Shown in pieces: positions 1 through 64,000 of a DNA stretch of 64,000 bases (positions within the stretch are counted from its first letter, which is position 1; each line of letters starts with the position of its first letter). Where the stretch lies: contig CAVVNL010000021.1 of assembly GCA_963749565.1 (NCBI GenBank), positions 14,111 through 78,110 of the forward strand, written 5' to 3'. This stretch comes from an uncultured Acidobacteriota bacterium. GTDB taxonomy: Bacteria; Acidobacteriota; Vicinamibacteria; Vicinamibacterales; CAVVIG01. The position numbers were made by a program, and so were the translations under genes. The notes beneath the pieces were generated by a model that was not told the DNA's origin, searched no databases, and saw nothing but the letters and a program-made list of their open reading frames with translations.

Positions 1-1
1 G

Positions 2-451
2 CCGGCGTGGTACCTGTTCGGCGGGGCGGCGTTCCTGTACGGCGTCTTCGATCTCGTCGAACGCACGCCGCTCGAGATCGTGTTCATCGCGATGGCCTCG
101 GGGTTCGTCTATCTCAGCATCGTGCTGCACAGCCGCATGCTGCTCTTCGTCAGCACGATGGCGATCCTGGCCTACACCGGGTGGTTCACCAGCGAGCACT
201 TCACCGATTCCGTCGGCTGGCCGCTGGCACTGGTCGCGTTCGGGCTGTTCATGATCGGCCTGAGCGTCGTGGCGCTCCGAATCGATCGCCTGTATGTTCG
301 CGGGAAAGGCGGACGCGGCGCGTTAGCGGTTGAGAACATGGCAGGTCTAAAGACCTGCGCTACAAGCTCGATGACACTGCGAGGCCAAAGCCTGGAGCCT
401 CGAGCGACGGATAGTTCGATACGTCGAGCACGCCCCCGGCCTGGAACATGA
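2..451 (+). CDS. Polytopic membrane protein, C-terminal part (5' end outside window)
   Basis: Frame is open from the window edge. Hydrophobic helices are present (IVFIAMASGFVYLSIVL, MAILAYTGWF, WPLALVAFGLFMIGLSVVAL). The tail reads through hairpin 341-358 and overlaps the convergent gene, so the true stop is uncertain. Confidence 0.45.
   Translation, partial: PAWYLFGGAAFLYGVFDLVERTPLEIVFIAMASGFVYLSIVLHSRMLLFVSTMAILAYTGWFTSEHFTDSVGWPLALVAFGLFMIGLSVVALRIDRLYVRGKGGRGALAVENMAGLKTCATSSMTLRGQSLEPRATDSSIRRARPRPGT
341..358. repeat. Small REP-like stem-loop GCAGGTC-TAAA-GACCTGC between convergent genes
   Basis: Perfect 7-bp stem with a 4-nt loop, directly 3' of the minus-strand stop at 360. Same design as the elements at 13213-13292, 18972-18989 and 26157-26212. 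Confidence 0.7.
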
Positions 452-1495
452 GCGGCGGATCGCAGACGTCGCGCGCCAGCAGCCACGTCCCGAATGCTCC
501 TTCCTGGGCAATCAACCGATCGCCGGCCGCGACGGCGACCGTCAGCCCCGCGCGGGTAAGCAGGCTGGTCTCGCCGACTTGCGCACCGACAATCAGGCCG
601 ATGCCAGCCGCGCGTGACGCGCGGACAACCGCCAGCGATCGGAGCAACCCGCCCATCTTGGAAACCCGGAGGTTGATGAGCCAGCGGGCCGGCCTGTCGC
701 GCAGCAGGGCGATCTGGACAATCTGGGCGGCGCGCAGAAGGCTTTCGTCCAGGACGATCTGGCAATCGAGCATTTCGCCGATGCGGGCCAGCTCATCGTA
801 CTGATTCGGACGAAGCGGCTCCTCGATCGCGAAAAACGGATAGTCGAGCGCGCGGAGAAACCCGGCCGCCTCCCCGGCGCTGTTCCAGAGATTATTCGCG
901 TCAACCCTGATCCTGAGGCCCTGCGTGTTCCAGCCGCGAAACACCTCGATGTGCTCCCGATCGCGTTCGAGGTTGCCGGACAGCTTCAGCTTGAAATCAG
1001 TGAACCCATACTGGCGATACCGCTCAGCGGTGGCGCGGAACACATCGGCGTCTGCGTCGCCGGCCACGGCCGTGTACGTGAATCGACGGCCTCGCAGGCT
1101 TGGCAGAGACAAGTAAAGCCTCCATCGTCTGGTCGGCGGTCCTTGGCGAAGACGTCGAGGATCGCCAGCTCGATCGCACACCAGGCCGCCGGGTTTCGGT
1201 CGAGATCCTCCGCATGGAACGTCATCCAGGCCTCGAGCGACGCCAGGTCCACAACCTGGTCGCGCAATCCGGCTTCGTGCCGCGAAAAAAAGGCAGCCGC
1301 CGTCTCGAGCGTCTCTCCGGTGACGTAAGGCCTCGGACACGCTTCGCCGTAACCCGTGGCGCCTGCTTCGGAGACAGCCTCGACCCAGAGACTCGACGTC
1401 TCGGTCCGCTCGGCGGAGGCGTGACGAAATCCAGCCTTGAACGGAATCTCGAGAGACTTGATCTGGAGACGGCAAATCACGGTGCGTCCCGGCAT
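360..1495 (-). CDS. Enolase-superfamily enzyme, MLE subgroup (dipeptide epimerase / N-acylamino-acid racemase-like)
   Basis: The N-terminal capping domain lies in the ORF 986-1642 frame (MPGRTVICRLQIKSLEIPFK..., ATG at 1495). The barrel lies in the ORF 360-1475 frame with FKLKLSG (KxK), RVDANN, IEEP, VLDES and RVSKMGG. There is a frame break near 1100. Confidence 0.8.
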
Positions 1496-1503
1496 GGCGT
1501 GTT

Positions 1504-3151
1504 TCAGGAAATCACGTACTCGTCGAACGACAGCACGAGGTCCTTGCGGTATTGGACGACCGCCGGCTTGAACTGACCTTCGCGCTGCCCCCGGCCAACG
1601 CACGCCGCCTTGTAGGCTTCGGCCGCCCCCGGCCTGAGCCACGCGACGCTGAGTGCCCCGAGCCGGCCGCTCGCCCGCTTGCTGTCGTACTCGATATTGA
1701 GCTCGCCGAGGCGCCGGTCGACCGCCACGGCGATCGTCTGCGCATCGGGAGGCGTTCGGTCTTCCGACTCGATATACAGGCGATACGCCGACCGCTCGTC
1801 GTCGGCGACCAGCACGAAAAACGCTGGCGCCATGCCGAACCGCGATCCGACGTCACGAACCGCCTGGATGGTTTGCGCCTCGTACACCTTCTCGCCGGTG
1901 AGGCTGGTCACACCCTTGCCCTTCTGAACGAAGCGCAACAGCGGCGTTCGATGAAAGATGTCTGTGACCTCGATCAGGTCGTTCATGAAGTAGCGGTACA
2001 AGCCTGACATCGTGGTGATCAGGATGTAGTAACGCCTGCCGGCTTCGAGGCGATCCAGCGTGAGCGATTCCGGGTTGCCGCCGTCCCACTGGTCCTGTTC
2101 CACGAATTCGAAAAAATGATGGTGCAGCGGAGGCAAGCCGCCCGGCGTTTCGGCACTGAGCGGGATCGTGCCCCTGAACTCGGTCGCCTGATAACCGAGC
2201 TCCATGACCGCGGCGCCGGGAGGCAGCTTCTCGCGCAGCCTGTCGAGGCGCGATGCCGCAGCTCCCACCCGTCCAGGTCGTGACGAGCCGGATGCCGGGC
2301 CAGACGTTCGCAAACGTCAGCGCCGGCATGCCTCGCAGGCGCGCCGCGATCGCGGGGCGAGGCTTCAACCGGCCCGTGACGACATCGCGCAGCGGGGCGT
2401 CGACATTCTCGAGGGCATCGAGGCGGCCGGTCTCGAGCGCCCGCAGGAGCACATCGCGTCGAGCGTTCAGCACGTCCAGCAGGCGAAGAAACGTACTCGG
2501 GTTCGGTGAACCCATGTAGGTGATGCCGGGCTGGGCGAGGGCGAGGCTCACGATGACGAGGTACTTCAGATCGTAGTCCGTCAGGCTCGACACCTCGGGA
2601 GGGATGACCAGGCGCGATTGAACGACGCGGGGCAGAGCCTGATAGAGATGTCCGGATACGGAGCCGACGACGTGGCCGGAATCGAGACGGCCCTCGACGG
2701 CCGCGCCCATGATGCCGAGGGCCTTTCCCGCGAACGCCTCCGGACACGCGCGCCATTGCAGATAGGAAAACAGGGCCTGCTCGGCTCGATGGGCGGCGAG
2801 CATGTCCGGCGTGATCGGAATGAGTTTGGGCGCGCCGGTGGTGCCGCTCGTTTGCGCGTAGAACAACGGAGCTTCCATCGTGAGCGCCTGCACGCCGGTA
2901 CGGCGCTGTTCGTCCACGTAGGGGCGCAGCATCTCGTAGTCCTGCACGGGCACCCGCTCGCGAAACTGCGCGGCCGTTCGAATGTCGGCAAATCCATGGT
3001 CGATGCCGAACCGGGTGCGCTGATTCGCGGCGAGCAACCTGCGCAGCACATCGAGCTGCGCGACATCGGGCTGGTGCGCCATCCGTTCGACAGGGCGCCA
3101 GTACCGGTGCTCGTACCAGCGCATCGCCGCGCCCAGCAAGAGCCCGCCCAT
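1504..3151 (-). CDS. Bacterial GH3-family protein (ATP-dependent acyl-acid amido synthetase fold)
   Basis: N-part in ORF 1853-3151 (…FYAQTSGTTGAPKLIPIT…) and C-part in ORF 1504-2313 (…YRYFMNDLIEV…, …SKRASGRLGAL…). There is one frame break near 2270. The stop is 8 nt before the next gene start. Confidence 0.8.
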
Positions 3152-3161
3152 CTATGCGTTC

Positions 3162-4028
3162 CTACCGGATGAACGGCGCCCGCATGAGGCTGAGAAACGA
3201 CCGTGGGTACTCGCGATCCTGCAGACCAAGATCTTCGACCTCGCGTTCCCTGGGCAGGTACCACGTGCCGAAGAGCACGTCCCACACAATCACCGTGTTG
3301 CCGTAGTTGGCGTTCGACTCCTTTGGCGCGCGGGAGTGATGCCAGCGGTGGGTTTCGGCGCTGCCGACGATGTAGTTGAGCAGGCCGTAGTGGAGCCGGA
3401 TGTTGCAGTGCTGAAAAAAGCCGTTGGTCGCGTAGGAGATGTAGTACAGCGCGAGCACGCGTGCATCAACCTGCATGAGCAGGAACGGCAGGCTGTCGAA
3501 ACACATCTGCAACGCTTTCTCGATCGGATGGAAGCGCGAGGTGTTCAACCAATACAGCTGCTCGACAGAGTGGTGGACGGAATGCAGCCGCCAGAGCGTC
3601 GGGCTCTCGTGCGACGCACGGTGCAGCCAGTAACGCAGAAAGTCCACCGCCAGGACCATGAGTACCGCCTGCAGCCAGATCGGCCAGCGGTGCGGCCAGA
3701 TGACGGCGATCGGCAGATCGAGTGCGCGCGCCGGCGCGATCAACGCGTACGTGAACAGGAAGCCCATGAGAGGAGGAAATGCCAGCTGCACCACGACCAT
3801 GAAGGTCAGGTCGGTCCTGACCTCGCCCGTGACCGGCCGCCAGTCCAATCGGTGCGGGAACTTCGCCTCGAGCCACGTCACCAGGGCCGCGGTGACCAGG
3901 ACGGGAACGTAGGTGCTGACGATCAGCGATGCGCCCTGGCGCTGCAGCAACGCGAACTGCACGAACGCCAGGATCATCACCCCCGGATAGATCAGCCACG
4001 GAGCCGCTTTCTCCATCCCCGCAGTCAT
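3162..4028 (-). CDS. Fatty-acid hydroxylase / sterol-desaturase superfamily membrane enzyme
   Basis: Intact 288-aa ORF. N-terminal TM helices are followed by histidine boxes HRASH, HSVHH and HRWHH. Confidence 0.85.
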   Translation of the reverse strand: MTAGMEKAAPWLIYPGVMILAFVQFALLQRQGASLIVSTYVPVLVTAALVTWLEAKFPHRLDWRPVTGEVRTDLTFMVVVQLAFPPLMGFLFTYALIAPARALDLPIAVIWPHRWPIWLQAVLMVLAVDFLRYWLHRASHESPTLWRLHSVHHSVEQLYWLNTSRFHPIEKALQMCFDSLPFLLMQVDARVLALYYISYATNGFFQHCNIRLHYGLLNYIVGSAETHRWHHSRAPKESNANYGNTVIVWDVLFGTWYLPREREVEDLGLQDREYPRSFLSLMRAPFIR

Positions 4029-4048
4029 CGTACCGATTGTGGCTCATT

Positions 4049-5311
4049 TCATTCCGGCAGCTCGCGCAATCGCCGCTCGAGAAAGCGCCGCTCGGGTTCC
4101 TGCAGAGTCAGCGCGAGGGCTCGCTGGTACGAGGCCCTGGCCTCCGCGGTCCTTCCCAACCTCCTGCACAGGTCCGCGCGCGCCGAGTGCGCCAGGCGGT
4201 AGTCGTCGAGATCGCCCCGCGCCAGGATCGCGTCGATCAGCGCCAGGCCTGCCGCCGGCCCGTCGCGCATCGCAACCGCCGCGGCGCGGTTCAGCAGGAC
4301 GACGGGCGACGGGTCCGCCCGCGCCAGCACATCGTACAGCCCGACGATCTGCGCCCAGTCGGTTGCCCCGGCATCCTGCGCCTCGGCGTGGACCGCGGCA
4401 ATCGCCGCCTGAAGCGTGTACGGGCCGAAGCGTCGCGACGACAACGCCCGCTCCACCAGCGCAGAGCCCTCGGCGATGTGGTCGCGGCTCCAGAGCGAGC
4501 GGTCCTGCTCGTCGAGCAGCACGAGCTCGCCGGCCGCCGACGATCGCGCCGGGCGCCTCGCCTCGTGGAGCAGCATCAGCGCCAGCAGCCCTTCCGCTTC
4601 GGGCTCGGGCAGCAGCTCGACGAGCAGCCGCATCAGGCGGATCGCTTCGCCCGAAAGATCGTGGCGCGTCAGCGAGGCGCCAGACGAAGCCGAGTACCCT
4701 TCGTTGAACACCAGATAGATCACGTGGAGAACCGTATCCAGGCGGCCCGGCAGGTCGGCGCGCGACGGCACCTGATACGGAATGCGCGCGTCACGGATCT
4801 TCGCCTTGGCGCGGACGATCCGCTGCGCGACGGTCGAAGGAATAGTAAGAAACGCCCGCGCGATTTCCTCGGTGGTGAGGCCGCACACCTCGCGGAGCGT
4901 GAGCGCGATCTGCGCATCGGGCGGAAGGGCCGGATGGCAGCAGGTGAAGATGAGGCGCAGCCGATCGTCCTCGACGCCGTCGTGTTCGAGGTGTTCGAGC
5001 TCCGCAGCGCTGCCCGCCCTCGCCTCGAGCTGCTCGGCGAGCCCCGAGAGCGACGCCTGGAACCGGGCACGGCGGCGGAGGGCGTCGATCGCCTTGAACC
5101 GGCCGGTCGAAACGAGCCACGCCCGCGGGTTGTCAGGCACGCCGTCCTGCGGCCAGCGTTCCACCGCGGCCGCGAACGCGTCGTGAAGCGCCTCCTCGGC
5201 GAGGTCGAAATCGCCGAGCAGGCGAATCAAGGTGGCGAGGACGCGGCGCGAGTCGGAACGGTAGACAGCATCTACCGCCTCGCGGGCTCGTTGGGCTGCG
5301 TCCTCGCTCAC
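4049..5311 (-). CDS. ECF sigma factor with long C-terminal helical/TPR-like extension (ECF42-type)
   Basis: Sigma-70 region 2/4 core (…RRVLATLIRLLGDFDLAEEALHDAF…, …LTLREVCGLTTEEIARAFL…) plus a C-terminal extension of about 230 aa. GTG start at 5311 was chosen because the upstream part of ORF 4049-5827 overlaps the YciI-like gene. Confidence 0.8.
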   Translation of the reverse strand: MSEDAAQRAREAVDAVYRSDSRRVLATLIRLLGDFDLAEEALHDAFAAAVERWPQDGVPDNPRAWLVSTGRFKAIDALRRRARFQASLSGLAEQLEARAGSAAELEHLEHDGVEDDRLRLIFTCCHPALPPDAQIALTLREVCGLTTEEIARAFLTIPSTVAQRIVRAKAKIRDARIPYQVPSRADLPGRLDTVLHVIYLVFNEGYSASSGASLTRHDLSGEAIRLMRLLVELLPEPEAEGLLALMLLHEARRPARSSAAGELVLLDEQDRSLWSRDHIAEGSALVERALSSRRFGPYTLQAAIAAVHAEAQDAGATDWAQIVGLYDVLARADPSPVVLLNRAAAVAMRDGPAAGLALIDAILARGDLDDYRLAHSARADLCRRLGRTAEARASYQRALALTLQEPERRFLERRLRELPE

Positions 5312-5328
5312 GAATGGCAAGGCTGCCG

Positions 5329-5685
5329 CTATGGCTGATCGAAGGTCATGACGGGCCGCACCTCGACGCTGCCCGTGCGAGCCGACGGGATCTTCGAGGC
5401 CACCTGGATGGCGTCGTTCAGGTCCCTCGCTTCGATGTAGTAGAACCCGCCCAGCTGCTCCTTGGTCTCGGCGAATGGACCGTCCGTCGTCGACACCTTG
5501 CCGTTGCGGATCCGCACGGTCGTGGCTGTGTGAACGGGCTGGAGAGCCTCCCCGCCCAGGTACTGGCCGCTCTTCCGGATCCCTTCCGTAAAAGCGAAGT
5601 ATTCCCCCATGAAGGCATCCGATTCGCTCTTCGACATGGTCCCCATCGTCTTCTCGTCGTCGTATATCAGGCACAGATACTTCAT
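5329..5685 (-). CDS. YciI/DGPF-domain protein
   Basis: MKYLCLIYDDEK… …DGPFAETKEQLGGFYYIEA… (DGPF motif). AGGAGG lies 6 nt upstream of the ATG at 5685. This is the usual neighbour of ECF42-type sigma factors. Confidence 0.85.
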   Translation of the reverse strand: MKYLCLIYDDEKTMGTMSKSESDAFMGEYFAFTEGIRKSGQYLGGEALQPVHTATTVRIRNGKVSTTDGPFAETKEQLGGFYYIEARDLNDAIQVASKIPSARTGSVEVRPVMTFDQP

Positions 5686-5748
5686 CGCGTCCTCCTGCCA
5701 GATAGTCGTTCGGGGATCCGTCGAATTCGACACGCCGGCAAGACCGGC

Positions 5749-7738
5749 CTACCGGATTTTTCCCAAAGGCTGAGCGACGCGCTCCCTCGGCAGCAGCCGG
5801 TAGAGTCGCGTGTCCTTCCCCTGCCACGGGTCGACGCCAATCAGCTCGAAATCGCGACGCCGGTCCATGGCCGCCACGGTTCTCTGATATTCGTCCTGCC
5901 TTTCGTACAGCGCGCCGTGCACGATGATGAAGTCCACGTCCCGCCGCCGCAGCTCGGCGATGGATTCTTCGTCAGGGAATTTCTGCACGAGGCCGAGCAG
6001 GCGGGCGTACCGAGGGAGGACTGAACCCGCTGTACCCGTTCACCAGCGTGTGCCAGTGAAATGTCGAAAAGTACATGTAGACCGGTTCCAGGTAGATGTC
6101 CGGCGACTTGAGCGGCAGCTCCATCAGCACGCTCGGCGGCTCGTCGACGCAGCCGCTGGTAGACAGGTGGAGGCGACGCCTGGACATGGCCCAATATCAG
6201 CGTTGACCGGTATTCGGCGAAGATCAGAAGCGCAACGGCCAGCGTCATGACGGATGCCACGCGCCGGGTACGCCGCGCCGCGACGCGCGCGACTCCATAT
6301 CCCACCAGAATCGACAGCGAGAGGCCAACGAGCAATGGCCATTCGAGCCGGCACCCGGAGTCCCCTGTAGGGGGGAACGTACGCGTGCAGCCACTCGTAT
6401 GAAAAGCCGTTGAAGCCAAGCGACACGTCGAAGGCCAGCACGCGTGGCCAGCAGGTAGCCGATCCTTGCCGCCGACATCGGCGGCCAGAGCCCCACCAGC
6501 GCGACCAGCGGCACGAAAAACCCTTGAAACAGCTCCCGTTCCTGCTGGCCCAGTCCTTCGGTGAGCAGGCCGAAGGCGTCGTTCCGGCGATGCGCCGCCA
6601 GATAGTTCTGCGGCGTGGCGCTATAGAACGCGATCTCGGTCAGGGGACGCTCCCCTACCGATTGCCTCGCGGCCGAATAGGGGAACGCGAGCGGCGCGAC
6701 AAGGACACCCGCGAGTGCCGCGCCAGCCAGCAGCGGCCTGATAGCGCCAATGGCGCGGTCGCGCCCGGCCGCGATTAGCAGAACCCCGGCGAACGGCACC
6801 ATGAACGTCGCGAAGAAGATGCCGTAGTAGATGGACGACAGGGTCTGCAGCGCGAAGAAGAGGCCGGTCAGCACCCCGTCCCGAAGGCGTCCACTCTTCA
6901 GCGTCCGGTGAAAGGCCCACAAGCAGAGTGGCATCCACTGCGCCATCTGCAGCTCGAGGTGGGCGTAGTGCATGTAACGGTACGGCAGGAACGCGAAGAC
7001 GAAGCCAGCCACGAGCGCCGCGCCGATCTGCCCGGTCAGGGATCGGACCAGCACGAACATCCCGATTCCAGACAGGGCGAAGCCGGAAAGAAGCAGCAGG
7101 TTGTACACGACGAGCTGCGGCACGCCCAGCCAGATCAGCGGCGCAACGGTGAGCGCCGGCACCAGCGCCGCATCGGAGAAGGCCAGCGTGTACCGCGCCG
7201 GATGGAAGATGTTGCCGTCGAACAAATGGAGCGGATCGCGCGTGATCTGGTGCGCAACCCACGAGATGCGCCAGGTCGAGAACAGCGGGTCGCCGATGTC
7301 GGGGCTGACGCCTGTGTCGAGATGCCGAACCTGGGGGTAGGTCATGAACACCGTCAGCCCCGCAAAGAGCAGCGCCAGCCCCGCGGCCGTAAGCAGCCGA
7401 TGCCGTCGTTGCGTGCCACGGATCCAGGCGTGCGTGCTTTGCGCGTCCGGGTCGAGATCATCGTCGCGAAGCGGCCCGGCGGCCAGGGCCATATCGCGCA
7501 CCGAGTTGAAGATCCACTCGGGCAGGGCCGGGCGAGCCACGACGAGATGGCGGACGGCCAGGATGACCGAGGCCCAGAGGAGAATACGCGGCGTGGACCG
7601 GATGGCGAGCCTTAGGCCCAGCGGTCGAGCGATAAAACCGCCCTCGACCCATACGTAGGCAGCAACGGCGAGCAGGCAGAGCACAGCAATATCCGCGGCC
7701 AGCACCCACGGCCCGAATCGTTCACGACGATTGGTCAC
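5749..7738 (-). CDS. Large polytopic membrane protein, GT-C/PMT-like glycosyltransferase candidate (fragmented)
   Basis: The N-terminal 400 aa or so are multi-TM (ORF 6245-7738). The continuation is spread over ORFs 6124-6441, 5841-6419, 5972-6187 and 5749-5988 (…YFSTFHWHTLVNGYSGFSPP…, …FPDEESIAELRRRDVDFIIVH…). There are at least four frame breaks between 5970 and 6440. Confidence 0.55.
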
Positions 7739-7818
7739 CCGTTTATTCTAGCGGAGGGATCGGAGCAACGTGCTCTCCTGATGAGCGCACGCCACGCACG
7801 GACCTGCTCGCACGCTAA

Positions 7819-10122
7819 TCAAAAATCGAACAGGTTTGTCAGCTTGACGATGAGCGAGCGCTCCACGAGCTCACCGAGCGACGTGTCCCGGCGGTCGTTG
7901 TACACAACGTAGAGGTCGCTCAACGGGTGATGGATGAAATTGAACCGGATGTTCGAGCTGACCTGGCGGGTGTCGGCGTTGTACTGGACGAACGCATTCA
8001 GAGAGGCCCTGCCGGTGAAGGCATACACCAGACGCATGCCGACCAGATCGGTTGTGAACGCGCCGGTCGGCAATGTCACGTCATTGCGGCTGTAGCTCAG
8101 GTCGATGGCGAGGTGATAGTTCGGCGTGACACCCAAACCGCCGCCGAACGATTGACGGCTGCCATCCCAGAACTCGCCCCAGCTGACATTGCCGCTTCCC
8201 GATAGCTTTCGGCTTTGATTGGTACTGAAGCTCGCCGTATGGGCGAGGTAGCTGTAGTCTCCGGCGGGAACGATCACTCGATTGATTCGCGTGTCCTCTA
8301 CCAGCCGATCGAACGTTTGATTGATGTTGTAATTGACGGCTCCGCTGTTCTCGAACTGGATTCCGAGGTTCACTTCCTCGATTCTGGTCTCGATGGATCC
8401 ATTCCCGTCTTCGTAGTAGTCGAGGTTGGCGCCAAAGTCGAGATTTCGAATCGTCTGGCTCCTTCTCAACTGCGGTCTCCACGCGAATTCACCCGTGTAC
8501 TGTGAAAAATTGCCGCGTCGAAGGAATCCCACCTCGGGATTGAAATTCGCCCCAACGGCGTTGTACTCCGTGGCAAGGATCAGCTCGTCGTCCTGCCAGG
8601 CGACGCCAAGCCTCCTTGCGTGGTCCTTGCCCGCCCTGCCAGGAGTCTCGCTTCGGAGGAAATAGCCGTTGAACTGCCATTTGTCCAATTCGAAGAAAGC
8701 ATCCGTCCCATAGACGCGGTTGTGGTCGTCCGGAACGGCCGAGTCGCGGCTGGTGACAAGTGCGCCAACAAAAGAATTCGTCAACAGATTCCGTCTCACG
8801 CGCCCCACCACGTAGTTGTTGGATGGGGTCGACAGCTCATTGCCTGACGCGTCGCGCGTCTCGAGACCGTCGGTCTTCATCGTGAGAAAGCCCACGTCGT
8901 AGGCGCCGCCCACTTTCCCTGAGAGGCGCGCTCCTCCGATAATCGGAATCGGAGTGCCGGCAGGGCTCAGGCCTATCTGGCGGCTGTAGAACGGCGACAG
9001 GTTGCCGCTGGCTCCGGTGGAGCTTCCCCCGCCCGTGGTACGGCCCGTGCCGCCGCCGCCGCCGCCGAAGCCGAAGTTGCCGGCGTTCTCGATGAAGAAG
9101 TCGCGCTTCTCGGGAAAGAACAGGCTGAACCGCGTCAGGTTGACCTGCTGCTGGTCCACTTCCACCTGCGCGAAATCCGTATGATAGGTGCCATCGAGCG
9201 TCAGCGACGGACCGACGCCGTACTTGATATCCACTCCGCCGTCGTAATCCTTGATTCGTCCGAGGGACTGTACGAGCGTCGTGGTTGACGCCGGTGTCCC
9301 CAGCCCCGTACGAACCTGGGTGCTTCCACCCGCCACATACGGCTTGATCTTGAGATTGCGACCCGGGCGGATGTTTTCCAGGCCGGTCAGGGTCCCGGCA
9401 AGCGATATCTTGCTGATCGCCCTGTAGCGAATCGGGATCGGCGCCCACTGGCTGTCTTCGTTTCGACGAAGTATCTTTCGACCCAGGTTGAGCCCCCACT
9501 CCTGCGTGGGTTCGTTCGAGAACCGGAAGGTCGTGAAGGGGATGACGAACTCCGCGATCCACCCGTCCTCCTGCACGGTGACCTTGACGTCCCACACTCC
9601 ATCCCAGTCGTTGTTATATTGACCGTCGTTGGATATCTGCGAGTCGCGCTTCGCGCCTGCGGCATTGGTGGCGAATTGATAGCCGTTCTGCCGATCGTGA
9701 AGGCTGTCGATCACCAGGGTCGCGACGTCCGAGCTCGTCGGGCTGAAGTCCTCCTTGATCTCGGTGACCGTTCTGCGGGCCATCTCCGAATCCCACGAGT
9801 GGAAGGCGACGTACAGATTGTCGTCGTCGTAGAGAAAGCGGACCTCGGTGGGCTCGGGCGATAACTCGCCGGGATCCGGCGCGAACTGGTAAAAGTCCTT
9901 GGCCGGAGCCGCCAGCTTCCAGGCGGGCTCTTCCACGTGTCCGTCGATGGTGATCTTCTCGCTGATGCGAATGGCCCTGACGACCTTGGTTGCGCGAACC
10001 GCCTCGTAGTCGAGCTCACTCCCGCCATTGCCATTGCCACCGGGCCTGCCAGGAGGTGCTTGCGCAAACGCCGATGCGGCGGCGACGAGCCACGCTGCCG
10101 CAACTCCGCAGGCCTGTTTCAT
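7819..10122 (-). CDS. DUF5916/CBM9-like outer-membrane beta-barrel protein
   Basis: Intact 767 aa. It has a signal peptide (…AAASAFAQA), an N-terminal CBM9-like module (ITIDGHVEEPAWK…FLYDDDNLYVAF), a long beta-rich C-terminal part and a terminal …LTNLFDF. Confidence 0.75.
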   Translation of the reverse strand: MKQACGVAAAWLVAAASAFAQAPPGRPGGNGNGGSELDYEAVRATKVVRAIRISEKITIDGHVEEPAWKLAAPAKDFYQFAPDPGELSPEPTEVRFLYDDDNLYVAFHSWDSEMARRTVTEIKEDFSPTSSDVATLVIDSLHDRQNGYQFATNAAGAKRDSQISNDGQYNNDWDGVWDVKVTVQEDGWIAEFVIPFTTFRFSNEPTQEWGLNLGRKILRRNEDSQWAPIPIRYRAISKISLAGTLTGLENIRPGRNLKIKPYVAGGSTQVRTGLGTPASTTTLVQSLGRIKDYDGGVDIKYGVGPSLTLDGTYHTDFAQVEVDQQQVNLTRFSLFFPEKRDFFIENAGNFGFGGGGGGTGRTTGGGSSTGASGNLSPFYSRQIGLSPAGTPIPIIGGARLSGKVGGAYDVGFLTMKTDGLETRDASGNELSTPSNNYVVGRVRRNLLTNSFVGALVTSRDSAVPDDHNRVYGTDAFFELDKWQFNGYFLRSETPGRAGKDHARRLGVAWQDDELILATEYNAVGANFNPEVGFLRRGNFSQYTGEFAWRPQLRRSQTIRNLDFGANLDYYEDGNGSIETRIEEVNLGIQFENSGAVNYNINQTFDRLVEDTRINRVIVPAGDYSYLAHTASFSTNQSRKLSGSGNVSWGEFWDGSRQSFGGGLGVTPNYHLAIDLSYSRNDVTLPTGAFTTDLVGMRLVYAFTGRASLNAFVQYNADTRQVSSNIRFNFIHHPLSDLYVVYNDRRDTSLGELVERSLIVKLTNLFDF

Positions 10123-10131
10123 GGCGCCAGG

Positions 10132-10533
10132 CTACTGATCGATCGCCTGGCCGGTCATGGTCAGGACTTTGCCCGTCGGCAGCTTCGCATTCATGAACAT
10201 CCCGCCGTTCGAGCCATCTCTCATGGGACGGTAGGTGACGGTGATTGCATCGCCGGGCTTCAGCGTCGATTTGCTCCAGCCGCGGCGCGCCAGATAATTG
10301 GGACTCATTCCTTCGAACCCGAACGTCTCGACGGTTCCCTGGCCGTTCGACACGTCGACCCAGATCCAGGTGTGGGGATTGGTCCAGTCGACCTGCTTCA
10401 CCGTGCCGGAGATCGTCTTCTCGGTCGTTGTGATGAAGGCGGCGAAAGAGTGATGGGCTGACGCCGCTGACCCTGTTCCCAGGGCGACGGCAGCTGCCAG
10501 ACCCGCGGCCATGAGGATCTTCTTCATGAACAA
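10132..10533 (-). CDS. DUF6152-like small secreted protein (copy 1)
   Basis: Signal peptide ending …GSAASA, followed by HHSFAAF. Homologous to 15045-15452 (shared HHSFAA, NPH.W, FEG, GD..TV). Confidence 0.7.
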   Translation of the reverse strand: MFMKKILMAAGLAAAVALGTGSAASAHHSFAAFITTTEKTISGTVKQVDWTNPHTWIWVDVSNGQGTVETFGFEGMSPNYLARRGWSKSTLKPGDAITVTYRPMRDGSNGGMFMNAKLPTGKVLTMTGQAIDQ

Positions 10534-10536
10534 CCC

Positions 10537-11343
10537 CTAGTTCTGCTTCGGCGGAAGGCCGCCCGGGTTGGCGAGATTGATTCCCGCCTTGCCACTCTCG
10601 TCGACGAAATTGCGATTGTTCTCTTCACAGATGTACTCGGCGATCGTCCAGTTGCGATGACGCCCCAGATTCCTGCTCGAGGTGTACGGAGCCGTCAGGA
10701 CGTCGGGGTCGGTGATCGTGGTCTGGATGCTCATCGTGTCGGGATCGGTGAGCCGGAAGCGCTCGACGATCTTCATCTTGCCGCCATGCGGAACGCCGCG
10801 CTCGATTTGCGTGAGCGGCGAGAAGCCGACCGTTTCCACGACCAGCGTGTCGCCTTCCCATCGGCCGACCGATGTGCCGTGAAATTCCAGGTCCGGATCC
10901 TCGGGCAGCGGGCGGCCGTCGGTGTAGATGTGACGCACCTGCGTGTACGCCTCGATGACGATGGTCACCTTGCCGGGGGTGAAGAGGAACTCCATCGGAT
11001 AGGGCTGGCCCATGATCCCCGGCATGCCCGGCGGCAGACAGTTGGCCGTCTCGCTGTCCTCGGGCGGCGCAGCCAGAAACGCCTTCCGCTTCGCTTCCGC
11101 AGCGGGCGTCAGCGATGGCCTGGACGGAGCGGCCCCTGCAGCGCCGGCCGAACGCGTGGCCTCCCAGACGCCGGTGAAATCCGGCAGCTTGGCCAGCGCG
11201 GACCAATCTGCTGCGGTTGGCGCCCTCGGCGTGAACTTCTGGGCCTGAGCGAACGTACTCGGCCATGCCGGACGCAACATGCTCAGGACGCACGCAACCA
11301 GAACGGCAGTGATTGCGGAAAGAATTCTCGTTTTCGTCTCCAT
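10537..11343 (-). CDS. Secreted protein of unknown function, DUF6152 partner (copy 1)
   Basis: ATG at 11343 (METKTRILSAITAVLVACVL… signal). Shares LPDFTGVW, C.PPG, TDGR and G.WEGDTLVVET with 15477-16337. The upstream 334 aa of ORF 10537-12345 are treated as non-coding read-through. Confidence 0.65.
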   Translation of the reverse strand: METKTRILSAITAVLVACVLSMLRPAWPSTFAQAQKFTPRAPTAADWSALAKLPDFTGVWEATRSAGAAGAAPSRPSLTPAAEAKRKAFLAAPPEDSETANCLPPGMPGIMGQPYPMEFLFTPGKVTIVIEAYTQVRHIYTDGRPLPEDPDLEFHGTSVGRWEGDTLVVETVGFSPLTQIERGVPHGGKMKIVERFRLTDPDTMSIQTTITDPDVLTAPYTSSRNLGRHRNWTIAEYICEENNRNFVDESGKAGINLANPGGLPPKQN

Positions 11344-11391
11344 GCGCGTCAAAATAGCACGGACGAACACCTCGAAAGGAGAAGAATCGAT

Positions 11392-12051
11392 ATGCAGAAG
11401 AAGACGTTGCTTGCCGGCGCGACTGTCGCCGCCGTCCTGCTGATCGTGCTCGTGTGGAGCGGCCCGGGACTCGCGCAGAACACGCCGAACCTCGGTTTCT
11501 TCATTACGAGCGCCGGCTCCGGAAACGGCGCCAATCTGGGTGGCGTGGCGGGCGCCGACGCGATCTGCCAGAAGCTGGCCGCAGGGGTGGGAGCCGGCGG
11601 CAGGACCTGGCGCGCCTATCTCAGCACGAGCGCCTCCGGTAACCAGGCCGCCGTCAACGCACGCGACCGGATCGGCAAGGGTCCCTGGCAGAACGCCAAG
11701 GGCGTCGTGGTCGCACAAAGTGTGGACGACCTCCACAGCGACAAGAACAGGCTGGGCAAGGAAGGCTCGCTCACGGAAAAAGGCGCGATGGTGAACGGCC
11801 GCGGAGACAGCCCGAACACCCATGACATCCTGACCGGTTCCACCCTCGACGGCCGGGCCCTTCCCGGCGATGTGACCTGCAACAACTGGACGAGTGGAGC
11901 CGCGGGAAGCGCTCGAGTCGGCCACCACGACAAACAGGGAGGCGGCGAAAACCCCAACTCCTGGAACTCGGCGCATGCGTCGAGTGGCTGCAGCCAGGCC
12001 AATCTCGTCTCGACCGGCGGCGCGGGATTGTTCTATTGCTTCGCTCAGTAA
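11392..12051 (+). CDS. Secreted endostatin-like (C-type-lectin-fold) protein
   Basis: AAAGGAGAAG RBS, ATG at 11392 and a signal peptide (MQKKTLLAGATVAAVLLIV…). The mature part aligns by eye with collagen XVIII endostatin (GGVAGADAICQKLAAGVGAGGRTWRAYLS vs [31 protein letters not shown]), with 4 Cys in equivalent positions. Confidence 0.6.
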   Translation: MQKKTLLAGATVAAVLLIVLVWSGPGLAQNTPNLGFFITSAGSGNGANLGGVAGADAICQKLAAGVGAGGRTWRAYLSTSASGNQAAVNARDRIGKGPWQNAKGVVVAQSVDDLHSDKNRLGKEGSLTEKGAMVNGRGDSPNTHDILTGSTLDGRALPGDVTCNNWTSGAAGSARVGHHDKQGGGENPNSWNSAHASSGCSQANLVSTGGAGLFYCFAQ

Positions 12052-12084
12052 GCTGGAAGGCACTTCAGGTCGCAGAAGTAACAG

Positions 12085-13229
12085 ATGCGTGCCCTTTCGG
12101 AGCTGATCGACAGCTACAAGCGAGACGCGCCGATCGGGCACGCGTCCACCATTCCTGCCGCCTGGTACACCGATCCCCGGCTGATGGACCTGGAACGCCG
12201 CACGGTGTTTGCCCGTTCGTGGCAGCTCGCCGCTCGCGTCGATCAACTGCACGCAGCCCGGCCGGTACGTCACCTGCGAGCTCGCCGCCGGCGAGCCGGT
12301 GGTCGTCGTCCGCGACGATGCCGGCGAGGTACGCGGCTTCTTCAACGTGTGCCGTCACCACGCCGCGGCCGTAGTGACCGAGCCCGAAGGCGCCGCATCC
12401 GTCCTCCGCTGCCCGTACCACGGATGGACGTACGGGCTCGACGGTCAGCTGAAGGGCACTCCGGACTTCGCCGGCGTCTGCGACTTCGATCGCTCGGCGA
12501 ATGGTCTGGTTCAGGTCGAGACGGCGGCCTGGGAGAAATGGATCTTCGTCAGGCTCGAGCAGGGATGGTCCCTCGCTGGAGCGATTCCCCGGTTCCGAGC
12601 TTTCGACCCGGATCGAGAGTCTCGGGCTCGGGACGCTGCGCTGGATGGAGCGGCGCCACTACACGCTGGACTGCAACTGGAAGGTGTTCGTCGACAACTA
12701 TCTCGACGGGGGCTACCACGTGCCCCATCTGCACAAGGGCCTCGACAGCGTCCTCGACTACAGCACCTACACGATCGAGAACGGCGAGCGTTTCTGCCTG
12801 CAGTCGAGCCCGATCGTCACCGACGGGGCCGAGGCGCGAACCGGCGCCGTGCGAACGGGCGACCGGGCGTTCTATTACTGGATCTATCCGAACTTCATGA
12901 TCAACTGCTACGGCGGCGCAATGGACACGAATCTCGTCATCCCCCGCGCGATCGACAGGACCGACGTGATCTTCGATTTCTATTTTTCGGACGTCTCGGA
13001 ACAGGCGCGCGCGCGCAACCGCGCGAGCATCGAGGTGAGCGAGCAGATCCAGGATGAAGACGTCGCGATCTGCACGTCGGTCCAGCGTGGGTTGCGCTCC
13101 AGGGCATACACGGCGGGCCGGCTGTCGGTGCGCCGCGAAGCGGGGGAACACCTGTTCCATCGGCTGCTGTACGACGATCTCAAGGCCGGCCTTATCGCGG
13201 ACCAAGCAGGAAGTAGCGCAGGACTTTAG
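12085..13229 (+). CDS. Rieske [2Fe-2S] ring-hydroxylating oxygenase alpha subunit-like protein
   Basis: Rieske motif CRHHAAAV…CPYHGWTY (ORF 12209-13057 frame). N-terminus in ORF 12085, catalytic domain in ORF 12501-13229 (…NYLDGGYHVPHLH…). There are two frame breaks (about 12230 and about 12560). Confidence 0.8.
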
Positions 13230-13292
13230 TCCTGCCCGCTGATGTAGCGCAGGACTTTAGTCCTGCCCGTGATGTAGCAGGACTTTAGCGCG
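13213..13292. repeat. Tandem array (2.6 units of about 30 nt) of REP-like hairpin GCAGGAC-TTTA-GTCCTGC
   Basis: Units at 13213-13243 and 13244-13273, plus a partial unit at 13274-13292. The TAG stop of the Rieske gene (13227-13229) lies in the loop of the first hairpin. Confidence 0.85.
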
Positions 13293-13302
13293 TCGCACGC
13301 TC

Positions 13303-14638
13303 ATGTCCGATCGACGCGGGCGGTTGCTGCGCGTGCTCGGTGTCGGCTTCGGTCTGGCCGTGACGATCGGTAACACGATTGGCGCCGGGATCTTTCGCGC
13401 TCCCGGGGAAGTGGCCCGTCAATTGCCGGACACCTGGCTCTTCCTCGCCGCCTGGACCGCCGGCGGCCTCTACGCCCTGCTCGGCGCCATCCAGATCGCG
13501 GAGCTTGGGACGATGATTCCCCGTTCCGCCGGCCAGTACGTTTTTGCACGACATGCGATCGGTGAGTATGCCGGCTTCGTCGCGGGTTGGAGCGACTGGA
13601 TTTCCACCTGCGGCTCGACCGCCGCCGTCTCGATCGTCGTCGGCGAGTTCGCGGGTGCGCTGGTGCCGGCCCTGAGCGGACGTGCCCCCGCGGTGGCCGC
13701 GGTTGTCGCCGCCGTGTTCGCCATCATCCAATGGCGTGGGATACGCGTGGGCAGCCTGGTGCAGAACGCCACGAGCCTGCTGAAGGCCGCGGCGTTCGTG
13801 GTGTTGATTGCCGCCGTATTCGCACTTGGCGGGCCGGCGGGATCGTCCGCTGACGCGGCCGTCCTTCCACTACCGGGAGGCCTGGCCCTCGCCACCGCAT
13901 TCGTGCTGTCGCTTCAGGCGGTGATCTACACGTACGACGGCTGGACCGGCGTGATCTATTTCGGCGAAGAGATTCACGATCCCGGCCGGGCGATTCCTCG
14001 AGCGCTCTTCGGAGGGGTGCTCTCGATCATCGCGATCTATCTGCTGTTGAACGTGTCGTTCCTGTATGCGCTGCCGATTTCGGAGATCGCCGGAGAGGAA
14101 TTCGCAGCGGGCGCCGTCGCCGGCGCGATCTTCGGCCAGTACGGCGACCCGGTATTCAGAATCCTCACGATCCTCTCGATGCTGAGCGCCATCAACGCCT
14201 ACCACCTGATGGCGAGCCGCGTGCTCTTCTCGATGAGCCGGGACGGCCTCGTGTCGCGGCGGGCCGCCGCGGTGAACGAGGGTGGGACGCCGACTGTGGC
14301 GCTGGCGCTCAGCGCGGCGGTCGCGCTCGTCTTCATCGTCCTCGGCCAGACGTTCGAGCAAGGTCATCACAGTGCTGGCGTTCTTCTTCATCGCCAACTA
14401 CACGCTCTCGTTCATTTCCCTCTTTCTGCTGCGCCGGCGGGAACCCGAAAGGCCGCGCCCGTACCGCGCGTGGGGCTACCCCTGGACGACGGCGCTGGCA
14501 TTGTTCGGGTCGGTTGCGTTCCTGGCCGGTGCCATCGCAGGCGATACGCGCAACAGCGTCCAGGCGGCGCTCCTGCTCGCCGCCAGTTATCCGGTCTTTC
14601 ACATGATGAAAATGGCAAGACGACCGGAGGAGAGATGA
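13303..14638 (+). CDS. APC-superfamily amino-acid permease
   Basis: …GVGFGLAVTIGNTIGAGIFRAPGEVA… The body is in ORF 13303-15006. The last TM helices are in ORF 14282-14638 (…FFIANYTLSFISLFLLRRREPERPRPYRAWGYPW…). There is one frame break near 14360. Confidence 0.8.
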
Positions 14639-15006
14639 CGCCGCCCGTGGGAGTGCTGCAGCGCCTTCGGCAATTGTGTCTCTCGCTTCCGGAGACCAGC
14701 GAGCGATCGTCATGGGGTCACCCGAACTTTCGCGCCGGCAAGAAGACGTTCGCGGCGTTCGAACGTGTCAAGGGACGGCCTTCTATCGCGTTCAGGCTCG
14801 ACCGCCCGGACGTGGACCGGCTGATGCGTCGCAAGATGTTCTTCGCAACACCCTACGGCCGTGGCCTGTGGATCAGCGTGTGGGCCGACGTGCCGCTCGA
14901 CTGGCACGCCATCTCAGATCTCCTCGAGCGGAGCTATCGGGTCGTCGCCCTCAAGCGGATGATCGCAGCACTTGATAGCAAACGTGGGGTCGCAGAAGAC
15001 TTATAA
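14635..15006 (+). CDS. MmcQ/YjbR-family protein
   Basis: ATG at 14635 overlaps the permease stop (ATGA). …LRQLCLSLPETSERSSWGHPNFRAGKKTFAAF… is typical of the family. Confidence 0.75.
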   Translation: MTPPVGVLQRLRQLCLSLPETSERSSWGHPNFRAGKKTFAAFERVKGRPSIAFRLDRPDVDRLMRRKMFFATPYGRGLWISVWADVPLDWHAISDLLERSYRVVALKRMIAALDSKRGVAEDL

Positions 15007-15044
15007 TTCGCCGGGTAAGTGCATCAGTTCGGGTGAGGTGGAAT

Positions 15045-15452
15045 ATGGAACGCAAGAGTCTCGGTGTCCTCGCGTCGTGCGTCGCCGTGCTCGTCGCGGC
15101 CATGCCGGCGCATGCGCATCACTCGTTTGCGGCTGTGTTCGACGCGAACAAGCCGGTCACGGTGCGCGGTGTAATCACCTCGGTCAGGTTGGAGAACCCG
15201 CACTCGTGGTTCTTCCTCGACGTGAAGGACGCGAACGGCAAGGTCGAGAAATGGAGCTTCGAGGGCAGCACGCCGACATCGCTCATTCGGAGCGGCCTGA
15301 AGCCTGGCACCATCAAGGCGGGAGACGAGGTGACCGTCAAGGGCTATCACGCGAGGGATGTTTCTCAGAATGCCGGAGCGGCGCGCGAGATCGTGATGTC
15401 TGACGGCCGGGCGTTTGCCGTCGGTCCGCTCGTCGGACCGGGCGGACGATAG
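15045..15452 (+). CDS. DUF6152-like small secreted protein (copy 2)
   Basis: MERKSLGVLASCVAVLVAAMPAHA, then HHSFAAVF… Paralogue of 10132-10533. Confidence 0.7.
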   Translation: MERKSLGVLASCVAVLVAAMPAHAHHSFAAVFDANKPVTVRGVITSVRLENPHSWFFLDVKDANGKVEKWSFEGSTPTSLIRSGLKPGTIKAGDEVTVKGYHARDVSQNAGAAREIVMSDGRAFAVGPLVGPGGR

Positions 15453-15476
15453 GAGTGGTTCATAGGAGGTGTTCGA

Positions 15477-16337
15477 TGAAGCGCGCCGTGATCGCCATTG
15501 TCTTCGTCGTCGCCACGGCTTTCGCCGTCGCCGCTGCGCAGACTGGACAGGCCGGTGCCGGTGGAGGGTCCGCGACGAGTCGACACGTCGACAACGTCGA
15601 CTCCAGCCGGGCCGGTCCCGCGGACGGCAGACGGCCATCCCGACCTCTCCGGCGTGTGGTGGCCTGGCAACGATTTGACCGTGAGGCCTCTCGCGGATTC
15701 CCCTGCGCCCGCGCAGGCGCCAGCAACGCCGGCCGCCGCCCCGCGACCGCCACGCCCCTCTTTTGCCAGCCTGTATCAACCGTGGGCGCTCGAAAAAGCC
15801 AGGACGCTCAGCGACAAGGACGACCCCTCGCTGCATTGCATCACGGTGGCCTTCGGCACCTTGAACATCAGCTTGTACGCCATGGGTGCCGTCGGCCAGA
15901 TCGTACAGACGCCGAAGTTCGTGGTGATGCTCACGGAAACGTACCACGGCTTCCGCCTCGTCCCCACGGACGGGCGCAAACATCGTGACGATGTGGCGCC
16001 TTCGTTGCGGGGCGACTCGATCGGCTGGTGGGAAGGAGACACGCTGGTCGTCGACCAGACCAACTTTACCGATACGACCTGGATGCACGCCGAAGGCCTC
16101 GTGTCCTTTCACTCCGACGCCCTGCACATCGTCGAACGGTATCGCCGCGTGGATGCGAACACGCTCGAGGTCGAAGCCACAATCGAGGACCCGAAGGTAC
16201 TGACGGGCCCATGGGTTGTTCCCAAGCAGACCTTACGGCTCGCACCCTTTGATCAGATCATGGAGGTGGGCTGCACGGGGACAGACACCGCGGCCCTCAT
16301 GGAAGCCGCGTCCAAGGTGAACTACGGGAAGAAGTAA
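15477..16337 (+). CDS. Secreted protein of unknown function, DUF6152 partner (copy 2)
   Basis: The signal peptide MKRAVIAIVFVVATAFAVAAAQ is in the ORF 15455 frame. The body is in ORF 15498-16337 (HPDLSGVWW…, TDGRKH, GWWEGDTLVVDQT). There is a frame break between about 15545 and 15630. Confidence 0.6.
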
Positions 16338-16351
16338 ACCCCGCGCAACCT

Positions 16352-16792
16352 CTAGCCGACTTTCGCGTCGACCGTGATCTGCATCGTCCCGCGATAGGCG
16401 TTGGACACCGGGCAGCGTCCTTCGGCCTCCTGCGCAACCGCCGCGAACTGCGACGCCTCGAGCCCCTTGAGGCCGTACGCCGTCACGGTCAGCTTCGACG
16501 ACACGATCTTGATCCCCGCGTCAGTCTTGTCGGCGGTGACCGTCGCGCGCACGACGGTCCGGTCCGCAGAGGCCTGCTTGCGGCCGAGCGTGCCGTTCAG
16601 CGCCATCGCATAGCATGCGGCGTGCGCCGCGGCCATCAGCTCCTCGGGGCTTGTTTTTCCGGCCGGCTCGCCGATCCGGTTCGGAAACGTCACGGGCAGC
16701 GCGAACGCGCCGCTCCCTGCTTTCGCCTCGCCCTGCCCCTCCGTGACCGAGCCCTTCCAGTCCACGTCCACGTGTCGCTCGAATGTCGCCAT
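16352..16792 (-). CDS. osmC: OsmC-family peroxiredoxin
   Basis: MATFERHVDVDWKG…AAHAACYAMAL…EGRCPVSNA…; GAGGTGA lies 6 nt upstream of the ATG at 16792. Confidence 0.85.
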   Translation of the reverse strand: MATFERHVDVDWKGSVTEGQGEAKAGSGAFALPVTFPNRIGEPAGKTSPEELMAAAHAACYAMALNGTLGRKQASADRTVVRATVTADKTDAGIKIVSSKLTVTAYGLKGLEASQFAAVAQEAEGRCPVSNAYRGTMQITVDAKVG

Positions 16793-16796
16793 GCTG

Positions 16797-17447
16797 TCAC
16801 CTCGAATTGCTGATTGATGATTGGTGATTGATGATTGAGGGTTCTTCTTCTTCCCCTTGAAACTCAACTGGACGGCGGTACCGGCCAGGCCGAGCACGAC
16901 CCACGCGTAGGGAATCCACCGCTGTCCCGGAGGGGGCGTCGTCGGATACAGAATCCAGACGCTGCTCGCGGACTTGGCCGCCAGCGCACCGCGGCCGCCC
17001 GCGGCCGCAAGGATCCCGACGATGAGGGTCCACGCGCCGACGAATGCGGTGGTGACGATGATCACGTGCCGCTGGAGCGAACATCGCCGCGATCGCGCCC
17101 GCCACCGCCAGCCCGATCACGAGCAGCACGGGCGGATCGCCGCTGCCGAACGGCGCCCACCCGAAGTGCGCGACGAGCGCGCCGAGGCCCGCGCCGACGA
17201 GCGCGATGCCGACGAAGTACGCAAACATCAGGATCGCCGCGCCCACGAGGCCGCCGACGAGCGCCGCCACGATCATCCCGGCGGTGTTGCTGATCCCCAT
17301 CATCGAGCTGGCGATCATCGCGCCGAGAATGAAGCCGAAGAGCGCGAGGACGTATCGGAACAGCCGGTAGCCGGCAAAGCACGCCAGCGCGCCGGCGAGC
17401 ACCAGCACCATGGCGGCGGGCAGCTCGTACGCCTGCGGAAGCATCAC
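16797..17447 (-). CDS. DUF4203-like multi-TM membrane protein
   Basis: Gly/Ala-rich TM helices (…FGFILGAMIASSMMGI…, …LVGGLVGAAILMFAYFVGIALVGAGLGALVA…). There is a frame break near 17060. The C-terminal half continues in the ORF 16352-17065 frame, which has no stop before osmC. Confidence 0.5.
   Translation of the reverse strand: MMLPQAYELPAAMVLVLAGALACFAGYRLFRYVLALFGFILGAMIASSMMGISNTAGMIVAALVGGLVGAAILMFAYFVGIALVGAGLGALVAHFGWAPFGSGDPPVLLVIGLAVAGAIAAMFAPAARDHRHHRIRRRVDPHRRDPCGRGRPRCAGGQVREQRLDSVSDDAPSGTAVDSLRVGRARPGRYRRPVEFQGEEEEPSIINHQSSISNSR
16803..16841. repeat. One-arm word array (GATTGAT/GATTGGT units) in the osmC 5' leader
   Basis: Sequence is cgaattgctgattgatgattggtgattgatgattgaggg. 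On the minus strand it reads …CAATCATCAATCAGCAATTCGAGGTGACAGC-ATG. Confidence 0.7.
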
Positions 17448-17453
17448 CGCGCG

Positions 17454-18048
17454 TCAGACCTCACGTCGCCCTTCCATCGCCTTGTGCATCGTCACTTCGT
17501 CGGCGTACTCCAGGTCGCTGCCGACCGGCACGCCCATCGCGATGCGCGTCACCTTGACGCCGAGCGGCTTGAGAAGACGCGCGAGGTAGATGGCCGTCGC
17601 CTCGCCCTCGACGTTGGGATTGGTGGCGAGGATGATCTCGGTGACGCCGTTGCCCACGCGCGACAGCAACCCCTTGATCTTCAGATCGTCCGGGCCGATG
17701 CCCTGGAGCGGCGACAGCGCGCCCATCAGCACGTGATACACGCCGCGGAACTCGCGCGACCGCTCGACCGCGCTGACGTTCTGCGGCTCCTCGACGACGC
17801 AGATGATGTTGTGGTTGCGCTCGCTGTTGCTGCAGTACGAGGCACGGGTCGGCGTCGGTGATGTTGTTGCACACCGAGCAGTAGGTGACGCGCTCCTTGA
17901 CGTCGCGGAGGGCGTCGGCCAGGCGATCGGCCTGCTCGCGCGGTGTCTTGAGGATGTGGAACGCCAGACGCTGCGCGCCCTTGGGACCGATGCCGGGCAG
18001 GCGCTGCAGCTCCTCGATGAGGCGGAGGAGGGAGTCGGGAAGCGGCAT
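17454..18048 (-). CDS. recR: Recombination protein RecR
   Basis: The N-terminal HhH and zinc finger are in ORF 17461-18048 ([31 protein letters not shown]…CSVCNNIT). The Toprim/C-terminal part is in ORF 17454-17741 (…[47 protein letters not shown]). There are frame break(s) at about 17750-17850. Confidence 0.85.
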
Positions 18049-18054
18049 GAGGTG

Positions 18055-18354
18055 TTAGAGCCCGGGAATCTTCATTCCGGGCGGCAGCATGCCCCCCATC
18101 TTCTGGGCCATCTCGTCGTCGGCCTTGCGCTGCGCGTCGTTGATCGCGGCGACGATCAGATCCTGCAGCATCTCGACGTCTTCCTTCAGGACGACCTCGG
18201 GATCGATCTTCAGCGACTGCACCTGCTTGGCGCCGTTGATGACGACCGTCACCATGCCGCCGCCGGCGTTGCCTTCGACCTTGAGCTCGGCCATCTGCTT
18301 CTGCAGGCGCTCCTGCATCTCCTGCGCCTGCCTCATCATCTGCTGAATGTTCAT
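18055..18354 (-). CDS. ybaB: Nucleoid-associated protein YbaB/EbfC
   Basis: Intact 99 aa: [19 protein letters not shown]…[21 protein letters not shown]…. Confidence 0.9.
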
Positions 18355-18414
18355 GGGTTTCTCCCGGGTGCTTGGTGCTGCGTGCCAGCGTGCCGGGTGC
18401 TGTCACCGCGGCCC

Positions 18415-20207
18415 TCACATCTCCTCCACGTCGCGGATCTCCGCGGGAAACACCTCGAGCAGCGCCTGCACGCCGGCATCCGCGAGCGCCTGCTCGCGGA
18501 GGGCCGACTTCTTGTTGCTGTCGCCATTCGCTGCCGGGGCCGCCGGGGACAGCGACCCGCGCGCGCCGGCGGCCGCCGCCGCGCCAGACGGACCCGGCAA
18601 TGTCGCCGGCGCAGCCGCTGCCGACGAAGTTTGCTGGGGCGCAGGAGGCCCCGCCTCGCCCTGGACGCCGACGACGGTCACTCTGCGGCCGGCGATCTGC
18701 TGCGCAACGCCCTCGAGCCAGGCACGGTGCTGATCGAGGTTGCTCGCGAGCGTCCGCTGCGCGGGCGAAAACGTGAACGTCACGCGGTCGCCACTGACCT
18801 CGATTTTCTGCGCCTGCGCGACGACCATGTTGTAGAACACAGATTTCGATTTCTTGATTTCGGCGAGCAGGGCGTCCTTGAAGACGGCGTCAAGGCGGTA
18901 CCACGTCGGCTCGCGGCGTCGCAGTGCCGGGGCGGCTCACGCCTTCGGCGCTCTGCGGCTTCGCAGTCACGGTCCGGCTTAAGCCGGACAGCTCGACGTC
19001 TTGAGGAACGTTGCTGTTGTGGGTTCCGGTTGTGGCGACACGGATTTCTGCTGTGACGTGCCGCCCGAGCCGGATTCGACCCGAGCGATCAGATCCTCGA
19101 TCGGCGCCAGCTTCCGCAGGTGGATCCACCGCAGCAGCGCCATCTCGAGGTGATACCGCGGCTGGGCCGCTCCGCGGATCTCACTCTCCGCGCGGGTCAG
19201 CAGGTCGAACGCGCGCAGCAGGTCCTCGCGCGAGAACCGCGCGGCCAGCGCCTTCAGCCGATCGCGCTCTCCCTCGCCGGCGATCTCCGGATCGCTGATG
19301 CGCGACGGATCCACCGTCAGCACCAGCAGGTCGCGCACCACGCGCGACAGCTCGCGGCAGACGGCCCGCAGGTCGTAGCCCATCTCGACGGCGCGGCCGG
19401 CCAGCTCGAAGGCGGCGGCCGCGTTCTCGTCCGCCACCGCCTGCACGGCGTCGAGCAGCAGGTCGCGGCCGACCAGCCCGAGCACCGTCGCGACGTCCTC
19501 CGCCGTGATCGTCCTGCCGGTGAACGCAATCACCTGATCGAGCTTGCTCTGGGCGTCGCGCATGCTGCCTTCGGCGTCCCGCGCGATCAGCTGCAGCGAC
19601 TCGTCGCCGACGGCGATCTCCTCGTGCGTCGACGATGCGGCGGAGCTGATCGGCGATCGCCTTCGTGCTGATCGTCCGGAACTCGTAGACCTGCGAGCGC
19701 GACAGCACCGTCTCCGGAATCTTGTCGAGCTCGGTCGTCGCCATCATGAAGACGACGTGCGGCGGCGGCTCCTCGATCGACTTGAGCAGCGCGTTGAACG
19801 AGTGGCTCGACAGCTGATGGACTTCGTCGATGATGAAGATCTTGTAGCGGTTGCGCACCGGGGCAATCGACAGCCCGGAGATGATCACTTCGCGGATGTT
19901 GTCGACCTGCGTATGCGTCGCCGCGTCGATCTCGAGCACGTCGATGTCGCGCCCTTCGGCGAATCTCGACGCACGCGTCGCAGTCGCCGCACGGATCGGC
20001 CGTCGGCCCGTTCACGCAGTTCAGCGCCCGCGCCAGGATCCGCGCCGTCGTCGTCTTGCCGACGCCGCGCGGCCCGGCGAAGACAAACGCCTGCGCGAGC
20101 CGGCCGCTCTTCAGCGCGTTGGCGAGCGTGCGCGTGACCGCCTGCTGGCCGACGACATCGTCGAACTTCTGCGGCCGCCACTTGCGGGCGATGACTTGGT
20201 AGGACAT
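18415..20207 (-). CDS. dnaX: DNA polymerase III subunit gamma/tau
   Basis: [21 protein letters not shown]…GPRGVGKTT (ORF 19587-20306), then …[11 protein letters not shown]… (19181-19939), domain III (18979-19563) and a C-terminal part (18415-18840). There are at least three frame breaks, and a REP-like hairpin lies in the linker. Confidence 0.85.
18972..18989. repeat. REP-like stem-loop GTCCGGC-TTAA-GCCGGAC inside the dnaX linker region
   Basis: Perfect 7-bp stem. Same family as 26157-26212. Confidence 0.65.
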
Positions 20208-20209
20208 CC

Positions 20210-20280
20210 CGAATTGATGATTGCAGATTGCATGATTGCATGATTCTCTGATTGCTGACTGAATCTGCGTTGCAGACTGA
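20210..20280. repeat. Word array (GATTGCA/TGATTGC units) between ffs and the dnaX start
   Basis: Sequence is gaattgatgattgcagattgcatgattgcatgattctctgattgctgactgaatctgcgttgcagactg. On the minus strand it ends …CAATCATCAATTCGGG-ATG(dnaX). Confidence 0.7.
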
Positions 20281-20392
20281 ACCGCGGCCCGGAGGTCCTG
20301 CGGCACATGTCAGGATCTGCTTAGCGCTGCTGCCTTCCGGCCCTGACGCGGTTCGCAGGCTGAAATTGCACAGGTTCCGGACCGCGGTGCAA
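20278..20392 (-). ncRNA. ffs: Signal recognition particle RNA (small bacterial 4.5S-type)
   Basis: The minus strand reads …CGCGUCAGGGCCGGAAGGCAGCAGCGCUAAGCAGAUCCUGACAUGUGCCGCAGG…. This matches the E. coli 4.5S domain IV (…GGUCAGGUCCGGAAGGAAGCAGCCAAGGCAGAUGACGCGUGUGCCGGG…). The termini ACCGCGGUCCGG / CCGGGCCGCGGU pair. It lies upstream of dnaX, as in many bacteria. Confidence 0.8.
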
Positions 20393-20423
20393 TCCGCAAC
20401 GCTTCGCGAGTGTACTACGTTTT

Positions 20424-21275
20424 CTAAAGCGGCACGCGCGTGGCGAGCACCAGGTACTTCGCCAGCACCTCGCCGACGACGACGGTGAAAAAATCGACGT
20501 AGAGAATGCCGGTCGCCGACTGCGTCGAGCGAATCTTGGCGGTCTCCCACGTCAGATAGGACAGCACCGCGGGGCCGGCGAGGCCGAACAGCACGCGCTG
20601 CCAGAAGAAGATGCCGTCGACCGACATGATGTAGCGGCGAAAGCTCCCGACGTTGATGCCGACGGAGCCGGGCCGGCCTCCCACAACGCGATTCCCGCGA
20701 ACACGGCGGCGCCGACCACCACGATCCTGAACACCATCGAGGCGATGTGGAGCTTGACGATCGACTGGAGGTGCCTGACCTGGAGCGACGGGATGACGAG
20801 GTACCAGTGGCCGAGGATCATCGCCGTGCAGGCGCCGCCGAGCAGCGCCGCCGAGCTGAGGAAGCTGACGGCGGTGAGGAGCTGCATCGGCACGGTGTCG
20901 CCGGCGGTCAGGGCGACTCGCCTGGAGGACGACGGCGAGCAGGCCGCCGCCCACGGCGATCGCCAGGATGGCCGGCCGGATCCGGGCGAGCGTGCGTCCG
21001 ACCGTCGCCCAGTAGAGGACGAAGCGCGGCCTCGGCGACGACGAGTGCGACCAGACCGACCCCTTCGAGCCCGACGGTCCGGCCGGGTCCGCCAGGCCCG
21101 ATAGCCCCACCAGGCCCTGCCGCTCCCTGGTACGGAACGCCAGCGCGATCGCGATCAGGATCGCGGCGAGCCCGGCGTTGAAGCGGAAGAACTTCACGCC
21201 CGCCTCGCGCGACACGAACACGAGCGTGAGGGCGATGCCGACGCCGAGGTGGCTGAGGAAGAGGAAGAGGATCAT
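20424..21275 (-). CDS. Polytopic membrane protein of unknown function (fragmented)
   Basis: N- and C-terminal TM segments are in ORF 20424-21275. The middle is in ORF 20552-20893 (…[55 protein letters not shown]…). There are at least two frame breaks. Confidence 0.5.
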
Positions 21276-21277
21276 CA

Positions 21278-21368
21278 GGCAGGAGGGGCAGGAAGGGCAG
21301 GATCGGCGGGAATTGAACGGGCATCATGGCCCGTTCCTGCCTTCCTGCCCGTTCCGCCGATCCCGCCC
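21278..21368. repeat. Complex complementary word repeat (GGCAGGAAGG / CCTGCCTTCC and ATCGGCGGGA / TCCGCCGAT)
   Basis: The central stem GAACGGGC-atcatg-GCCCGTTC is flanked by segments arranged A-B…A'-B' rather than nested. The 3' end of the SOD ORF runs into the repeat. Confidence 0.7.
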
Positions 21369-21976
21369 CGTGATTACGCGCAGCCGCTTGTTGATCTCGG
21401 CCCAGTTGACGACGTTCCACCAGGCGTCGATGTAGTCGGGCCGGCGGTTCTGATACTTGAGGTAGTAGGCGTGCTCCCAGACGTCGACGCCGAAGACGAC
21501 CTTCTTGCCTTCCATCACCGGGCTGTCCTGGTTCGGGGTGCTCTCGATGGTCAGCTTGTTGCCGCTGCTCGATCACCCAGGCCCAGCCGCTGCCGAACCG
21601 GCCCACCGCCGCTTTCTTGACCTCTTCCTTGAACTTGTCGAAGCTGCCGAACGACGAGGTGATCGCGTCGGCGATGGCCCCGGTCGGCTGCACCGCCCGC
21701 GTTCGGACCCATGATCTGCCAGAACATCGAGTGGTTCACGTGGCCGCCGCCGTTGTTGCGGACCGCCGTCCGGATGTCTTCGGGGACGCTGTTGATGCCC
21801 TTGAGCAGATCCTCGATGCTCTTCGACTGGAGCTCGGGGTGCTTCTCCAGCGCCGCGTTGAGATTGGTGACGTACGCGTTGTGGTGCTTGCCGTGATGGA
21901 TCTCCATCGTCTGCTTGTCGATGTGCGGTTCGAGCGCATCGGATGGATAAGGGAGAGGGGGAAGCGAGTGAGCCAT
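21324..21976 (-). CDS. Fe/Mn superoxide dismutase
   Basis: [32 protein letters not shown]… (in the ORF 21551-23101 frame), …FGSGWAWV… (20908-21693) and …[19 protein letters not shown]… (21324-21518). There are two frame breaks. Confidence 0.85.
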
Positions 21977-22026
21977 CGGACGTCCTCCTTGTCGGGTCGA
22001 TAGACCGGAGCGATCGGTCACTTCGC

Positions 22027-23193
22027 TCAGTCGTGAATAGACAACATCCGGTCGAGCGCGACCCGCGTCCAGTGCTTCTGCTCGTCGGGGACGACGATGC
22101 GGTTGTGGACCTCGCCGTCGAGCAGCCCTTCGAGCACCCACAGCAGGTGATTCGGCGAGACGCGGAACATCGTCGAGCACAGGCAGCCGAACTGATCGAG
22201 CGACAGCACGGTGCGGTCCGGGCGCGACCTGCTGCGCGAGGCGATTGACCAGGTGGATCTCGGTGCCGACCGCCCAGACCGAGCCGACCGGGCTTTCCTT
22301 GACGCGGTTGATGATGTATTCGGTCGAGCCCGAATCGTCGGCCGCCTGCACCACGTCCCACGGCACCTCTGGATGGACGATGACGCGAAGGCCGGGATGC
22401 TGCGCGCGCATGATTTCGATCTGCCGCACGGTGAACCGCGCGTGAACCGAGCAGTGGCCCTTCCAGAGGATCATCCGCGCCTTCTTGACCGCGTCCGGCT
22501 CGAGCCCGCCCCAGATCTCGTTGGGATCCCAGACCACCATCTGGTCGAGCGGCACGCCAAGCTTGTACGCGGTGTTGCGGCCGAGATGCTGATCGGGCAG
22601 GAACAGGATGCGCTCGCCGCGCTCCCACGCCCACTTCAGCGTGGCCGCCGCGTTCGACGACGTGCAGACGACGCCGCCGTGCTCGCCGCAGAACGCTTTG
22701 ATGGAGGCGGCCGAATTGATGTAGGTGACCGGGACGACGCCCGGATCGTTCTCGCCCGGAGCGGCTCCTCCGTGGAGGATGCCCATCTGCCCGAGATCGT
22801 TCCAGCACATCTCGAGCTGATCGGGCGCGGCCATGTCGGCCATCGAGCAGCCGGCCGCGAGGTCCGGCAGGATCACCTGCTGATGCGGCGCGCTGAGCAC
22901 GTCGGCGCTCTCGGCCATGAAGTGCACGCCGCAGAAGACGATGAACTCGGCGTCGGGATGCTGGCTGACCTGGCGCGCGAGCTTGAACGAGTCGCCGGTG
23001 TAGTCGGCGAACTTGATCACTTCGTCGCGCTGGTAGTGGTGGCCGAGGATGACGAGGCGGCGGCCGAGCTTCGCCCTGGCGGCGGCGATGCGCGCGTCCA
23101 TCTCCTCATCGGACAGACCGAGATACGCTCGGGGAGCGGCTGGCGCTCGCCGATGTGCTCTTTCTCGTAGGCGGTCAGGAGAGGAATCAGCAT
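22027..23193 (-). CDS. nadA: Quinolinate synthase NadA
   Basis: …[28 protein letters not shown]…[11 protein letters not shown]…[13 protein letters not shown]… The C-terminal part is in ORF 22027-22209. The N-terminal 20 aa or so ([24 protein letters not shown] at 23193) are in a third frame. There are two frame breaks. Confidence 0.85.
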
Positions 23194-23254
23194 TTTCGTT
23201 CGCGAAACCTACTGGCTTGTGAAACTTTTCGCAAGCCCCTCTAACAGTATAGCA

Positions 23255-23340
23255 CCGGCTTCGGGCTTCATGAGCTCAGGGCTTCGGGCTTCAGGCTATG
23301 GGCTTCAGGCCGGCCTGAGCCCATAAGCCTAGAGCCCAGA
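23255..23340. repeat. Word hairpin built from GGGCTTC(A/G)G units
   Basis: GGCTTCAGGCTATGGGCTTCAGGCC|GGCCTGAGCCCATAAGCCTAGAGCC is an imperfect stem of about 25 bp centred at 23310-23313, preceded by further direct GGGCTTC units. It lies between the nadA start and the end of the mqnE-like gene. Confidence 0.8.
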
Positions 23341-24451
23341 TGTCAGTTCGTCGTGCTGCGTGCTCGATGACGTTGTAGAGCGTGTCGCGCTCGACCGGCT
23401 CGCGGCCGGCGGCCCTGATGAGGCGCTCGATCTCGCGCGGCGTCATCGCCTCGGGCGTGCGCGCGCCGGCCATGTGATAGATCTTCTCTTCCTGCACGGT
23501 CCCGTCGAGATCGTCCACGCCGAACCACAGCGCCGTCTGCGCCACTTCGACGCCGGTCGCAATCCAGAACGCCTTGACGTGCGGGATGTTGTCGAGCATC
23601 AGCCGCGACACCGCGTGGACGCGCAGGCTGTCGGCCGCGCTCGGCGCCGGCAGCTTCCGCATCTGGTTGTTGTCGGGGTGGAACGCCAGCGGGATGAACG
23701 CCTGAAAGCCGCCGGTTTCGTCCTGCAGCGCCCGCGCCCGCAGCATGTGATCGACGCGCTCTTCCGCCGTCTCGATGTGCCCGTACAGCATCGTCACGTT
23801 GCTGCGCATGCCGAGGCGGTGAGCGGTGCGATGGATCTCGAGGTAGCGCTCGGTGCCGCACTTGTCGTGGGCGATCTTCCGGCGCACGCGGTCCGCGAAG
23901 ATCTCGGCGCCGCCGCCCGGCAGCGAGTCGAGCCCCGCCGCCATCAGCTCGCGCAGCACCTGCTCGTCGGTCATGCCATACAGGTCGGCGAAGAACGCGA
24001 TCTCGACCGCCGTGAAGCACTTCAGGTGGATGCCGGGACGGATCCGCTTGAAGCCCCGCAGCATCTCCGTGTAGTAGTCGAACGGCAAATCGGGGTGCAG
24101 GCCGTTGACGACGTGGACCTCGGTGAGCGGCTGGTGGGCGCGCTTCCGCAGCTTGTCCCACGCCTCCTCGAGCGACATCGTGTACGCGCCCGGATCGCCC
24201 GGCTTGAGCCGCGCGAACGAGCAGAACAGGCAGCTCGCCACGCAGACGTTGGTCGCTTCGAGGCGGATGTTGTAGTTGTAGAAGGTGCGATCGCCGTGGC
24301 GCTTCTCGCGCTCCCGGTTGGCCAGCGCGCCGACGGCCAGGAGATCCGGCGCCTCGAACAGGCGGACGCCGTCGTCCAGGTCGAGGCGCACGCCGGCGTC
24401 GAGCTTGTCTGCGATGTCGAGGAGGCCGGCGGAGGCGAGGCGAGCTTGCAA
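23291..24451 (-). CDS. Radical SAM futalosine-pathway enzyme, MqnE-like (aminofutalosine synthase) or MqnC
   Basis: CxxxCxxC cluster motif (NVCVASCLFCSF) with family-typical …LHPDLPFDYY…, …GGGAEIF…, …MLYGHIET… A TTG start at 24451 is proposed (upstream residues are repeat-encoded). The C-terminal tail is repeat-encoded. Confidence 0.7.
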   Translation of the reverse strand: MQARLASAGLLDIADKLDAGVRLDLDDGVRLFEAPDLLAVGALANREREKRHGDRTFYNYNIRLEATNVCVASCLFCSFARLKPGDPGAYTMSLEEAWDKLRKRAHQPLTEVHVVNGLHPDLPFDYYTEMLRGFKRIRPGIHLKCFTAVEIAFFADLYGMTDEQVLRELMAAGLDSLPGGGAEIFADRVRRKIAHDKCGTERYLEIHRTAHRLGMRSNVTMLYGHIETAEERVDHMLRARALQDETGGFQAFIPLAFHPDNNQMRKLPAPSAADSLRVHAVSRLMLDNIPHVKAFWIATGVEVAQTALWFGVDDLDGTVQEEKIYHMAGARTPEAMTPREIERLIRAAGREPVERDTLYNVIEHAARRTDIWALGLWAQAGLKPIA

Positions 24452-24546
24452 TCGGGTAATCGGGTAATCGGGTAATTGGGTAATTGGATTGCTCAATTGC
24501 CACAATCAATTACCCGATTACCCGATTATCCAATTACCCAGATTGC
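24449..24546. repeat. Long word hairpin built from GGGTAAT(C/T)G units with CAATTG-containing centre
   Basis: The left arm atcgggtaatcgggtaatcgggtaattgggtaattggattg and the right arm caatcaattacccgattacccgattatccaattacccagat flank the loop ctcaattgccac. Confidence 0.85.
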
Positions 24547-24553
24547 CGTGCCG

Positions 24554-25057
24554 TCAGGAGATGCCGAAGATCTGGATTCGCAGCGACCGCGCGCGCGGGC
24601 CGTCGAGCTCCGCCATCAGGATGCGCTGCCATTGCCCGAGCACGACTTCCCCGCCGCTGACCTGCAGCGTCAGGTTGTGGCCGAGGAGCAGGGCGCGGAG
24701 ATGCGAGTCGGCGTTCATCCGATCGCAGTCGGAATGATCCGGATTGTTGTGCAGCCACTCGGCGTCGCGCGCGACCATCTGCTCGAGGAAGCGCTTGATG
24801 TCGGAGAGCAGCGCCGTCTGGAACTCGTTGATGAAGAGGGAGCAGGTCGTGTGCATCGACCAGAGGCTGACGAGCCCTTCGCGCATGTTGAAGCGCTTCG
24901 ACGAACTCCATCACCTGATTGGTGAGGTCGACCAGCTCGATCCGCTGATCGGTCTGATGACCAGCGTCTCGCCATGAATCGTAAGGCCGCCAACCGTCGC
25001 TGTCGCCACCTCTTCGACGGGCCGCTCGCGAACGGTGACGGTCGAACTCTTGCTCAT
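24554..25057 (-). CDS. yjbQ: YjbQ/UPF0047-family protein (secondary thiamine-phosphate synthase)
   Basis: …WSMHTTCSLFINE…HLRALLLGHNLTLQVSGGEVVLGQWQRILMAELDGPR… (ORF 24554-24886). The N-terminus MSKSSTVTV… (ATG at 25057) is in other frame(s). There are frame break(s) at about 24890-24960. Confidence 0.75.
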
Positions 25058-25194
25058 GCGGGTTCCTCTTGGCTGTTATGGAGTGTCCAGGTGCGAACAG
25101 GACATGTTACGCAAAAAGATGCACCCTGAGGCAACTCGCGCCTTCCGGTATACTCCGGCTAGTCCGGGCCTCGTACCGGACACTTACGATACCT

Positions 25195-25440
25195 TGACGT
25201 TCGCCCCGGCGGCCACGCGAAGTGGGTGCGAAGCCCACACGGTCCCGCCACTGTAAGCGGCTAGCGACGCTACGCTCTGGTCCCTGGTTCCTGGTCCTTC
25301 GTGCTTGGTCAGGTCCTTGGTCCCGCCACTGAGCCGCTGGCTTGGGAAGGCGCACGTAGATCGCATCGATCCGCGAGTCAGGAAACCTGGCCATCGGGGG
25401 CGTCCTTTTCCCGGCGCGCAAGACGCCGGAAGGAGCCCGG
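25195..25440 (+). promoter_or_regulatory. Cobalamin (B12) riboswitch with candidate SD-sequestering platform
   Basis: Core elements: GGTGCGAAGCCCACACGGTCCCGCCACTGTAAGCGG (25224-25260), GCCACTGAGCCGCTGGCTTGGGAAGGCG (25324-25351) and the B12 box AGTCAGGAAACCTGGCC (25376-25392). These are followed by the hairpin GGCGTC…GACGCC and the SD GGAAGGAG before the ATG at 25441. Confidence 0.8.
25276..25325. repeat. Direct word repeat (GGTCC(C/T)TGG units) inside the riboswitch variable region
   Basis: Sequence is ctggtccctggttcctggtccttcgtgcttggtcaggtccttggtccc, lying between the CTGTAAGCGG and GCCACTG riboswitch elements. Confidence 0.7.
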
Positions 25441-26118
25441 ATGAGCGTTGTCCCCCCCAAGCCGCGCGCCGCGATCTCATGGAGCGGCGGCAAAGACAGC
25501 TGCGCGGCGCTGCAGCGTGCGCGCGACGCGTTCGACGTCGTGGCCATGATCACGATGTTCGACGAGGACGCCGCGCGCAGCCGCTCCCACGGCCTGCGGC
25601 CCGAGGTGCTCGCGGCGCAGGCCGATCGCCTCGGGCTCCGCCAGGTCATCGGCCGGTGCACCTGGGCGACCTACGACGCGTGCTTCGCGCAGGCCCTTCG
25701 CGAAGTTGCATCCGACTCCGTCACGCACGTGATCTTCGGCGACATCCTGTTCGACGAGCACCGGCGATGGGCCGAACGCATGTGCGAGGACGCCGGCCTT
25801 GCGGCCGTCGAGCCGCTTTGGGGCTCTTCGACGACGACGTTGTTTCACGAATGGGTGGCGTCGGGCGCCGACGCGCTGATCGTCACGACGCGCGCCGCGC
25901 TGCTCGACGACCGCTGGCTGGGCCGGCGACTGAGCGCCGACCTGCTTCCGCTGTTCGAGCAGCTCGGCGTCGACCCCTGCGGCGAGCGCGGTGAATACCA
26001 CACGGTCGTCACCAACAGCCCGTTGTTCTGCCGGCCCCTGAAGCTGCGCGCGAACGGCTCGGTGCAGCGCGCCGACTGCTGGGCGCTCGACATGGTCCCC
26101 GATGCTGCGGGCGAGTGA
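25441..26118 (+). CDS. DUF71/COG2102 PP-loop ATP pyrophosphatase (Dph6 N-domain-like), copy 1
   Basis: Intact 225 aa. It has the PP-loop SWSGGKDS and the family C-terminal motif DPCGERGEYHT. It is the first gene after the riboswitch. Confidence 0.8.
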   Translation: MSVVPPKPRAAISWSGGKDSCAALQRARDAFDVVAMITMFDEDAARSRSHGLRPEVLAAQADRLGLRQVIGRCTWATYDACFAQALREVASDSVTHVIFGDILFDEHRRWAERMCEDAGLAAVEPLWGSSTTTLFHEWVASGADALIVTTRAALLDDRWLGRRLSADLLPLFEQLGVDPCGERGEYHTVVTNSPLFCRPLKLRANGSVQRADCWALDMVPDAAGE

Positions 26119-26967
26119 CATCACGTTCTCGTATGGGCGCCGTCCGGCCGACGAAATCCGGCTAAAGCCGGACACCACGTACCGCAGGCTGACGGTCCGG
26201 CTGAAGCCGGACACTACGCACGGGACGCGTACGTCCTGAAAGGGGTGTCGCTCGAGGTCAAGCGCGGCACGATCGTCGGCCTGCTCGGTCCGAACGGCTC
26301 CGGCAAGACGACGCTGCTGCGCATCATCTCGGGCGTCCTGAAGCCGCTCGCCGGACGCGTGTGGCTCGACGGACGGCCGATCGAGCAGCTGACGCGGCGC
26401 GATCTCGCCCGCCGGGTCGCGGTCGTGCCGCAGGAAACGCACTCGACCTTCGACTTCAGCGTGCTCGACATGGTGCTGATGGGCCGGTACCCGCACCTCG
26501 GCCCGTTCGAGCTCGAGGGCGCCGCCGACCAGGAGATCGCGCGGGACGCGCTGCGCGCCACGGGCACGGCCGCGCTCGACACGCGGGCGTTCGCCACCTT
26601 GAGCGGCGGCGAGAAGCAGCGCGTCGTGATCGCGAGCGCGCTCGCGCAGGCGTCGGACATGCTGCTGCTCGACGAGCCGACGGCGGCACTCGATCTTCGC
26701 TATCAGTTCGAGATTGCGACGCTGCTGCGGGGGCTGAACGTGGAGCGCGGCACGACGATGATCGTGTCGACGCACGACCTGAACCTGGCGGCGGCGCTCT
26801 GCGAGCGCATCGTGCTGCTCAAGCAGGGGCGGGTGCTCGCCCAGGGGCCGACGCGGGAGACGCTGACGGCGGAAAACATCCGCTTGCTCTACGACGTCGA
26901 CGCGGACGTGCAGTTTCATCCGCGCGCCGGTCACCTGACGGTGGTGCCCATTGCCCGAACGAGCTGA
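26102..26967 (+). CDS. ABC transporter ATP-binding protein, BtuD/FepC-type (5' end interrupted by REP-like insert)
   Basis: MLRASDITFSYGRRP (ATG at 26102) is followed by an insert of about 86 nt, then …VLKGVSLEVKRGTIVGLLGPNGSGKTTLL…LSGGEKQRV…LLLDEP… (ORF 26245-26967). The two parts are in different frames. Confidence 0.75.
26157..26212. repeat. Two REP-like stem-loops (TCCGGC-TAAA-GCCGGA and GTCCGGC-TGAA-GCCGGAC) inside the ABC ATPase 5' coding region
   Basis: Elements at 26157-26172 and 26195-26212, each followed by ACAC(C/T)ACG. In one frame they translate as the low-complexity peptide RLKPDTT. Confidence 0.8.
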
Positions 26968-27997
26968 GGCGATCGCCGGATTCCGGCCGCGCACGCCGAT
27001 TCGACGCCGGCTGATGTGGACGCTGGCGGGTTTCGGCACGCTCGCCGCCGGCGCCTGCCTGCTCGCGCCGCTCGTCGGCAGCACGCGCATCAGCCTGGCC
27101 GCGGTGTTCGACCGGTCGATCCCGTACGCCGACAACATCGACGCGCAGATTTTCTTCGTCGCGCGGCTGCCGCGCGTGCTCGCCGCGGCGCTCGTCGGCA
27201 GCGCGCTGGCGCTCTCCGGCGTCGTGTTTCAGGCGCTGCTGCGGAACCCGCTGGCGTCGCCCGACACGCTCGGCGTCTCCGCGGGCGCGTCCCTCGGCGC
27301 GATGATGGCGATCACCTTCGACCTCGATTTCTCGCTGCTCGGCATCTCGGCCGTGCCGCTGGCGAGCTTCTCCGGGTCGATCGGCGCGCTGGCGATCGTG
27401 TACGGCCTGTCGGCGGCCAGACGGCGCGGAACCTCCGCCGTCGTGCTGCTGCTCGGCGGCGTGACGCTGCACGCTGCTGCTGTCGGCGGTCATCGCGTTC
27501 GTGCAGTACCTGGCGGATTTCACGCGAGACGTTCCGCAACGTGCGCTGGCTGATGGGATCGCTCGACGTCGCCTCCTTTTCGCCGATCGTCGCGGCGCTC
27601 GTGCCGATGGCGATCGCGTGGGCCGGATTCGCCACGCTGCCGCGGGTGCTCGATCTCATCAGCGTCGGCAGCGAATCGGCCGCCGCGCGCGGCGTCAACG
27701 TCGAGCGGACGGAGCGCGTCGCGCTCGTCAGCGCGTCGCTGGCCACCGGCGCCGCGGTGTCGCTGGCGGGCCCGGTCTCGTTTGTCGGCATCATCGTGCC
27801 GCACCTCGTGCGGCTGATCGTCGGCGCGGATCATCGGCTCGTGCTGCCGGCGTCGGCGCTCTTCGGCGCCGCGTTTCTCATCGGCTGCGACCTCGTCGCG
27901 CGCACCATCATCGCGCCGCTCGAGCTGCCGGTCGGCATCGTCACCGCCATCATCGGAGGCCCGGTATTTCTTATGGCTGCTGTTCCGCCGCGCATGA
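26951..27997 (+). CDS. FecCD/BtuC-type ABC permease
   Basis: …RLPRVLAAALVGSALALSGVVFQALLRNPLASPDTLGVSAGA… (ORF 26951-27553), then …GPVSFVGIIVPHLVRL… (the 27016-28635 frame). The terminal FLWLLFRRA* is in a third frame (TGA at 27995-27997). There are at least two frame breaks. Alternative start: ATG at 27014. Confidence 0.8.
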
Positions 27998-28874
27998 AGC
28001 TCGTTCGCGTCGATCGCGCTCGTCGTCCTTGCAGGCTCGCGGCGTCTCTCGAGGCCGCGGGCGCCGGCGCCCAGAGCGCCGAGGGACCCCGCCGCATCAT
28101 CTCGCTCGTGCCCGCGACGACCGAAATGCTGTTCGCGATGGGCGCAGGCGACCGGGTCGCCGGCGTCAGCAACTACGACCGCTTTCCGCCGGAGGTCGCG
28201 CGGCTTCCGCGCGTCGGCGGACTGCTCGATCCGGACGTCGAACGGGTGCTGTCGCTGAAGCCGGACCTCGTCATCGTCTACGACACGCAGACGGATCTGA
28301 AGCGGCAGCTCGAACGCGCCCGCATTCCGATCTTCGGCTACCGGCATCGCGACCTGCGGGACATCACCGAGACGATGCGGGCGCTCGGCGCGCGCATCGG
28401 CGCCAGGGCTGCCGCGGACGCCGCGGCGAGCCGCATCGAACAGCAGCTGGCCGCCATCGGGACGCCGCGTCGCAGGCCGGCCGAGGCCGAAAACGCTGCT
28501 CGTCTTCGGGCGGGAGCAGGGCACGCTGCGCCACATCAACGCGAGCGGCGGCTACGGATTCCTCCACGACGTCCTCGAGCTCGCCGGCGGCGCCAACGTG
28601 CTCGCCGATCTGCACGAAGCAGGCGGTCGACATGAGCACGGAGATGGTCCTGACGCGGGCGCCCGAGGTGATCCTCGAGCTGCACTACGGCGATTCGCTC
28701 AGGCCCGAGCGGCTGGGCCCGGAGCGGCTGGTGTGGAACGCGCTCGCGTCCGTCCCGGCGGTGAGAACCAATCGCGTCTACCTGCTCGGCGGCGACGAGT
28801 TCGTCGTCCCGGGGCCGCGGATCGTGATCGCGGCGGAACGGTTTGCGCGGACGCTGCACCCGGAGGCGCGATGA
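27994..28874 (+). CDS. Periplasmic cobalamin/siderophore-type substrate-binding protein (BtuF-like)
   Basis: ATG at 27994 overlaps the permease stop (ATGA). …RRIISLVPATTEMLFAMGAGDRVAGVSNYDRFP…LKPDLVIVYD… The C-terminal part is in ORF 27501-28874 (…RTNRVYLLGGDEFVVPGPR…). There are several frame breaks. Confidence 0.75.
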
Positions 28875-28900
28875 CGTGGCCGACGCCCGAATCTGGTCAT

Positions 28901-28950
28901 CTGGTCATCTGGTTATTTGGTCATTGATTGGGGATTTGGGTCGATTGTTG
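28901..28950. repeat. Left arm of GGTCATCTGG-word inverted repeat flanking the four-helix-bundle gene
   Basis: aatctggtcatctggtcatctggttatttggtcattgattggggatttgg is near-identical to the reverse complement of 29346-29395. Confidence 0.85.
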
Positions 28951-29315
28951 AGCGCAGGTTGGTGCGGGCAGTGCGCAGCGAGCTTCGCGAAGATCGCGCG
29001 CAACTCGCTCGCTTCGGCGCGCGCGGGATCGCACGTCGAGACGGCGAGAAGCTGCGACTTCGGTCGATGACATCGAGCCAGTAGACGCGATTCGTCGGTT
29101 TCTTCGACGACGATCTGAGCTTCGCGATGAACTCGAGCTCGCGAGCGAGCGCTGCACGCAGCGCGATAGTTCGCGCCGACTGACGTGGCACTTTTTGCCA
29201 ATTGTCGGCCGATAACCTGGCCGCAGGCGCATGAGGAAACTTGTCGATCAGCCGTAAGACCGTGAGCGCAAAAGAGATCGTCCGTTGCTTTCAATTGCTC
29301 GCTCTGAGCGCTCAT
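28905..29315 (-). CDS. Four-helix-bundle protein (23S rRNA IVS-protein / Avd-like family)
   Basis: …IGRQLAKSATSVGANYRAACSARSRA (ORF 28905-29357), then EFIAKLR… and …VYWLDVI… (the 28913-29191 frame), typical of TIGR02436-type proteins. There is one frame break near 29130. Both ends abut repeat arms. Confidence 0.65.
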   Translation of the reverse strand: MSAQSEQLKATDDLFCAHGLTADRQVSSCACGQVIGRQLAKSATSVGANYRAACSARSRARVHREAQIVVEETDESRLLARCHRPKSQLLAVSTCDPARAEASELRAIFAKLAAHCPHQPALNNRPKSPINDQITR

Positions 29316-29345
29316 AGCGATCGATTCACATACATGCCAGTCGTA

Positions 29346-29395
29346 CCAATCCATCAATCAATGACCAGATAACCAGATGACCAAATGACCAAATG
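29346..29395. repeat. Right arm of GGTCATCTGG-word inverted repeat
   Basis: Sequence is ccaatccatcaatcaatgaccagataaccagatgaccaaatgaccaaatg. Confidence 0.85.
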
Positions 29396-30080
29396 TATGA
29401 TTTCCTGGTCGAGCGGCAAGGACAGCGCGTGGATGGTGCACGTGCTGCGGCGGCGTGGTGACGTGCAGCTGGCTGGATTGTTGACGACCATCAACGAGGC
29501 CGCGGAACGGGTGGCGATGCATGCGGTGCGTGTCGACGTCCTGGAGGCGCAGGCAGACGCACTGGGGCTGCCGCTGTGGAAGATCCCCATTCCGTCGCCG
29601 TGCCCGAACGAGGTCTACGAGCGCGCGATGGGTGCGGCGGTCGCCCGTGCCGTCGCCGAGGGCTTCACCCACATGGCGTTCGGCGATCTGTTCCTCGAGG
29701 ACGTCCGGCGCTATCGGGAGGAACGGCTCGCGGGCACGGGGCTGACGCCGCTGTTCCCGCTCTTCGGCGCCGACACGGCAGCGCTTGCCCGCGACATGAT
29801 CGCCGGTGGCCTTCGTGCCCGCATCACCTGCCTGGATCCCAAGGTGATCGATCGATCGTTTGCCGGCCGGGAGTTCGACCACGCGCTTCTGGCGGAGCTC
29901 CCGCCGGCAGTCGATCCGTGCGGCGAGCGCGGCGAGTTCCACACCTGCGCCTACGCGGGCCCGATGTTCCACCACCCCGTCCCCGTCGAAACGGGCATCA
30001 TCGTCGAGCGGGACGGGTATGTCTTCACGGACCTGACGTTGGCGACAGAATCCAGTCAATCTGGTCATTTGGTCATCTAG
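29385..30080 (+). CDS. DUF71/COG2102 PP-loop ATP pyrophosphatase, copy 2
   Basis: PP-loop SWSSGKDS and C-terminal DPCGERGEFHT. The first 4 codons and the last 10 or so are repeat-encoded (a start at ATG 29397 is also possible). Confidence 0.8.
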   Translation: MTKCMISWSSGKDSAWMVHVLRRRGDVQLAGLLTTINEAAERVAMHAVRVDVLEAQADALGLPLWKIPIPSPCPNEVYERAMGAAVARAVAEGFTHMAFGDLFLEDVRRYREERLAGTGLTPLFPLFGADTAALARDMIAGGLRARITCLDPKVIDRSFAGREFDHALLAELPPAVDPCGERGEFHTCAYAGPMFHHPVPVETGIIVERDGYVFTDLTLATESSQSGHLVI

Positions 30081-30161
30081 TCATCTGGTCATTGATTGGG
30101 GGATTGAACGGCTCAATCTTCCAATCAATGACCAGATAACCAGATAACCAGATGACCAAAT
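30057..30161. repeat. Long word hairpin (GGTCATCTGG units, arms of about 40 bp)
   Basis: ctggtcatttggtcatctagtcatctggtcattgattgg, then a loop containing GATTGA-acggc-TCAATC, then ccaatcaatgaccagataaccagataaccagatgaccaaat. Confidence 0.9.
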
Positions 30162-30176
30162 ATCCGCAATCGGATT

Positions 30177-30947
30177 GTGTGTCTCACCGAGGAGACCACC
30201 GAGACGCTGTACCTCCTTGGCGAAGGCGACCGCGTGGTCGGTGTGTCCGGATACACCGTGAGGCCGCCTGAAGCGCGCAGCAAGCCGAAGGTATCCGCAT
30301 TCATCAGCGCGAAGTTCGACCGCATCGAGGCGCTCCGTCCCGATCTCGTGCTCGCGTTCTCCGACCTGCAGGCGGACATTTCCGCCGAGCTCGTGAAGCG
30401 TGGCATCGCCGTCATGACGTTCAACCAGCGCACCGTCGCCGAGATTCTGCAGATGATCCAGATCGTGGGCGGGCTGGTCGGCTGCCAGGATCGAGCCGAA
30501 CAGCTGGTAAATCGCCTGACCGCGAATCTCGATCGGATCCGCGAGTCGGCGGGGCGCTTTCCGACCCGGTTGCGAGTCTTCTTCGAGGAGTGGGACGACC
30601 CGTTGATCTCGGGGATTCGATGGGTCGAGGAGCTGGTCGCGATTGCGGGCGGCGATGCGATTTTCCCCGAGCTGGCTGAGGCGCGCCTCGCACGCAACCG
30701 TATCGTGGCCGTTTCAGAGGTTGTCCGGCGGAACCCGGAGGTGGTGTTCGCCTCGTGGTGCGGCAAGAAAGTCCAGGCGGCGAGGATCCGCGAACGAGAC
30801 GGCTGGGATCGCATCAGCGCGGTGGTTCACAACCGAATCTTCGAGGTCAAATCGACGTACATCCTGCAGCCGGGCCCTGCGAGCCTGACGGAGGGCGTTG
30901 GCCGGATTCATCATGTTCTGTGCCAGCTCCATGGCCTGTCCCCTTAG
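30177..30947 (+). CDS. BtuF-like cobalamin-binding protein lacking a signal peptide
   Basis: It begins directly with the first beta-strand (R-I-)VCLTEETTETLYLLGEGDRVVGVSGY… …LRPDLVLAFSD… and is intact. GTG at 30177 (ATT at 30174 is possible). The upstream in-frame stop at 30150-30152 leaves no room for a signal peptide. Confidence 0.75.
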   Translation: MCLTEETTETLYLLGEGDRVVGVSGYTVRPPEARSKPKVSAFISAKFDRIEALRPDLVLAFSDLQADISAELVKRGIAVMTFNQRTVAEILQMIQIVGGLVGCQDRAEQLVNRLTANLDRIRESAGRFPTRLRVFFEEWDDPLISGIRWVEELVAIAGGDAIFPELAEARLARNRIVAVSEVVRRNPEVVFASWCGKKVQAARIRERDGWDRISAVVHNRIFEVKSTYILQPGPASLTEGVGRIHHVLCQLHGLSP

Positions 30948-30996
30948 CTGTTATCCTTTACGTCCATAATGTCCTTGTGATGATCGAGCGCGGCGC

Positions 30997-33900
30997 ATGA
31001 TGCCCCTCTTCCTTCACGCGCCCACCCGCCGAATGGCCCGCACGGCCCTCCTGTGCGCGTTGTCGCTCGCACTTTCCTCTTCCCCGCTTTGGGCCGGGGC
31101 ACTCTCGGAGGATGTACCTGTTCCAGGCGGGACGGCGGCGTTGGCCCGTGTGCTCGGCCTCGACCCGGCCCCCGAGCGCGCACGGTTCATGACCGAGCTG
31201 ACGCGCGTCGTCTACGACACGCCCGAAGGGACGAGCGCGGACACTGATGCGTTGTCGCTCCGGCTAACCAGCTACCTGCAGGCGATCGATCAGCTGCAGA
31301 AGGCGCTCACCGCCGTGCAACCAGTCGGAGGGTCGATCGCGTTGTCGATGGCGCGGAGCAGGAACGACCGCCGGCGGCTGGAGACCTTTCTCCAGACCGT
31401 GGGTCTCCGTCTCCGCGAGCGGAACAAGGCGTTCACCGTCGAGCGGCTCGACACCACGCAGGCGGAAGAGCGCGTCGCCATGCTCGCCAGCCTCGGGATC
31501 GAAGTAGAACAGCTCGCGGCGCGGTTGAACGGCGGCGAAGGTGTCCGCGTGGAAGTCCGAACCGAGACCGTTCCGGTACCGCTTACCCTCAAGATCTGGA
31601 GCGGCGCGGTCCTCCGGCAACCGGTGGGAATCGGAGATCTGTTTGCGACGCTCATCGGCGATCGGCAGGCGGCGCTCCTCAGCCACGGTCTCGCCGCGCT
31701 CGACGACGAGACGCTCGCCTTCCTCGGCGATCGCCCGGCGCTGCTGCGTGGATTTTACGAACGCGACGCGGCGGTGTTCGCGGCCTTCGCTGGAAGCCTG
31801 CGCATCCGGAACAACGCACTCGTTCTGCCGGGCGGCGATGCCGCGAGACCGCTTTGGGAGGCGGCGGTCGGCGAACCGGTCGCCAGGCCGGACCGCTTCA
31901 TCCGAGAGCTGTTCGCGCGGGCCGAGGGTCGCGTCGCGTATCTATACGACGCATTCGCCAGGTTCGACACTCCGACCCGGGCGTTCGCGCTGGGACTCTG
32001 GATGGAGGGCCCGATTCGCCGTGTGGAACGGTTCGAGGCCCTGGTCAATTCTGTGGCCGCATTCCCCGGATGGACGTTGCCGGAGCGGTCCTTCCGGCGT
32101 CCACCCGACGATCCAGTGCTGATGCTCCTCCGCGTCCCGGCAGAGGCGAACGGCGAGCCGAAAGCTCCCTCCTGGCGTGCCTTCTGGTCGCAGGTCTTCG
32201 AGAGCAGCGACATCCCGGACGATCCAGAACGCCGGGTAAGGAACGTCCAGGAGGACGGCCGCATCGACGCGGGATGGCTTGCCGAATCTGGTACTGGCCG
32301 CCGACCTGCCGTCGCGTGGCGAGCGACTCGACCAGCTCGCGTTCGGCCTGCGCGCCTTCGCCGCTTCTGACGATCGCATGCTGGCCGACATGCTGGTTGC
32401 CGTCCGGGCCTTTCCACGCTACCGCATGCTGATGCTTACGCTCGAACGCATGGGCATTGCGAATCCGGCGGTCTATGCGGCAGCCGCACGGCACGCCGTC
32501 CGCCTATCGGATCTCGGTGCCGAACGCGGGTTCGTCGCGCTCGGCCAGTTCCAGGGCGCGCTCGCGATCCTGGCGAGACAGGCGGATGCGCAGGTTCTCG
32601 ACGCCGCACGGACGGAATCGCTGGTCACGTCGTTGTCGGCCGTCCCGCTCACAGATGGGGCCTACGGCGGCGGCATCGCGCGCTGGCTCCGGGACTCGCT
32701 CGCCCCGCTCGCGGGCATCGAGGCCGGCGACGTCGACAACTTCGACAGGGAGCTCATCGCGTCGCTCGCCGGCCGGCGCCCGGGCGCGTCTCTTCCCCCG
32801 ACGCTCGTGTCCTGGGAGCAGAGGACGTACGCGCTCGATCTGCCGACATCGGAGGCCCGGCGCCTGACGCGCGTGCTCGAAATACTGCAGGCCGATCCCG
32901 TCAGCCTGGCGCTGGCTGTGGAAGCAGTCGCGGAACAGCTTTCGAGCCCGAGCCTCACCCTCGCGCAGGTGCAGGAGGCCGCGGCTGGACTGAAGGCTCT
33001 CCAGAGCGCACTCGATGCGCGGCCAAATCGGCAGGACATCGTCCGGCGGGCGATTCGGGATCTCTCGGAGGTGACGGCACCCAGGGATCTCCGAGACGCC
33101 GCCAAGGTTGCCGATTCCGTCTACGCGCTTGTCGACGATGTGCTCGCGGGCACGTTGATGTCGGTCGCGTACGCCCTTCACTCCGGCGTGCCTCAGGGAA
33201 CAGCGCTCGCGTCCAGCGTCGTTCGCCGGCACGACTTCGGCTTCGGCGACAACAGCCCGGACTCGCGCGTACGAACGGCGTGGGTCGAGCCGGTTCAGAA
33301 GATCCAACCGGGCGTCCCCTGGCACGTGAGCGGCTCGCTGCTCGGGCTGGACCTCGGGCTCTCGTCGCTGGCGCTCCGCCGCACGTCGCTCGGCGCACTG
33401 CCTGGACCGCCGACACTCAGGTCCGCGGACAAGGACATCTTCACGAAGACTGTCGCGCTGCTCAGTGTATTCAGGCTGCGCGACACCGAACGCGACGCGA
33501 TCGCCGCGGCCATCGCGCGAGGGCGCGAGCGTGTCGACGGGCTTGCCGCCCGCCCGGACGCTCTGGCCGCGATCGCGAACGACATCGCACTGGACGGATG
33601 GCGGCGCCGCGCCGTCCAATGGTCGCTCGTGAACGACCCGCAGCGGGTGCCGAGCTACTTTTCGCTGGCCGAGCTCGTCCAGCTCGGGGAGCCGAACGCG
33701 ATGGCCGGCCTCCACGCGTGGGGAATGGCGGCGGCTTGCATGTGCACAGCACTGACGCCGCCGGGGCAATGGATGCTCGACGCCGGCCGCTGGCCGCGCG
33801 GCTCGGTGGCCACGCACGTGGCCGATCTCAATCTGCGCGTTGCGGTTGCGCTGAACGAGCTGAAGCTGCCGGCGGCGCTCGCCAAAGGGGTGCTGGCGGC

Positions 33901-34054
33901 GGCAACGCAGGATTACGTCGATCGAGTGAAGCCCCTGTATCCCGACGACTGGCTGACCCTGGTTCGCTCGGCGCAGGCCCTGTCGATTCAAAAGATTCAG
34001 GACTACGTCGCCACGCTCACCGCCAACGGCCCGCTCCTGCCAGAGAGCCCGTAA
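30997..34054 (+). CDS. Large (about 1000 aa) secreted protein of unknown function
   Basis: Signal peptide MARTALLCALSLALSSSPLWAGA. ORF 30997-32370 continues in ORF 32279-34054, with one frame break at about 32280-32370. It is Ala/Leu/Arg-rich and helical, and I recognise no motif. Confidence 0.6.
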
Positions 34055-34133
34055 TCCGGCTTTAGCCAGATTCGGCCCGCCAGATCTGGGATATAAAGGC
34101 TCTCTAACCACTTCCGGGCAGGAGCCAGTAACG

Positions 34134-35282
34134 ATGGTCTCGAGGCCGTTGCACACCGCTCTCGGCATCCTTATCGTGACGGGCGGGGGGCTACTCGGCC
34201 AGGTTGCCACGGAGCGGGTAACGATTGTCTCGCCCGCCGATGGCGAGTACGTGGCGGGCCGGACGATGATTCGCGCGCGCGTGGAGCCGCCGTCCCCCGC
34301 GCCAAGCGTCGTCTTCTTCGTGGACGGCCGCCAGCTGTGCGTCGTGGCCCGCGCGCCATACGAGTGCCAGTGGGATGCCGGCTCGCGGGTCGAGGCGCAC
34401 CAGGTCCGAGTGGCGGCGACATTCGCAAATAGCGCCCGAATCGTCCACAACGTGCGGACGAGAGGCCTCGCCTACGCGGAAGCCGAGAACGTGGACGTCG
34501 TGCAGGTCACGGCGACCGTCACAAACAATGGACGCTACGTGCGAGGCCTCCCGCGATCGGCCTTTCGCGTCTGGGAGGATGAGCGTCCACAGACGATCAC
34601 GCACTTTCAAGCGGAAGACATCCCGCTCGATCTCGTGGTGGCGCTCGATATCAGCAGCAGCATGACCACGGCTCTCCCGAAGTTGAAGGAAGCCGCGAAG
34701 CAGTTCGTCGGGGCGGTATCCACGAGAGACAGGGTGTCGGTGCTCGGGTTCAACGACAGTGTCTTCACCCTCGCGCGCGGCTCTACCGATGTGGCGGACC
34801 GGGTCCAGGGCATCGACCAGCTCGCTCCCTGGGGGGCAACGGCGTTGTACGACGTCATCATCAGCGCCGCGGATATTCTGGGGAACGAAAGCGGCCGCAA
34901 AGCCCTGATCGTGTTCACCGACGGAGAAGATCAAGGCAGTCGCGCGGCCCTCGAAGAAGTCGAGCAGCGGTTGCTCGCGAGTGACGTCACGCTCTACATG
35001 ATCGGCCAGGGACGAGGCACGTCGCTCGAGCCGTTGAAAAAAGTGATGCGCGGTCTCTCGGAGCCGACGGGCGGCAGGGCGCTGTTCACCGACAGGATCG
35101 AGCAGCTCGGCGACGCGTTCACCGAGTTGCTCGAGGAGCTCTCCAATCAGTACCTGCTCGGCTACACCCCCACGAATACGAAGCGTGATGGCGCGCTGCG
35201 ACGCATCAAGGTGGAAGTCGAAGGGCATTCCGGCGTCCGTGCGCGAACCGCGTATCGGATGCCCGCGGCGTCGGATCGATGA
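34134..35282 (+). CDS. VWA-domain protein (acidobacterial TIGR03436-type)
   Basis: Intact 382 aa. It has the MIDAS motif DLVVALDISSSM, …ATALYDVI…, …LIVFTDGEDQGS… and the C-terminal …NQYLLGYTP…R.IKVEV… typical of this family. Confidence 0.8.
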   Translation: MVSRPLHTALGILIVTGGGLLGQVATERVTIVSPADGEYVAGRTMIRARVEPPSPAPSVVFFVDGRQLCVVARAPYECQWDAGSRVEAHQVRVAATFANSARIVHNVRTRGLAYAEAENVDVVQVTATVTNNGRYVRGLPRSAFRVWEDERPQTITHFQAEDIPLDLVVALDISSSMTTALPKLKEAAKQFVGAVSTRDRVSVLGFNDSVFTLARGSTDVADRVQGIDQLAPWGATALYDVIISAADILGNESGRKALIVFTDGEDQGSRAALEEVEQRLLASDVTLYMIGQGRGTSLEPLKKVMRGLSEPTGGRALFTDRIEQLGDAFTELLEELSNQYLLGYTPTNTKRDGALRRIKVEVEGHSGVRARTAYRMPAASDR

Positions 35283-38019
35283 AACGCCACCTCACGGCAG
35301 CTCTGGCGGTGTTCTTCGGCTGCGTCGCGCTGGCTCCAAGGCCGGCCGCCGGCCAGGCGGCGCCTCCTCAGGAGCCACCGCGGTTCCGGTCCGGTGTCGA
35401 CGTCGTCCCGATCGACGTCACCGTCGTGGACGACCAGGGCCGTCCCGTTGCCGATCTCCTGGCGCCGGATTTCAAGGTGTTCATCAACGGCGTCTCGCGC
35501 CGCGTGGTGACCGCCGACTGGACATCGTTCGTGGAGGGCCCGCCGCGTCCGAATGCGCTCGCAGCCGAGGGATACAGCTCGAACCAGCAGGCAAGCAACG
35601 GACGGCTGATCGTCCTGGCCATCGACCAGCCGAACATCCGGTTCGGCGGCGGACGTGTGATCAAAGAGGCAATCGACGGCTTCCTCGACCGTCTGTCTGA
35701 GTGCCGATCGGGTGGCCCTTGTCGGACTCGGCCGCGGCACGCGGTCGATTCCCTTTACGGCCGACCGCAACCGGATCAAAGAGGCGGTTGCGGGCATGAA
35801 CGGCGAGATGCGGTCGTCCGGGACAACGCCGCTGGTTCGGCGTCGCACTCTCCCTCGAAGCGGCGATCGAGATTACGCGCGGGAATGCCGCGACGATCGC
35901 GATGTTCGTCGAGAGCTGCACAGAGGCGCAGGCCTCGCGCCGGGGGCCCGACGCCTGCGAGACAGAGATCATTCGCCTGGCGCACGAGGCAGTACAGAAC
36001 GCCACCGAGCCGCGGGATGCCACGATCCGCGGCCTGACCGACGCGCTGACCAGCCTCAGGTCGATCGACGCGCCGAAATCGCTCGTGCTGGTGACTGAAG
36101 GGCTCGCGATGTTCGACGGAGAGGAAGAAGTCAGGTCACAGATGAACTCGCTCGGTTCGCTGGCAGCGGCCGCCCGCACGAGCATCTACGCGCTCAGGCT
36201 CGACGATCAGCGGATAGACGTCACGTCGGCGGGCCGTCAGGTGTCGCCGGGTTCTGACACACGGATCCGCATCGAGGGGCTCGAAGCGCTGACGACGGGC
36301 TCGCGCGGGGCGCTCTTCACCGTTGCCACCACCGGCGAAGCCGCCTTCGCCCGCATCGAATCCGAGTTGTCTGGCTCCTACCTTCTGGGCGTGGAAACGC
36401 CTCCGGACCTCGTCGCCGGGCAGTCGTCTCCGCTGCGTGTGGAGGTGGCGAGACGCGGCGTCACGATTCGAGCCCGCGCCGAGTTCGCGGCGCCGGCCTC
36501 GCAACTGCCAGCGTCCGCTCGCTCGACCCAGGTGGCGGCTGCGACGGCGTTGACGACTCCGGTGACGATGTCCGACCTTCCGCTGAGGGTAATCAGCTTC
36601 AATTTCCAGGGCCCCGATCCTTCCAAAGTACAACTGCTGATTCATGCTGACGTGGGCCAGTCGTACAGCGCGCCTCAGAGCGTGGCCGTGGCGTACATGA
36701 TCTCCGACGGCGACGGCCGCATCGTCGAAGGTCAGTCCGCAACCGAAAAGCTCCCTCCGGCGAGCACTGCCGTTCCATCGCCGCTGGTGTTCTCGGCCGG
36801 CACGGCCCTGGCGCCGGGAGAGTACATGTTGAAGCTGGCGGCCGCCGAGGGCAACAGGGTCGGAAGCGTCGAGCATCCGATCCACGTGTCGCTGATCGAG
36901 GGGGGCGCGCTCCAGTTGAGCGACCTCACCGTCGGCGGGCCGCAGGCGGCCACGGCGCCGCTGCAGCCATCGGTCGACTATACCGTCCGCTTCGGCGCCG
37001 TCCATGGCTACCTCGAAGCGTATGGTGCGGCAGCGGGCACCGCCACCGTCACCTACGAGGTGGGGCGGGACGAACAATCGCCTGCCCTGGTCAGCGCGGT
37101 CGTGGCGGCCCGGCCGATCAGCGAGTCGCGCGCGCTTTTCAGCAGGATCCTGCCCGTCAGCGCCCTTCCGCCTGGCCGGTATCGACTCCGCGCCATCGTG
37201 GATGTCGGCGGCGCACCGGTGGGAACGTTGTCGCGCGCCTTCGAGATCGCGGGGGACGCCTTCCCGGCGGCCGCCGCTGACGCACGCCGCACGGACGTCG
37301 TGTTGCGGAGCGGAACAGAGCTCTTCCTGCCAATCGACCCGGGTGATCTCAGAAATCCGTTTCAGGCGGCCGATGCGCTGCGGGCGGAGGTTCTCGATCC
37401 ATTTGCCGCTCGGGTCCCGGCTTCCGCAAAAGCCAGCTTCGACGCGGGTATCGGCCATCTGCGCAACGGCGAATTCGCGTCGGCCGAATCCAGCTTCAAG
37501 CTCGCGATTCGTCCCAACCTGGACTTTACGGCGGCCGTGACATATCTGGCCGTGGCGTTCGCGGCGTCCGGGCACGACGCCGAGGCAGCCAACGCGTGGC
37601 AGACCGCGCTCGTCGGCGGCAGCAACCTGCCGCAGATTTACGTCTGGCTTGGCGATGCGCTGCTCAGGATTCGGGAATTCGATCGCGCGCGAACGACGCT
37701 CGAGGAAGCGTTGCGCCGCTGGCCAGCGGACGTGCGGTTCGCGCGTCCGCTGGCCGTGCTCAACGCCACGACGGGCCGGGGATACGAGGCCATTCTGCGG
37801 CTGCAGCAGTACCTCGCTGCCAACGGCTCCGATCCCGGGGCCCTGTATCTCGGAGTGCAATGGATCTACACAGTCCATCTGAGCGGCGCGACGATTCGCG
37901 ATCGGGCCGCCGATGTCGCTCTGGCGCAAACGTACGCCGAGGCATACAGGCGAGCCAACGGCCCGAAGCAGCCGCTGGTGACCGAGTGGCTCGACTACCT
38001 CGCGAAATCCACGCGGTAG
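35279..38019 (+). CDS. VWA-related protein with Ig-like/TPR-like C-terminal region (fragmented)
   Basis: Signal peptide MKRHLTAALAVFFGCVALA. The N-terminal TIGR03436-like part is in ORFs 35279-36037 and 35712-36098. The main body is ORF 35902-38019 (…SLVLVTEGLAMFDGEEE…, …SGSYLLGVETP…, C-terminal TPR-like helices). There are two frame breaks at about 35700 and 35850. Confidence 0.7.
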
Positions 38020-38077
38020 CGGCCAGAGCCACGACAATCACCGCAGAGACCGCCGAGAGCGCAGAGACACATATTTG

Positions 38078-38587
38078 TCACTCTTTGAGCCCCGCTTGCT
38101 TCTCGATCCGTCCCGACATATGGCCGCCGACGGCGCCATGTTGCCAGGTGCCGGAGTACCGATCCCCGTAAAAGAACACCCGGGCGGTGAACGTGCCGAT
38201 TCCTGGCAGGCTGGTATCGGTCATCATGATCACCGGCGTATCGCCAACCCATCGCATCGGCACGACAATCGGCAGCGTCGCGCCGTCGACGCCGCAGCAG
38301 TCCATGCTCGCGTTGAACCGCCACCGGTCGTCGCCCACCTTCTCGACGCCGGCGATGTCGTAGCGGTCCGGACGAGGTGCGCGGTCTTCCCGGCCCGCGA
38401 CCGTGAAGGAGCCAATCAGCGTCACGTTCTGCATGCGCTCGGTGAACTGGCGTTCCAACTCCGTCAGCGACGCCGGGTCGACGACTGAACCGATCCCCAG
38501 CCTGCCGGCCAGCCAGCCCCCTGCGAAGACCGCCAGCAGCAGCGCGACGGCGGCCGTCGCCCCCAGGACACGTCGAACTCGCGCCAT
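38078..38587 (-). CDS. Signal-anchored hypothetical protein
   Basis: ATG at 38587 (MARVRRVLGATAAVALLLAVFAGGWLAG…), 169 aa. No recognised motif. Confidence 0.55.
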   Translation of the reverse strand: MARVRRVLGATAAVALLLAVFAGGWLAGRLGIGSVVDPASLTELERQFTERMQNVTLIGSFTVAGREDRAPRPDRYDIAGVEKVGDDRWRFNASMDCCGVDGATLPIVVPMRWVGDTPVIMMTDTSLPGIGTFTARVFFYGDRYSGTWQHGAVGGHMSGRIEKQAGLKE

Positions 38588-38741
38588 CACGACCTCCGAG
38601 CGGCCATTCTGGCCGATGAACCCCAAGGGTGCAAATCTCCGCTGCCGCTGGGGCAGGCTGTCTGGGCAAGCCCGGCCGTGGCGCCTCGGGCAAAGCTCAG
38701 GCATTCCATTTCTTGGCTCAAGTTTTGTAGAAACGTTACGG

Positions 38742-40400
38742 ATGACTGGGGTTGTCCGCGTCGCGGCGCTTGGGGACCTGCACTGCTCGAAGACGTCGCA
38801 GGGCGCCTTCCAGTCGCTCTTCGCGAAAATCGCCGAATCCGCCGATGTCCTGCTGATTGCCGGTGACCTCACAGACTACGGGTTGCCCGAAGAAGCCCAT
38901 ATCGTCGCCCGGGAGCTGTCGACGCTCCGGATGCCCGTTGTAGCCGTTCTTGGCAACCACGATTTCGAATCGGCAAGAGGCGACGAGGTGCGTCAGATCA
39001 TCACAGACGCCGGCATCGTCGTGCTCGATGGGGACGCGTACGAGACGCACGGCATCGGCATCGCCGGGATCAAGGGGTTCGGCGGCGGCTTCGGGCAGCG
39101 CGCGCTAGGTCCATGGGGAGAAACGATCATCAAGCAGTTCGTGCGGGAAGCCGTCGACGAAGCCTTGAAGCTGGAGGCGGCGCTGGCACGCCTGCGGACG
39201 AAGCATCTCATCGCGCTGCTGCACTATTCGCCGATTCAGCAGACCGTGGACGGCGAGCCGCCCGAGATCTACCCGTTCCTGGGCTCGAGCCGGCTCGAGG
39301 AACCAATCAATCGCTACCCCGTCTCGCTTGTCCTGCACGGACACGCGCATCGCGGGCAGTTGCAGGGCGCCACGACCGGCGGCGTCCCCGTCTACAACGT
39401 CTCCATGCCGTTGCTGACACGTTCGTTCGCCGACCGGCCGCCATTCCGCATTTTTGAAATGCCGGCCGGCGAGACGACGGTCGAGTTCCCGGCGACATTC
39501 CCAACCATGACCCACGTCGACGCCGCTGCGCGACGCGACGCCGCAACCCGTGCGCGGCGAGCGCCGTTCCGCCGAAAGGCGCGGCTGAGCCGTACCGCAA
39601 AGGAGCCCATGGAAACCTGCACAGCGCGTGCGATCCACGACCCTGCCGCCGCCTTCTATATCGAGGCGATGCGCAGGCTGCAAGAGACCGGGATTCCGTT
39701 TCTGCTCGGCGGTGCGTTTGCCTTCTCGCACTATTCAAAGGTGCCGCGCAATACCAAGGACGTCGACGTGTTCGTTCGTCCCGCCGATTGCCCGCGTGTT
39801 CTGGAGGCGTTCGCCCAGGCCGGGTACGACACCGAGATGACGTTCCCGCACTGGCTTGGCAAGATCAGGCGGGGCGAGCACTTCATGGATGTGATCTTCA
39901 ATTCCGGAAACGGCATCGCCCGCGTCGACGACCTGTGGTTCGATCACGCGCCGAAGGCCGACGTGCTCGGGCTGATCGTCCGCCTTTCGCCCGTTGAAGA
40001 GATGATCTGGTCCAAGGCCTTCATCCAGGAGCGCGAGCGCTTCGACGGCGCCGACGTCCTCCACCTGCTGCGCGAGATGGGGCCGTCGCTCGACTGGCCG
40101 CGGCTGCTGATGCGGTTCGGCGACCACTGGCGCGTGCTGCTCAGCCACCTGATTCTGTTCGGGTTCGTCTACCCGGACAAACGCCACAACCTGCCCGCCT
40201 GGGTCACCGACGAACTCCTGCGTAGACTGAGCGTCAGCCGAACGAATCTCAGCAGCGATGTCTGCTATGGAACGCTGCTCTCGCGCGAGCAATACCTCCA
40301 CGACATCGAGCGCACGAAATACCGTGATGGCCGCCTCGAAGTCGCCTCGATGACCGAGGAGCAGATCGCGATCTGGACGGACGCCATTCAGGATAAATGA
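38742..40400 (+). CDS. Metallophosphoesterase fused to an uncharacterised nucleotidyltransferase-fold domain
   Basis: ATG at 38742. MPE motifs GDLH, AGDLTD, GNHD and LHGHAH are present. After a basic linker of about 40 aa comes an NTase-like module (…FLLGGAFAFSHYSKVPRNTKDVDVFV…) in the same frame with no stop. Confidence 0.65.
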   Translation: MTGVVRVAALGDLHCSKTSQGAFQSLFAKIAESADVLLIAGDLTDYGLPEEAHIVARELSTLRMPVVAVLGNHDFESARGDEVRQIITDAGIVVLDGDAYETHGIGIAGIKGFGGGFGQRALGPWGETIIKQFVREAVDEALKLEAALARLRTKHLIALLHYSPIQQTVDGEPPEIYPFLGSSRLEEPINRYPVSLVLHGHAHRGQLQGATTGGVPVYNVSMPLLTRSFADRPPFRIFEMPAGETTVEFPATFPTMTHVDAAARRDAATRARRAPFRRKARLSRTAKEPMETCTARAIHDPAAAFYIEAMRRLQETGIPFLLGGAFAFSHYSKVPRNTKDVDVFVRPADCPRVLEAFAQAGYDTEMTFPHWLGKIRRGEHFMDVIFNSGNGIARVDDLWFDHAPKADVLGLIVRLSPVEEMIWSKAFIQERERFDGADVLHLLREMGPSLDWPRLLMRFGDHWRVLLSHLILFGFVYPDKRHNLPAWVTDELLRRLSVSRTNLSSDVCYGTLLSREQYLHDIERTKYRDGRLEVASMTEEQIAIWTDAIQDK

Positions 40401-41068
40401 ACCCCGGGTGCGCTCTCCTCGACGAACGGCTCGCCAATCCGTGAGAGCGTCGTCCGGCCGTGGCGTGCAGCGAGCCTGAGCAGACGAAGGAAGACCTGCG
40501 CGGTCAGGAAGGCGTCGCCACTTGCCGTGTGGCGGTCGTGCGGAATCACATCGAACAGGTTGCACAGTGCGTCCAGCGTGAAACGGCGAATCGGAGGACG
40601 GCCGGCGAATGCGCCGTCCCGTTCGAGGTGGAGCGTGAGGTCCATCGTGTCGAGGCTGCGATTGATCGTGCGAAAGCCCCAGCCGCGCTCGTAGCCGGCG
40701 TCGAGCGTGCCGATATCGTGACCGATATGGTGTCCAACGATCACGCCGTCCCGCAGGTAGTCGAGAAAGCGCGCCAGCGCGTCCTGTTCCTCCAGTCCCC
40801 CGCGAGTCTCGTCACGCGTGATGCCGTGTACCGTCACCGCACTCGTGTTCTCAGCCACTTTCAGAAGCGCCTCGAAGGAGTCCTCCAGCACAATCTCGCC
40901 AGCGCAGACCGCGACGGCTCCGATCGTAATGATGCGATCGGTGCGCGGATCGAGACCGGTGGTCTCCGAATCGAGCACGACGAAGCGCACCTGATCAATC
41001 GGCGTCTGATCGGTCCAGGTGGTTTCGAAGCACTTGCGGTAGCGCTCGAACAGCGATGGCTCCGTCAT
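40388..41068 (-). CDS. DnaQ-like 3'-5' exonuclease (DEDDh)
   Basis: Exo I VVLDSETTGL, exo II …GHHIGHDIGTLD… and exo III …HTASGDAFLTAQVF… The start overlaps the upstream gene stop (ATGA-type, 41065-41068). Confidence 0.8.
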   Translation of the reverse strand: MTEPSLFERYRKCFETTWTDQTPIDQVRFVVLDSETTGLDPRTDRIITIGAVAVCAGEIVLEDSFEALLKVAENTSAVTVHGITRDETRGGLEEQDALARFLDYLRDGVIVGHHIGHDIGTLDAGYERGWGFRTINRSLDTMDLTLHLERDGAFAGRPPIRRFTLDALCNLFDVIPHDRHTASGDAFLTAQVFLRLLRLAARHGRTTLSRIGEPFVEESAPGVHLS

Positions 41069-42906
41069 ATCGTCGCGAGCCAGGGCGAGTTGCCGGTGAA
41101 TTCGAGCAATTGCAGTATGGAGCGGAACCCGCTCTTCAACACGTGGCGGTCGTGGCGGCTGAGCAGGGCCGGCGGCAACTCTGATCCGCTGGTGCCCTGG
41201 CCGATCCCGATCCGCGCCTGCTGCCAGAGCAGGATGCGCAGGGTCTCGGACGCGTCGCGGAAGATCGATTCGTGCTCGGGCAACAGCGTTCGGGCCAACG
41301 CGAAACGCTCGCGCGTGGACGTGCCGAGCACCTTTTTCGCCGCCATCCCGAACACGCGCCCAACGTCGACGAGCGGCCGCAACGCGCTGTGCTCCAGTCG
41401 AAAGACGGCGGTGTGCTCGCCGGATTCCTCGACCACCGCATCCTGGAAAAAGGTCAGCGGCGGCAGACTCCCCAGGCAGTCGTTGGCCAGTACGTACAGG
41501 AGATCGCGGTCCAGCGCACCGGCAACCGTGGCCTCAACGTCGCGCCACAGCGATTCACGGCCGTGAACCGGGCGCAGATCGAACAGCGGGCGAGCCAGAT
41601 ACATCTTCGCGCGCACAGGGTCGCGCAGCCAATTCTCGTAGCGCGTCTGCCACTCGGCCCTGCTCGCCACATGGAACGGGCGGTCGAACGCCATATCGCC
41701 TCTGACAAGGTAGTCGCAGTCGGTGAGCGCGTCGGACACACGCTCGTACCTCTGCAACATATCGGCACGCCCACTCTCGTCTTCGACGATGAGTACCAGT
41801 TGCGGCGCATGTCTGGTGAGCGTTTCTCCCCGCCCCGACGCGCCGCAGAAGCACCAGCACGCGGACGACAGGTCCCCGCCCGCAAGCGCCATGATCCGTT
41901 TCACGATGTTCACGTCGGTCAGGGAAACGAAGCGCGCAAGCCAGTCGAGCGAGGCTGCGCTGGTGAGGTACTGAAAGGCCAATGCGCGCGCACGGTGATT
42001 GAGCTCGCGCAGCTCCCGGGCATTCGCGGCGAGCCGAATCTCCCGCAGAATCGAGATCGGCTGATCGCCAAAGACGCGGGCGATGTCTCTGGGCGTTACG
42101 AGCGCATGAAGCTGGCCGCTCGAGGAGCCGTCCGACGTCACGGCCAACGCGTCGGCATCGGCGTCGGCGAGGGCCAGCACGCCGTCGATGACCGACGCGG
42201 CCGACCCGACCGCGGGCGGAGCGCCCCTCAACAGGCCGTTGATCGGCTGGTCGGCGTTGCCCGCGCCCCCGGCCACCCAGGCGAGAACGACATTGACCGT
42301 CGCGACCGCCTGGACGCGATCGTCCCCATCCACGACGGCGATCACCTCGGACCCGGTGGTCAGCATCGACTGCGCCACATCGCGAATGCTCATTTGCGCA
42401 CTACAGCGCCCGAGCGCCTTTCCGCCGACCACGTCGTGCAGAAACACCCGCTGGGGATCGCGCGTATCCGTCCCCCAGTGATAGTCAGCGCTCACCGTAT
42501 CGTGGGCCTCCACGAATTGGCGGGCGTACGGATATTTCAGCACCAGATCCTCGAAGCCTGATGCCGGAAAGGAGTAGATCACCACGTCGCTCGCCGACCT
42601 CGCCGAGTAAAGGCAGCAGGGCGCGCCGGTAAAGCACTCGATCCCCAGCATGTCTCCCGCGCCGCGCACATCTCGCAGCGCCGCTTGCCCGCCCGCTTCG
42701 TCCCAGAGAGACACCGTCCCCTGCTGAATCACACTCACGTGAAGCTTGTGGGGTTCCCCCTGCCACAAGATGTATTCATTCGCTTCATGAAACCGCACGC
42801 GCCCCTGCGACGCGAGCTCGAGGAGGTCGCCTTCCTCCATGGCCTGAAAGGGTGGATGCTTCTTGAGGAAATCGGCGACACGATAGCTGATGGCGGAAGT
42901 GTCCAC
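41065..42906 (-). CDS. cNMP-binding / CBS-pair / DUF294 nucleotidyltransferase signal-transduction protein
   Basis: Intact 613 aa. It has an N-terminal cyclic-nucleotide-binding-like domain, central CBS-like repeats, and a DUF294-type NTase (…CWCFCGASGRGETL…) with a helical C-terminal DUF294_C-like region. Confidence 0.7.
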   Translation of the reverse strand: MDTSAISYRVADFLKKHPPFQAMEEGDLLELASQGRVRFHEANEYILWQGEPHKLHVSVIQQGTVSLWDEAGGQAALRDVRGAGDMLGIECFTGAPCCLYSARSASDVVIYSFPASGFEDLVLKYPYARQFVEAHDTVSADYHWGTDTRDPQRVFLHDVVGGKALGRCSAQMSIRDVAQSMLTTGSEVIAVVDGDDRVQAVATVNVVLAWVAGGAGNADQPINGLLRGAPPAVGSAASVIDGVLALADADADALAVTSDGSSSGQLHALVTPRDIARVFGDQPISILREIRLAANARELRELNHRARALAFQYLTSAASLDWLARFVSLTDVNIVKRIMALAGGDLSSACWCFCGASGRGETLTRHAPQLVLIVEDESGRADMLQRYERVSDALTDCDYLVRGDMAFDRPFHVASRAEWQTRYENWLRDPVRAKMYLARPLFDLRPVHGRESLWRDVEATVAGALDRDLLYVLANDCLGSLPPLTFFQDAVVEESGEHTAVFRLEHSALRPLVDVGRVFGMAAKKVLGTSTRERFALARTLLPEHESIFRDASETLRILLWQQARIGIGQGTSGSELPPALLSRHDRHVLKSGFRSILQLLEFTGNSPWLATI

Positions 42907-42994
42907 AGGCGTTCCTTGGCCGTCGAGACCTAGATGGCGGCCCCGAGGCGATTGAGTCGTATGACGTCCATCACAGATGGTCGGCGCGGCCGGC

Positions 42995-43822
42995 TCACCC
43001 TGCGAATTCCACCATTACCGGTTTTGGCAGCAATCCGGCCTTCTGCGCATCGCCGAGCAGGCGGTGCACAGCCTCACGTCCGCGGTCGCCGTAATCGAGC
43101 GTCAGGCCGTTCACATACATGCCGACGAAGCGATCGGTGCGCGCCTTGTCGAGACCGCGGCCGAACTGCATGGCATAGCCGACCGCCTCGTCCCGATGCT
43201 CGAGGCCGAACGCGATGCTGTCGTGCAGGAGGCGCGAGAGCGTCGCGATCGCCGCGGGCCCGAGGTCGCGCCGGATCACGTTGCCGCCGAGCGGCAGCGG
43301 CAATCCACCGGTGCGATCGGCCCACCACTCGCCCAGATCGACGATCTTCCGCAGACCCTCTTCCTCGTACGTCACCTGGCCTTCGTGAATCAGCAGGCCC
43401 GCGGCGATCTCGCCGGCATGCACGGCTTCCTGGATCTCGTCGAACGGCATGACGACGTACTTCACGCCGGGATCGTAGAGCCGCAAGGTGAGGAATGCCG
43501 TCGTCATCTCACCGGGTACGCCGACGCGCACGCCTTCGAGCGACGTGGGTCCATCTTTCCTTGCGACGACGACAGGGCCGTACCGATCACCCATGCTGGC
43601 GCCGTGCGGCAGCAGAATGTACCGGTCGGTCAGGTGCGCGTAGGCGTTGAACGACACGGCGGTGATCTCGTATCGGCCTTCGAGGGCCGCGAGGTTCAAC
43701 GTCTCGATGTCCGAGAGGACGTGCTCGAGCTCGAACCCATCGGACGGCACCTTGCCGCTCGCAAGGCCGTAGAACATGAAGGCGTCGTCGGAGTCAGGGC
43801 TGTGGGCGATGCGAATCTTCAT
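42995..43822 (-). CDS. MqnA/MqnD-family menaquinone (futalosine pathway) protein
   Basis: Intact 275 aa: MKIRIAHSPDSDDAFMFYGL…EITAVSFNAYAH…GLLIHEGQ…. Confidence 0.75.
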   Translation of the reverse strand: MKIRIAHSPDSDDAFMFYGLASGKVPSDGFELEHVLSDIETLNLAALEGRYEITAVSFNAYAHLTDRYILLPHGASMGDRYGPVVVARKDGPTSLEGVRVGVPGEMTTAFLTLRLYDPGVKYVVMPFDEIQEAVHAGEIAAGLLIHEGQVTYEEEGLRKIVDLGEWWADRTGGLPLPLGGNVIRRDLGPAAIATLSRLLHDSIAFGLEHRDEAVGYAMQFGRGLDKARTDRFVGMYVNGLTLDYGDRGREAVHRLLGDAQKAGLLPKPVMVEFAG

Positions 43823-43827
43823 AACGG

Positions 43828-43882
43828 GGCTTAGGGACGAAGGATTAGAGGTTAGAGGTTAGGGGTTAGGGAATAGGGCATA
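43828..43882. repeat. One-arm word array (GGTTAGAG/GGTTAGGG units)
   Basis: Sequence is ggcttagggacgaaggattagaggttagaggttaggggttagggaatagggcatag, lying between the mqnA/D start and the FtsX permease stop. Confidence 0.7.
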
Positions 43883-43887
43883 GAGTT

Positions 43888-45078
43888 CTACAGTTCTCTG
43901 AGTGCGGCCGAAATCGGGAGGCGCGCGGCGCGGATGGCTGGCAACAGGCCGCCGGCCAGTCCCATCAGGAGTGCGTACGACAGCCCCTGGAGCAGCAGCG
44001 ACGGCGTCACCGCAAAGGCGAACGCGACCTGGCTGAACGTCTGGAAGTTCATCGTCGAGGTCTGATAGCCGTTGAACGCGAGGTACGCCGCGAGGCCGCC
44101 GATCGTACCGCCGATTGCGCCGAGGACCAGCGATTCGCCGAGAACGGAGACGAGAACGGAGATCGTGTTGAAGCCAAGGGCGCGGAGCGTGGCGATCTCG
44201 CGCGCACGCGTGGACACGGCCGTGGACATCGTGAGAATGGCGCCGAAGATGGCGCCGATGCCCATCAGCGCCGCAATGCCGAAGCCGATCGTCCGGATCA
44301 GGTTGGTGAGCGCCTGCGACTGGCCGGCGTAATAGTCCGTCTCGCGGCGGACCATCAGGTTCACCGCCGGATTGGAGGTCAACCAGTCGCTGAAGGCGGT
44401 CAGTGAATCGGCGGACTCCAGTTGAGCGAGCACCGACTGGAAGGTGTTCCCCCGCCGGTAGGCGCCCTGCAGCGATCGGGCATCGCACCAGATCTCGGAC
44501 TCCGCTACGCCGCCGTCGGCTTCGAACACGCCGACGACCTGCCACCGGTTCTGGCCCGAGACGATTTCGTTTCCGACTTCGAGATTCGCAAACTGACCGC
44601 TGGCGCCGCGGCCGGCGATCACCTCGTTGGTGCCGAACTCGAACATGCGGCCCTCGATCAGCGACACTTCCTCGCGGACGCGCATGCCGGCCGGCTCGAT
44701 GCCGCGCATCGGAACGTTGGCCGGGGCTTCGGGAGTGGCCTTCTTGGGCAGGTCGATGATCACGTACAGCTCCGCCGAGGCGAGCGGCGCCTGGCCGTCG
44801 CGCCGCAGGCCTGGCGCCTGTTTGACGATGTCCACCTCGGACGCGCTCAGGCCGCTCGTCATCTCGCTGTCGGCGCCGCTGCGCATCACGAGCGCGCGCT
44901 GCGGCGATCCCGACTGACGCATCGCCGCCGAGAAACCGGCGGCGATCGAGAGCACGGAGACGAAGACCACCACGACGCCGGCGATGCCGACGATCGCCAC
45001 CGCCGACGAGCCGAGGCGCTGGGGAATGGTCCGGAGATTCAGGGCCATGACGGCGAACGTCTGGCTCAACCAGCGCAT
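43888..45078 (-). CDS. ABC transporter permease, FtsX/MacB-type
   Basis: Intact 396 aa. It has an N-terminal TM, a large periplasmic domain and a C-terminal FtsX 3-TM bundle. Confidence 0.8.
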   Translation of the reverse strand: MRWLSQTFAVMALNLRTIPQRLGSSAVAIVGIAGVVVVFVSVLSIAAGFSAAMRQSGSPQRALVMRSGADSEMTSGLSASEVDIVKQAPGLRRDGQAPLASAELYVIIDLPKKATPEAPANVPMRGIEPAGMRVREEVSLIEGRMFEFGTNEVIAGRGASGQFANLEVGNEIVSGQNRWQVVGVFEADGGVAESEIWCDARSLQGAYRRGNTFQSVLAQLESADSLTAFSDWLTSNPAVNLMVRRETDYYAGQSQALTNLIRTIGFGIAALMGIGAIFGAILTMSTAVSTRAREIATLRALGFNTISVLVSVLGESLVLGAIGGTIGGLAAYLAFNGYQTSTMNFQTFSQVAFAFAVTPSLLLQGLSYALLMGLAGGLLPAIRAARLPISAALREL

Positions 45079-45079
45079 C

Positions 45080-46228
45080 TCACGTCCTCCTCAAGGCATC
45101 GGTGATGCGCAAGCGCATCGCGGCCACGGCCGGCATGAGGCCGGCCAGCACTCCCATCAGGAGCATCAGGCCCGCGCCAATCGCAACGTCGCGGGCGGGC
45201 AGGACGAAGATCGGAAGCATCCCTCCCGTGGGATCCCCGTTCTGGACGAACAGCCAGGCGAGGCCAAGCCCGAGCGCGCCGCCGGCGACCGCAATGAAAA
45301 TCGACTCGGCGAGCACCAGCATCAGGATCAATCCGTCCGGAAATCCAAGCGTCTTGAGCACCGCGAGCTCGCTGGTCCGCTCGCGCACCGACTGCGCCAT
45401 CGTGCTGGCCGCGATCAGCAGGATGTTGAACAGGACCGCGGTCAGGATGGCAATCATGATCGCGCCGATATCGCCAATCTGCTTCGCGAATCCCTCGACG
45501 AACCCTTTCTCGGTCGTGGTCTTGGTCTCGGCCGACGAGTTCGCGAACATCCCGTCGAACGTGTGGCCCATCGCCACCGTCTGCGACGGATCGGCGACCT
45601 TCACCACGTACCAGCCGACCAGTCCTTCCCCACCCGCACGGTTCTCGTCGAGGTAATCGTAGCGGAAGAAAAACTGCGTCTTGTCGATGCCGTCGTCGCC
45701 GTCGTAGATCCCGGCGACGTTGAATTCCCACGTCTGGCCCTGCTTCGGCTGCCAGATGGTCGCCTGGATCGGAATTCGATCGCCGATCTTCCAGCCAAAC
45801 CTGTCCGCGAGGTCGCGGCCGACGAGCGCACCCTGCCGATCGGCGAGCCACGCCTTGAGCTGGTCCGGCGGCACTTTGAACTCGGGATAGACGGCCAGGA
45901 ACGTCTCGGGATCGACCGCCATCTGCGCGAAGAAGTTGGACGGATCCTGATAGACGCCGCCGAACCACGTCTGGTGCGTCACACGCTGGACCCCTGGAAC
46001 ACTCTGCAGGCGCGACTGGTACGACACCGGCAGCGGCATGATCAGGCTGACCTTGTGGATCAGCACAAGCCGGTCCAGCCCGGCGAGCTCCACGCCGAAG
46101 CTGAACGCCATCCGGATCGTCATCAGAATCCCGAACAACAGGAAGGCGACGAAGATCGACAGGAGCGTGAAGGTCGTGCGCATCTTCCGGCGCCAGACGT
46201 TCTTCCAGACGAGCGATACGAACTTCAT
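45080..46228 (-). CDS. ABC transporter permease, FtsX/MacB-type (second copy)
   Basis: ATG at 46228 (MKFVSLVWKNVWRRKMRTTFTLLSIFVAFLLF…), overlapping the ATPase stop (ATGA). Confidence 0.8.
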   Translation of the reverse strand: MKFVSLVWKNVWRRKMRTTFTLLSIFVAFLLFGILMTIRMAFSFGVELAGLDRLVLIHKVSLIMPLPVSYQSRLQSVPGVQRVTHQTWFGGVYQDPSNFFAQMAVDPETFLAVYPEFKVPPDQLKAWLADRQGALVGRDLADRFGWKIGDRIPIQATIWQPKQGQTWEFNVAGIYDGDDGIDKTQFFFRYDYLDENRAGGEGLVGWYVVKVADPSQTVAMGHTFDGMFANSSAETKTTTEKGFVEGFAKQIGDIGAIMIAILTAVLFNILLIAASTMAQSVRERTSELAVLKTLGFPDGLILMLVLAESIFIAVAGGALGLGLAWLFVQNGDPTGGMLPIFVLPARDVAIGAGLMLLMGVLAGLMPAVAAMRLRITDALRRT

Positions 46229-46908
46229 ACATTCGCCCCGGCCAGCACGCCTTTGTCGAGATGCAGCGTGCGGCGCGCGCGATCGGCGGCGTGCGGATCG
46301 TGCGTCACCATCACGATGGTCTTGCCGTGGTCGGCATTCAGCGCCTGGAGCAGCTCGAGCACCTCGTCGCCGGCCTTGCGATCGAGGTCCCCCGTCGGCT
46401 CGTCGCAAAGCAGCAGCGTCGGATCGGTGACGATGGCCCGTGCGATGCCGACGCGCTGCTCCTGTCCGCCGGAGAGCTGGCGCGGATAGTGTTTCGCCCG
46501 GTCCGCCAGCCCGACCACTTTGAGTGCGATGCCGGCCCGTTTCAGGCGCTCGCTCTTTGAAAGACTCGTCAACAGGAGCGGAAGCTCCACGTTGCGCTCG
46601 GCGGTAAGCACCGGAAGCAGGTTATAGAGCTGGAACACGAAGCCGACGTTCTGCGAGCGCCATCTGGAAAGGCTGCTGCCGCTGAGCCTGTTGATCTGTA
46701 CGCCGGCGACGTCCACCGAGCCGCCGGTCGGGAGATCGAGTCCGCCAATCAGGTTGAGCAGCGTCGTCTTTCCGGAACCGGATGGCCCCATCAACGCGAG
46801 AAAATCGCCCTGCGGGATCTCGAGGTTCACGCCCTTCAACACGTCGATGCGCTCGCTGCCGCGCGTGAAGTGCTTGTGGACATCGGTCACTTTGACGAGA
46901 GGGTTCAC
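46225..46908 (-). CDS. ABC transporter ATP-binding protein (MacB/LolD-type)
   Basis: Walker A GPSGSGKTT, signature LSGGQEQR and Walker B LLLCDEPT. Intact. Confidence 0.9.
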   Translation of the reverse strand: MNPLVKVTDVHKHFTRGSERIDVLKGVNLEIPQGDFLALMGPSGSGKTTLLNLIGGLDLPTGGSVDVAGVQINRLSGSSLSRWRSQNVGFVFQLYNLLPVLTAERNVELPLLLTSLSKSERLKRAGIALKVVGLADRAKHYPRQLSGGQEQRVGIARAIVTDPTLLLCDEPTGDLDRKAGDEVLELLQALNADHGKTIVMVTHDPHAADRARRTLHLDKGVLAGANV

Positions 46909-48164
46909 TGTGTCACCACCCTTGCGCCGGCGGCCAGCCCCGGCGGTGGCGAGACGACCACTCGGTCGCGGGCGCGTAGAGCGCCCAGGACCTCCACGCG
47001 ATCACCATCGGTGCCGCCCACGGTGACGGCCCGCCGTTCGACGATATCGTTGGTTGCGCCGGCAATCACGAAGACAAAACTTCCGGCCGTATCGGACGCA
47101 ATCGCCGCTTTCGGCACGAGCTTGGCCGGCTGCGCCGTGGGAGCGGCCGTCTCGTCTTCCTCGCGGAGAAATGTCACCTTCACGCCCATGTCGGGAAGGA
47201 TCCGGGGATCGAGCGCCTCGAACGCAATGCGCACCAGCACCGTGGCCTTCTGCCGATCCGCCGTCGGCACGAGCGTGATCACATGTCCGGGAATCTGCCA
47301 GTCCGGATAGGCGTCGAGCACCGCCGACACGTGTTGCGCCGGACGGACACGGTTGAGGTAACTCTCGTTCACGTCCACCTCGATCTCGAGCGAGCGCATG
47401 TCCACGATGGTGCCGATCCCGGTGCGGGTGAAGCCGCCGCCGGCAGAGACCGGCGAGACCATCTCGCCCGGCTGCGCGTCCTTGGAAATCGCCACCCCGC
47501 TAAAGGGGGCGCGGATCACCGTGTTGTCGAGGTCGGTCTGCTGCACCGCAACCTGGCGCTCGGCGACATTCACCTGCTGCCGGAGCGCGCTGATGCGCGC
47601 CTCGGTGCCGTCCACCTGGGCCTGCGCCTGCTCGAGCTCGGCCTCGGTCGTGATGCCTTCTTTCCGGAGATCGGCCATGCGCCGTAGCGTCAAGCGAAAC
47701 TGTGCCAGCTGGACCTCGTTTTCGGTTACGGCCCTGCGCGCAGACTCGACCTGCGCCTGGGCGAGCGCCAGCGCCGCACGAGGGGTCGAGTCGTCCAGCC
47801 GCGCGAGCACCTGGCCCTCCGTGACAGCCATGCCCTCTTCCACGTTCACCTCGACGACCTTGCCGGTAATCTTCGACGACACGGTCGCCCGGCGCCGCGC
47901 CGTGACATAGCCCGACGCGTTCAACACCGCCGCCTGCGCCCCGGCCGCGCGCTCGGTAACCTCGGCGACCTCGACGGCGATTGGCCGCTCGCGCGTCATC
48001 CACATCCAGACGCCAGTACCCGCGCCTGCGATCAGGACGAGCGCGAGGATCCACCCGAGCCAGCGCCCCGCGCCGGGACGTTCGGGCTGGCGCTCGATGC
48101 GCAACGCGTTCAAATCCTGTTTCAGATCAGCCACAGCGATAGATTCGTTCTGATTAGACGTCAT
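46905..48164 (-). CDS. Efflux periplasmic adaptor (HlyD/MacA family)
   Basis: N-terminal TM anchor, coiled-coil hairpin region (…AQAQVESARRAV…AQAQVDGTEARISALRQQV…) and beta-barrel domains. Intact. Confidence 0.8.
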   Translation of the reverse strand: MTSNQNESIAVADLKQDLNALRIERQPERPGAGRWLGWILALVLIAGAGTGVWMWMTRERPIAVEVAEVTERAAGAQAAVLNASGYVTARRRATVSSKITGKVVEVNVEEGMAVTEGQVLARLDDSTPRAALALAQAQVESARRAVTENEVQLAQFRLTLRRMADLRKEGITTEAELEQAQAQVDGTEARISALRQQVNVAERQVAVQQTDLDNTVIRAPFSGVAISKDAQPGEMVSPVSAGGGFTRTGIGTIVDMRSLEIEVDVNESYLNRVRPAQHVSAVLDAYPDWQIPGHVITLVPTADRQKATVLVRIAFEALDPRILPDMGVKVTFLREEDETAAPTAQPAKLVPKAAIASDTAGSFVFVIAGATNDIVERRAVTVGGTDGDRVEVLGALRARDRVVVSPPPGLAAGARVVTQ

Positions 48165-48660
48165 CCCGCACGTCGTCGTTCGGATCGGCCAGGACGTACG
48201 TCGTCGACGCCCGCTTGATGACGATGGTCAGCCCGAAGGCGACGAGCACCGCCGAGGCGCCGACGCCGAGATAGAGCCCGGTGCCGGCTAACGCCTCCGG
48301 CGCCTCGCCGGGCGACCGATCTTCCACAATCGCGTACGCCTGCGCCACCGTGCGGGCGCGCTCCCCGGCCATGCGCGGCATGATCCGCAGGGCCAGATAC
48401 GTGATACCCAGCGCGGCCAACCCCACGACCAGCAGCGGGTGGCGCGAGTTCTTGCGCGTGATCAGGCTGAGCGTGGCGAGCACCACGGCCAGCACCCCGA
48501 GGCCGAGGACCCACACGGCCGCCATCTCGGGAAAACCGGTCAGCGACACGCCGCTCACGACGACCCACGGGAGAAAGGCGCTGATGGCGAGGGCGACACC
48601 GGCCGCGAGCGGGATGAAGTACGCCCGCATGCCGGGACGGAACATCCCCCGAACGCTCAT
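48154..48660 (-). CDS. Hypothetical 4-5-TM membrane protein
   Basis: Intact 168-aa hydrophobic ORF that overlaps the adaptor start by 11 nt. Confidence 0.5.
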   Translation of the reverse strand: MSVRGMFRPGMRAYFIPLAAGVALAISAFLPWVVVSGVSLTGFPEMAAVWVLGLGVLAVVLATLSLITRKNSRHPLLVVGLAALGITYLALRIMPRMAGERARTVAQAYAIVEDRSPGEAPEALAGTGLYLGVGASAVLVAFGLTIVIKRASTTYVLADPNDDVRDDV

Positions 48661-48671
48661 TTTTGCGAGTG

Positions 48672-48790
48672 TACTATACCGGGGGGACGGGTCTCCGTAC
48701 CGGTACGGGGGCCTGTCCCCCTGTACTGGTACGGGGCCTGCCCCGTTACTGGTACGGGGACCTGTCCCCCGTACTGTACGGGTGCCGGCG
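48672..48790. repeat. Palindromic word cluster (GTACGGGG / CCCCGTAC units)
   Basis: ccgtaccggtacgg (perfect palindrome), ggtacggggcctgccccgttac and ggtacggggacctgtcccccgtac form several adjacent hairpins between the PilB-like stop and the next gene start. Confidence 0.75.
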
Positions 48791-48793
48791 GGC

Positions 48794-50596
48794 TTACTGA
48801 GTGACGCGGACGACTTCTTCGAGCGTGGTGGTGCCTTCCCGGACGCGCGCCAGGCACTGCTCGCGAAGAGTGCTCATGCCGTTCTCTCGGGCCGCTTTCA
48901 CCAGCATCGGCTCGGAGGCACGCGCAAGGACAAGCTCGCGGATCGATTCGGTCATCCGCATCATCTCGTAGATGCCCATGCGGCCCGTAAAGCCCGTCCC
49001 CCGGCAGTGCTCGCAACCGGCGCCGCGCATCAGGAGCTCGGGAACCTCGTCGCCGAACAGATGTCTGACGCCGGCCGGGACCGGCAGCTCTGTCGGACAA
49101 TGGACGCAGATCCGCCGCACCAGCCGCTGGGCGACGATCGCCAGGATTCCCGACGCGAGGAAGTAGGGCTCGATACCCATGTCGAGCAGGCGCGTGATGG
49201 TGCCGGCGGAGCTGTTGGTGTGCAGCGTCGCAAACACGAGATGGCCCGTCAGCGACGCCTCGATCGCCGTAGTCAGCGTCTCGCTGTCGCGAATCTCACC
49301 GACCATGATGACGTCGGGATCCTGCCGGAGCACGGCGCGCAGCCCTTTGGCGAACGTGAAGCCGGCCTTTTCGTTGATCTGCCCCTGATTGATCCCGACC
49401 ACTTCGTACTCGACCGGATTCTCGATCGTCGTGATGTTCTTGCCACCCTCCACCAGCTCGGTGAGGGCGGCGTAGAGCGTGGACGTCTTGCCGCTGCCGG
49501 TCGGACCGGTGATGAGAATGAGCCCCTCGGGACGGCGGATGGTCTCCCGAAAGTTGTCGAGGAGCGGCGCCCGCATGCCCAGGGCCGTCAACTCGAGGCG
49601 CAGCGAGGCCTGATCGAGCATCCGCAGCACCAGCTTCTCGCCGTGGATCGTGGGAAACGTCGACGCGCGGAAGTCGAGCCGGCGGGTGCCGATGGTGACA
49701 GTCAGCCGCCCGTCCTGCGGCAGCCGGTGCTCGGCGATGTCCATGCCGGCCAGGACCTTGAGCCGCGCGCAGATCGCCGGCGCCACGGCGGTGGAAATGT
49801 AGCCGATGTCGTTGAAGGTGCCGTCGACGCGGAAGCGCACGCGCAGGTTGTCGGGCATCCGCTCCAGGTGAATATCGCTCGCGCCCGCGCTCGCGGCGCG
49901 AGCCAGGATGCGATCGACCGTCCGCATCGCCGTCTGCTCCGTCGCCTCGTCGTACTCTTCTGCGTCGTCCTGGTCGGCTTTGCGCCGGCCCTTGGCCTGC
50001 CGCCGATCGGTTTTCACCGCCTCGCGCCTGTCCGATTCGAACGATTCTATCGATACCGCCTCCGTGCTCCCGTCGATTACGGACTCGAACATGCCCTGCG
50101 CGTAAAAGCGATCCAGCGCGGCCACGATTTCGTCTTCGAGCGCGACGAGCGTCTGGATCTGACATCCCGAGGCGAAACGAAGATCGTCGAGCGCGGCCAG
50201 ATCCGTCGGGGATGCGATGGCGACCTGCAGCATAGTCCCGAGTTTCTGCAGCGGGACCGCCATGTGCTTGCGGGCCACTTTCTCGGGAAGCGCCTGGACG
50301 GCCGCGGGACTCACCGTGAACCCGTTGAGGCGCGTGGCGGCCACGCCCAGCTGCAGGCTCAACGCGCCGAGGACGGCGTCAGGCGTGGTGTATCCCAGAT
50401 CGATCAGCACCTGGCCGAGGCGCCGGTCGGAATTGCGTTGGTGCTCGATGGCGAGCGTCAGCTGCTCGCGCGTGATGAGCTGCCGCTCGAGCAAGACTTC
50501 GCCGAGCGCCGCGCCCGCGCGCTGTGGCGGGGGCGGCTTCACCGGGCCGGCACTCTTTGGATCTCGGGGCGGAGGGAGCCTGAACTCAAGTGCCAA
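48794..50596 (-). CDS. Type II/IV secretion-system ATPase (GspE/PilB family)
   Basis: Two N-terminal T2SSE_N-like repeats (…LGEVLLERQLITREQL…), Walker A GPTGSGKTST, Asp box, Walker B DPDVIMVGEIRD, His box and a C-terminal CxxC…CxxC. The start is uncertain (TTG at 50596 or GTG at 50542). Confidence 0.85.
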   Translation of the reverse strand: MALEFRLPPPRDPKSAGPVKPPPPQRAGAALGEVLLERQLITREQLTLAIEHQRNSDRRLGQVLIDLGYTTPDAVLGALSLQLGVAATRLNGFTVSPAAVQALPEKVARKHMAVPLQKLGTMLQVAIASPTDLAALDDLRFASGCQIQTLVALEDEIVAALDRFYAQGMFESVIDGSTEAVSIESFESDRREAVKTDRRQAKGRRKADQDDAEEYDEATEQTAMRTVDRILARAASAGASDIHLERMPDNLRVRFRVDGTFNDIGYISTAVAPAICARLKVLAGMDIAEHRLPQDGRLTVTIGTRRLDFRASTFPTIHGEKLVLRMLDQASLRLELTALGMRAPLLDNFRETIRRPEGLILITGPTGSGKTSTLYAALTELVEGGKNITTIENPVEYEVVGINQGQINEKAGFTFAKGLRAVLRQDPDVIMVGEIRDSETLTTAIEASLTGHLVFATLHTNSSAGTITRLLDMGIEPYFLASGILAIVAQRLVRRICVHCPTELPVPAGVRHLFGDEVPELLMRGAGCEHCRGTGFTGRMGIYEMMRMTESIRELVLARASEPMLVKAARENGMSTLREQCLARVREGTTTLEEVVRVTQ

Positions 50597-50858
50597 TATA
50601 CGACTCCGAAATCTTCTGAGGGACTAGACAGGACTCTTCTATCATGAAGCGTACCCAATCAGGACACGAGGTGAAGTGACTGTAGTGAGGGGGGTTAGGG
50701 CATTAGACGTGAAGCCCGAGGGCAGGAGACGCGTCCGGAAACAACACACAGCCTAACGGTATTGGCACAAACGAAGACCGTCTAACTTCCATCGCTCGAA
50801 CCGGTTATGTCTTGTGTGTTCCGTTTCGCGGGATCGTGTATCGACGGCGCACCTGCGG

Positions 50859-51065
50859 CTACGACTTGCTGTCTGTATATTCCTCGTGCCACGCCATCTG
50901 GATGGCTTCGAGCTTCGGCTCGTTCGAGGTCTTGGGATCGTCGTCGAACCCATCGAGCGCGAGCACGTGGGCGCGCAAATCCGTGAACCGGACAGTCAAC
51001 GGATCAATATCGGGCAACTTCTCGACCAGCGCGATCGCGATATCTTCGGCGTCTGTCCACTTCAC
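50859..51065 (-). CDS. iscX: Fe-S assembly protein IscX
   Basis: MKWTDAEDIAIALVEKLPDIDPLTVRFTDLRAHVLALDGFDDDP…, 68 aa. Confidence 0.85.
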   Translation of the reverse strand: MKWTDAEDIAIALVEKLPDIDPLTVRFTDLRAHVLALDGFDDDPKTSNEPKLEAIQMAWHEEYTDSKS

Positions 51066-51068
51066 GGC

Positions 51069-51449
51069 CTACCCTCCTGATTTCCCGAGCTGGATGCCGC
51101 CGCCTTCCTGCACGTAGTTCCGCGTGTACATCGGCAACTCGCAGACGACGTCGCCGGTGATGACGGCCTGGCAACCGAGCCGTGACCGCGCGGTCAGGCC
51201 CCAGGCGGTGTCCAGGCGATCGGCCTCGTCGTCCTGCATCTCGCTGAGGTGCTGCTCGCCTTCACGGATGATCACGTGGCAGGTCGTGCAGGCACAACTT
51301 CCGCCGCACGCGTGTTCGAGCGGGACGTGCAGATTTTTCGCGACGTCGAGAAACGACTCGGGCTTCCCGTGGTGTGAATACGGCAGCTTGCCGTGCTCGA
51401 ATTCGACGGTCTGCGACTCGCCGTCGATGATGAACGTAACTCTTGGCAT
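51069..51449 (-). CDS. fdx: ISC-type [2Fe-2S] ferredoxin
   Basis: MPRVTFIIDG… with the adrenodoxin-type motif CGGSCACTTCH…C. Confidence 0.85.
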   Translation of the reverse strand: MPRVTFIIDGESQTVEFEHGKLPYSHHGKPESFLDVAKNLHVPLEHACGGSCACTTCHVIIREGEQHLSEMQDDEADRLDTAWGLTARSRLGCQAVITGDVVCELPMYTRNYVQEGGGIQLGKSGG

Positions 51450-51470
51450 GTCCCCCTTCAACGCACGCAA

Positions 51471-51537
51471 ACCACGAAGTCGCGAAGATCACGAAGCGCT
51501 TGGTACTTTTCGTGTGCTTCGTGTCTTCGTGGTTTAC
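51471..51537. repeat. Word hairpin (CACGAAG / CTTCGTG units) between hscA and fdx
   Basis: AAACCACGAAGTCGCGAAGATCACGAAGCGC … CTTTTCGTGTGCTTCGTGTCTTCGTGGTTT. Confidence 0.85.
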
Positions 51538-53375
51538 AGTCGATCGATAGACTTTCCCGCCAGCGCGGCGTGGACCGAACGGTTCATCATCACCTCCGCC
51601 AGGTGCTGCGTGGCTTCGTTCAACGCGTGCGTCTTTTTCTGAATGAGCTCGCGATCCGGTCCGTTCAGAACCGATTTCAGCCCGGCCAGCTCCGCCTCGA
51701 TGCGCTCACGCTCGCCGGCGGCCAGCTCGGACTCGGCGATCGCCGGGAATTCGGGAGACCGGAGCGACTTCTCCGTCGCGCGCATCACCGACTCCGCTTC
51801 GTTGCGCGCCTCGATCAGCAGGCGCGCCGCGAAATCGGCTTCCGCGTTCTCGAACGAATCGAGCAGCATGCGCTCGACTTCCTCGTCGGTCAGCCCGTAG
51901 GACGGCTTGACCTCGATCGTCTGCTCGACATCCGTCCGCAGCTCGCGGGCGGTGACGCTCAGGATGCCGTTGGCGTCGATCTGGAACTGCACCTGGACCC
52001 GGGGCATGCCGGCAGGCATCGCGGGAATCCCGCGGAGCTTGAACCGCGCCAGCGAGCGGTTGTCGTCGACCAGCTCGCGCTCTCCCTGCAGCACGTGGAT
52101 GTCGACGGACGTCTGGTTGTCGACGAAGGTCGTGAACATCTCGCTGCCGGTCGCCGGGATGGTGGAATTCCGCATGATGATCTTCGACATCACGCCGCCC
52201 ATCGTCTCGATCCCGAGCGACAGCGGCGTCACGTCTAGCAGCAGCATCTCGCGGTTGCCGGTCATCAGGATGTCGGCCTGCACGGCCGCGCCGAGCGCGA
52301 CGACCTCGTCGGGATTGAGCTCGCTGTGCGGCGTCTTGCCGAACAGCTCGCCGACCAGACGACGAACCAGCGGAATGCGGGTCGAACCCCCGACCAGGAC
52401 CACTTCGTCGATCTGCGACGCCTCGAGCTCCGCATCGGCGAGCGCCTGACGGCACGGCTCGAGCGTGCGCTCGACGATCGGACGGATCGCCGCCTCGAGC
52501 TCGGTGCGGGTGATCCGCCGGCGATAGTCGCCAAGGGCGATCTCGGTTTCTTCGTTGTCGGACAGATCGAGCTTGGCCCGGATGACGGCCTGACGAATCG
52601 CCTGCACCTCGCCGCCGGTCGACGCAATCCGGCTGAAGCCGGATCCCGCATCTCCCAGGATCTGTTCCATCAGGATCAGGTCGATGTCGTCGCCGCCGAG
52701 GTGGGTGTCGCCGTTGGTCGACAGCACCTGGAAAACGCCGTCTTCGACCCGCAGAATCGAAATGTCGAACGTGCCGCCGCCGAAATCGTACACGGCAATC
52801 AGGCCGGCGTGGCGCTTGTCGAGGCCGTACGCGAGCGAGGCCGCAGTCGGCTCGTTGATGATGCGGAGGACGTCGAGGCCGGCAATGCGCCCGGCGTCGC
52901 GCGTGGCGGTCCGCTGTGCGTCGTTGAAGTAGGCGGGCACGGTGATGACGGCCCGGTCGACCTCCGGATCGATCTCGCCCTCTTCGGCGAAGTGCGCCTC
53001 GGCGCGGCGCTTGAGCTCTCGCAGGATGAACGCCGAGACCTCCGGCGCCGTGAACTCGCGCGCTCCCAGCCCGATCTTGACGATTCCTCCCGGGTCGCCG
53101 GCGAGGCGGAACGGGAACAACCCCGCTTCGTCGCCGACATCGTGCACGCCTTTCCCCATGAAGCGCTTCACCGAGTAGACGGTCCGGCCCGGGTCGGTCA
53201 GCAGCCGACGTTCGGCCTCGCGGCCGACGAAGACGGTGTGGTCCTCCGAAACCGAGACGACCGACGGGACGAGGCCGTCGCCGCTGCGATCGCGGATCAC
53301 GACGGGCACGCCGTCCTTGACGTAGGCGACGAGGGAGTTGGTGGTGCCGAGATCGATGCCGACTGTTTTGCTCAT
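51534..53375 (-). CDS. hscA: Fe-S chaperone HscA (Hsp70 family)
   Basis: [19 protein letters not shown]…[12 protein letters not shown]…[10 protein letters not shown]… Intact. Confidence 0.9.
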
Positions 53376-53385
53376 GCTGAGAGAA

Positions 53386-53468
53386 TCTCCACCACGGAGG
53401 CCACGGGGGACACGGAGGAACAAACCCGTACGTTTTGACCTCCGCGTCCTCCGCTTCCTCCGTGGTAG
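53386..53468. repeat. Word hairpin (CGGAGG / CCTCCG units) between hscB and hscA
   Basis: CCACCACGGAGGCCACGGGGGACACGGAGGAAC … GACCTCCGCGTCCTCCGCTTCCTCCGTGGTAGG. Confidence 0.85.
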
Positions 53469-53475
53469 GTAGTCT

Positions 53476-54180
53476 TCATGCCGTTAGCTCCCGCTCGATC
53501 CCCTCGAGCAGGTTGTTGATGTAGTTCCGCTCGAGCACTCGCTCGCGGAGGGCGCTCAGGATCGCCTGGCGCTCGGGGTCGTCTCCCTGGGATCCGGAAG
53601 CGGCGCCGAACGCGTCCCAGCGCGCTGACAGATCCTTCAACTCTGCCTCGTGCGCCGCCCGCTTGGCCTCAATCGGGGCGCGGGCGCGTTCGAGCCTCGC
53701 CCGCCACACGTCGGCGGCGGCGCCGCCGCTGCGGAGATCGCGCACCTCGTCGAGCTCTTCGTTGAGGGAAAAGACCTCTTCGAGCATCGTCGCCGGCACC
53801 GAGTCCTGCGCCCGTGGCGAAAACCCTTCGAGCCCGAGCAGGTATTCCGCGCGCGCGATCGGGTTGCGAAGCGTGCGATACGCGTCGTTCAGGTACGAGG
53901 ACCGCTCGAGGCTCGCGCGGCGCTCGGCCGGCGTCGCGTTGTAGAAGAAATCGGGATGGAACTGCCGGCTCAGCGTGCGAAAACGCTGCTCGAGATCAGC
54001 GGCGTCAAGATTGAGCCGGCGAGGCACGCCCATGAACGCGAAATAGTCGCCGTGACGGCCGAGGGTCAGGATCTGGCTGCACTGCGGACAGAAGTGGACG
54101 TCCACCGGCGCCCCACCGCCGCAGTTCCTGCAGTCCTGAAGCGTCCGGGTCGTGATTGGGGAAGACATAGAAAATGACAA
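53476..54180 (-). CDS. hscB: Co-chaperone HscB with N-terminal zinc-ribbon
   Basis: CRNCGG…CPQCSQ, then a J-domain (…[15 protein letters not shown]…[10 protein letters not shown]…) and a C-terminal helical domain. Confidence 0.8.
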
Positions 54181-54238
54181 GTCTCAACTGTCAAGTCTGA
54201 AGTCTCAATGAGACTTGAGACTTGAGACTTGAGATTTC
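54176..54238. repeat. Word hairpin (GAGACTTGA / TCAAGTCTC units) between iscA and hscB
   Basis: acaagtctcaactgtcaagtctgaagtctca-a-tgagacttgagacttgagacttgagattt. Confidence 0.85.
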
Positions 54239-54239
54239 C

Positions 54240-54566
54240 CTAGGCTCCGAAAGAGCTGCCGCACCCGCAAGTGGTCTTCGCGTTCGGATTGTTGAAGACG
54301 AAGCCTTTGCCGAGCAGGTCGGTGTCGTATTCGAGGACCGTCCCGTTCAGATAGAGAAGGCTCTTCTTGTCGACGAAGATCTTGGCGCCATCGGCGCCCT
54401 CGAAGATCTCGTCACCCATTCGCGCCTGCTTCTCCCACGAGAAGGTGTAGCTCAGGCCCGAGCATCCGCCGCCCTTGACGCCGACACGCAGTCCCCCCTC
54501 GGCGATGCCCTGCTTGGCCATCAAGGTGCGGATCTTCCGTGCGGCGTTCTCGCTGATCTCGATCAT
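54240..54566 (-). CDS. iscA: A-type Fe-S carrier IscA/ErpA
   Basis: …GGGCSGLSY…NPNAKTTCGCGSSFGA. Confidence 0.9.
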   Translation of the reverse strand: MIEISENAARKIRTLMAKQGIAEGGLRVGVKGGGCSGLSYTFSWEKQARMGDEIFEGADGAKIFVDKKSLLYLNGTVLEYDTDLLGKGFVFNNPNAKTTCGCGSSFGA

Positions 54567-54570
54567 GGTC

Positions 54571-54999
54571 TTACGCAGTCGGCTGCGCGTGCGTCCCGGC
54601 CGGCGTGGTCTTCGCGCCCTGCTGCTTCTTCTTGTAGTCGGAGATCGCCGCCTTGATCGCGTCCTCGGCGAGCACCGAACAATGAATCTTCACCGGCGGC
54701 AGGCTGAGCTCGGCCACGATGTCGGTGTTCTTGATCGCCAGCGCCTGGTCGACGGTCTTGCCCTTCAGCCATTCGGTCGCGAGGCTCGAGCTCGCAATCG
54801 CCGAACCGCATCCGAAGGTCTTGAACTTCGCGTCGTCGATGAGCCCGGTTTCCGGGTTCACCTTGACCTGAAGCTTCATGACATCGCCGCACTCGGGCGC
54901 ACCCACCAGGCCTGTGCCAACGTTCGGATCTTCTTTCGGCAGCGATCCGACGTTGCGCGGGTGTTCGTAGTGCTCGATTACCTTTTCCGAATAAGCCAT
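54571..54999 (-). CDS. iscU: Fe-S scaffold IscU
   Basis: MAYSEKVIEHYEHPRNVG…GAPECGDVMKL…FGCGSAIASSS…LPPVKIHCSVLA…. Confidence 0.92.
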   Translation of the reverse strand: MAYSEKVIEHYEHPRNVGSLPKEDPNVGTGLVGAPECGDVMKLQVKVNPETGLIDDAKFKTFGCGSAIASSSLATEWLKGKTVDQALAIKNTDIVAELSLPPVKIHCSVLAEDAIKAAISDYKKKQQGAKTTPAGTHAQPTA

Positions 55000-55015
55000 T
55001 TCTGCTCCTCAACTC

Positions 55016-55106
55016 AATCTGGTCATTTAGTCATCTGGTTATCTGGTCATTGATCGGTCAATTGATCAATCAATGACCAAATAACCAGATGACCAGATGA
55101 CCAAAT
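55016..55106. repeat. Long word hairpin (GGTCATCTGG units) between iscS and iscU
   Basis: caatctggtcatttagtcatctggttatctggtcattgatcggtcaattgatcaatcaatgaccaaataaccagatgaccagatgaccaaat. Same family as 30057-30161 and 28901/29346. Confidence 0.9.
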
Positions 55107-55117
55107 TCATGATCGCA

Positions 55118-56338
55118 TCAGTCTGTTTGCCACTGCATGGTCGACAGATCGACCCCTTCCTTCGCCAGCTCGTAGAGCGGGGACATGTCGCGAAGCCGTG
55201 TCACGACCGTCGCCAGCTTGTCCGCCACGTAATCGACTTCTTCCTTCGTCGTCCACCGGCCGAGGCCGAAGCGGATCGAGGAGTGCGCCAGGTCGTCGCC
55301 CGCGCCGAGCGCCTTCAGGACGTAGGACGGCTCGAGGCTGGCCGACGTGCAGGCCGAGCCCGATGACACCGCGACGTCGTTGATGCCCATCAGCAGCGAC
55401 TCGCCTTCCACGTACGCGAAGCTGATGTTCAGGTTGTGCGGCAGCCGGTGCTCGGTCGAACCGTTGACGTAAATCTCGTCGAGGCTCTTGTGCAGCTTGT
55501 CGTTGAGATAGTCGCGGAGCCCGCCGAGGCGCGCAGCATCGGCCGCCATTTCCAGCCGGCACAGCTCCGCGGCCTTGCCGAAGCCGGCGATCCCCGGCAC
55601 GTTGAGCGTGCCCGAGCGCATGCCGCGCTCGTGACCGCCGCCGTCGATGATCGGCGCCAGGAGGACGCGCGGGTTCCGGCGGCGGACATACAACGCGCCG
55701 ACGCCCTTCGGTCCATACATCTTGTGGGCACTGATCGACGCCAGATCGACTTTCAGGTCGTTGACGTTGAACGGCACCTTGCCAACCGCCTGGACGGCGT
55801 CGGTATGGAACAGGACGCCCTTTTCCTTCGCGATCGCGCCGATCTCGGCGATCGGCTGAATGACGCCGATCTCGTTGTTGGCGGTCATGATCGTGATGAG
55901 GATCGTCTTGTCGGTGATGGCCGCCTTTAGATCGTCGAGGCTGATCCGGCCGTCCTTCGCCACCGGCAGATACGTGACCCGGTAGCCGTCCTTCTCGAGA
56001 CGCTTGCACGTGTCGATCACCGCCTTGTGTTCGGTGACCGCCGTGATGATGTGATTCCCCTTCTCCCGATACATCTCGGCGACACCCTTGATCGCCAGGT
56101 TGTCGGACTCGGTCGCGCCGCTCGTGAAGACAATTTCCTTCGGGTTCGCGCCGATGAGATCCGCCACCTGCTTGCGCGCCCTGTCCACCGCTTCTTCGGC
56201 TTCCCAGCCGAAGGGATGGTTGCGGCTCGCCGAGTTGCCGAAATGAGTCGTGAAATAAGGGACCATGACCTCCACGACGCGCGGATCGACCGGCGTGGTC
56301 GCGTGATAGTCCATGTAGATCGGGAGCTTGACAGCCAT
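55118..56338 (-). CDS. iscS: Cysteine desulfurase IscS
   Basis: ATG at 56338 ([21 protein letters not shown]…), PLP-Lys region …[12 protein letters not shown]… and active-site loop …[17 protein letters not shown]…. Confidence 0.92.
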
Positions 56339-56385
56339 ATTTTTTTCACCCGGCGGACCCAAAGGGTCCGCCCCTACCGCGTCCT

Positions 56386-56847
56386 TCACAAATGCGTGTG
56401 CAATACCGCCGCGCGTGTCTGAACCGGCACGGGTGGATCCGATGCCAGCTCGGCGATCGTGCATTCGCCGAGCGCCGCCAGAATCCTGTCGCGCACCTTG
56501 AACAGCGGATCGCGCACATTGCACTTCGAAAACTGCTCGCACTGCCCCTCGTCCGTCGTGCAGGCTGTTACGGTCACCGGGCCCTCGATCGCCTGAATGA
56601 CGTCGGCCACCGAAATCAGCCCCGGCAGACGGGCCAGTTGATATCCCCCGCGCGTCCCCTGGTGGGAGACGAGCAGGCCCCGCCGGACCAGCCGCTGCAG
56701 CACCTTCGCCATCAACTCAATCGGGACGTCGTACTGCTCCGCAATCTCGCGGGCGGATGATGAATCCTGGGAGCCCCGATCCCCGCGCACCGCCAGGTGT
56801 TTCATGGCAATGAGCGCGTAATCCGCCTTTTTTGAAAGCCTTAGCAT
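56386..56847 (-). CDS. iscR: Rrf2-family regulator IscR
   Basis: [19 protein letters not shown]…TRGGYQLAR… with a Cys cluster (C…C…C). First gene of the isc block. Confidence 0.8.
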
Positions 56848-56869
56848 CTACGACCTTATGAGTCGTATT
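56848..56869. promoter_or_regulatory. Candidate Rrf2/IscR operator-like palindrome directly upstream of iscR
   Basis: The minus strand reads ATACGACTCATAAGGTCGTAG-ATG, with half-sites ATACGACT / GGTCGTAG. This loosely resembles the E. coli type-1 IscR site (ATAsyyGACT…AGTCrrsTAT). Confidence 0.3.
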
Positions 56870-58030
56870 TTAGTATTTCGGCTGCGTCGGGTCAACCTTG
56901 TCGATCCAGTCGAGGATCCCGCCCTTGAGGTTCAGCGCTTTCTTGAACCCTACGGATCGGAGGAAATCCACCGCCTTCGCGCTTCGCCCGCCCATTTTGC
57001 AGTGCACGACCAGATCCTCGTCCGGGTCGAGCTCGGCATACCGCCGCGCGATGTCGCCCAATGGGATCAGCGTCGCGCCTGGAATGCGGTTGATCTGGTA
57101 CTCGTTGGGCTCGCGGACGTCCAGAATCGTCACCTTGTCTCCACGGTCGAGCCGCTGCTTCAGCTCGACCGCCGTGATGTCCGTCGCGTTGTTCACGATG
57201 CTTCCTCCTACAGGCTCCGGTGCGGCAGGGTGAATGCCGCAGAACTGGTCGTAGTCGATGAGCTTGGTGACCGTCGGGTGCGTGCCGCACACCGGGCAGT
57301 CGGGGTCCTTCTTCAGCTTCAGCTCGCGGAACTTCATCCGCAGCGCGTCATAGATGAGGAACCGGCCGACGAGCGGTTCACCGATGCCGGTAATCAACTT
57401 GATGGCTTCGGTCGCCTGAATCACACCGATGATGCCGGGCAGCACTCCCAGCACGCCGCCTTCGGCGCAGCTCGGCACGAGGCCGGGCGGCGGCGGCTCC
57501 GGATACAGGCAGCGGTAGCAGGGACCGTCCTTGGTGGCGAACACCGACGCCTGCCCCTCGAAACGGAAAATGCTGCCGTAGGCATTCGGCTTGCCCATCA
57601 GCACGCATGCGTCGTTTGTCAGATAGCGGGTCGGAAAATTGTCCGTCCCGTCGAGGATGACGTCGTAGGGCTCGAACAGCTTCAGCGCGTTCTCCGAGGA
57701 GAGCGCCACCTCGTATGTCTGAACATCGACGTGCGGGTTAATCGCGTTGAGCCGATCCTTGGCCGACGCGAGCTTCGAACGCCCCACGTCGGGCGTGCCG
57801 TGGATGATCTGCCGCTGAAGGTTGCTGAAGTCCACGACGTCGAAATCGACGATGCCGATGGTACCGACACCGGCGGCCGCCAGATATAGCGCGGCGGGGG
57901 ATCCGAGGCCCCCGGCGCCGATGCACAGCACGCTGCCCGCCTTCATCCGGCGCTGCCCGTCCATGCCGACTTCCGGCATGATCAGATGACGGCTGTAGCG
58001 CTTGACCTCGTCATTTGTCAGCTGCGGCAA
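56870..58030 (-). CDS. MoeB/ThiF-type adenylyltransferase fused to rhodanese (MoeZ-like sulfur-carrier activator)
   Basis: …YSRHLIMPEVG…GAGGLGSP…CYRCLYPEPP…CxxC… plus a C-terminal rhodanese (…VVHCKMGGRSAKA…). Intact. Confidence 0.85.
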   Translation of the reverse strand: MPQLTNDEVKRYSRHLIMPEVGMDGQRRMKAGSVLCIGAGGLGSPAALYLAAAGVGTIGIVDFDVVDFSNLQRQIIHGTPDVGRSKLASAKDRLNAINPHVDVQTYEVALSSENALKLFEPYDVILDGTDNFPTRYLTNDACVLMGKPNAYGSIFRFEGQASVFATKDGPCYRCLYPEPPPPGLVPSCAEGGVLGVLPGIIGVIQATEAIKLITGIGEPLVGRFLIYDALRMKFRELKLKKDPDCPVCGTHPTVTKLIDYDQFCGIHPAAPEPVGGSIVNNATDITAVELKQRLDRGDKVTILDVREPNEYQINRIPGATLIPLGDIARRYAELDPDEDLVVHCKMGGRSAKAVDFLRSVGFKKALNLKGGILDWIDKVDPTQPKY

Positions 58031-58058
58031 TTGATCGGGGAAGGGTTCCGGAGTCTTT

Positions 58059-58373
58059 TCAGCAACCGGCCCCCGTGGAAGGGAACCCGCCCCCGTGTAC
58101 CCCGCCGGCCACCGAGGGGATGATGCTGACCGTGTCGGCCGCGGTCACCGGCGTCTGCTCTTTCTGCAGATACCGGATGTCTTCGTCGTTGACGTACACG
58201 TTGACGAAGCTGCGGAGCTTGCCCTGCTCGTTGTACAGGTGGGCTTTCAGCCCGCCGTGCTTGCGCGTGAGATCCGCGAGCAGTTCACCCACGGTGGCGC
58301 CGTCGGCGTCCACCGCGTCCTTCTTATCGGTGTAAGGTCTGAGCGGTGTCGGAATCAGAATTTTCGTCGCCAT
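58059..58373 (-). CDS. MoaD/ThiS-family sulfur-carrier protein (CysO-like) with extension beyond the GG motif
   Basis: …VYVNDEDIRY…TVSIIPSVAGG, followed by 13 further codons (VHGGGFPSTGAGC) before the TGA. Confidence 0.75.
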   Translation of the reverse strand: MATKILIPTPLRPYTDKKDAVDADGATVGELLADLTRKHGGLKAHLYNEQGKLRSFVNVYVNDEDIRYLQKEQTPVTAADTVSIIPSVAGGVHGGGFPSTGAGC

Positions 58374-58785
58374 GATGCAGTTCGCCCTCTTCGAAGCTCG
58401 ATCGATCGTCTTTCAGCCACCACACGGTCATGTCGCCCGACCGCCCCGCGGCGACCGCGACGATGATGTACCCAAACGTGGGCCACGCGTGATCCAGATC
58501 GTACTGGGATGGACGCGCGGGGTGATCAGGATGTGAATGATAGAACCCGAGCAGCTCGCCGCCGAGCTCGCTCGCGCGGCCCTCAGCCGTGCGGTAGTCC
58601 GACGGACGGACGAGAAAACGGCGCCGCGGTCCTTCTTCCGTCGTATTCGGCAGCGGCACGGTCGCCGTCACGCTGCCGCTTTGGCCGACGAGCGCGCCGC
58701 AGCACTCGTGCGGGTACGTCTCCTCACCATGCCGCCGGATCGCATCGTCCACGGCCGCCGTGATCACCATCCGATGCTCAGTCAT
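58324..58785 (-). CDS. JAMM/MPN+ metalloprotease (Mec-like)
   Basis: E…HSHPDHPARPSQYD (JAMM H-x-H-x7-S-x2-D). The 3' end overlaps the carrier gene by 50 nt as assembled. Confidence 0.8.
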   Translation of the reverse strand: MTEHRMVITAAVDDAIRRHGEETYPHECCGALVGQSGSVTATVPLPNTTEEGPRRRFLVRPSDYRTAEGRASELGGELLGFYHSHPDHPARPSQYDLDHAWPTFGYIIVAVAAGRSGDMTVWWLKDDRSSFEEGELHHGDENSDSDTAQTLHR

Positions 58786-59731
58786 CGGCCGTCCAGAAGC
58801 TATCGGTCAGGTACTTCTCCGCCCCGTCGGGAAATATCGTGACGAGCACGCCGCGATCGAGGCCCCGCGCGACGTCGAGCATCGCGGCGAGCGCGGCGCC
58901 CGACGAGATGCCCGCCAGCAGCCCTTCCTCGCGGGCGAGGCGCTTCACCATCTCGTGCGCGCGTTCCGTGGCGATGCGCAGGTCTTGATCCGCGAGCGAC
59001 GGATCGTAGATCGCCGGCACGATGGCCGACTCCATGTGCTTGAGCCCTTCCAGCCCATGGAACGGGCCTTCGGGCTGAAACGAAATCAGCCGAATCGCCG
59101 GGTTGAATTTCCGCAGCCGGCGCCCCGTGCCGACGAACGTGCCGCTCGTGCCCAGGCCGGCGACGAAGTGAGTCAGACGGCCGCTCGTCTGCTCGATAAT
59201 CTCCGGCCCGGTCGTGTCGTAGTGCGCGCGCCAGTTCGCGTCGTTACTGTACTGATCCGGATAGAAATACATCTCCGGACTCTCGGCGTACAGCCGCCGC
59301 GCCTCGCGGATGGCGCCATCGATACCACCTTCGAGCGGGTCGGTGAGCACGAGCTCGGCGCCGAGCGCCCGGAGCATCAGTTTTCGTTCCGGGCTCGCAT
59401 TGGCCGGCACACACAGCTTCACCCGATAGCCACGCGCCGCGCCGACCATCGCGTATGCGATACCCGTGTTGCCCGACGTTGCGTCGAGAATGGTGCGGCC
59501 GGCTGTCAGCTTGCCGGACGCTTCGCCTTCGAGGATCATCCGCGCGGCCGCGCGATCCTTTACCGAACCTCCGGGGTTCTGCCACTCGGCCTTCGCATAC
59601 AGCTCGATGCCGGCAGGAACCTCGCGCTCGAAACGATGCAGCCGCACGAGCGGCGTCCGGCCAATCATGTCGAGGACCGACGAGCTGGAACGGTGATCGA
59701 CCGACGATTCAGAGGATGAGCTTGAAGACAT
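58778..59731 (-). CDS. cysM: PLP-dependent cysteine synthase (CysM-like)
   Basis: …NPGGSVKDRAA…TSGNTGIAYA…GLGTSGTFVGTG…SSGAAL… Intact. Confidence 0.85.
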   Translation of the reverse strand: MSSSSSSESSVDHRSSSSVLDMIGRTPLVRLHRFEREVPAGIELYAKAEWQNPGGSVKDRAAARMILEGEASGKLTAGRTILDATSGNTGIAYAMVGAARGYRVKLCVPANASPERKLMLRALGAELVLTDPLEGGIDGAIREARRLYAESPEMYFYPDQYSNDANWRAHYDTTGPEIIEQTSGRLTHFVAGLGTSGTFVGTGRRLRKFNPAIRLISFQPEGPFHGLEGLKHMESAIVPAIYDPSLADQDLRIATERAHEMVKRLAREEGLLAGISSGAALAAMLDVARGLDRGVLVTIFPDGAEKYLTDSFWTADD

Positions 59732-59814
59732 CGGAACTATATACGACCGAAGTAGTCCGGATTATACCAACCAAGGGACGGCTGTCAAACCGGGCTATAC
59801 TCTCGCTGACCGAA

Positions 59815-60525
59815 ATGACGGCTTCTGAATACCAGCAACTTCAATCAGAACAATCACATACAGATACGATTACAAGGCTTGGCGGATGGCTGTTCCGACG
59901 CCGGACGGTGATCCCGATACCCCTCGTCCTGGCCGTGCTGCTGGCGCCTGAGCCGGTGGAGCGCAGCTCTGTCGGCATCGTGGCCGCTGGAGTCGTGTTG
60001 GTTGCCGCCGGCGAGCTCATGCGGCTGTGGGGCGTGCGTCATATCGGCGCGATCTCCCGGACGCGGAGCAACCGGCTCGGGCCGCTCGTCGCGTCCGGTC
60101 CCTTCGCACTCATGCGCAACCCGCTGTACGTCGGCAACGTCGCGCTCTGGGTGGGGTTCGCGTTGAGCGCGCGACTCTTCTGGCTCGCTCCACTGTTCGT
60201 TGCGATCCTTGCATTCGAGTACCACGCGATCGTGCGATGGGAGGAACGGCTCCTCGTGGAACGCCTCGGCGATCGTTACCGCTTGTACGCGGCGCAGGTG
60301 CCGCGTTGGGTCCCCAACCCGATCTCCCGCAGAGCACTCGATTTCTCTGCGGACCCGGCCGTCTCTGAGGTGAACGTCTTCTCGTGGCGCGACACGTTCT
60401 ACAGCGAACGCGGCACTCTCATCGCGATTGCGGTGGGTACGTCCTTCTCTGGATCAAGGCTCAAGTCTGAAGCTCACGTCTCAAGTTGGCTCACGTTTAT
60501 TCTGAACTTGAGCTTTGAGAGTTGA
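59815..60525 (+). CDS. Isoprenylcysteine carboxyl / phospholipid methyltransferase-family membrane protein
   Basis: ATG at 59815. …GPFALMRNPLYVGNVALWVGFAL…EERLLVERLGDRYRLY… The C-terminal tail runs into the word hairpin. Confidence 0.7.
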   Translation: MTASEYQQLQSEQSHTDTITRLGGWLFRRRTVIPIPLVLAVLLAPEPVERSSVGIVAAGVVLVAAGELMRLWGVRHIGAISRTRSNRLGPLVASGPFALMRNPLYVGNVALWVGFALSARLFWLAPLFVAILAFEYHAIVRWEERLLVERLGDRYRLYAAQVPRWVPNPISRRALDFSADPAVSEVNVFSWRDTFYSERGTLIAIAVGTSFSGSRLKSEAHVSSWLTFILNLSFES

Positions 60526-60545
60526 GACTTGAGGTTTGAGTGATT
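60455..60545. repeat. Word hairpin (GAGACTTGAG units) between convergent genes
   Basis: caaggctcaagtctgaagctcacgtctcaagtt … gaacttgagctttgagagttgagacttgaggtttgag. Both flanking ORFs terminate inside it. Confidence 0.8.
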
Positions 60546-61194
60546 GCCACAGATACCAGCAGGCGACTGAGCGGTACGGCCGCCAGGCTTCGCCGATCTT
60601 CAGCAGGCGCTTCGAATCCGGCTGTTTGCGCAGTCCGTACATCCGCATCACCGCATTCACGATGCCGAGATCGCCGACCGGCAACACATCGGGCCGATGC
60701 AGGCGGAACATCAGGAACATCTCCGCCGTCCACCGGCCGAAGCCCTTCACCGACGTCAGGCGCTCGATCACGATCTCGTCGGGAAGGGCCTCGAGCTCGT
60801 CAAGTCGCAGTCGCCCGTCGGCGATGCGCGCGCACAGGTCGCGCATGTAGCCGACCTTCTGGCCGCTCAGGCCCACGCCCCGCAGCGCCACGTCATCGAG
60901 GGCCTCGATGGCCGCGGCGGCCGGAATCCGCTGCTCGGGGAACAGTGCAAGGAACCGCCCGAAGATCGTGGCCGCCGCCTTCGTGGACAGCTGCTGGCTC
61001 ACGATGGCGCCGACAAGAGCGGACAGGTGATCGCTGCGCTGGCGGTCGGCCATCCGGCAGGCGCCGATGCGCTTGATGGCCGCGCCGAGAATCGGATCGC
61101 GGCGCATCAGCAGCCGTCGTGCCCTGGCGTAGCCCTCCGGCGTCAACGGGGCCGGCGCGTCGCCCGCTCTGCCGCCGCTGCCTACGGCGTGCAC
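60481..61194 (-). CDS. HhH-GPD DNA glycosylase (AlkA / 3-methyladenine glycosylase II-like)
   Basis: …[16 protein letters not shown]…[17 protein letters not shown]…[15 protein letters not shown]…VLPVGDLG… The start is uncertain (GTG at 61194 proposed). Confidence 0.75.
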
Positions 61195-61971
61195 ACGACC
61201 CTGAAGCCGATGCTGTAGGCGTAAGTATCGGGCGGCACGGTGTGGCGACACGCGGACCGGAGCATCGACACGTCGTCATTCACCCAGGCCCCGCCCCGGA
61301 CAATGCGCAGGCTGCCATGGTCGGGTCCGAGCGGATCGTTCACCTCGCCGCTGCCGTAGTACTCGCTGTTGTACCAGTCGGACACCCATTCCCACACGTT
61401 TCCCACGACGTCGCACAGGCCGAACGCGTTGGGCGGATACGTGCCGGTCGGCCGCGTGCCGCGCTGATGCTTGGCCAGCGGATCGTCGAGATAGTTGCAG
61501 CGCGACGCGTCGACCACGTCGCCCCACGGATACCGTCTGCCTTCGACGCCGCCACGCGCCGCCTTCTCCCATTCCGCTTCGGTTGGCAGCCGGTACCACC
61601 CGCTCGATCGCCTCGGAGAGCCAGCGGCAGTACGCTTGTGCATCCTCGAAGCGCACCAGCACGACCGGATGGTTGCCGTGGCCATGGGGCGGTTCCTGGC
61701 CCTCCCAGACATAGGGCATCGACAATTCCTTGAAGAGCGCGTCCCGGCCGCCGGATGCGACAAGGGGCAGCTCTCCCACGGCCGGGGCCGGATGGCCGGT
61801 CGCCCTGACGAAGCGCGCGTACTCGTCGTTGGTAACCTCGAAGCGGCCCGTGAAGAACTCGCTGACGTGCACACGATGGACGGGACGCTCGTCGGCGGCG
61901 GCATCGGCGGCGCCCATCAGGAACGCTCCAGCGGGGATCCGTGCGAGATCGGGAAGTGTGGGCAGCGTCAA
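61182..61971 (-). CDS. Formylglycine-generating-enzyme (SUMF1/FGE) family protein
   Basis: N-part in ORF 61276-61971 (…[10 protein letters not shown]…[12 protein letters not shown]…[10 protein letters not shown]…) and C-part in ORF 61182-61904 (…[16 protein letters not shown]…[11 protein letters not shown]…RIVRGGAW…). There is one frame break near 61590. Confidence 0.8.
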
Positions 61972-62107
61972 AATGGTCGGGTTGCCTCGATCACGGGATA
62001 CTCTGCACGCTTACGATAGCCGGAATTGATTATGCGCCCAAAACACGCTTACCTTGCGACGTCGCGGCAACCCGGGAACGAGACATCGCGTGCGGGGAGG
62101 GGCCCCT

Positions 62108-62524
62108 ATGGAAATCTCTGACGTCAAGCGGAGGGTCGTCGAGACGATCGAACGCGCCAGACGCCTGTCGGGCGAAAGGCGGACGCGCATCGACGAAGCC
62201 GCCCGCGAGTACGAAGCATTTCTCGATCGTATCGCCATCCCTGTCTTCAAACAGGTGGCGAACGTCCTGCGCGCCGAAAGCTACCCGTTCACGGTGTTCA
62301 CGCCGGGCGGCAGCGTGCGCCTGATGTCGGATCGCGCCGCGGAGGATTACGTGGAACTGGAACTCGACACGACCGGCGAACCCGTGGTGACCGGTCGCGC
62401 CAGCCGCAGCCGGGGGCGGCGCGTCATCGAGTCGGAGCGGCCGATCGGATCGCCGGCGACGCTCACCGAAGAAGATGTGTTGTCGTTCGTGTTGAAGTCG
62501 CTCGAACCGCTCGTCGAACGATGA
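62108..62524 (+). CDS. Hypothetical cytoplasmic protein
   Basis: ATG at 62108 (MEISDVKRRVVETIERAR…), 138 aa. No recognised motif. Confidence 0.5.
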   Translation: MEISDVKRRVVETIERARRLSGERRTRIDEAAREYEAFLDRIAIPVFKQVANVLRAESYPFTVFTPGGSVRLMSDRAAEDYVELELDTTGEPVVTGRASRSRGRRVIESERPIGSPATLTEEDVLSFVLKSLEPLVER

Positions 62525-62580
62525 AAAAGGGTCGGCAGTCTTTTCGGATCGTGCAAAAAAGACTCCCGACCCCTTTTTCA
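62524..62580. terminator. Bidirectional intrinsic terminator-like hairpin
   Basis: AAAAAGGGTCGGCAGTCTTTT…AAAAGACTCCCGACCCCTTTTT has A/T tracts on both sides and lies between convergent stops at 62524 and 62578. Confidence 0.7.
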
Positions 62581-64000
62581 GGCGGGGCGCTCGAGGGCGG
62601 ACGTGTCGATGCCCTGGCGTTTGAGAAACGCGAGGAACGCGGGCCGGTCGCTCACGTGACGATAGGCATCGAGGATGTCCACAATACCGTTCTGCACGTA
62701 GTTTTCGAGCGCGTCGTGCAGCGGGACCATCCCCAGCCGCCGCCCTCCTTCGATCGCCATCGGCAACTGCGACGTCTTCCCCTCCGCGATAACACCTGCC
62801 ACGGCGGGCGTATTCAGGAGCACTTCGCGCGCCACCACGCGTCCCCCGCCAATTTTCGGCAGCAGGACCTGCGCGACCACTCCCCGGAGATTGTCGGCGA
62901 GGGCGAGCTGAACCTGTCGGGAATGCTCAGGGGTGTAGAAGTCGAGGACGCGATCGATGGTTTTTGTCACGTTGTGCGCCGAGAAGCCGGCGATGACCAG
63001 ATGGCCGAGGGCTGCGGCCTCGAGGGCGACGCTCATCAACGGTTCGGTCCGGATCTGTTCGAGAACGAGGACGTCCGGATCTTCGCGCAGCGCCGCGCGG
63101 GCGGCCGCCAGCACCTCGTCGTCGCCACCGCGCACTTCCCGCTGGCTGATGAAGGAACTGCGCCGGTCGTGGACGATATTGACCTCGCGCTCGATCGTGA
63201 TGACATGGTCGTGCCGGGTGCGATTGATCAGGTCCACGAGAGCGGAGATGAGCGTGCGCTTCCCGCTGGATCGCGATCCCGCGATGACCACGAGCCCCTC
63301 GGGCTCGATCGCCAGCGACTGAATCTCCGGCCCGAGGGAGAGATGGTCGACCGAGACCGAGCGCACTGGCATCAGCCGGAAGACGCCGCCGGGGCCTCGA
63401 TGATCGCTGAAGCTCATGCAACGGACGCGGCCGATGTCCTCGATGTCGCAGATCCACTCGGTCGTCGCACCCGTGCGCAGTGTTTCGTGGCTGCGATCGG
63501 GCATCAGCGTCAGCAGCAGCGAGATCACATCGTTCGACGTGAGCACCGGCTCGCTGTCCAGGCTCTGAAGCCCGCCATCCACCCGCGCGGACGGCCGCGC
63601 GTCGGAGGACAGATAGAGCGTCGATGCACCGCGCGCCGAGGCCGTTCGAAGCAGGCGCTCGAGACCCGACAACGTGTCGCCGACGGGGACAGAAAACGAC
63701 GGCGCTTCGATCCGGATCGGGCTGCGTGACATCGGGAGCACGACCGCGGGCGGCGGCGCGAGCCGCGGCTCCGGCGGCGGAATCGGCTCGGGTCGCAGCG
63801 GAGCGGGCGGCATGGCCGGCACCGGAGGTTTCGCAGACGCGGGTGGCGCCACGGCCACTGGTATCGGCGGTACGGTTGGCATAGGTTCAATTGAACGGAA
63901 TATCACCGTAAGGGGCACTGAGAGCGGCACAGCCTCGACGGGCACCGCAGGAATGCTGTCCGGCACGGCTGGCATTGCCGATGCGATTGCGGGCGCAGAC
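62578..64000 (-). CDS. PilT/PilU-like hexameric ATPase paralogue with Pro-rich N-terminal extension (5' end may lie outside window)
   Basis: PilT-like core (…REDPDVLVLEQIR…GHLVIAGFSAHN…) but with Walker A GSRSSGKRT and IEREVNI in place of IEDPIE. The frame remains open upstream of the ATG at 63975 up to the window edge. Confidence 0.7.
   Translation of the reverse strand, partial: SAPAIASAMPAVPDSIPAVPVEAVPLSVPLTVIFRSIEPMPTVPPIPVAVAPPASAKPPVPAMPPAPLRPEPIPPPEPRLAPPPAVVLPMSRSPIRIEAPSFSVPVGDTLSGLERLLRTASARGASTLYLSSDARPSARVDGGLQSLDSEPVLTSNDVISLLLTLMPDRSHETLRTGATTEWICDIEDIGRVRCMSFSDHRGPGGVFRLMPVRSVSVDHLSLGPEIQSLAIEPEGLVVIAGSRSSGKRTLISALVDLINRTRHDHVITIEREVNIVHDRRSSFISQREVRGGDDEVLAAARAALREDPDVLVLEQIRTEPLMSVALEAAALGHLVIAGFSAHNVTKTIDRVLDFYTPEHSRQVQLALADNLRGVVAQVLLPKIGGGRVVAREVLLNTPAVAGVIAEGKTSQLPMAIEGGRRLGMVPLHDALENYVQNGIVDILDAYRHVSDRPAFLAFLKRQGIDTSALERPA

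Follow-up and report, generated by a model that had tools for sequence, protein, structure and literature searches.

The closest described counterpart of the locus presented here is OlsH, a bacterial GH3-family ligase that was shown in 2025 to make N-acyl-ornithine from free fatty acid, ornithine and ATP/Mg2+, and whose authors consider different substrates probable for the majority of GH3 homologues in bacteria (PMC12493201). The operon of OlsH also carries OlsG, a methyltransferase, and OlsI, an O-acyltransferase of the alpha/beta-hydrolase type. A second counterpart is OlsE, the ornithine-lipid head-group hydroxylase of Rhizobium tropici and Agrobacterium, which, as far as the original studies are cited in PMC12971839 (Vences-Guzman 2011; Holzl et al. 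2018), hydroxylates C4 of ornithine and not the beta-carbon. OlsE acts with lipids made by OlsBA, and no GH3 or racemase gene is linked to it. In addition, the dipeptide epimerases and the N-succinyl Arg/Lys racemase of the enolase superfamily act on alpha-amino-acylated amino acids, the very class of compound that GH3 ligases produce. With respect to regulation, ECF42 sigma factors form a widespread group whose physiological output is, to our knowledge, essentially unknown, and Liu, Pinto and Mascher are said to have described in 2018 their DGPF/YCII neighbours. The ECF42 regulons known so far are made up of DGPF proteins and further small proteins to which no function is assigned. The promoters of the Sinorhizobium (S. 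meliloti) ECF42 factor RpoE10, which has a sigma2-sigma4 core and a long C-terminal extension containing TPRs, read TGTCGG-N17-CGTC (PMC6180224).

The window, that is, the whole stretch of 64,000 nucleotides that was analysed, comes from an uncultured soil Acidobacteriota (Vicinamibacterales), whose assembly of 6.1 Mb in 24 contigs has an estimated completeness of only 77%. At 5685-360, five minus-strand genes encode a DGPF protein, an ECF42-like sigma factor, a hydroxylase (FAH), a GH3 ligase and an enolase-superfamily enzyme (ENO). They are separated by 8, 20, 10 and 8 nt, just as an earlier note on this DNA had given their spacing (8-20 nt). The features are as follows:

5705..5732, minus strand: ECF42-type promoter-like motif, TGTCGA-N18-CGAC (from the sequence)
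5329..5685, minus strand: YCII-related/DGPF protein, 118 aa (PF03795, E 3.6e-23; DGPF motif in the translation)
4049..5320, minus strand: ECF42-like sigma factor, ~423 aa, start TTG 5320 or GTG 5311 (Sigma70_r2, Sigma70_r4_2, DUF6596, TPR; TIGR02937)
3162..4028, minus strand: OlsE-like di-iron membrane hydroxylase, fatty-acid hydroxylase superfamily, 288 aa (PF04116, E 9.5e-30, 104 bits)
1504..3151, minus strand: GH3 acyl-acid amido synthetase, 548 aa with the frame restored, one surplus base at 2249 (PF03321, PF23571, PF23572)
360..1495, minus strand: enolase-superfamily enzyme, MLE subgroup, racemase/epimerase-like, 377 aa with the frame restored, surplus bases at 1135 and 1111/1112 (PF13378; FKLKLSG, SKMGG)
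341..358, minus strand: hairpin GCAGGTC TTTA GACCTGC, 7-bp stem, 4-nt loop (from the sequence)

The three enzyme genes form the core of a cassette that is self-contained and horizontally mobile and that elsewhere has the form TM4-FAH-GH3-ENO. Among 80 related loci from at least five phyla, with the cassette present in Acidobacteriota, Pseudomonadota, Gemmatimonadota, Nitrospirota and Verrucomicrobiota, ENO lies directly downstream of GH3 in every one and FAH directly upstream in 78, the remaining two having no upstream sequence. The order of the triad, on which the earlier note had built its pathway, is kept wherever flanks exist. TM4, a small unannotated four-helix membrane protein, is usually encoded ahead of the trio and is found within 10 kb in 69 of the loci; this conserved fourth gene had been missed before. 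Natural fusions join TM4 to FAH (5 loci), FAH to GH3 (8 loci) and GH3 to ENO (L030), and only in L014 and L025 is TM4 joined to an alpha/beta hydrolase (Peptidase_S15). No other neighbour gene family is conserved across lineages beside the cassette. A more distant GH3-ENO pair (G038) has no FAH match within its 20-kb stretch. What this genome adds is the wiring to ECF42, a form of the cassette that lacks TM4, and an empty insertion site. As TM4 was not found in the assembly of this genome, the hydroxylase may be impaired here; at least seven other loci are also without a nearby TM4. The cassette is a sharply defined and widely transferred unit, and its four genes make a direct test in a cell-free assay possible. 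Moreover, its carriers, including Vicinamibacterales, Nitrospirales, Methylophilaceae, Gemmatimonadota and Verrucomicrobiota, are environmentally dominant and mostly uncultured, so that soils and waters could commonly contain a lipid that has gone unrecognised. In the literature searched, no description was found of an OlsH-like ligase paired with both a hydroxylase resembling OlsE and a racemase-like enzyme.

The GH3 protein scores above the gathering scores of all three Pfam models (PF03321, 171 bits; PF23571, 71.5; PF23572, 51.5), and the family profile aligns end to end with solved plant structures, for example AtGH3.15 (6AVH, E 6.6e-36, positions 21-531). The nucleotide motifs TSGTTGxPK, YQ(S/A)(T/S)E and YRYFMND, invariant or nearly so in 24 orthologues, are present in the window translation and correspond to the family patterns (S/T)SGTTxGxxK, YxxSE-like and YRxGD-like, the third with ND where plant enzymes carry GD. 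When an intact orthologue of the same genus was scored, the best NCBIfam match was OlsH (NF052613; 105.7 bits, E 2.1e-30), far from the equivalog cut-off of 620 bits; by these scores, the cassette GH3 is related to OlsH without being an equivalog. The earlier statement that bacterial GH3 proteins are largely uncharacterised is partly outdated, OlsH having been characterised in 2025 (PMC12493201). Both ligases are encoded in an operon beside lipid-tailoring enzymes, but the cassette has neither OlsG nor OlsI and instead contains the OlsE-like hydroxylase, the enolase-superfamily enzyme and TM4. An OlsI-type O-acyltransferase is present neither in the unit in the window nor, as a conserved neighbour, beside the cassette, so that the OlsHI pathway does not recur here and these genes alone would not be expected to yield an OL-type lipid with two chains. 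An OlsB/OlsF-type N-acyltransferase domain was not found in this assembly, a point in favour of the route proposed below.

FAH, the only PF04116 gene of this genome, has the His boxes HRASH, HSVHH and HRWHH, which follow the HX3-4H, HX2-3HH, HX2-3HH pattern of that family and whose residues are invariant in 43 orthologues. Its sole NCBIfam match is OlsE (NF052566; 178.5 bits, E 1.8e-52), with positions 8-287 aligned to 5-284 of 293, that is, to 280 of the 293 model positions. The likeness to OlsE-type enzymes drawn in the earlier note is sound at the level of the di-iron membrane hydroxylase superfamily, whereas the score stays below the 475-bit cut-off and FAH is not an OlsE equivalog. In contrast to OlsE, FAH sits in a cassette with both a GH3 and a racemase-like gene, and TM4 is its usual and sometimes fused partner.

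In ENO, K168, K170, D198, E224, D249 and K276 are invariant in 42 orthologues, and the KxK...K signature of the MLE subgroup that had been read from the single sequence is borne out by these catalytic and metal-binding residues; in that subgroup the KxK closes strand 2, a further Lys closes strand 6, and D/E/D are the metal ligands. The AF2 model (pLDDT 92.6) superposes on MLE-subgroup structures with a TM of 0.8. Against the PDB, the ENO profile finds 3JVA (2e-42), the N-succinyl Arg/Lys racemase 2P88 (2e-41) and 1JPM (1e-37) ahead of the true muconate cycloisomerase 1MUC (4e-18) and the NSAR/OSBS enzyme 1SJA (1e-11), and Foldseek returns the same top three. The clustering with muconate cycloisomerases or OSBS in a menaquinone context, which would have spoken against an enzyme for acylated amino acids, is not what these comparisons show: the nearest solved structures by sequence, profile and fold are dipeptide epimerases and the 2P88 racemase, and no menaquinone genes were found near the cassette. 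Two more specific assignments were rejected, one as OSBS or muconate cycloisomerase (TIGR01928, 84 bits vs 200.65; TIGR02534, 65.6 vs 334.95) and the other as a dipeptide epimerase equivalog (NF041118, 57.5 bits vs 500; NF011708, 53.7 vs 343). ENO shares with YkfB (1JPM/1TKK), 3JVA and 2P88 the fold, the KxK/K acid-base pair and the D-E-D metal site, but its identity to dipeptide epimerases and 2P88 is only 22-24% and its genomic context is new, with a GH3 fusion at one locus. The DxD pair of YkfB, which we take to bind the alpha-ammonium group of the dipeptide, is not kept, as DFD aligns with G-A-F of ENO (G329 and F331 invariant) in a single pairwise HMMER alignment. GH3, FAH and ENO all score far below the cut-offs of the OlsH, OlsE and racemase models, so their substrates may differ from those of the model enzymes.

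From these family relationships, the probable product of the cassette is a modified lipid of the fatty-acyl amino acid type. The best explanation, to which we assign a probability of roughly 0.55, is a hydroxylated N-acyl (D-)amino acid lipid, with the trio placed behind an ECF42-type sigma factor in this genome. GH3 would adenylate a carboxylic acid, free fatty or otherwise lipophilic, and, like OlsH with ornithine, link the acyl group to an amino acid through the alpha-amino group of the latter. ENO, with its Lys/Lys acid-base pair and Mg2+ site, would remove the alpha-proton from the N-acyl amino acid and invert the centre from L to D, and the membrane-bound FAH would hydroxylate the conjugate, with the head group as the target by analogy with OlsE.

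The site of hydroxylation is where two of the other readings diverge. Fatty-acid 2-hydroxylases and C-4 methyl sterol oxidases both belong to PF04116, and FAH might act on the acyl chain, before or after ligation, giving a hydroxy fatty acid or, in the manner of the C-4 sterol methyl oxidases, converting a methyl group to the carboxylate that GH3 uses. The FAH-GH3-ENO order and the FAH-GH3 fusions fit such a hand-over of substrate from FAH to GH3, and the OlsE score of FAH is well below the cut-off; since FAH nevertheless matches a single curated NCBIfam model, OlsE, and matches it end to end, and since the conserved neighbours of the cassette include no sterol, hopanoid or carotenoid genes, we consider action on the chain unlikely. 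Quite unlikely, in our view, is a route in which FAH hydroxylates the beta-carbon of the amino acid and ENO then dehydrates the product by alpha-proton abstraction and beta-elimination, which would yield an N-acyl dehydroamino acid and not a D-amino acid. Such dehydrations have precedents in OSBS and cis-3-hydroxy-L-proline dehydratase, to both of which ENO has weak NCBIfam matches (84 and 59 bits); the KxK/K catalytic set is common to racemases and dehydratases of the MLE subgroup, and FAH and ENO co-occur at every locus. Yet the nearest solved relatives of ENO are all epimerases or racemases, OlsE acts on C4 of ornithine as cited in PMC12971839 (Holzl et al. 2018), and the G038 pair without an FAH match indicates that ENO does not need the hydroxylase. 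A module outside membrane-lipid synthesis, in which a small non-fatty carboxylic acid (aromatic, auxin-like or signalling) is conjugated with an amino acid or recycled, or N-acyl-D-amino acids are salvaged, is very unlikely. The GH3 profile does match plant enzymes conjugating IAA, JA and benzoate over their full length, and NSAR-type relatives of ENO work in D-amino-acid salvage. Against this, two of the four cassette proteins are integral to the membrane, GH3 is fused to the membrane hydroxylase in eight loci, the conserved neighbours of the cassette include no deacylase or aminoacylase, and fatty acids are the substrate of the one bacterial GH3 characterised so far (PMC12493201).

A different kind of objection is that the cassette is decaying here, with real frameshifts that, together with the loss of TM4, have left a non-functional remnant lying by chance behind the sigma operon. 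As assembled, GH3 is indeed spread over two reading frames (switch at ~2249) and ENO over three (switches at ~1135 and ~1111), and TM4 is absent from the assembly. The breaks correspond to three 1-nt insertions, at 2249 in GH3 and at 1135 and 1111/1112 in ENO. On comparison with independent sequences, they are assembly errors, because rpoB, rpoC and secA of the same genome are each also frame-split and because short-read contigs of three studies are without exactly those three bases. L101, an Illumina metagenome contig 98.2% identical to the window, encodes an intact 548-aa GH3, and the single gap in 3031 nt is the extra G at 2249. The lengths obtained on reading through match those of orthologues, and the 18 synonymous and 11 non-synonymous codon differences between the GH3 genes of the window and L101 are, per site, mostly synonymous. 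A nearby TM4 is also missing at several other loci, and decay is, on all these points, extremely improbable. The frame breaks themselves had gone unmentioned in the earlier note.

Returning to the hydroxylated N-acyl (D-)amino acid lipid, its expression here would depend on the sigma operon. The sigma factor carries Sigma70_r2 (20-86), r4_2 (124-175), DUF6596 (193-292) and TPR (377-404) within 423 aa, and its C-terminal extension of ~240 aa (DUF6596 and TPR) compares with the ~200 aa with TPRs of the ECF42 architecture. As in known ECF42 systems, a YCII/DGPF gene lies directly upstream (8 nt), no anti-sigma gene stands beside the sigma gene, and the promoter is of the TGTCGR...CGWC type. An ECF42 motif was looked for upstream of both 5685 and 4028: at the former, TGTCGA-N18-CGAC (5732-5705) ends 20 nt before the DGPF start codon within the 63-nt intergenic region, and none was found upstream of 4028. 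The motif differs from the RpoE10 promoters in its -10 element, CGAC in place of CGTC, and in its spacer of 18 nt in place of 17, and by itself it is not enriched in the window (6 observed vs 5.9 expected). Other DGPF genes of the same genome have TGTCGA-N17-CGTC at -71 (C19) and TGTCGA-N17-CGAC at -93 (C18). Neither a sigma-70 promoter nor a terminator was predicted within 200-6000.

The adjacency to DGPF and ECF42 is not part of the conserved unit, since a sigma match occurs in only 1 of the 80 loci, ~3 kb downstream of the cassette; the 3' end of the sigma gene does lie upstream of the hydroxylase gene in L101 as well. The link is specific to this lineage, yet the promoter-like motif and its counterparts at other DGPF genes make it look functional. 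The DGPF-sigma pair would here have taken the place of TM4 and the native upstream region, and the trio would therefore probably be co-transcribed from the sigma factor's own ECF42-type promoter, switched on when the sigma factor is activated. Unlike in known ECF42 regulons, the sigma operon runs into a three-enzyme cassette for a lipid conjugate, and the capture is a natural regulatory experiment that offers a handle on ECF42 stimuli. The fullest version of the proposal, that an ECF42 sigma factor directly drives an envelope-lipid operon and that its product is a new lipid class, a hydroxylated N-acyl-D-amino acid made by GH3, an epimerase and an OlsE-like hydroxylase, is tentative and, taken whole, doubtful. 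If true, ECF42/DGPF systems would gain their first concrete function, in stress-induced remodelling of the membrane, and D-configured lipoamino acids would join the lipid chemistry of bacteria.

At the other end of the unit, the hairpin begins 2 nt past the ENO stop codon, has no T-run after it and was not called by intrinsic-terminator prediction. It is a member of a REP-like family.

The first 6 kb of the window carry five minus-strand genes, whose content was established by ORF listing, translation and Pfam searches:

5685-5329, minus strand, YCII/DGPF protein (PF03795) in which the DGPF motif is present
5320-4049, minus strand, ECF sigma factor of 423 aa (Sigma70_r2, r4_2, DUF6596 and TPR)
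4028-3162, minus strand, fatty-acid hydroxylase, FAH (PF04116; His boxes HRASH, HSVHH and HRWHH)
3151-1504, minus strand, acyl-acid amido synthetase, GH3 (PF03321, PF23571 and PF23572)
1495-360, minus strand, enolase-superfamily enzyme, ENO (PF13378; FKLKLSG and SKMGG)

The short spacings described in the earlier note were borne out, with gaps of 8, 20, 10 and 8 nt. In the reading that we prefer, at a probability of roughly 55%, the product of the core trio FAH-GH3-ENO is a tailored N-acyl amino acid: GH3 would catalyze the ligation step, ENO would invert the alpha-carbon and FAH would hydroxylate the N-acyl amino acid, the core being transcribed in this lineage from an ECF42-type promoter. 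Substrates, order of the steps, stereochemistry, hydroxylation site and co-transcription are what we infer in this scheme; the genes present, their conservation and fusions, the mobility of the cassette, the errors in the assembly and the places of the motifs are established by the analysis. A simple scan of 200-6000 predicted no sigma-70-type promoter and no intrinsic terminator. A hairpin at 358-341 (GCAGGTC TTTA GACCTGC, a 7-bp stem with a 4-nt loop) begins 2 nt past the ENO stop codon and is not followed by a T-run; it is a member of a REP-like family present elsewhere in the window. Upstream of the DGPF gene lies a membrane-protein gene (7738-5752), which is read in at least three frames and has no match in Pfam.

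The trio is conserved well beyond this genome and so passes the synteny check that the earlier note proposed. Five relatives of the same order have FAH-GH3-ENO in identical arrangement, with no sigma or YCII genes nearby. A scan with the GH3 alignment, taking one genome per species, returned 80 loci, in which ENO lies directly downstream of GH3 without exception and FAH directly upstream in 78, the remaining two having no upstream sequence. According to record titles, these loci belong to Acidobacteriota, Pseudomonadota, Gemmatimonadota, Nitrospirota and Verrucomicrobiota (at least five phyla), and the Pseudomonadota carriers include Methylophilaceae, Thiobacillus, Bermanella, Oxalobacteraceae, Ectothiorhodospiraceae and an alphaproteobacterium. 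As the loci were recruited via peptide patterns of this GH3 clade, the synteny is a within-clade one (37–71% identity). Most loci also carry, just 5' of FAH, a gene for a membrane protein of ~140–150 aa with four predicted helices (TM4), which together with the trio constitutes the cassette. Adjacent genes are fused in some loci, namely TM4-FAH in five, FAH-GH3 in eight and GH3-ENO in one (L030). Around the 80 loci, no neighboring gene family common across lineages was found beyond the cassette genes, and no description of the FAH-GH3-ENO combination was found in the literature. At L019 (G038:C2:863000-882900), a single 250-aa gene separates a GH3 paralogue of only 28% identity from a distant enolase-family gene downstream (31–34% identical), and the 20-kb stretch examined contains no FA_hydroxylase match. 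The GH3-enolase pairing seems to be older and wider than its association with the hydroxylase.

In the assembly as deposited, GH3 switches frame near 2249 and ENO near 1135 and 1111, which is the appearance that decay of the cassette in the source genome, a rival explanation, would produce. L101, an independent short-read metagenome contig from JGI, is 98.2% identical to the window over 3031 nt; the sole gap between them is the window's additional G at 2249, and L101 encodes an intact 548-aa GH3 protein (P0001). Logan contigs from three other soil or rhizosphere studies have one base fewer at 2249 (run X1), at 1135 (X2) and at 1111/1112 (X2 and X3), and the missing bases coincide exactly with the three break points. 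Moreover, rpoB, rpoC and secA of the source genome (6.1 Mb, 24 contigs, 77% completeness) are each divided between frames (e.g. C19:395045-403402 and C17:347243-349736), and similar splits at other positions occur in many related 'MFD' metagenome-assembled genomes; the source assembly has pervasive single-base indel errors. The GH3 genes of the window and L101 differ by 18 synonymous and 11 non-synonymous codons, which, to judge by the sequences, indicates selection on the gene. Given the short-read contigs, the split essential genes and this substitution pattern, GH3 (548 aa) and ENO (377 aa) are read as intact. A pseudogene reading of the two was dropped because the insertions are absent from the short-read contigs and rpoB, rpoC and secA are split likewise. 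Programmed frameshifting was also dropped, since there are three insertions over two genes and none in relatives, and error fits far better. Calls of 'broken', 'fused' or 'decayed' genes elsewhere in the window (e.g. 16352-17447 and 28901-29395) are thus due a short-read check before any biological reading. Within ENO, 9 nt at 715-723 are absent from one soil-metagenome contig of run X1, a length difference within the population that keeps the frame.

The proposed chemistry draws on the resemblances of the three enzymes. The GH3 family profile gives full-length matches to plant GH3 structures (E 6.6e-36 to AtGH3.15), and among NCBIfam models OlsH scores highest, with 106 bits where the cut-off is 620 and thus below equivalog. 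In Singulisphaera acidiphila, OlsH uses ATP/Mg2+ to join a free fatty acid to ornithine, giving N-acyl-ornithine (PMC12493201; review PMC12971839), a precedent for a lipid product; the authors of that work anticipate different amino acids as substrates of other bacterial GH3 homologues (PMC12493201). Beside this precedent stands a rival reading with a non-lipid conjugate as product, to which the full-length likeness to plant enzymes may be credited. FAH, the only PF04116 gene of the source genome, has OlsE as its sole NCBIfam match, end to end at 178 bits versus a cut-off of 475, again below equivalog. OlsE is described as hydroxylating the ornithine head group at C4 (Holzl 2018, cited in PMC12971839), which would place the modification on the amino acid; the rival in which the hydroxylase acts on the acyl chain accords with the sub-equivalog score. 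No OlsB/OlsF-type domain (PF13444) was found in the assembly, which at 77% completeness is no proof of absence.

In ENO, the MLE-subgroup catalytic residues are all invariant. Its nearest solved proteins by sequence, profile and fold are the dipeptide epimerases 3JVA and 1JPM and the N-succinyl-Arg/Lys racemase 2P88, with true muconate lactonizing enzymes and NSAR/OSBS far more distant, so that the racemase/epimerase-like nature proposed earlier held up. These neighbors favor inversion over the rival in which FAH and ENO form a hydroxylation-dehydration pair. ENO misses every NCBIfam equivalog cut-off. The DxD pair of YkfB, which we take to bind the dipeptide ammonium group, aligns in one alignment with an invariant G and F of ENO, suggesting that the ENO substrate may have an N-acyl group without ammonium.

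Neither Pfam nor NCBIfam has a family for TM4, and ESM Atlas gives 'hypothetical protein' clusters only. By profile search it lies no more than 10 kb away in 69 of the 80 loci; seven loci whose upstream sequence extends for 3.9 kb or more lack it, and in L060, L064, L066 and L074 some 2 kb separates it from the hydroxylase gene downstream. A naturally occurring TM4-FAH fusion, modeled with AF2, comes out as one confident body (pLDDT 92.8, pTM 0.90), which fits a predicted packing of TM4 against the hydroxylase; a Foldseek search of the PDB with this model returned nothing at E <= 0.001 and placed Scs7p only at E ~1. In L014:5186-7471 (= L025), a 761-aa protein begins with TM4 and continues with Peptidase_S15 and PepX_C, a CocE/NonD-type alpha/beta hydrolase that could be a counterpart of the OlsI O-acyltransferase. 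Searches of the whole source assembly, by tblastn and with the profile on all six reading frames (best E 1.9), found no TM4.

Several observations point to horizontal mobility of the cassette, including this absence of TM4. Two genomes of the same genus carry the cassette near rpsL-rpsG-fusA, flanked by a DDAH-like gene on one side and a 159-aa gene on the other. In the collinear region of the source genome (C8:158600-160000), these two flanking genes adjoin each other with no cassette between them, an empty site whose counterpart in L015:6733-12861 holds TM4-FAH-GH3-ENO and a DinB_2 gene; the cassette thus behaves as an insertable block of ~4.9 kb. The source genome's own copy is on C21, behind the sigma gene. 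A functional tie to the DDAH/amidinotransferase-like gene, found 3' of ENO in the two same-genus genomes, was dropped, as the same gene at the C8 site shows that the adjacency reflects the insertion site. A close orthologue occurs in only 5 of 40 relatives. A quick GH3 tree, rooted at the midpoint and with SH-aLRT as its only measure of support, places the window beside L023, L025 and L040, apart from the same-genus copies, and nests a clade of Methylophilaceae and other Pseudomonadota (L024, L028, L030, L036, L037, L039 and L049) in Vicinamibacterales with support 99, suggesting that the cassette may have moved between Acidobacteriota and methylotrophic Betaproteobacteria.

The window sigma factor is built like an ECF42 protein and has a YCII/DGPF gene beside it, as is usual for that group. 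S. meliloti ECF42 (RpoE10) promoters read TGTCGG-N17-CGTC (PMC6180224). Of the two places where the earlier note proposed to look for such a motif, upstream of 5685 and of 4028, only the former has one: TGTCGA-N18-CGAC at 5732-5705, within the 63 nt that separate the DGPF ATG from the stop codon (5751-5749) of the gene before it. Across the whole window, the ECF42 pattern was found 6 times versus 5.9 expected, which is no enrichment, and the strict form has 135 matches on both strands of the 6.1-Mb genome; support for the motif comes instead from its placement, which at three loci is ahead of a DGPF gene. The proposed ECF42 control of the trio stands in part: a candidate promoter lies 5' of DGPF, and the sigma 3' end is joined to FAH also in L101, so the junction is real in nature, but the pairing is not in the conserved unit, a sigma-like match occurring in only 1 of 80 other loci, ~3 kb distant. 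The ECF42 wiring is therefore specific to this lineage, where it stands in place of TM4 and the native upstream sequence. At C18:95026-97441, three YCII/DGPF genes precede another sigma gene of ECF42 type (50% identical), and other DGPF genes lie at C19:368733-369043 and C3:26255. The C18, C19 and C3 loci are each preceded by TGTCGA-N17-CG(A/T)C: TGTCGA-N17-CGTC 71 nt upstream of the C19 gene, and TGTCGA-N17-CGAC 93 nt upstream of the first C18 gene with a near-copy on C3, the C18 and C3 motifs sharing an extended near-identical sequence.

Follow-up and report, generated by a model that had tools for sequence, protein, structure and literature searches.

Word-repeat hairpins in a Vicinamibacterales genome segment and their probable kinship with four-helix-bundle gene cassettes

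The long intergenic hairpins of the window, the 64,000-nt stretch of an uncultured soil bacterium of the Vicinamibacterales (Acidobacteriota) analysed here, are probably (at roughly 60%) a dispersed palindromic repeat family that is related to four-helix-bundle (IVS-type) cassettes and is gained and lost at the DNA level. We observed their anatomy, their grouping into families, their presence or absence at orthologous sites, the link of the GGTCATCT family to a gene-bearing cassette and, across phyla, the association of such arms with the gene.

Anatomy of the hairpins

An earlier note on this DNA had described one family of long hairpins at 24449-55106. All of them were found, exactly or within a few bases, with folding z-scores of -3 to -15. 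The family extends further than that range, to 21270-21375 and to arrays at 16806-16838 and 20213-20255, and a gene-bearing copy (28891-29395) and a one-armed array (43845-43878) had been overlooked. The elements are listed below; z compares folding energy with dinucleotide shuffles.

13213-13288, genuine GTAG-headed REP-like array, separate from the word hairpins
16806-16838, one-armed array, ATTGATG x4.7, immediately upstream of the start of a minus-strand gene
20213-20255, one-armed array, ATTGCATG x4.4, just 3' of the SRP RNA gene
21270-21375, hairpin J, word GGCAGGAAG, z -6.9, absent from the earlier list
23255-23340, hairpin A, word GGGCTTC/GGGCTTCAG, degenerate, period 7-9, z -3.4
24449-24546, hairpin B, word GGGTAATY, period 8, GATTG/CAATTG/CAATCA centre, z -10.5, starting 7 nt past the stop codon of a UPF0047 gene
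28890-28940, cassette left arm, ATCTGGTC x4.2, then inner stem ATTGATTGGGGATTTGG (TRF)
28905-29357, minus strand, decayed four-helix-bundle gene (TIGR02436/PF05635) inside the loop
29340-29396, cassette right arm, CCAATCCATCAATCA, then ATGACCAG x4.4 (TRF)
30057-30161, hairpin C, gene-less GGTCATCT-family copy between a PF01902 gene and a Peripla_BP_2 gene, MFE -65.4 kcal/mol, z -12.3
43845-43878, one-armed array, GGTTAGR x3.6, in a co-directional spacer
48672-48790, array of a 24-25-nt palindromic unit x3.5, a distinct subtype, between a T2SSE ATPase gene and the next gene, z -3.4
51469-51537, hairpin E, word CACGAAG, hscA-fdx spacer, beginning at the hscA stop codon, z -6.2
53386-53468, hairpin F, word CCACGGAGG, hscB-hscA spacer, 7 nt past the hscB stop, z -9.3
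54176-54238, hairpin G, word GAGACTT, period 7, iscA-hscB spacer, reversed chirality (C-rich 5' arm), z -4.5
55016-55106, hairpin D, gene-less GGTCATCT-family copy, iscS-iscU spacer, z -14.6
60455-60545, hairpin H, GAGACTT-like words, z -3.1

The shared architecture was borne out except at 48672-48790, where the longer unit sets the array apart. Stems measure 25-45 bp at every listed coordinate, and in each arm a 7-9-nt word is repeated in tandem, with degeneracy, about 3-5 times; the note had given 7-10 nt, but the period of GGTCATCT and GGGTAATY is 8 rather than 9-10. The inverted arms span 49 nt in hairpin C (30059-30107/30113-30161, 86% complementary), 46 nt in D (55016-55061/55062-55107, 87%), 33 nt in B (24454-24486/24507-24539, 91%), 29 nt in G (54179-54207/54209-54237, 86%) and 27 nt in E (51469-51495/51509-51535, 85%). 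TRF resolved the words as ATCTGGTC x4.2 and ACCAGATA x4.0 in C (30059-30162), ATCTGGTC x4.2 and AATGACCA x4.4 in D (55017-55106), AATCGGGT x4.4 and ATTACCCG x4.4 in B (24450-24544), CCACGGAGG x3.0 and CCTCCGCGT x2.7 in F (53392-53462), CACGAAGT x2.9 and TTCGTGTGC x2.7 in E (51473-51531), TGAGACT x3.7 in G (54209-54234) and TTGAGAT x4.7 in H (60508-60540). Folded as the gene-sense strand, the hairpins reach -26 to -66 kcal/mol (z -3.1 to -14.6), and at most 1 of 200 shuffles was as stable.

A TGATTG/CAATCA-CAATTG core had been proposed for all elements. The inner stem ATTGATTGG/CCAATCAAT with a CAATTG-type centre is confined to B, C, D and the split element 28891-29395; A, E, F, G and H lack it. 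The claim that the elements are neither CRISPR arrays nor intrinsic terminators held: no terminator-like site at 47-62.8 kb of the window coincides with a hairpin, and an Rfam search returned no matching family. Open reading frames do run into the arms, but mostly because longest-ORF calls are over-extended at the 5' end; in the ORF starting at 53423, for instance, the alignment to hscA homologues does not begin until residue 15-17. True 3' read-throughs are the HhH-GPD ORF, which enters hairpin H and stops at 60481, and four-helix-bundle C-termini such as NDQITR.

A gene-bearing cassette and its gene-less relatives

The split element at 28891-29395 shares its GGTCATCT arms and ATTGATTGG inner stem with hairpins C and D; here they enclose a frameshifted gene, and the partner of the left arm lies 436 nt downstream. 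The frame is open, yet several stretches are out of frame relative to intact orthologues. The gene scores 35.8 bits against TIGR02436 (cut-off 24) and only E 0.0086 against PF05635; with an HMM of the intact orthologues one frame reaches E 1.4e-26 and a second 4e-9. TIGR02436/PF05635 is the "23S rRNA intervening-sequence protein" family. Its members are homologues of Avd, the accessory protein in diversity-generating retroelements, and the gene also sits in classical 23S rRNA intervening sequences.

At the orthologous junction, six relatives have the gene between GGTCATYT arms (four intact, two frameshifted), L002 retains the arms and ~100 nt from the C-terminal end of the gene (E 0.004), and L021 a one-arm remnant. 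At empty sites the upstream stop and downstream start codons overlap or nearly abut (ATGA-type). The junction presents a series of empty sites, full cassettes, the window's decayed gene and remnants, with word copy number running from about 4 to 16 at this single orthologous site. In a weak neighbour-joining tree, genomes with the cassette are scattered among those without it, which may reflect repeated insertion, repeated loss or allelic exchange. Hairpins C and D align with the split element over ~90 nt, inner stem included, at unrelated loci, and are best read as internal-deletion derivatives of the cassette, as a MITE is of its parent element.

Word-repeat arms are general for this gene family, across phyla. 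Among 80 four-helix-bundle genes on diverse metagenome contigs (GC 35-67%), 60 have complementary word-repeat flanks, compared with 1 of 211 shifted control positions at the same loci (p 6e-32), and in 72 a tandem array lies on one side or on both (median 4.4 copies). Five finished plasmids from four phyla (Planktothrix, Nostoc, Chlorohelix, Treponema, Bernardetia) bear word arrays around the gene; four of them show clear complementary arms (scores 16.5-24.5), and Bernardetia weak ones (11.5). The upstream cassette arm has more G than C in 52 of 58 cases and more T than A in 53 of 58, and all upstream arms together contain GATT 133 times against 6 for AATC; the core pointed out by the earlier note thus reflects a real cassette polarity. 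Words vary between cassette lineages together with the protein, and GGTCATCT arms accompany the 7 of the 8 closest homologues with scored arms.

Because the same design flanks this gene in many phyla, at least some hairpins are gene-less cassette copies. The gene link is demonstrated only for the GGTCATCT family. Cassette-like chirality is found in 31 of 38 gene-less hairpins. Words of the other window families matched sampled cassette words no better than shuffled ones did (49 matches, 40 expected, maximum 53 in 200 shuffles), no gene remnant was detectable in their larger-loop relatives, and the 991 kb of Vicinamibacterales sequence yielded one four-helix-bundle site in all, the junction described above. 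We nevertheless suspect that these families share the cassette origin. The window holds one cassette with a decayed gene, two gene-less GGTCATCT copies, seven hairpins of other families and one palindromic-unit array; the hairpins typically have a G-rich 5' arm (G/T-rich and GATT-rich in gene cassettes) and a complementary 3' arm.

Turnover at orthologous spacers and the question of RNA function

Hairpins D, E, F and G occupy intercistronic spacers of the isc operon and begin 0-11 nt past the stop codons. Hairpin D starts 11 nt past the iscS stop, and 16 nt separate its end from the iscU ATG, so that GAGGAG stays free. The Shine-Dalgarno-like motif before the next ATG is likewise free after E and overlaps the stem end at F; none is evident after G. 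In 55 related, syntenic Vicinamibacterales loci, the orthologous spacers measure 0 to ~130 nt and hold other words, half-hairpins or nothing, and some relatives have an isc operon with 0-20 nt spacers and no hairpin. Wherever a hairpin is present the word is the same on both arms and varies between genomes, in agreement with the earlier claim of conserved structure and sequence turnover. The hscB-hscA spacer holds hairpins or half-hairpins related to F in L003, L004, L024, L008, L015, L041 and L009, retained where HscB is just 61-78% identical to that of the window. Metagenome contigs without hairpins D and E were also found: run X1 contains a DNA contig that lacks 51450-51543 (E), and D is missing from some metagenome and metatranscriptome contigs. 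These filled, other-word, half and empty spacers imply that the hairpins are repeat elements that are gained and lost.

We took a census of arrays of period 6-11 in 991 kb (the window plus the 55 loci). It yielded 400 arrays after collapsing overlaps, against 48, uncollapsed, in shuffled sequence. By a crude GC3-based coding model, 209 lie in the 18.5% called non-coding and 191 in the other 81.5% (1.14/kb outside and 0.24/kb inside coding calls), an enrichment outside coding sequence. Roughly one in two intergenic arrays has a single arm. Co-directional spacers hold 41 hairpins (0.38/kb), convergent spacers 7 (0.24/kb) and divergent spacers 2 (0.06/kb). The word vocabulary is limited and common to several genomes: GGTCATCT forms 28 arrays at 11 loci, AATTACCC 7 at 6 and CCTCCGTGT 9 at 6, the hairpin B word recurs as an inverted pair in L038 (18061-18268), and the hairpin A family fills the hscB-hscA spacer of L001. 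Contrary to the earlier note, the words are not locus-specific; copies of one family sit at unrelated loci, and some orthologous spacers are empty.

The earlier note saw in the hairpins a long dsRNA or cruciform element under selection. As RNA elements selected by the host, they would have arisen in place, and the stem would, for example, block 3' exonucleases, uncouple cistrons or set expression ratios within the operon; REP elements act in this manner, and so do the RNase III sites between cistrons of phage T7. We consider this the foremost alternative, though an unlikely one. Placement in transcribed spacers between a stop codon and the following ribosome-binding site, depletion from divergent promoter spacers, retention of the hscB-hscA hairpin and coverage of parts of hairpins D and G by RNA contigs (assembled metatranscriptome contigs) all agree with it; purging of harmful insertions can also explain the placement. 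The hscB-hscA hairpin has 5 compensatory pairs among 23, but an inverted duplication, or a template switch inside a palindrome, would be equally expected to produce them. Read on the transcribed strand, arm mismatches comprise 18 G·T and 22 A·C, so the sense strand has no G·U excess that would signal RNA-level selection, and neither strand folds consistently better. The isc operon of relatives works without hairpins, one spacer holds varied words, half-hairpins or nothing among genomes, and members of one and the same family are found at loci of unrelated function and also flank a gene that looks selfish. RNA contigs both cover and skip hairpin D; the skip could be a strain variant or a reverse-transcriptase jump.

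Under the cassette-derived reading, gain, loss and decay would happen at the DNA level; the elements would spread through some copying or recombination process, with slippage altering word number, and would survive at sites where the damage is small, namely transcribed spacers on the 3' side of genes, behind a stop codon and ahead of the following ribosome-binding site. A search of the word hairpins for a transposase, target-site duplications or a conserved end tag gave none, so the case for mobility is one of distribution. By analogy with rRNA intervening sequences, the transcribed stems may be RNase III substrates; if cut, they would segment the operon mRNA into iscS / iscU-iscA / hscB / hscA / fdx.

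Mutational origin and DNA binding as rival readings, and known systems

Two further explanations appear improbable to a similar degree. In the first, slippage in AT-richer spacers makes a word array and template switching in quasi-palindromes copies one arm onto the other, with neither mobility nor function. One-armed arrays, the range of copy number at one orthologous site and the symmetric mismatch spectrum, which fits a DNA-level process, suit it, and a heptamer over-representation elsewhere has been put down to slippage (PMC4692102). It leaves unexplained the ~90-nt copies at unrelated loci with a shared non-repetitive inner stem and ends, the consistent chirality, the bracketing of one gene family in 60 of 80 cases across phyla, and the presence or absence of whole elements beside ATGA-type codons. 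The second takes the arms for putative iteron-like protein-binding arrays, with a pentameric four-helix-bundle protein or a nucleoid protein as candidate binder, or for cruciforms or G-quadruplexes that affect replication or supercoiling. Its attractions are the ~4-5 copies per arm, the five chains deposited for the homologue 2RLD, the change of cassette words with protein lineage, the missing RNA strand signature and the GGG tracts in the words of hairpins A and B; G-tracts, however, are missing from most words, the window has one gene, a decayed one, to set against its far more numerous gene-less hairpins, and a bias to transcribed spacers is not predicted. REP/REPIN elements moved by a RAYT transposase are also intergenic hairpin-forming repeats that lie downstream of genes in families, and a GTAG-headed array is present in the window, but this origin is very improbable: neither a GTAG nor a CGTC head is present on the word hairpins, each arm is built of short words in tandem instead of one 20-40-nt palindrome, and their sole associated gene is the four-helix-bundle gene, not RAYT.

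The closest known relatives of the hairpins are the RNase III-cut 23S rRNA intervening sequences and the heptamer inverted pairs of Xanthomonas. The intervening sequence of Coxiella has a 28-bp terminal stem, a variable number of tandem GACAGAT heptamers and an S23p ORF inside, and RNase III cuts in its stem (PMC4990558). Xanthomonas genomes each carry 70-75 inverted GGGAATC pairs, preferably of 4 units, which adjoin stop codons and are transcribed (PMC4692102); the GGG tracts of hairpins A and B resemble these G4 repeats.

Anatomy and setting of the word hairpins

The hairpins that the earlier note had listed are visible in the sequence and were confirmed by both an inverted-repeat finder and Tandem Repeats Finder (TRF). 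The feature is not an artefact, since it recurs in many independent assemblies. According to the inverted-repeat finder, the arms are 27-49 nt long, 85-91% complementary and separated by 0-20 nt, and TRF resolved each arm into a short tandem array that faces complementary words on the opposite arm.

Word hairpins and gene-bearing cassette in the window (word copy numbers from TRF, inverted arms from the inverted-repeat finder)
21270-21375: hairpin J
23255-23340: hairpin A, word GGGCTTC
24449-24546: hairpin B, inverted arms 24454-24539; AATCGGGT ×4.4 with ATTACCCG ×4.4
28891-28924: left arm of the gene-bearing cassette; ATCTGGTC ×4.2
29361-29395: right arm of the gene-bearing cassette; ATGACCAG ×4.4
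30057-30161: hairpin C, inverted arms 30059-30161; ATCTGGTC ×4.2 with ACCAGATA ×4.0
51469-51537: hairpin E, inverted arms 51469-51535; CACGAAGT ×2.9 with TTCGTGTGC ×2.7
53386-53468: hairpin F; CCACGGAGG ×3.0 with CCTCCGCGT ×2.7
54176-54238: hairpin G, inverted arms 54179-54237; TGAGACT ×3.7
55016-55106: hairpin D, inverted arms 55016-55107
60455-60545: hairpin H; TTGAGAT ×4.7

The description of the arms as tandem words stands, but the words measured 7-9 nt by TRF and did not reach the 10 nt first proposed. Likewise, the inner stem ATTGATTGG/CCAATCAAT, which the earlier note had called conserved, exists but is confined to hairpins B, C and D and to the gene-bearing cassette. The locus at 48672-48790 had been counted among the word hairpins and differs from them: it consists of 3.5 copies of a 24-25-nt unit (TACTGGTACGGGGCCTGTCCCCCT), each copy palindromic in itself, in the spacer that separates a T2SSE ATPase gene from its neighbour. 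The family extends to hairpin J and to several one-armed arrays. One of these, GGTTAGAGGTTAGGGGTTAGGG at 43845-43878, includes telomere-like TTAGGG units, probably by coincidence. An octamer array, ATTGCATG ×4.4, occupies positions 20213-20255 directly 3' of the small bacterial SRP RNA gene (20284-20382, minus strand, Rfam 73.5 bits).

Folded as RNA on the gene-sense strand, ten hairpins gave minimum free energies between -26 and -66 kcal/mol and z-scores of -3.1 to -14.6 relative to dinucleotide-preserving shuffles. Selection for long double-stranded RNA, as proposed earlier, found no support at the RNA level: sense-strand mismatches comprised 18 G·T versus 22 A·C, and neither strand folded consistently better than the other. 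No Rfam family matched the hairpins in a scan of the window, in which the SRP RNA and a cobalamin riboswitch were the only matches and no rRNA was found; nothing in the promoter scan coincided with the hairpins. The riboswitch (25219-25385, plus strand, 57.4 bits) lies upstream of plus-strand genes that begin at about 25441, and a gene for a Peripla_BP_2 binding protein (30177-30947) is found near it.

Every copy of the word hairpins in the window is located between protein-coding genes. In the isc operon (51-56.5 kb, minus strand; iscS, iscU, iscA, hscB, hscA and fdx), four intercistronic spacers are filled by hairpins D, G, F and E, which on the mRNA strand start 0-11 nt past the upstream stop codon. 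Between the end of hairpin D and the iscU ATG there are 16 nt, with a GAGGAG motif left free, and a GAAGGGGG motif is likewise free downstream of hairpin E. The sole GGAG-like motif at hairpin F overlaps the end of the stem, and no Shine-Dalgarno-like motif was evident downstream of hairpin G on inspection of the spacer. In this genome, almost all cistron junctions of essential operons such as isc bear a long double-stranded stem, which makes the Vicinamibacterales a good system in which to ask if stems of this kind undergo processing and if they are of consequence. Elsewhere in the window, a 516-aa ORF (21551-23101, minus strand) joins a NadA domain (residues 7-292) to the N-terminal domain of an Fe/Mn superoxide dismutase (residues 378-464), which may reflect a gene fusion, read-through or an overlooked stop codon.

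A gene-bearing cassette and its remnants among relatives

The element at 28891-29395 has arms of the type found in hairpins C and D together with the ATTGATTGG inner stem, and its arms are 436 nt apart. In the insert between them, the minus strand codes for a degenerate four-helix-bundle protein (PF05635/TIGR02436, the '23S rRNA intervening-sequence protein' family); it scores 35.8 bits against TIGR02436 (cut-off 24) and reaches only an E value of 0.0086 against PF05635, and several stretches of the gene are readable only in another frame. Orthologues of this gene lie between GGTCATYT arms in six relatives (loci L005, L019, L038, L041, L047 and L053). They are intact in four of the six and frameshifted in L005 and L053, and the surrounding arms, compared at one orthologous site, contain between 4 and 16 copies of the word. 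Both of the intact proteins that were scanned against Pfam pass the PF05635 threshold, and one of the two also passes TIGR02436 and matches PDB 2RLD.

In the window and in the five relatives whose junction could be examined (all but L038), the cassette lies at the same junction, just upstream of a PF01902 gene. At empty sites, the upstream stop and the next start overlap or nearly abut (ATGA-type). The junction thus offers a series that comprises empty sites, full cassettes, the decayed gene of the window, a remnant in L002 with both arms and about 100 nt that still encode the family's C-terminal motif (E 0.004), and a remnant of one arm only in L021. Hairpins C and D resemble the last stage of this series, in which the two arms and both halves of the inner stem are present and the gene is gone. 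Apart from the gene-bearing cassette, the nine word hairpins of the window have loops of 3-20 nt and hold no PF05635/TIGR02436 ORF between their arms; where loops of other word families are larger, no gene remnants were found except in L002. In a neighbour-joining tree that is weak, star-like and without support values, cassette-bearing genomes are intermingled with empty ones.

We compared the isc spacers across 55 syntenic loci, which were obtained by a search with HscB limited to one genome per species (best full-length matches 76-78% identical) and most of which are metagenome-assembled genomes labelled Acidobacteriota, Vicinamibacterales or Vicinamibacteria. Synteny is kept in all 55, and each orthologous spacer varies in length, with overlap or 0 nt at one extreme and about 130 nt at the other. 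Where spacers are long, they hold a hairpin of other words, a hairpin of related words or one arm only. At hscB-hscA, for example, the CACGGAGG/CACCAAGG family is present in the window, L003, L004 and L024, and other words (GGGCTTYGG, GAACGCMGA, TGATTCT) are found in other relatives; GGTCATYT occurs at iscS-iscU in the window, L002 and L038. An alignment of four hscB-hscA hairpins retained 23 pairs, five of which had changed on both sides. Soil metagenome contigs include forms that skip 51450-51543 (hairpin E) and 55010-55127 (hairpin D), and therefore presence or absence varies among near relatives as well. Logan metatranscriptome contigs from sequencing runs X23 and X24 (at least 97% likeness) join 55019 or 55031 straight to 55118 and omit hairpin D; they could stem from a strain without the hairpin or from a reverse transcriptase jump over the stem.

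Several other features were seen in the spacers of the relatives. One-armed arrays pairing across a whole gene, for example around iscU, scored only in L008, L035 and L036, where inspection revealed same-family words in adjacent spacers instead of a bracketing stem. The spacers of about 500 nt downstream of the isc operon, considered as further cassettes, hold an ordinary opposite-strand gene instead, whose predicted protein looked CBS-domain-like by eye. In L049 (12687-14228), the hscA-fdx spacer, where GGAAGTG-type words are also present, is interrupted by an insertion with an ORF of about 490 aa that looked, by eye, like an IS110-type transposase. A repeat family unrelated to the word hairpins, with tandem units of about 100 nt ending in GGGGGTGGGGCCCCGC-like palindromes, occurs at three places in isc spacers:

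L004 178-368: ~100-nt-unit repeat family
L027 1419-1722: ~100-nt-unit repeat family
L020 12923-13384: ~100-nt-unit repeat family

For a census of the window and related loci (991 kb), we collected TRF arrays of period 6-11 and used crude coding calls; this replaced a 6-mer-seeded RNAfold hairpin scan (2093 hairpins in real versus 1082 in shuffled sequence) because the latter was too permissive at 65% GC. The census returned 400 arrays, 209 of them in the 18.5% of the sequence outside coding calls. Nearly all intergenic arrays have a period of 7, 8 or 9 (108, 56 and 39 arrays, respectively), and their GC content is 54% compared with 64% for all intergenic DNA. About half have an inverted partner within 60 nt and the remainder are solo, and their words form a limited vocabulary common to several genomes. 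Hairpins numbered 41 in co-directional (0.38/kb), 7 in convergent (0.24/kb) and 2 in divergent spacers (0.06/kb).

Association of word arms with the four-helix-bundle gene across phyla

A profile search for the gene yielded 80 loci from metagenome contigs with a GC content of 35-67%. We scored the complementarity of the 160-nt flanks on either side of the gene, using equally spaced positions in the same loci as controls and a threshold of 14. Complementary flanks were found at 60 of the 80 gene loci versus 1 of 211 controls (median score 18.25 versus 8.0; Mann-Whitney p 6e-32). A tandem array was present in at least one flank at 72 of the 80 loci, mostly with period 7 and a median of 4.4 copies. 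The arms are also polar: upstream arms have more G than C in 52 of 58 cases and more T than A in 53 of 58, and contain GATT 133 times versus AATC 6 times. The TGATTG/CAATCA core noticed in the earlier note corresponds to this GATT polarity of the cassette arms. Gene-less hairpins of the Vicinamibacterales share the chirality, with G exceeding C in the 5' arm in 31 of 38, and it is reversed in the GAGACTT family (hairpins G and H). The words of hairpins outside the GGTCATCT family matched the words of metagenome cassettes 49 times versus 40 times for shuffled words, which is not above chance.

Word arrays also surround annotated 'four helix bundle protein' genes on finished plasmids of Planktothrix, Nostoc, Chlorohelix, Treponema and Bernardetia. 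Complementarity between the two arms is clear in four of the five (scores 16.5-24.5) and weak in Bernardetia (11.5). On three of the five plasmids, the gene is placed between co-directional, defence-looking genes, for instance at the following positions:

L137 1468-1827: Planktothrix plasmid gene, between drmD and a MmeI-type enzyme
L139 1465-1833: Chlorohelix plasmid gene, flanked by genes for a DUF1156 and a HEPN protein

The Chlorohelix gene shows a variant architecture, as it is flanked by two full copies of one word hairpin of about 110 nt in direct orientation (1330-1465 and 1840-1960), not by a single split stem. Outside the cassettes, the cassette contigs contain 47 further arrays in 203 kb, 11 of which bear the cassette's own word.

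The best-supported reading is that the window hairpins are dispersed palindromic repeats and fall into one class with the arms of four-helix-bundle (IVS-type) cassettes, that those of the GGTCATCT family are gene-less derivatives of such a cassette, and that word-hairpin elements survive where they are tolerated. The other seven hairpin word families appear linked to the gene through shared architecture and chirality only.

A broader proposal is that the four-helix-bundle gene and its inverted tandem-word arms constitute an unrecognised, cross-phylum class of minimal selfish cassette; we consider it unlikely that this holds with all of its steps. According to this proposal, recognition of its own word array, by analogy with iterons or the ends of multi-site transposons, would make the ring-shaped protein the factor that maintains or spreads the cassette, alone or with a host enzyme. 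In Acidobacteriota, Xanthomonas, cyanobacteria, Bacteroidota and Beggiatoaceae, the gene-less word hairpins and one-armed heptamer arrays would then be MITE-like derivatives and relics of the cassette, and the 23S rRNA intervening sequence (IVS) would be the special case of an insertion into rRNA. Avd, which serves diversity-generating retroelements as an accessory protein, is a homologue of the PF05635 family (PMC10053308). The 23S_rRNA_IVP genes of this family have twice been reported in association with cas loci or CRISPR arrays (PMC3936711, PMC10910872), which arms that mimic arrays would explain; the repeated 'CRISPR-associated' gene calls would then be artefacts of the arms, and a setting in defence clusters together with array-like arms may lie behind them. 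Our literature search, in which subscription journals were mostly outside coverage, found no paper stating a general association of the gene with word-repeat arms outside rRNA.

Three oddities that were described separately, namely the IVS with its S23p ORF, the abundant intergenic heptamers of Xanthomonas, cyanobacteria and Beggiatoaceae, and 'CRISPR-associated' 23S_rRNA_IVP genes, appear to share one architecture. If they do share it, a very common gene family of unknown function gains a testable context between word-repeat arms, a widespread class of bacterial simple-sequence repeats gains a candidate origin, and both false CRISPR calls and low-complexity peptide tails in protein databases (GHLVIWSSGH, NDQITR) are explained. 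The useful lead is that, across phyla, a widespread class of short tandem repeats is linked to a common gene family of unknown function.

Comparison with known repeat systems

The word hairpins were rejected as REP, MITE, terminator or CRISPR, in each case because of a defining feature. REP/REPIN elements are imperfect palindromes of 20-40 nt with a GTAG or CGTC head. The ends of hairpins A-J carry neither head, and their arms are tandem words. The likeness lies in placement, as REP/REPIN sequences are extragenic, hairpin-forming, RAYT-mobilised repeat families located downstream of genes and within operons, and are regarded as non-autonomous mobile DNA that may influence mRNA stability (Bertels and Rainey 2011, PMC3116915; PMC3733652). 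The word hairpins are likewise extragenic, downstream of genes and few in divergent spacers; no RAYT gene was seen among the ORFs scanned in the 64-kb window. At 13213-13288, 2.6 copies of a 31-nt unit (GTAGCGCAGGACTTTAGTCCTGCCCGTGAT), with GTAG heads at 13213, 13244 and 13274 and the palindrome GCAGGACTTTAGTCCTGC in each unit, look like a classical GTAG-type REP cluster, a class separate from the word hairpins.

A MITE has terminal inverted repeats, a target-site duplication and a transposase-encoding parent element. No direct repeat was consistently common to the left and right junctions of the hairpins, where the longest shared words measured 0-6 nt and were site-specific, and the parent-like cassette encodes the four-helix-bundle protein only and no transposase; to our knowledge, this protein has no known recombinase fold. 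Intrinsic terminators consist of a short GC-rich stem followed by a U-tract, and the earlier view that the hairpins are not simple terminators was borne out: all lack a U-tract, and of the terminator-like sites in the stretch from 47 to 62.8 kb none falls on a word hairpin. The sole hairpin with flanking A/T runs, at 62519-62584, is unrelated and not built from words; it looks like an ordinary bidirectional terminator between convergent genes, with an A-run and a T-run on opposite sides. CRISPR arrays, which combine 23-47-nt repeats with unique spacers of similar length and usually nearby cas genes, had been discounted before and are discounted here by word length (units of 7-9 nt head to tail), missing spacers and flanking genes (isc, hsc, fdx, T2SSE and similar).

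With respect to function, phage T7 early mRNA has intercistronic RNase III sites, and rRNA operons have processing stems. The window hairpins have no sequence relation to these and might only work like them, in that long intercistronic stems could be cut to yield separately stable mRNAs. We infer that the stems, where transcribed, would be RNase III substrates, because the 23S rRNA IVS elements behave in this way.

Heptamers of the TAACTGA type are abundant in Beggiatoaceae, cyanobacteria and Bacteroidetes; like the STRR heptamers of cyanobacteria, they are intergenic and tandem, usually in 2-6 copies and often directly upstream of starts, and unlike the word hairpins, they are described almost only as direct repeats, with one inverted case in the BOGUAY genome (PMC4679880). 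Their distribution is patchy and falls in the same phyla that are rich in four-helix-bundle genes. Closer still are the GGGAATC/GGGGAYT heptamers of Xanthomonas and Nostoc, which form single arrays and convergent inverted pairs (PMC4692102). Among the roughly 185 GGGAATC arrays of Xanthomonas, 70-75 form convergent inverted pairs, and four units are preferred; the arrays lie next to stop codons, are mostly transcribed and were interpreted as G-quadruplex motifs (Rehm et al. 2015, PMC4692102). Both systems have high GC and transcribed, intergenic arrays of about four units that abut or overlap stops, occur singly or as inverted pairs with the potential to form stem-loops, and vary in length and sequence between close relatives; the words here are likewise about 7 nt long, in about four copies and stop-adjacent. 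However, Xanthomonas has one G-tract word per genome as opposed to at least seven words of 7-9 nt here, most without a G-tract: only hairpins A (GGGCTTC) and B (GGGTAATY) have a GGG in each unit, and GGG is absent from GGTCATCT, CACGAAG and GAGACTT and irregular in CCACGGAGG. The Xanthomonas paper notes no link to a four-helix-bundle gene (PMC4692102).

The 23S rRNA IVS of Coxiella has a 28-bp terminal stem with 2-3 tandem GACAGAT heptamers, whose number varies between strains, and a decaying S23p ORF; RNase III cuts the stem at the first repeat (PMC4990558). The tandem heptamers are located towards the element's 5' end and shortly precede the ORF, and IVSs with an S23p ORF are known from Coxiella, Leptospira, Xanthomonas and Brucella and ORF-less ones from, for example, Salmonella (PMC4990558). 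The window elements share with them terminal inverted repeats that form a long stem (at least 20 bp), tandem heptamer-type stem repeats of variable copy number (4 to 16 here, GACAGAT ×2-3 in Coxiella) and, in the gene-bearing cassette, a PF05635 four-helix-bundle ORF in the loop that is prone to decay, with ORF-less forms alongside. They differ in their location, which is in mRNA spacers instead of helix 25 or 45 of 23S rRNA, in being mostly ORF-less and in the presence of several word families within a single genome; RNase III cleavage is known for the Coxiella stem and is a prediction for the window elements. The word hairpins are a variant, previously undescribed in this phylum, of IVS elements and heptamer inverted pairs.

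Follow-up and report, generated by a model that had tools for sequence, protein, structure and literature searches.

Two DUF71-B12 proteins and a leaderless BtuF-like protein in a corrinoid uptake and salvage operon under a cobalamin riboswitch in a Vicinamibacterales-like Acidobacteriota bacterium

The window analysed here (a stretch of 64,000 nucleotides of contig CAVVNL010000021.1) carries an operon for corrinoid uptake and salvage under the control of a cobalamin riboswitch; its host is a Vicinamibacterales-like Acidobacteriota bacterium from soil. In the window, an RF00174 riboswitch is followed on one strand by DUF71-1, btuD, btuC, btuF, DUF71-2, and the gene for a leaderless BtuF-like protein, BtuF2 (Table 1). 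The intact operon of relatives, as represented by short-read assemblies, is tightly spaced and has the same order, except that a BtuB-like TonB receptor gene, which is absent from the window lineage, stands between the riboswitch and DUF71-1. The locus suggested by the first-pass annotation as a salvage module serves corrinoid uptake and salvage and is conserved in relatives, where the expected linkage of DUF71 homologues to btu genes and riboswitches was found. For its function we propose, with a probability of about 0.4, that the DUF71 enzymes would amidate corrinoid carboxylates at the expense of ATP for salvage, and that BtuF2 would present the substrate to them.

Table 1. Positions in the window, strand and basis of assignment of the features of the operon
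Feature	Position	Strand	Basis or remark
Cobalamin riboswitch aptamer (RF00174)	25192..25409	+	Rfam match and own covariance model R1
Putative expression platform	25400..25443	+	RNA fold
DUF71-1, PP-loop ATP pyrophosphatase, 225 aa	25441..26118	+	PF01902, 132 bits
btuD-like ABC ATPase	26105..26967	+	PF00005, 122 bits; window ORF listed from 26245
btuC-like permease (FecCD family)	27014..27995	+	PF01032, 290 bits after frame joining
btuF-like periplasmic binding protein	27997..28874	+	PF01497, 122 bits after frame joining
Inserted element	28895..29390	.	inverted GGTCATYT octamer arms and minus-strand gene
Four-helix-bundle gene (23S rRNA intervening-sequence protein family)	28905-29357	-	frame-broken in window
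DUF71-2, PP-loop ATP pyrophosphatase, 231 aa	29385..30080	+	PF01902, 80 bits
'Empty' octamer-repeat element copy	30062..30158	.	fold
BtuF2, leaderless BtuF-like class-III binding protein	30152..30947	+	PF01497, 141 bits

The riboswitch, first recognized by its conserved strings (GCCACTG...GGGAAGGC and the B12 box AGTCAGGAAACCTGGCC, located at 25326-25393), was recovered by Rfam model RF00174 at 25219-25385 (+) with 57.4 bits (E 1.3e-11; gathering score 31.5) as a local match to model positions 48-166, and the near-identical contigs L001 and L002 gave full-length matches of 66 bits; the window and 11 related contigs scored above the Rfam threshold. Our own covariance model R1 spans the aptamer with 130.6 bits, a score that is not independent because R1 was built partly from L001 and L002. 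The variable P6 extension carries a repeat-rich insertion of about 45 nt. In the putative expression platform, a hairpin pairs UCCUU with AAGGA, which is part of the ribosome-binding site at 25428-25435 (GGAAGGAG), 5' of and close to the ATG at 25441. No U-tract follows the hairpin, and control is inferred to be translational; the fold (-30.6 kcal/mol) has a z-score of -1.7, and the hairpin is therefore weak on its own.

By sequence, both DUF71 proteins are members of the DUF71-B12 branch within the Dph6/PP-loop family. They carry the PP-loop (SWSGGKDS in DUF71-1, SWSSGKDS in DUF71-2) and the motif pair DPCGERGEYHT and DPCGERGEFHT, as had been read from the sequence before, hence GE-x-GE-[FY]-H, the signature of DUF71-B12 (PMC3541065), and no extra C-terminal domain was found on either protein, in agreement with the earlier reading that the eukaryotic C-terminal domains are missing. 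The two proteins are 33% identical. DUF71-1, whose closest solved relative is PF0828 (3RJZ; E 5.8e-16), forms a separate clade (100% bootstrap) seen within this survey only in Vicinamibacterales-like Acidobacteriota, and DUF71-2 falls into the widespread DUF71-B12 clade (803 representatives at E<1e-30; dominant motif DPCGENGEFH). The AlphaFold2 model of DUF71-2 (pLDDT 95.6) has PH1257 and PF0828 as best solved matches (TM 0.7-0.8) and matches the ATP-bound PF0828 structure. Dph6 itself was considered as an identity for the two proteins and rejected, with the EGGE/DxE motif replaced and scores of 88.6 and 50.6 bits with the NCBIfam Dph6 model, below its cutoff of 197.3; the NCBI name 'diphthine--ammonia ligase' on DUF71-1 homologues is a homology carry-over. 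To our knowledge, diphthamide is absent from bacteria.

BtuF2 was annotated earlier as a signal-peptide-free BtuF-like protein encoded at 30177-30947, and the leader is still absent after correction of the sequence. The start needed revision: the true start is the ATG at 30152, from which L001 and L002 are in frame, and the window holds one spurious base near 30166, so that the listed reading frame begins at GTG 30177. The N-terminus then reads MTKYP-x-R-IVCLTEETTETL..., and the PF01497 profile begins at residue 1. In BtuF2 orthologues from short-read assemblies, only 6-9 residues precede the first beta-strand (MRAPYPER-IVCLTEE), and there is no room for a leader because their frame opens right after the DUF71-2 stop codon. 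Among solved proteins, Vibrio cholerae BtuF (5YSC, E 6e-16) is closest by sequence, and homologues bear the NCBI name 'cobalamin-binding protein'. The predicted fold, a model of only moderate quality (pLDDT 69), lies as near to haem/siderophore binders as to BtuF.

The gene order of the co-directional block was read correctly at first, and its continuity was not, as the minus-strand gene of the inserted element lies between btuF and DUF71-2. The arms of this element (28895-28924 and 29361-29390) consist of four octamers each, in inverted orientation, and 19 occurrences of the repeat pattern were counted where 0.03 would be expected. At the insertion site, L002 has an intact PF05635 gene of 130 aa, and relatives L003-L011 lack the element and have a gap of 25 nt between btuF and DUF71-2. 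The 'empty' copy between DUF71-2 and BtuF2 is a 97-nt near-perfect hairpin of about 47 bp (-65.4 kcal/mol, z-score -11.5; none of 200 shuffles folded as well) that reaches into the last codons of DUF71-2 on one side and the BtuF2 ATG on the other. In the window lineage, the antisense insertion may free DUF71-2 and BtuF2 from control by the riboswitch.

The conservation of the module was surveyed in 80 species-level loci around DUF71-2 orthologues, with B12 context scored within 10 kb. A cobalamin riboswitch lies upstream of the orthologue in 22 loci, every time on the same strand, and some B12 context was present in about 29; no B12 gene or riboswitch was found within 10 kb in about 50 of the 80, and an Rfam search of seven loci of this kind gave no cobalamin riboswitch. 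On these counts, the link between DUF71-2 and B12 is strong and not universal. The importer of riboswitch-linked loci varies (btuDCF, DUF6580, or a TonB receptor alone), and other neighbours comprise PduO-type and CobO adenosyltransferases, CobT, and a corrinoid methyltransferase set (URO-D-like protein, B12-binding protein, RACo). In 15 of the 80 loci a leaderless PF01497 protein adjoins the DUF71-2 orthologue; these binders form two divergent subfamilies and occur in Acidobacteriota, a Hyphomicrobiaceae MAG and a Binatia MAG, with some of these loci (L021, L043, L062, L083) free of any btuCD. One natural DUF71-binder fusion (P0347, on 4 contigs) and one tandem DUF71-DUF71 fusion (P0282) were also found. 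Both the adjacency of binder and DUF71 in several phyla and their single natural fusion lend real support to the idea of a 'substrate chaperone'.

The core link of DUF71-B12 to B12 was already known, since the study that defined this subgroup of DUF71/COG2102 reported chromosomal clustering with btuCDF (75 of 102 there; de Crécy-Lagard, Forouhar, Brochier-Armanet, Tong, Hunt 2012, Biol Direct 7:32; PMC3541065). This is the B12-salvage proposal of about 2012 that the first-pass annotation had mentioned; it predicts a CbiZ-like role in the salvage of pseudo-B12. As had also been stated there, no biochemistry on any DUF71-B12 protein was found in the literature searched. The text of PMC3541065 contains 'riboswitch' 0 times and 'BtuF' 1 time and no leaderless BtuF-like partner; an intracellular binder as a recurring partner of DUF71-B12 appears to be new, and should make the function of the DUF71 enzymes easier to test.

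In the proposed mechanism, ample adenosyl-corrinoid would cause the riboswitch to mask the first gene's ribosome-binding site and turn the operon down, and under scarcity the importer would take up corrinoids. BtuF2 would bind the corrinoid in the cytoplasm and hand it to DUF71-2 and probably also to DUF71-1, which might provide a second specificity or a heterodimer partner. The DUF71 enzymes would spend ATP to adenylate a side-chain carboxylate with release of PPi, and ammonia or an amine would displace AMP to give the amide, such that incomplete or deamidated soil corrinoids would become usable. This adenylation and amidation is a chemically orthodox guess, and the re-amidation of partly deamidated corrinoids has the general chemistry of PP-loop enzymes as its sole basis. 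For DUF71-B12, the proposed chemistry is an extrapolation of what Dph6 and further PP-loop enzymes do.

The 2012 proposal would instead place the DUF71-B12 enzymes in cobamide remodelling as a replacement of CbiZ: the nucleotide loop of pseudo-B12, unsuitable cobamides or cobinamide, held by BtuF2, would be removed or exchanged to give adenosylcobyric acid, which CbiB, CobU, CobS and CobT would rebuild. To its authors, the strict anticorrelation with CbiZ in bacteria suggested pseudo-B12 cleavage or remodelling and not amidation, and they report co-occurrence with CbiB and a switch of the catalytic Glu of Dph6 to His that argues for a changed reaction (PMC3541065); in our survey CobO and CobT directly follow the DUF71-2 orthologue at one locus (L056), and PduO is found at four. 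We nevertheless regard remodelling as rather unlikely, in that amide hydrolysis would be the reverse of known PP-loop chemistry and without known precedent, nucleotide-loop genes are adjacent in just 1 of the 80 loci, and none of cbiB, cobS and cobU was seen in the window, where genes were read by eye only. A non-corrinoid substrate, with a product needed or repressed according to B12 status and BtuF2 binding haem or another ligand, would suit the missing B12 context at most orthologue loci and the fold of BtuF2. Moreover, 7 of the 20 longer-than-normal representatives checked are fused to GNAT acetyltransferases, and others to phosphopantetheinyl transferase, phosphatase or methyltransferase domains, which suggests other substrates in parts of the DUF71-B12 clade. 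For the present operon such a substrate is quite improbable: the riboswitch-linked copies are co-directional and tightly spaced within uptake operons of three importer types, enzymes that use or process B12 recur as neighbours, and the best solved relative of BtuF2 by sequence is a B12-binding BtuF.

A decaying operon, in which the receptor has been lost, btuD, btuC and btuF are pseudogenes and only the DUF71 genes and BtuF2 function, was suggested by the missing TonB receptor gene and by the reading frames: btuD, btuC and btuF are each broken in the window, with at least seven 1-nt frame changes against none in DUF71-1 or DUF71-2 and almost none in BtuF2. The likely btuD start is ATG 26105 (MLRASDITFSYGRRP), and a REP-like double hairpin (26148-26232) within the 5' end shifts the frame as sequenced; btuD of relatives is insert-free (MLKATDLSFSFARRG...VIDGVSL). 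Three +1 changes affect btuC: only the window has the two at about 27524 and 27967, and one near 27470 is common to the window, L001 and L002, but sits in a GCTGCTGCTG repeat. The ATG of btuF overlaps the btuC stop (ATGA), and its frame changes (about 28001-28034, 28459, 28612) are each repaired in at least one of L001 and L002; the signal-peptide-like stretch SIALVVLAGS lies in another frame in the window, relatives have a clear leader (MAPVSNGIKARTAFVALIVVLLGTAKA), and the NCBIfam BtuF model gives 101 bits, under its cutoff. The breaks are best read as assembly noise, because L001 and L002 (95% identical contigs) have mostly different indels, most being private to one assembly, and because substitutions between strains favour third codon positions (btuD 85%, btuC 71-96%, btuF 48-72%), the shares in btuD and btuC showing purifying selection. 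Indel density tracks local strain divergence over 16 kb, and nadA and sodA are likewise broken in the window and intact in L001. Decay is thus highly improbable; all genes of the block are functional, since throughout it strain substitutions cluster at third codon positions (94% in BtuF2).

Compared with known systems, the proteins resemble DUF71-B12 as described (PMC3541065) in being PP-loop N-type ATP pyrophosphatases of about 220 aa that lack the C-terminal domains of the eukaryotic proteins, and in the ENGE[F/Y]H-type motif with His replacing Glu188 of Dph6; they differ in having Arg at the motif position given as Asn, in two paralogues from separate clades in one operon, and in the leaderless partner. 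With archaeal Dph6 (PF0828, PH1257; PDB 3RJZ, 3RK0, 3RK1, 2D13) they share the fold, the PP-loop, and presumably adenylate formation on a carboxylate followed by amidation, but not the EGGE/DxE motif; the EF-2-binding residues of Dph6 are not conserved in DUF71-B12 (PMC3541065). As in E. coli-type BtuB/BtuFCD, there are a type II ABC importer, a periplasmic BtuF with signal peptide, a 5' cobalamin riboswitch and, in relatives, a TonB receptor, whereas here all genes are in one operon, which additionally encodes cytoplasmic enzymes and another BtuF-like protein without signal peptide, and the window lineage is missing the receptor gene. CbiZ, the adenosylcobinamide/pseudo-B12 amidohydrolase, fills the same genomic niche, that of salvage operons beside btu genes, and in bacteria the two are reportedly mutually exclusive, but CbiZ is an ATP-independent hydrolase of unrelated fold. 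The ATP-dependent amidation of corrin side-chain carboxylates proposed here for DUF71 is the chemistry of CobB/CbiA and CobQ/CbiP, which differ in their unrelated fold, in the use of glutamine via an amidotransferase domain, in the conversion of ATP to ADP and phosphate and not to AMP and pyrophosphate, and in being part of de novo synthesis.

The first-pass annotation had described a cobalamin riboswitch, two DUF71 PP-loop paralogues (DUF71-1 and DUF71-2) and a cytoplasmic BtuF-like binder (BtuF2), and had proposed re-amidation or other repair of corrinoids as a possible function of the proteins. The riboswitch, six co-directional genes and the sequence motifs were all found in the window (see the table), and the observation is thus confirmed, with three corrections. 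The riboswitch scored 57.4 bits with the Rfam covariance model (gathering score 31.5; E 1.3e-11), compared to 60-117 bits in relatives, and the strings quoted for it are present; it contains the B12 box AGTCAGGAAACCTGGCC (25377-25393), with the ATG at 25441 following 48 nt further on. Its score, its B12 box and its location ahead of a B12-related gene, in that gene's 5' leader and on its strand, make the element a member of RF00174. Its variable P6 extension holds an insertion of approx. 45 nt of CTGGTYC-like repeats (25278-25325), which is common to the two ~95%-identical contigs L001 and L002 and the short-read relative L003, and missing from the riboswitches of other lineages. For the expression platform, RNA folding gave a weak prediction (z -1.7) of a putative RBS-hiding hairpin, through which the riboswitch would repress translation.

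Coordinates of the features of the locus, and of genes beside DUF71-2 orthologues in surveyed loci (L numbers)
Feature	Position	Strand	Remarks	Operon of relatives (order; size or score)
Cobalamin riboswitch, RF00174	25219-25385	+		1; 60 bits
TonB-dependent receptor				2; 745 aa
DUF71-1	25441-26118	+	225 aa; PF01902, 132 bits (cutoff 23.2)	3; 220 aa
btuD-like ATPase	26105/26245-26967	+	Pfam match	4; 264 aa
btuC-like FecCD permease	27014-27995	+	290 bits after joining of pieces	5; 347 aa
btuF-like binding protein	27997-28874	+	PF01497, 122 bits after joining	6; 329-336 aa, clear signal peptide
DUF71-2	29385-30080	+	231 aa; PF01902, 80 bits (cutoff 23.2)	7; 225 aa
BtuF2, second PF01497 protein	30152/30177-30947	+	141 bits	8; 282 aa
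Palindromic (GGTCATYT)x4 octamer element	28895-29390			
Palindromic (GGTCATYT)x4 octamer element	30062-30158			
Palindromic (GGTCATYT)x4 octamer element	55021-55102			
Second-type palindromic octamer element, (GGGTAATC)x3	24448-24537			
REP-like double hairpin	26148-26232			
nadA	21551-23101	-	frame-broken	
Bacterial small SRP RNA	20284-20382	-	RF00169, 73.5 bits; ordinary	
DUF6580 gene	L021:8792-9160			
DUF6580 gene	L030:9372-9971			
DUF6580 gene	L043:7459-7998			
DUF6580 gene	L064:9469-9996			
DUF6580 gene	L072:547-1074			
DUF6580 gene	L083:9462-10001			
'HECDYP'-type gene	L021:9123-9998			
'HECDYP'-type gene	L043:8689-9606			
'HECDYP'-type gene	L045:7454-8359			
'HECDYP'-type gene	L071:3950-4353			
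'HECDYP'-type gene	L079:10858-11805			
'HECDYP'-type gene	L083:10654-10989			

Pfam searches placed both DUF71 proteins above the PF01902 cutoff and both BtuF and BtuF2 in PF01497, and direct reading of the translations agrees with the PP-loops SWSGGKDS and SWSSGKDS and the DPCGERGE(Y/F)HT motifs reported before. A BtuFCD type II ABC importer is encoded, as FecCD permease, ABC ATPase and a PF01497 protein with export signal occur together; the signal peptide is that of BtuF in relatives, the frames in the window being broken. In these relatives (L003-L011, short-read assemblies, among them GCA_003222505.1) the operon is intact, DUF71-2 is 83% identical, and gaps of 16-25 nt separate btuF, DUF71-2 and BtuF2. 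Comparison of window 24900-25440 with L003:3784-6169 revealed that the TonB-dependent (BtuB-like) receptor gene is missing in the window, so that the riboswitch directly abuts DUF71-1; the window lineage has lost this gene from the position after the riboswitch. Downstream (3') of BtuF2, the window contains approx. 12 kb of VWA, TPR and unassigned-function genes that are not at this position in the relatives.

At least seven single-base frame changes are found across btuD, btuC and btuF of the window, which raises gene decay of the operon as a possible explanation; nadA and sodA, just downstream of nadA, are frame-broken too. Decay was rejected by aligning the window with L001 and L002, by an indel-versus-divergence profile and by a codon-position test. 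These two contigs, each about 95% identical to that of the window and with names that seem to resemble long-read assembler output, have 1-nt indels of their own that for the most part differ: L001 has intact sodA and nadA and a broken DUF71-1, whereas in L002 only DUF71-1 of these three genes is intact, and the majority consensus of the three contigs mends most breaks. Over 16 kb (window 20000-36000), indel density tracks local strain divergence, falling almost to zero in stretches with ~1% difference between the strains. Third codon positions account for 85% (btuD), 71-96% (btuC), 48-72% (btuF), 85% (DUF71-2) and 94% (BtuF2) of the substitutions among the three strains; btuDCF is under purifying selection. 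For these reasons the breaks are attributed to assembly noise. All three contigs have in common a frame change in a GCTGCTGCTG run near 27470. Every gene call in the window needs frame checking. The BtuF2 start, for example, had been placed at 30177; it is the ATG at 30152 (MTKYP-x-RIVCL), from which L001 and L002 are in frame, with one extra base near 30166 in the window.

The operon also carries inserted elements. Between btuF and DUF71-2 lies a minus-strand gene for a four-helix-bundle protein (PF05635; 23S rRNA intervening-sequence protein family), intact in L002 and flanked on both sides by inverted arms of four GGTCATYT octamers each. Of the copies of this element type, one holds the PF05635 gene and two are empty hairpins, including the copy between DUF71-2 and BtuF2 (-65 kcal/mol); the octamer pattern occurs 19 times versus 0.03 expected. 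DUF71-2 and BtuF2 both take their ATG and their 'MTK' N-termini from the right arms, and the left arm codes for the C-terminal tail of DUF71-2; in relatives a GGGTAATC-type repeat makes the tail of this protein, which there reads ...SNRVIG. The REP-like double hairpin (ccggctaaagccgg / ccggctgaagccgg) is located inside the btuD 5' end, after the conserved N-terminal strand; the three assemblies differ there by many indels. In relatives, similar REP-like repeats are found between DUF71-1 and btuD and also, preserving the frame, behind the signal peptide of BtuF. None of the window's octamer-element and REP-like insertions is present in the short-read relatives.

The absence of a signal peptide from BtuF2 held after sequence correction. 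In all orthologues only 6-13 residues, none hydrophobic, precede the first strand, and in relatives (N-terminus MRAPYPER-IVCLTEE) the reading frame opens at the DUF71-2 stop codon, which excludes a signal peptide; the short-read orthologues have no room for a hidden one. Judged by its N-terminus, BtuF2 is not a periplasmic BtuF. It scored 57.6 bits with the BtuF equivalog NF002894 (cutoff 234), Vibrio cholerae BtuF is closest to it in sequence among solved structures (E 6e-16), and a fold search with a moderate model (pLDDT 69) returned haem, siderophore and B12 binders, all at TM 0.66-0.78.

Orthologues of DUF71-2 (56-79% identity) were surveyed in 80 species-level loci, for which riboswitches were predicted with a covariance model built from eight Rfam-confirmed examples; the model replaced a regular-expression screen that had given false positives in L015, L028 and L050, without Rfam confirmation. 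A cobalamin riboswitch was predicted in 22 of the loci, in every case upstream and on the same strand, and by our count some B12 context in approx. 29. The linkage of DUF71 homologues to btu genes or B12 riboswitches expected from the first reading was seen in this part of the set; the remaining loci have no B12 context within 10 kb (seven of these also Rfam-checked). The architectures comprise riboswitch and receptor followed by btuDCF, DUF71-2 and, in some, BtuF2; by a PduO adenosyltransferase, a DUF6580 membrane protein and DUF71-2; by DUF6580, a leaderless binding protein and DUF71-2; or by DUF71-2 alone; and further, btuCDF with DUF71-2, CobO and CobT. In a Hyphomonadaceae MAG (L042:10001-14777), riboswitch present, the orthologue directly precedes a corrinoid-dependent methyltransferase set (URO-D-like methyltransferase, B12-binding corrinoid protein, RACo reductive activator). 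In the loci with DUF6580, which lack btuCD, the gene for this protein of ~180 aa comes after that of the BtuB-like receptor and before DUF71-2, under a cobalamin riboswitch, and the protein is a candidate inner-membrane corrinoid permease; as for its identity with BtuM, no sequence relative was found among solved structures, and a literature search returned no paper on DUF6580.

A leaderless PF01497 protein (Pfam match from residues 2-8 at the latest) adjoins the DUF71-2 orthologue in 15 of the 80 loci. These binders fall into two subfamilies that diverge from each other. Vicinamibacterales-like MAGs have the BtuF2 type (YP-x-R-IVCLTEETTETL), as does a Hyphomicrobiaceae MAG without btuCD or riboswitch nearby; other Acidobacteriota and a Binatia MAG have the 'HECDYP' type. 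The latter has conserved SHECDYP and CEVC motifs, and we speculate that its conserved Cys and His might be corrinoid cobalt ligands. In L021, L043 and L083 the putative importer is non-ABC, and the binding protein can therefore not be its periplasmic component. Furthermore, the protein P0347 (613 aa; two cluster members, four contigs) combines a DUF71-2-like domain with a leaderless HECxxP-type binder. The proposal of an intracellular binder working with a DUF71 enzyme gains support from this fusion and from the adjacency; we could not find such a partnership in the 2012 paper that defined the DUF71-B12 subgroup (de Crécy-Lagard et al. 2012, PMC3541065). Another apparent fusion, P0332 (BtuF-DUF71), was discarded as a frameshifted gene call with long low-complexity Arg-rich stretches.

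The two paralogues share 33% identity. In a neighbour-joining (distance) tree rooted on two Dph6 sequences, bootstrapping supports the DUF71-1 clade at 100%, and its members, among the sequences found here, come only from Vicinamibacterales-like Acidobacteriota; in the 80-locus survey, L012 and L013 are the only loci besides close relatives with DUF71-1 alongside DUF71-2. The DUF71-2 clade (86% bootstrap) is the widespread one, with 803 cluster representatives at E<1e-30 and DPCGENGEFH as dominant motif. Two DUF71 domains also occur fused: in P0282 (458 aa, one contig) the C-terminal half is of DUF71-2 type and the N-terminal half is slightly closer to DUF71-1. Seven representatives of the DUF71-2 clade are fused to a GNAT acetyltransferase (P0249, P0257, P0258, P0287, P0309, P0311, P0330), and others to a phosphopantetheinyl transferase (P0251), DUF2284 (P0261), a dual-specificity phosphatase (P0297) or an RsmD-like methyltransferase (P0360); either the fusions are real or, in these cases, gene calls may have been merged.

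PP-loop enzymes adenylate their substrates, after which ammonia or an amine attacks. If DUF71-2 and DUF71-1 act like Dph6 and the rest of the PP-loop family, they would adenylate a carboxylate of an imported corrinoid, handed to BtuF2 in the cytoplasm, for attack by ammonia or an amine, and re-amidation would be a reasonable chemistry. We tentatively put at about one in four the probability that DUF71-B12 and the leaderless BtuF-like protein work together in the cytoplasm as a conserved machine of two parts, at times fused into one protein, for an ATP-dependent, AMP-forming corrinoid re-amidation or amide-forming repair, with the binder re-used as carrier and DUF71-1 contributing a second side-chain specificity or a heterodimer, i.e. 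an unrecognised step of cobamide salvage. Most B12-requiring microbes are unable to synthesise B12 and depend on corrinoids that other organisms release, and the corrinoid forms that are usable shape communities in soil and gut. DUF71-B12 is widespread and was predicted in 2012 to be a salvage enzyme, and the recurring partner and natural fusion suggest a testable pair. If this pair indeed repairs or remodels corrinoids, the salvage pathway would gain a step, and BtuF2 would be a rare example of a binding protein of periplasmic type at work inside the cell.

The main rival to this two-part machine is the 2012 remodelling proposal, a CbiZ-like role in pseudo-B12 salvage, which was derived from an anticorrelation with bacterial CbiZ and for which experiments were called for (PMC3541065). 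A weaker rival holds that the DUF71 enzymes act on a non-corrinoid substrate; the many DUF71-2 orthologues without B12 context and the fusions to GNAT and other domains speak for it, and the upstream cobalamin riboswitches and neighbouring B12 transport genes for a corrinoid. These transport genes cluster with DUF71 in the window and in L001-L014, and btuDCF is directly upstream in ~18 of the 80 loci. The 2012 definition also asks for a genome with CbiB but no bacterial CbiZ; no cob or cbi genes were seen within the 64-kb window. The searchable literature holds nothing beyond the 2012 paper on DUF71-B12 biochemistry or a cytoplasmic BtuF-like protein.

As for known enzymes, DUF71-1 matches archaeal Dph6 structures by sequence, and DUF71-2 (model pLDDT 95.6) is predicted to have the PF0828/PH1257 fold of PF01902 PP-loop ATP pyrophosphatases, its top eight PDB matches in a fold search being PH1257 and PF0828 (TM 0.70-0.81). 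However, the paralogues scored 88.6 (DUF71-1) and 50.6 bits (DUF71-2) with the Dph6 equivalog TIGR03679 (cutoff 197.3), and GERGE[YF]H stands in place of the EGGE/DxE188 motif, with His in both where Dph6 has the conserved Glu188; on these scores and motifs neither is a Dph6. Bacterial homologues of DUF71-1 (P0445, P0466 and others) are annotated at NCBI as 'diphthine--ammonia ligase'. Bacteria are not known to have diphthamide, and given also the failed motif and equivalog cutoff this name is likely a misannotation; as a practical point, it appears wrong. The signature of the DUF71-B12 subgroup is ENGE[F/Y]H, with His replacing Glu188 of Dph6, and 75 of the 102 members in that data set adjoin B12 transporter genes (PMC3541065), hence the 2012 salvage proposal cited in the first-pass annotation exists and the link at its core is in the literature already. 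With GERGEYH (DUF71-1) and GERGEFH (DUF71-2), both paralogues belong to this subgroup by motif, with Arg where the signature has Asn; of 150 representatives of the DUF71-2 clade, 48 have GENGEFH and 26 have GERGEFH. The second, clade-specific paralogue DUF71-1, the riboswitch control of DUF71-B12 genes documented across species, and the recurring, sometimes fused, leaderless BtuF-like partner appear to be undescribed; the locus itself is real and well conserved, and loci of its kind were predicted for the first time in 2012.
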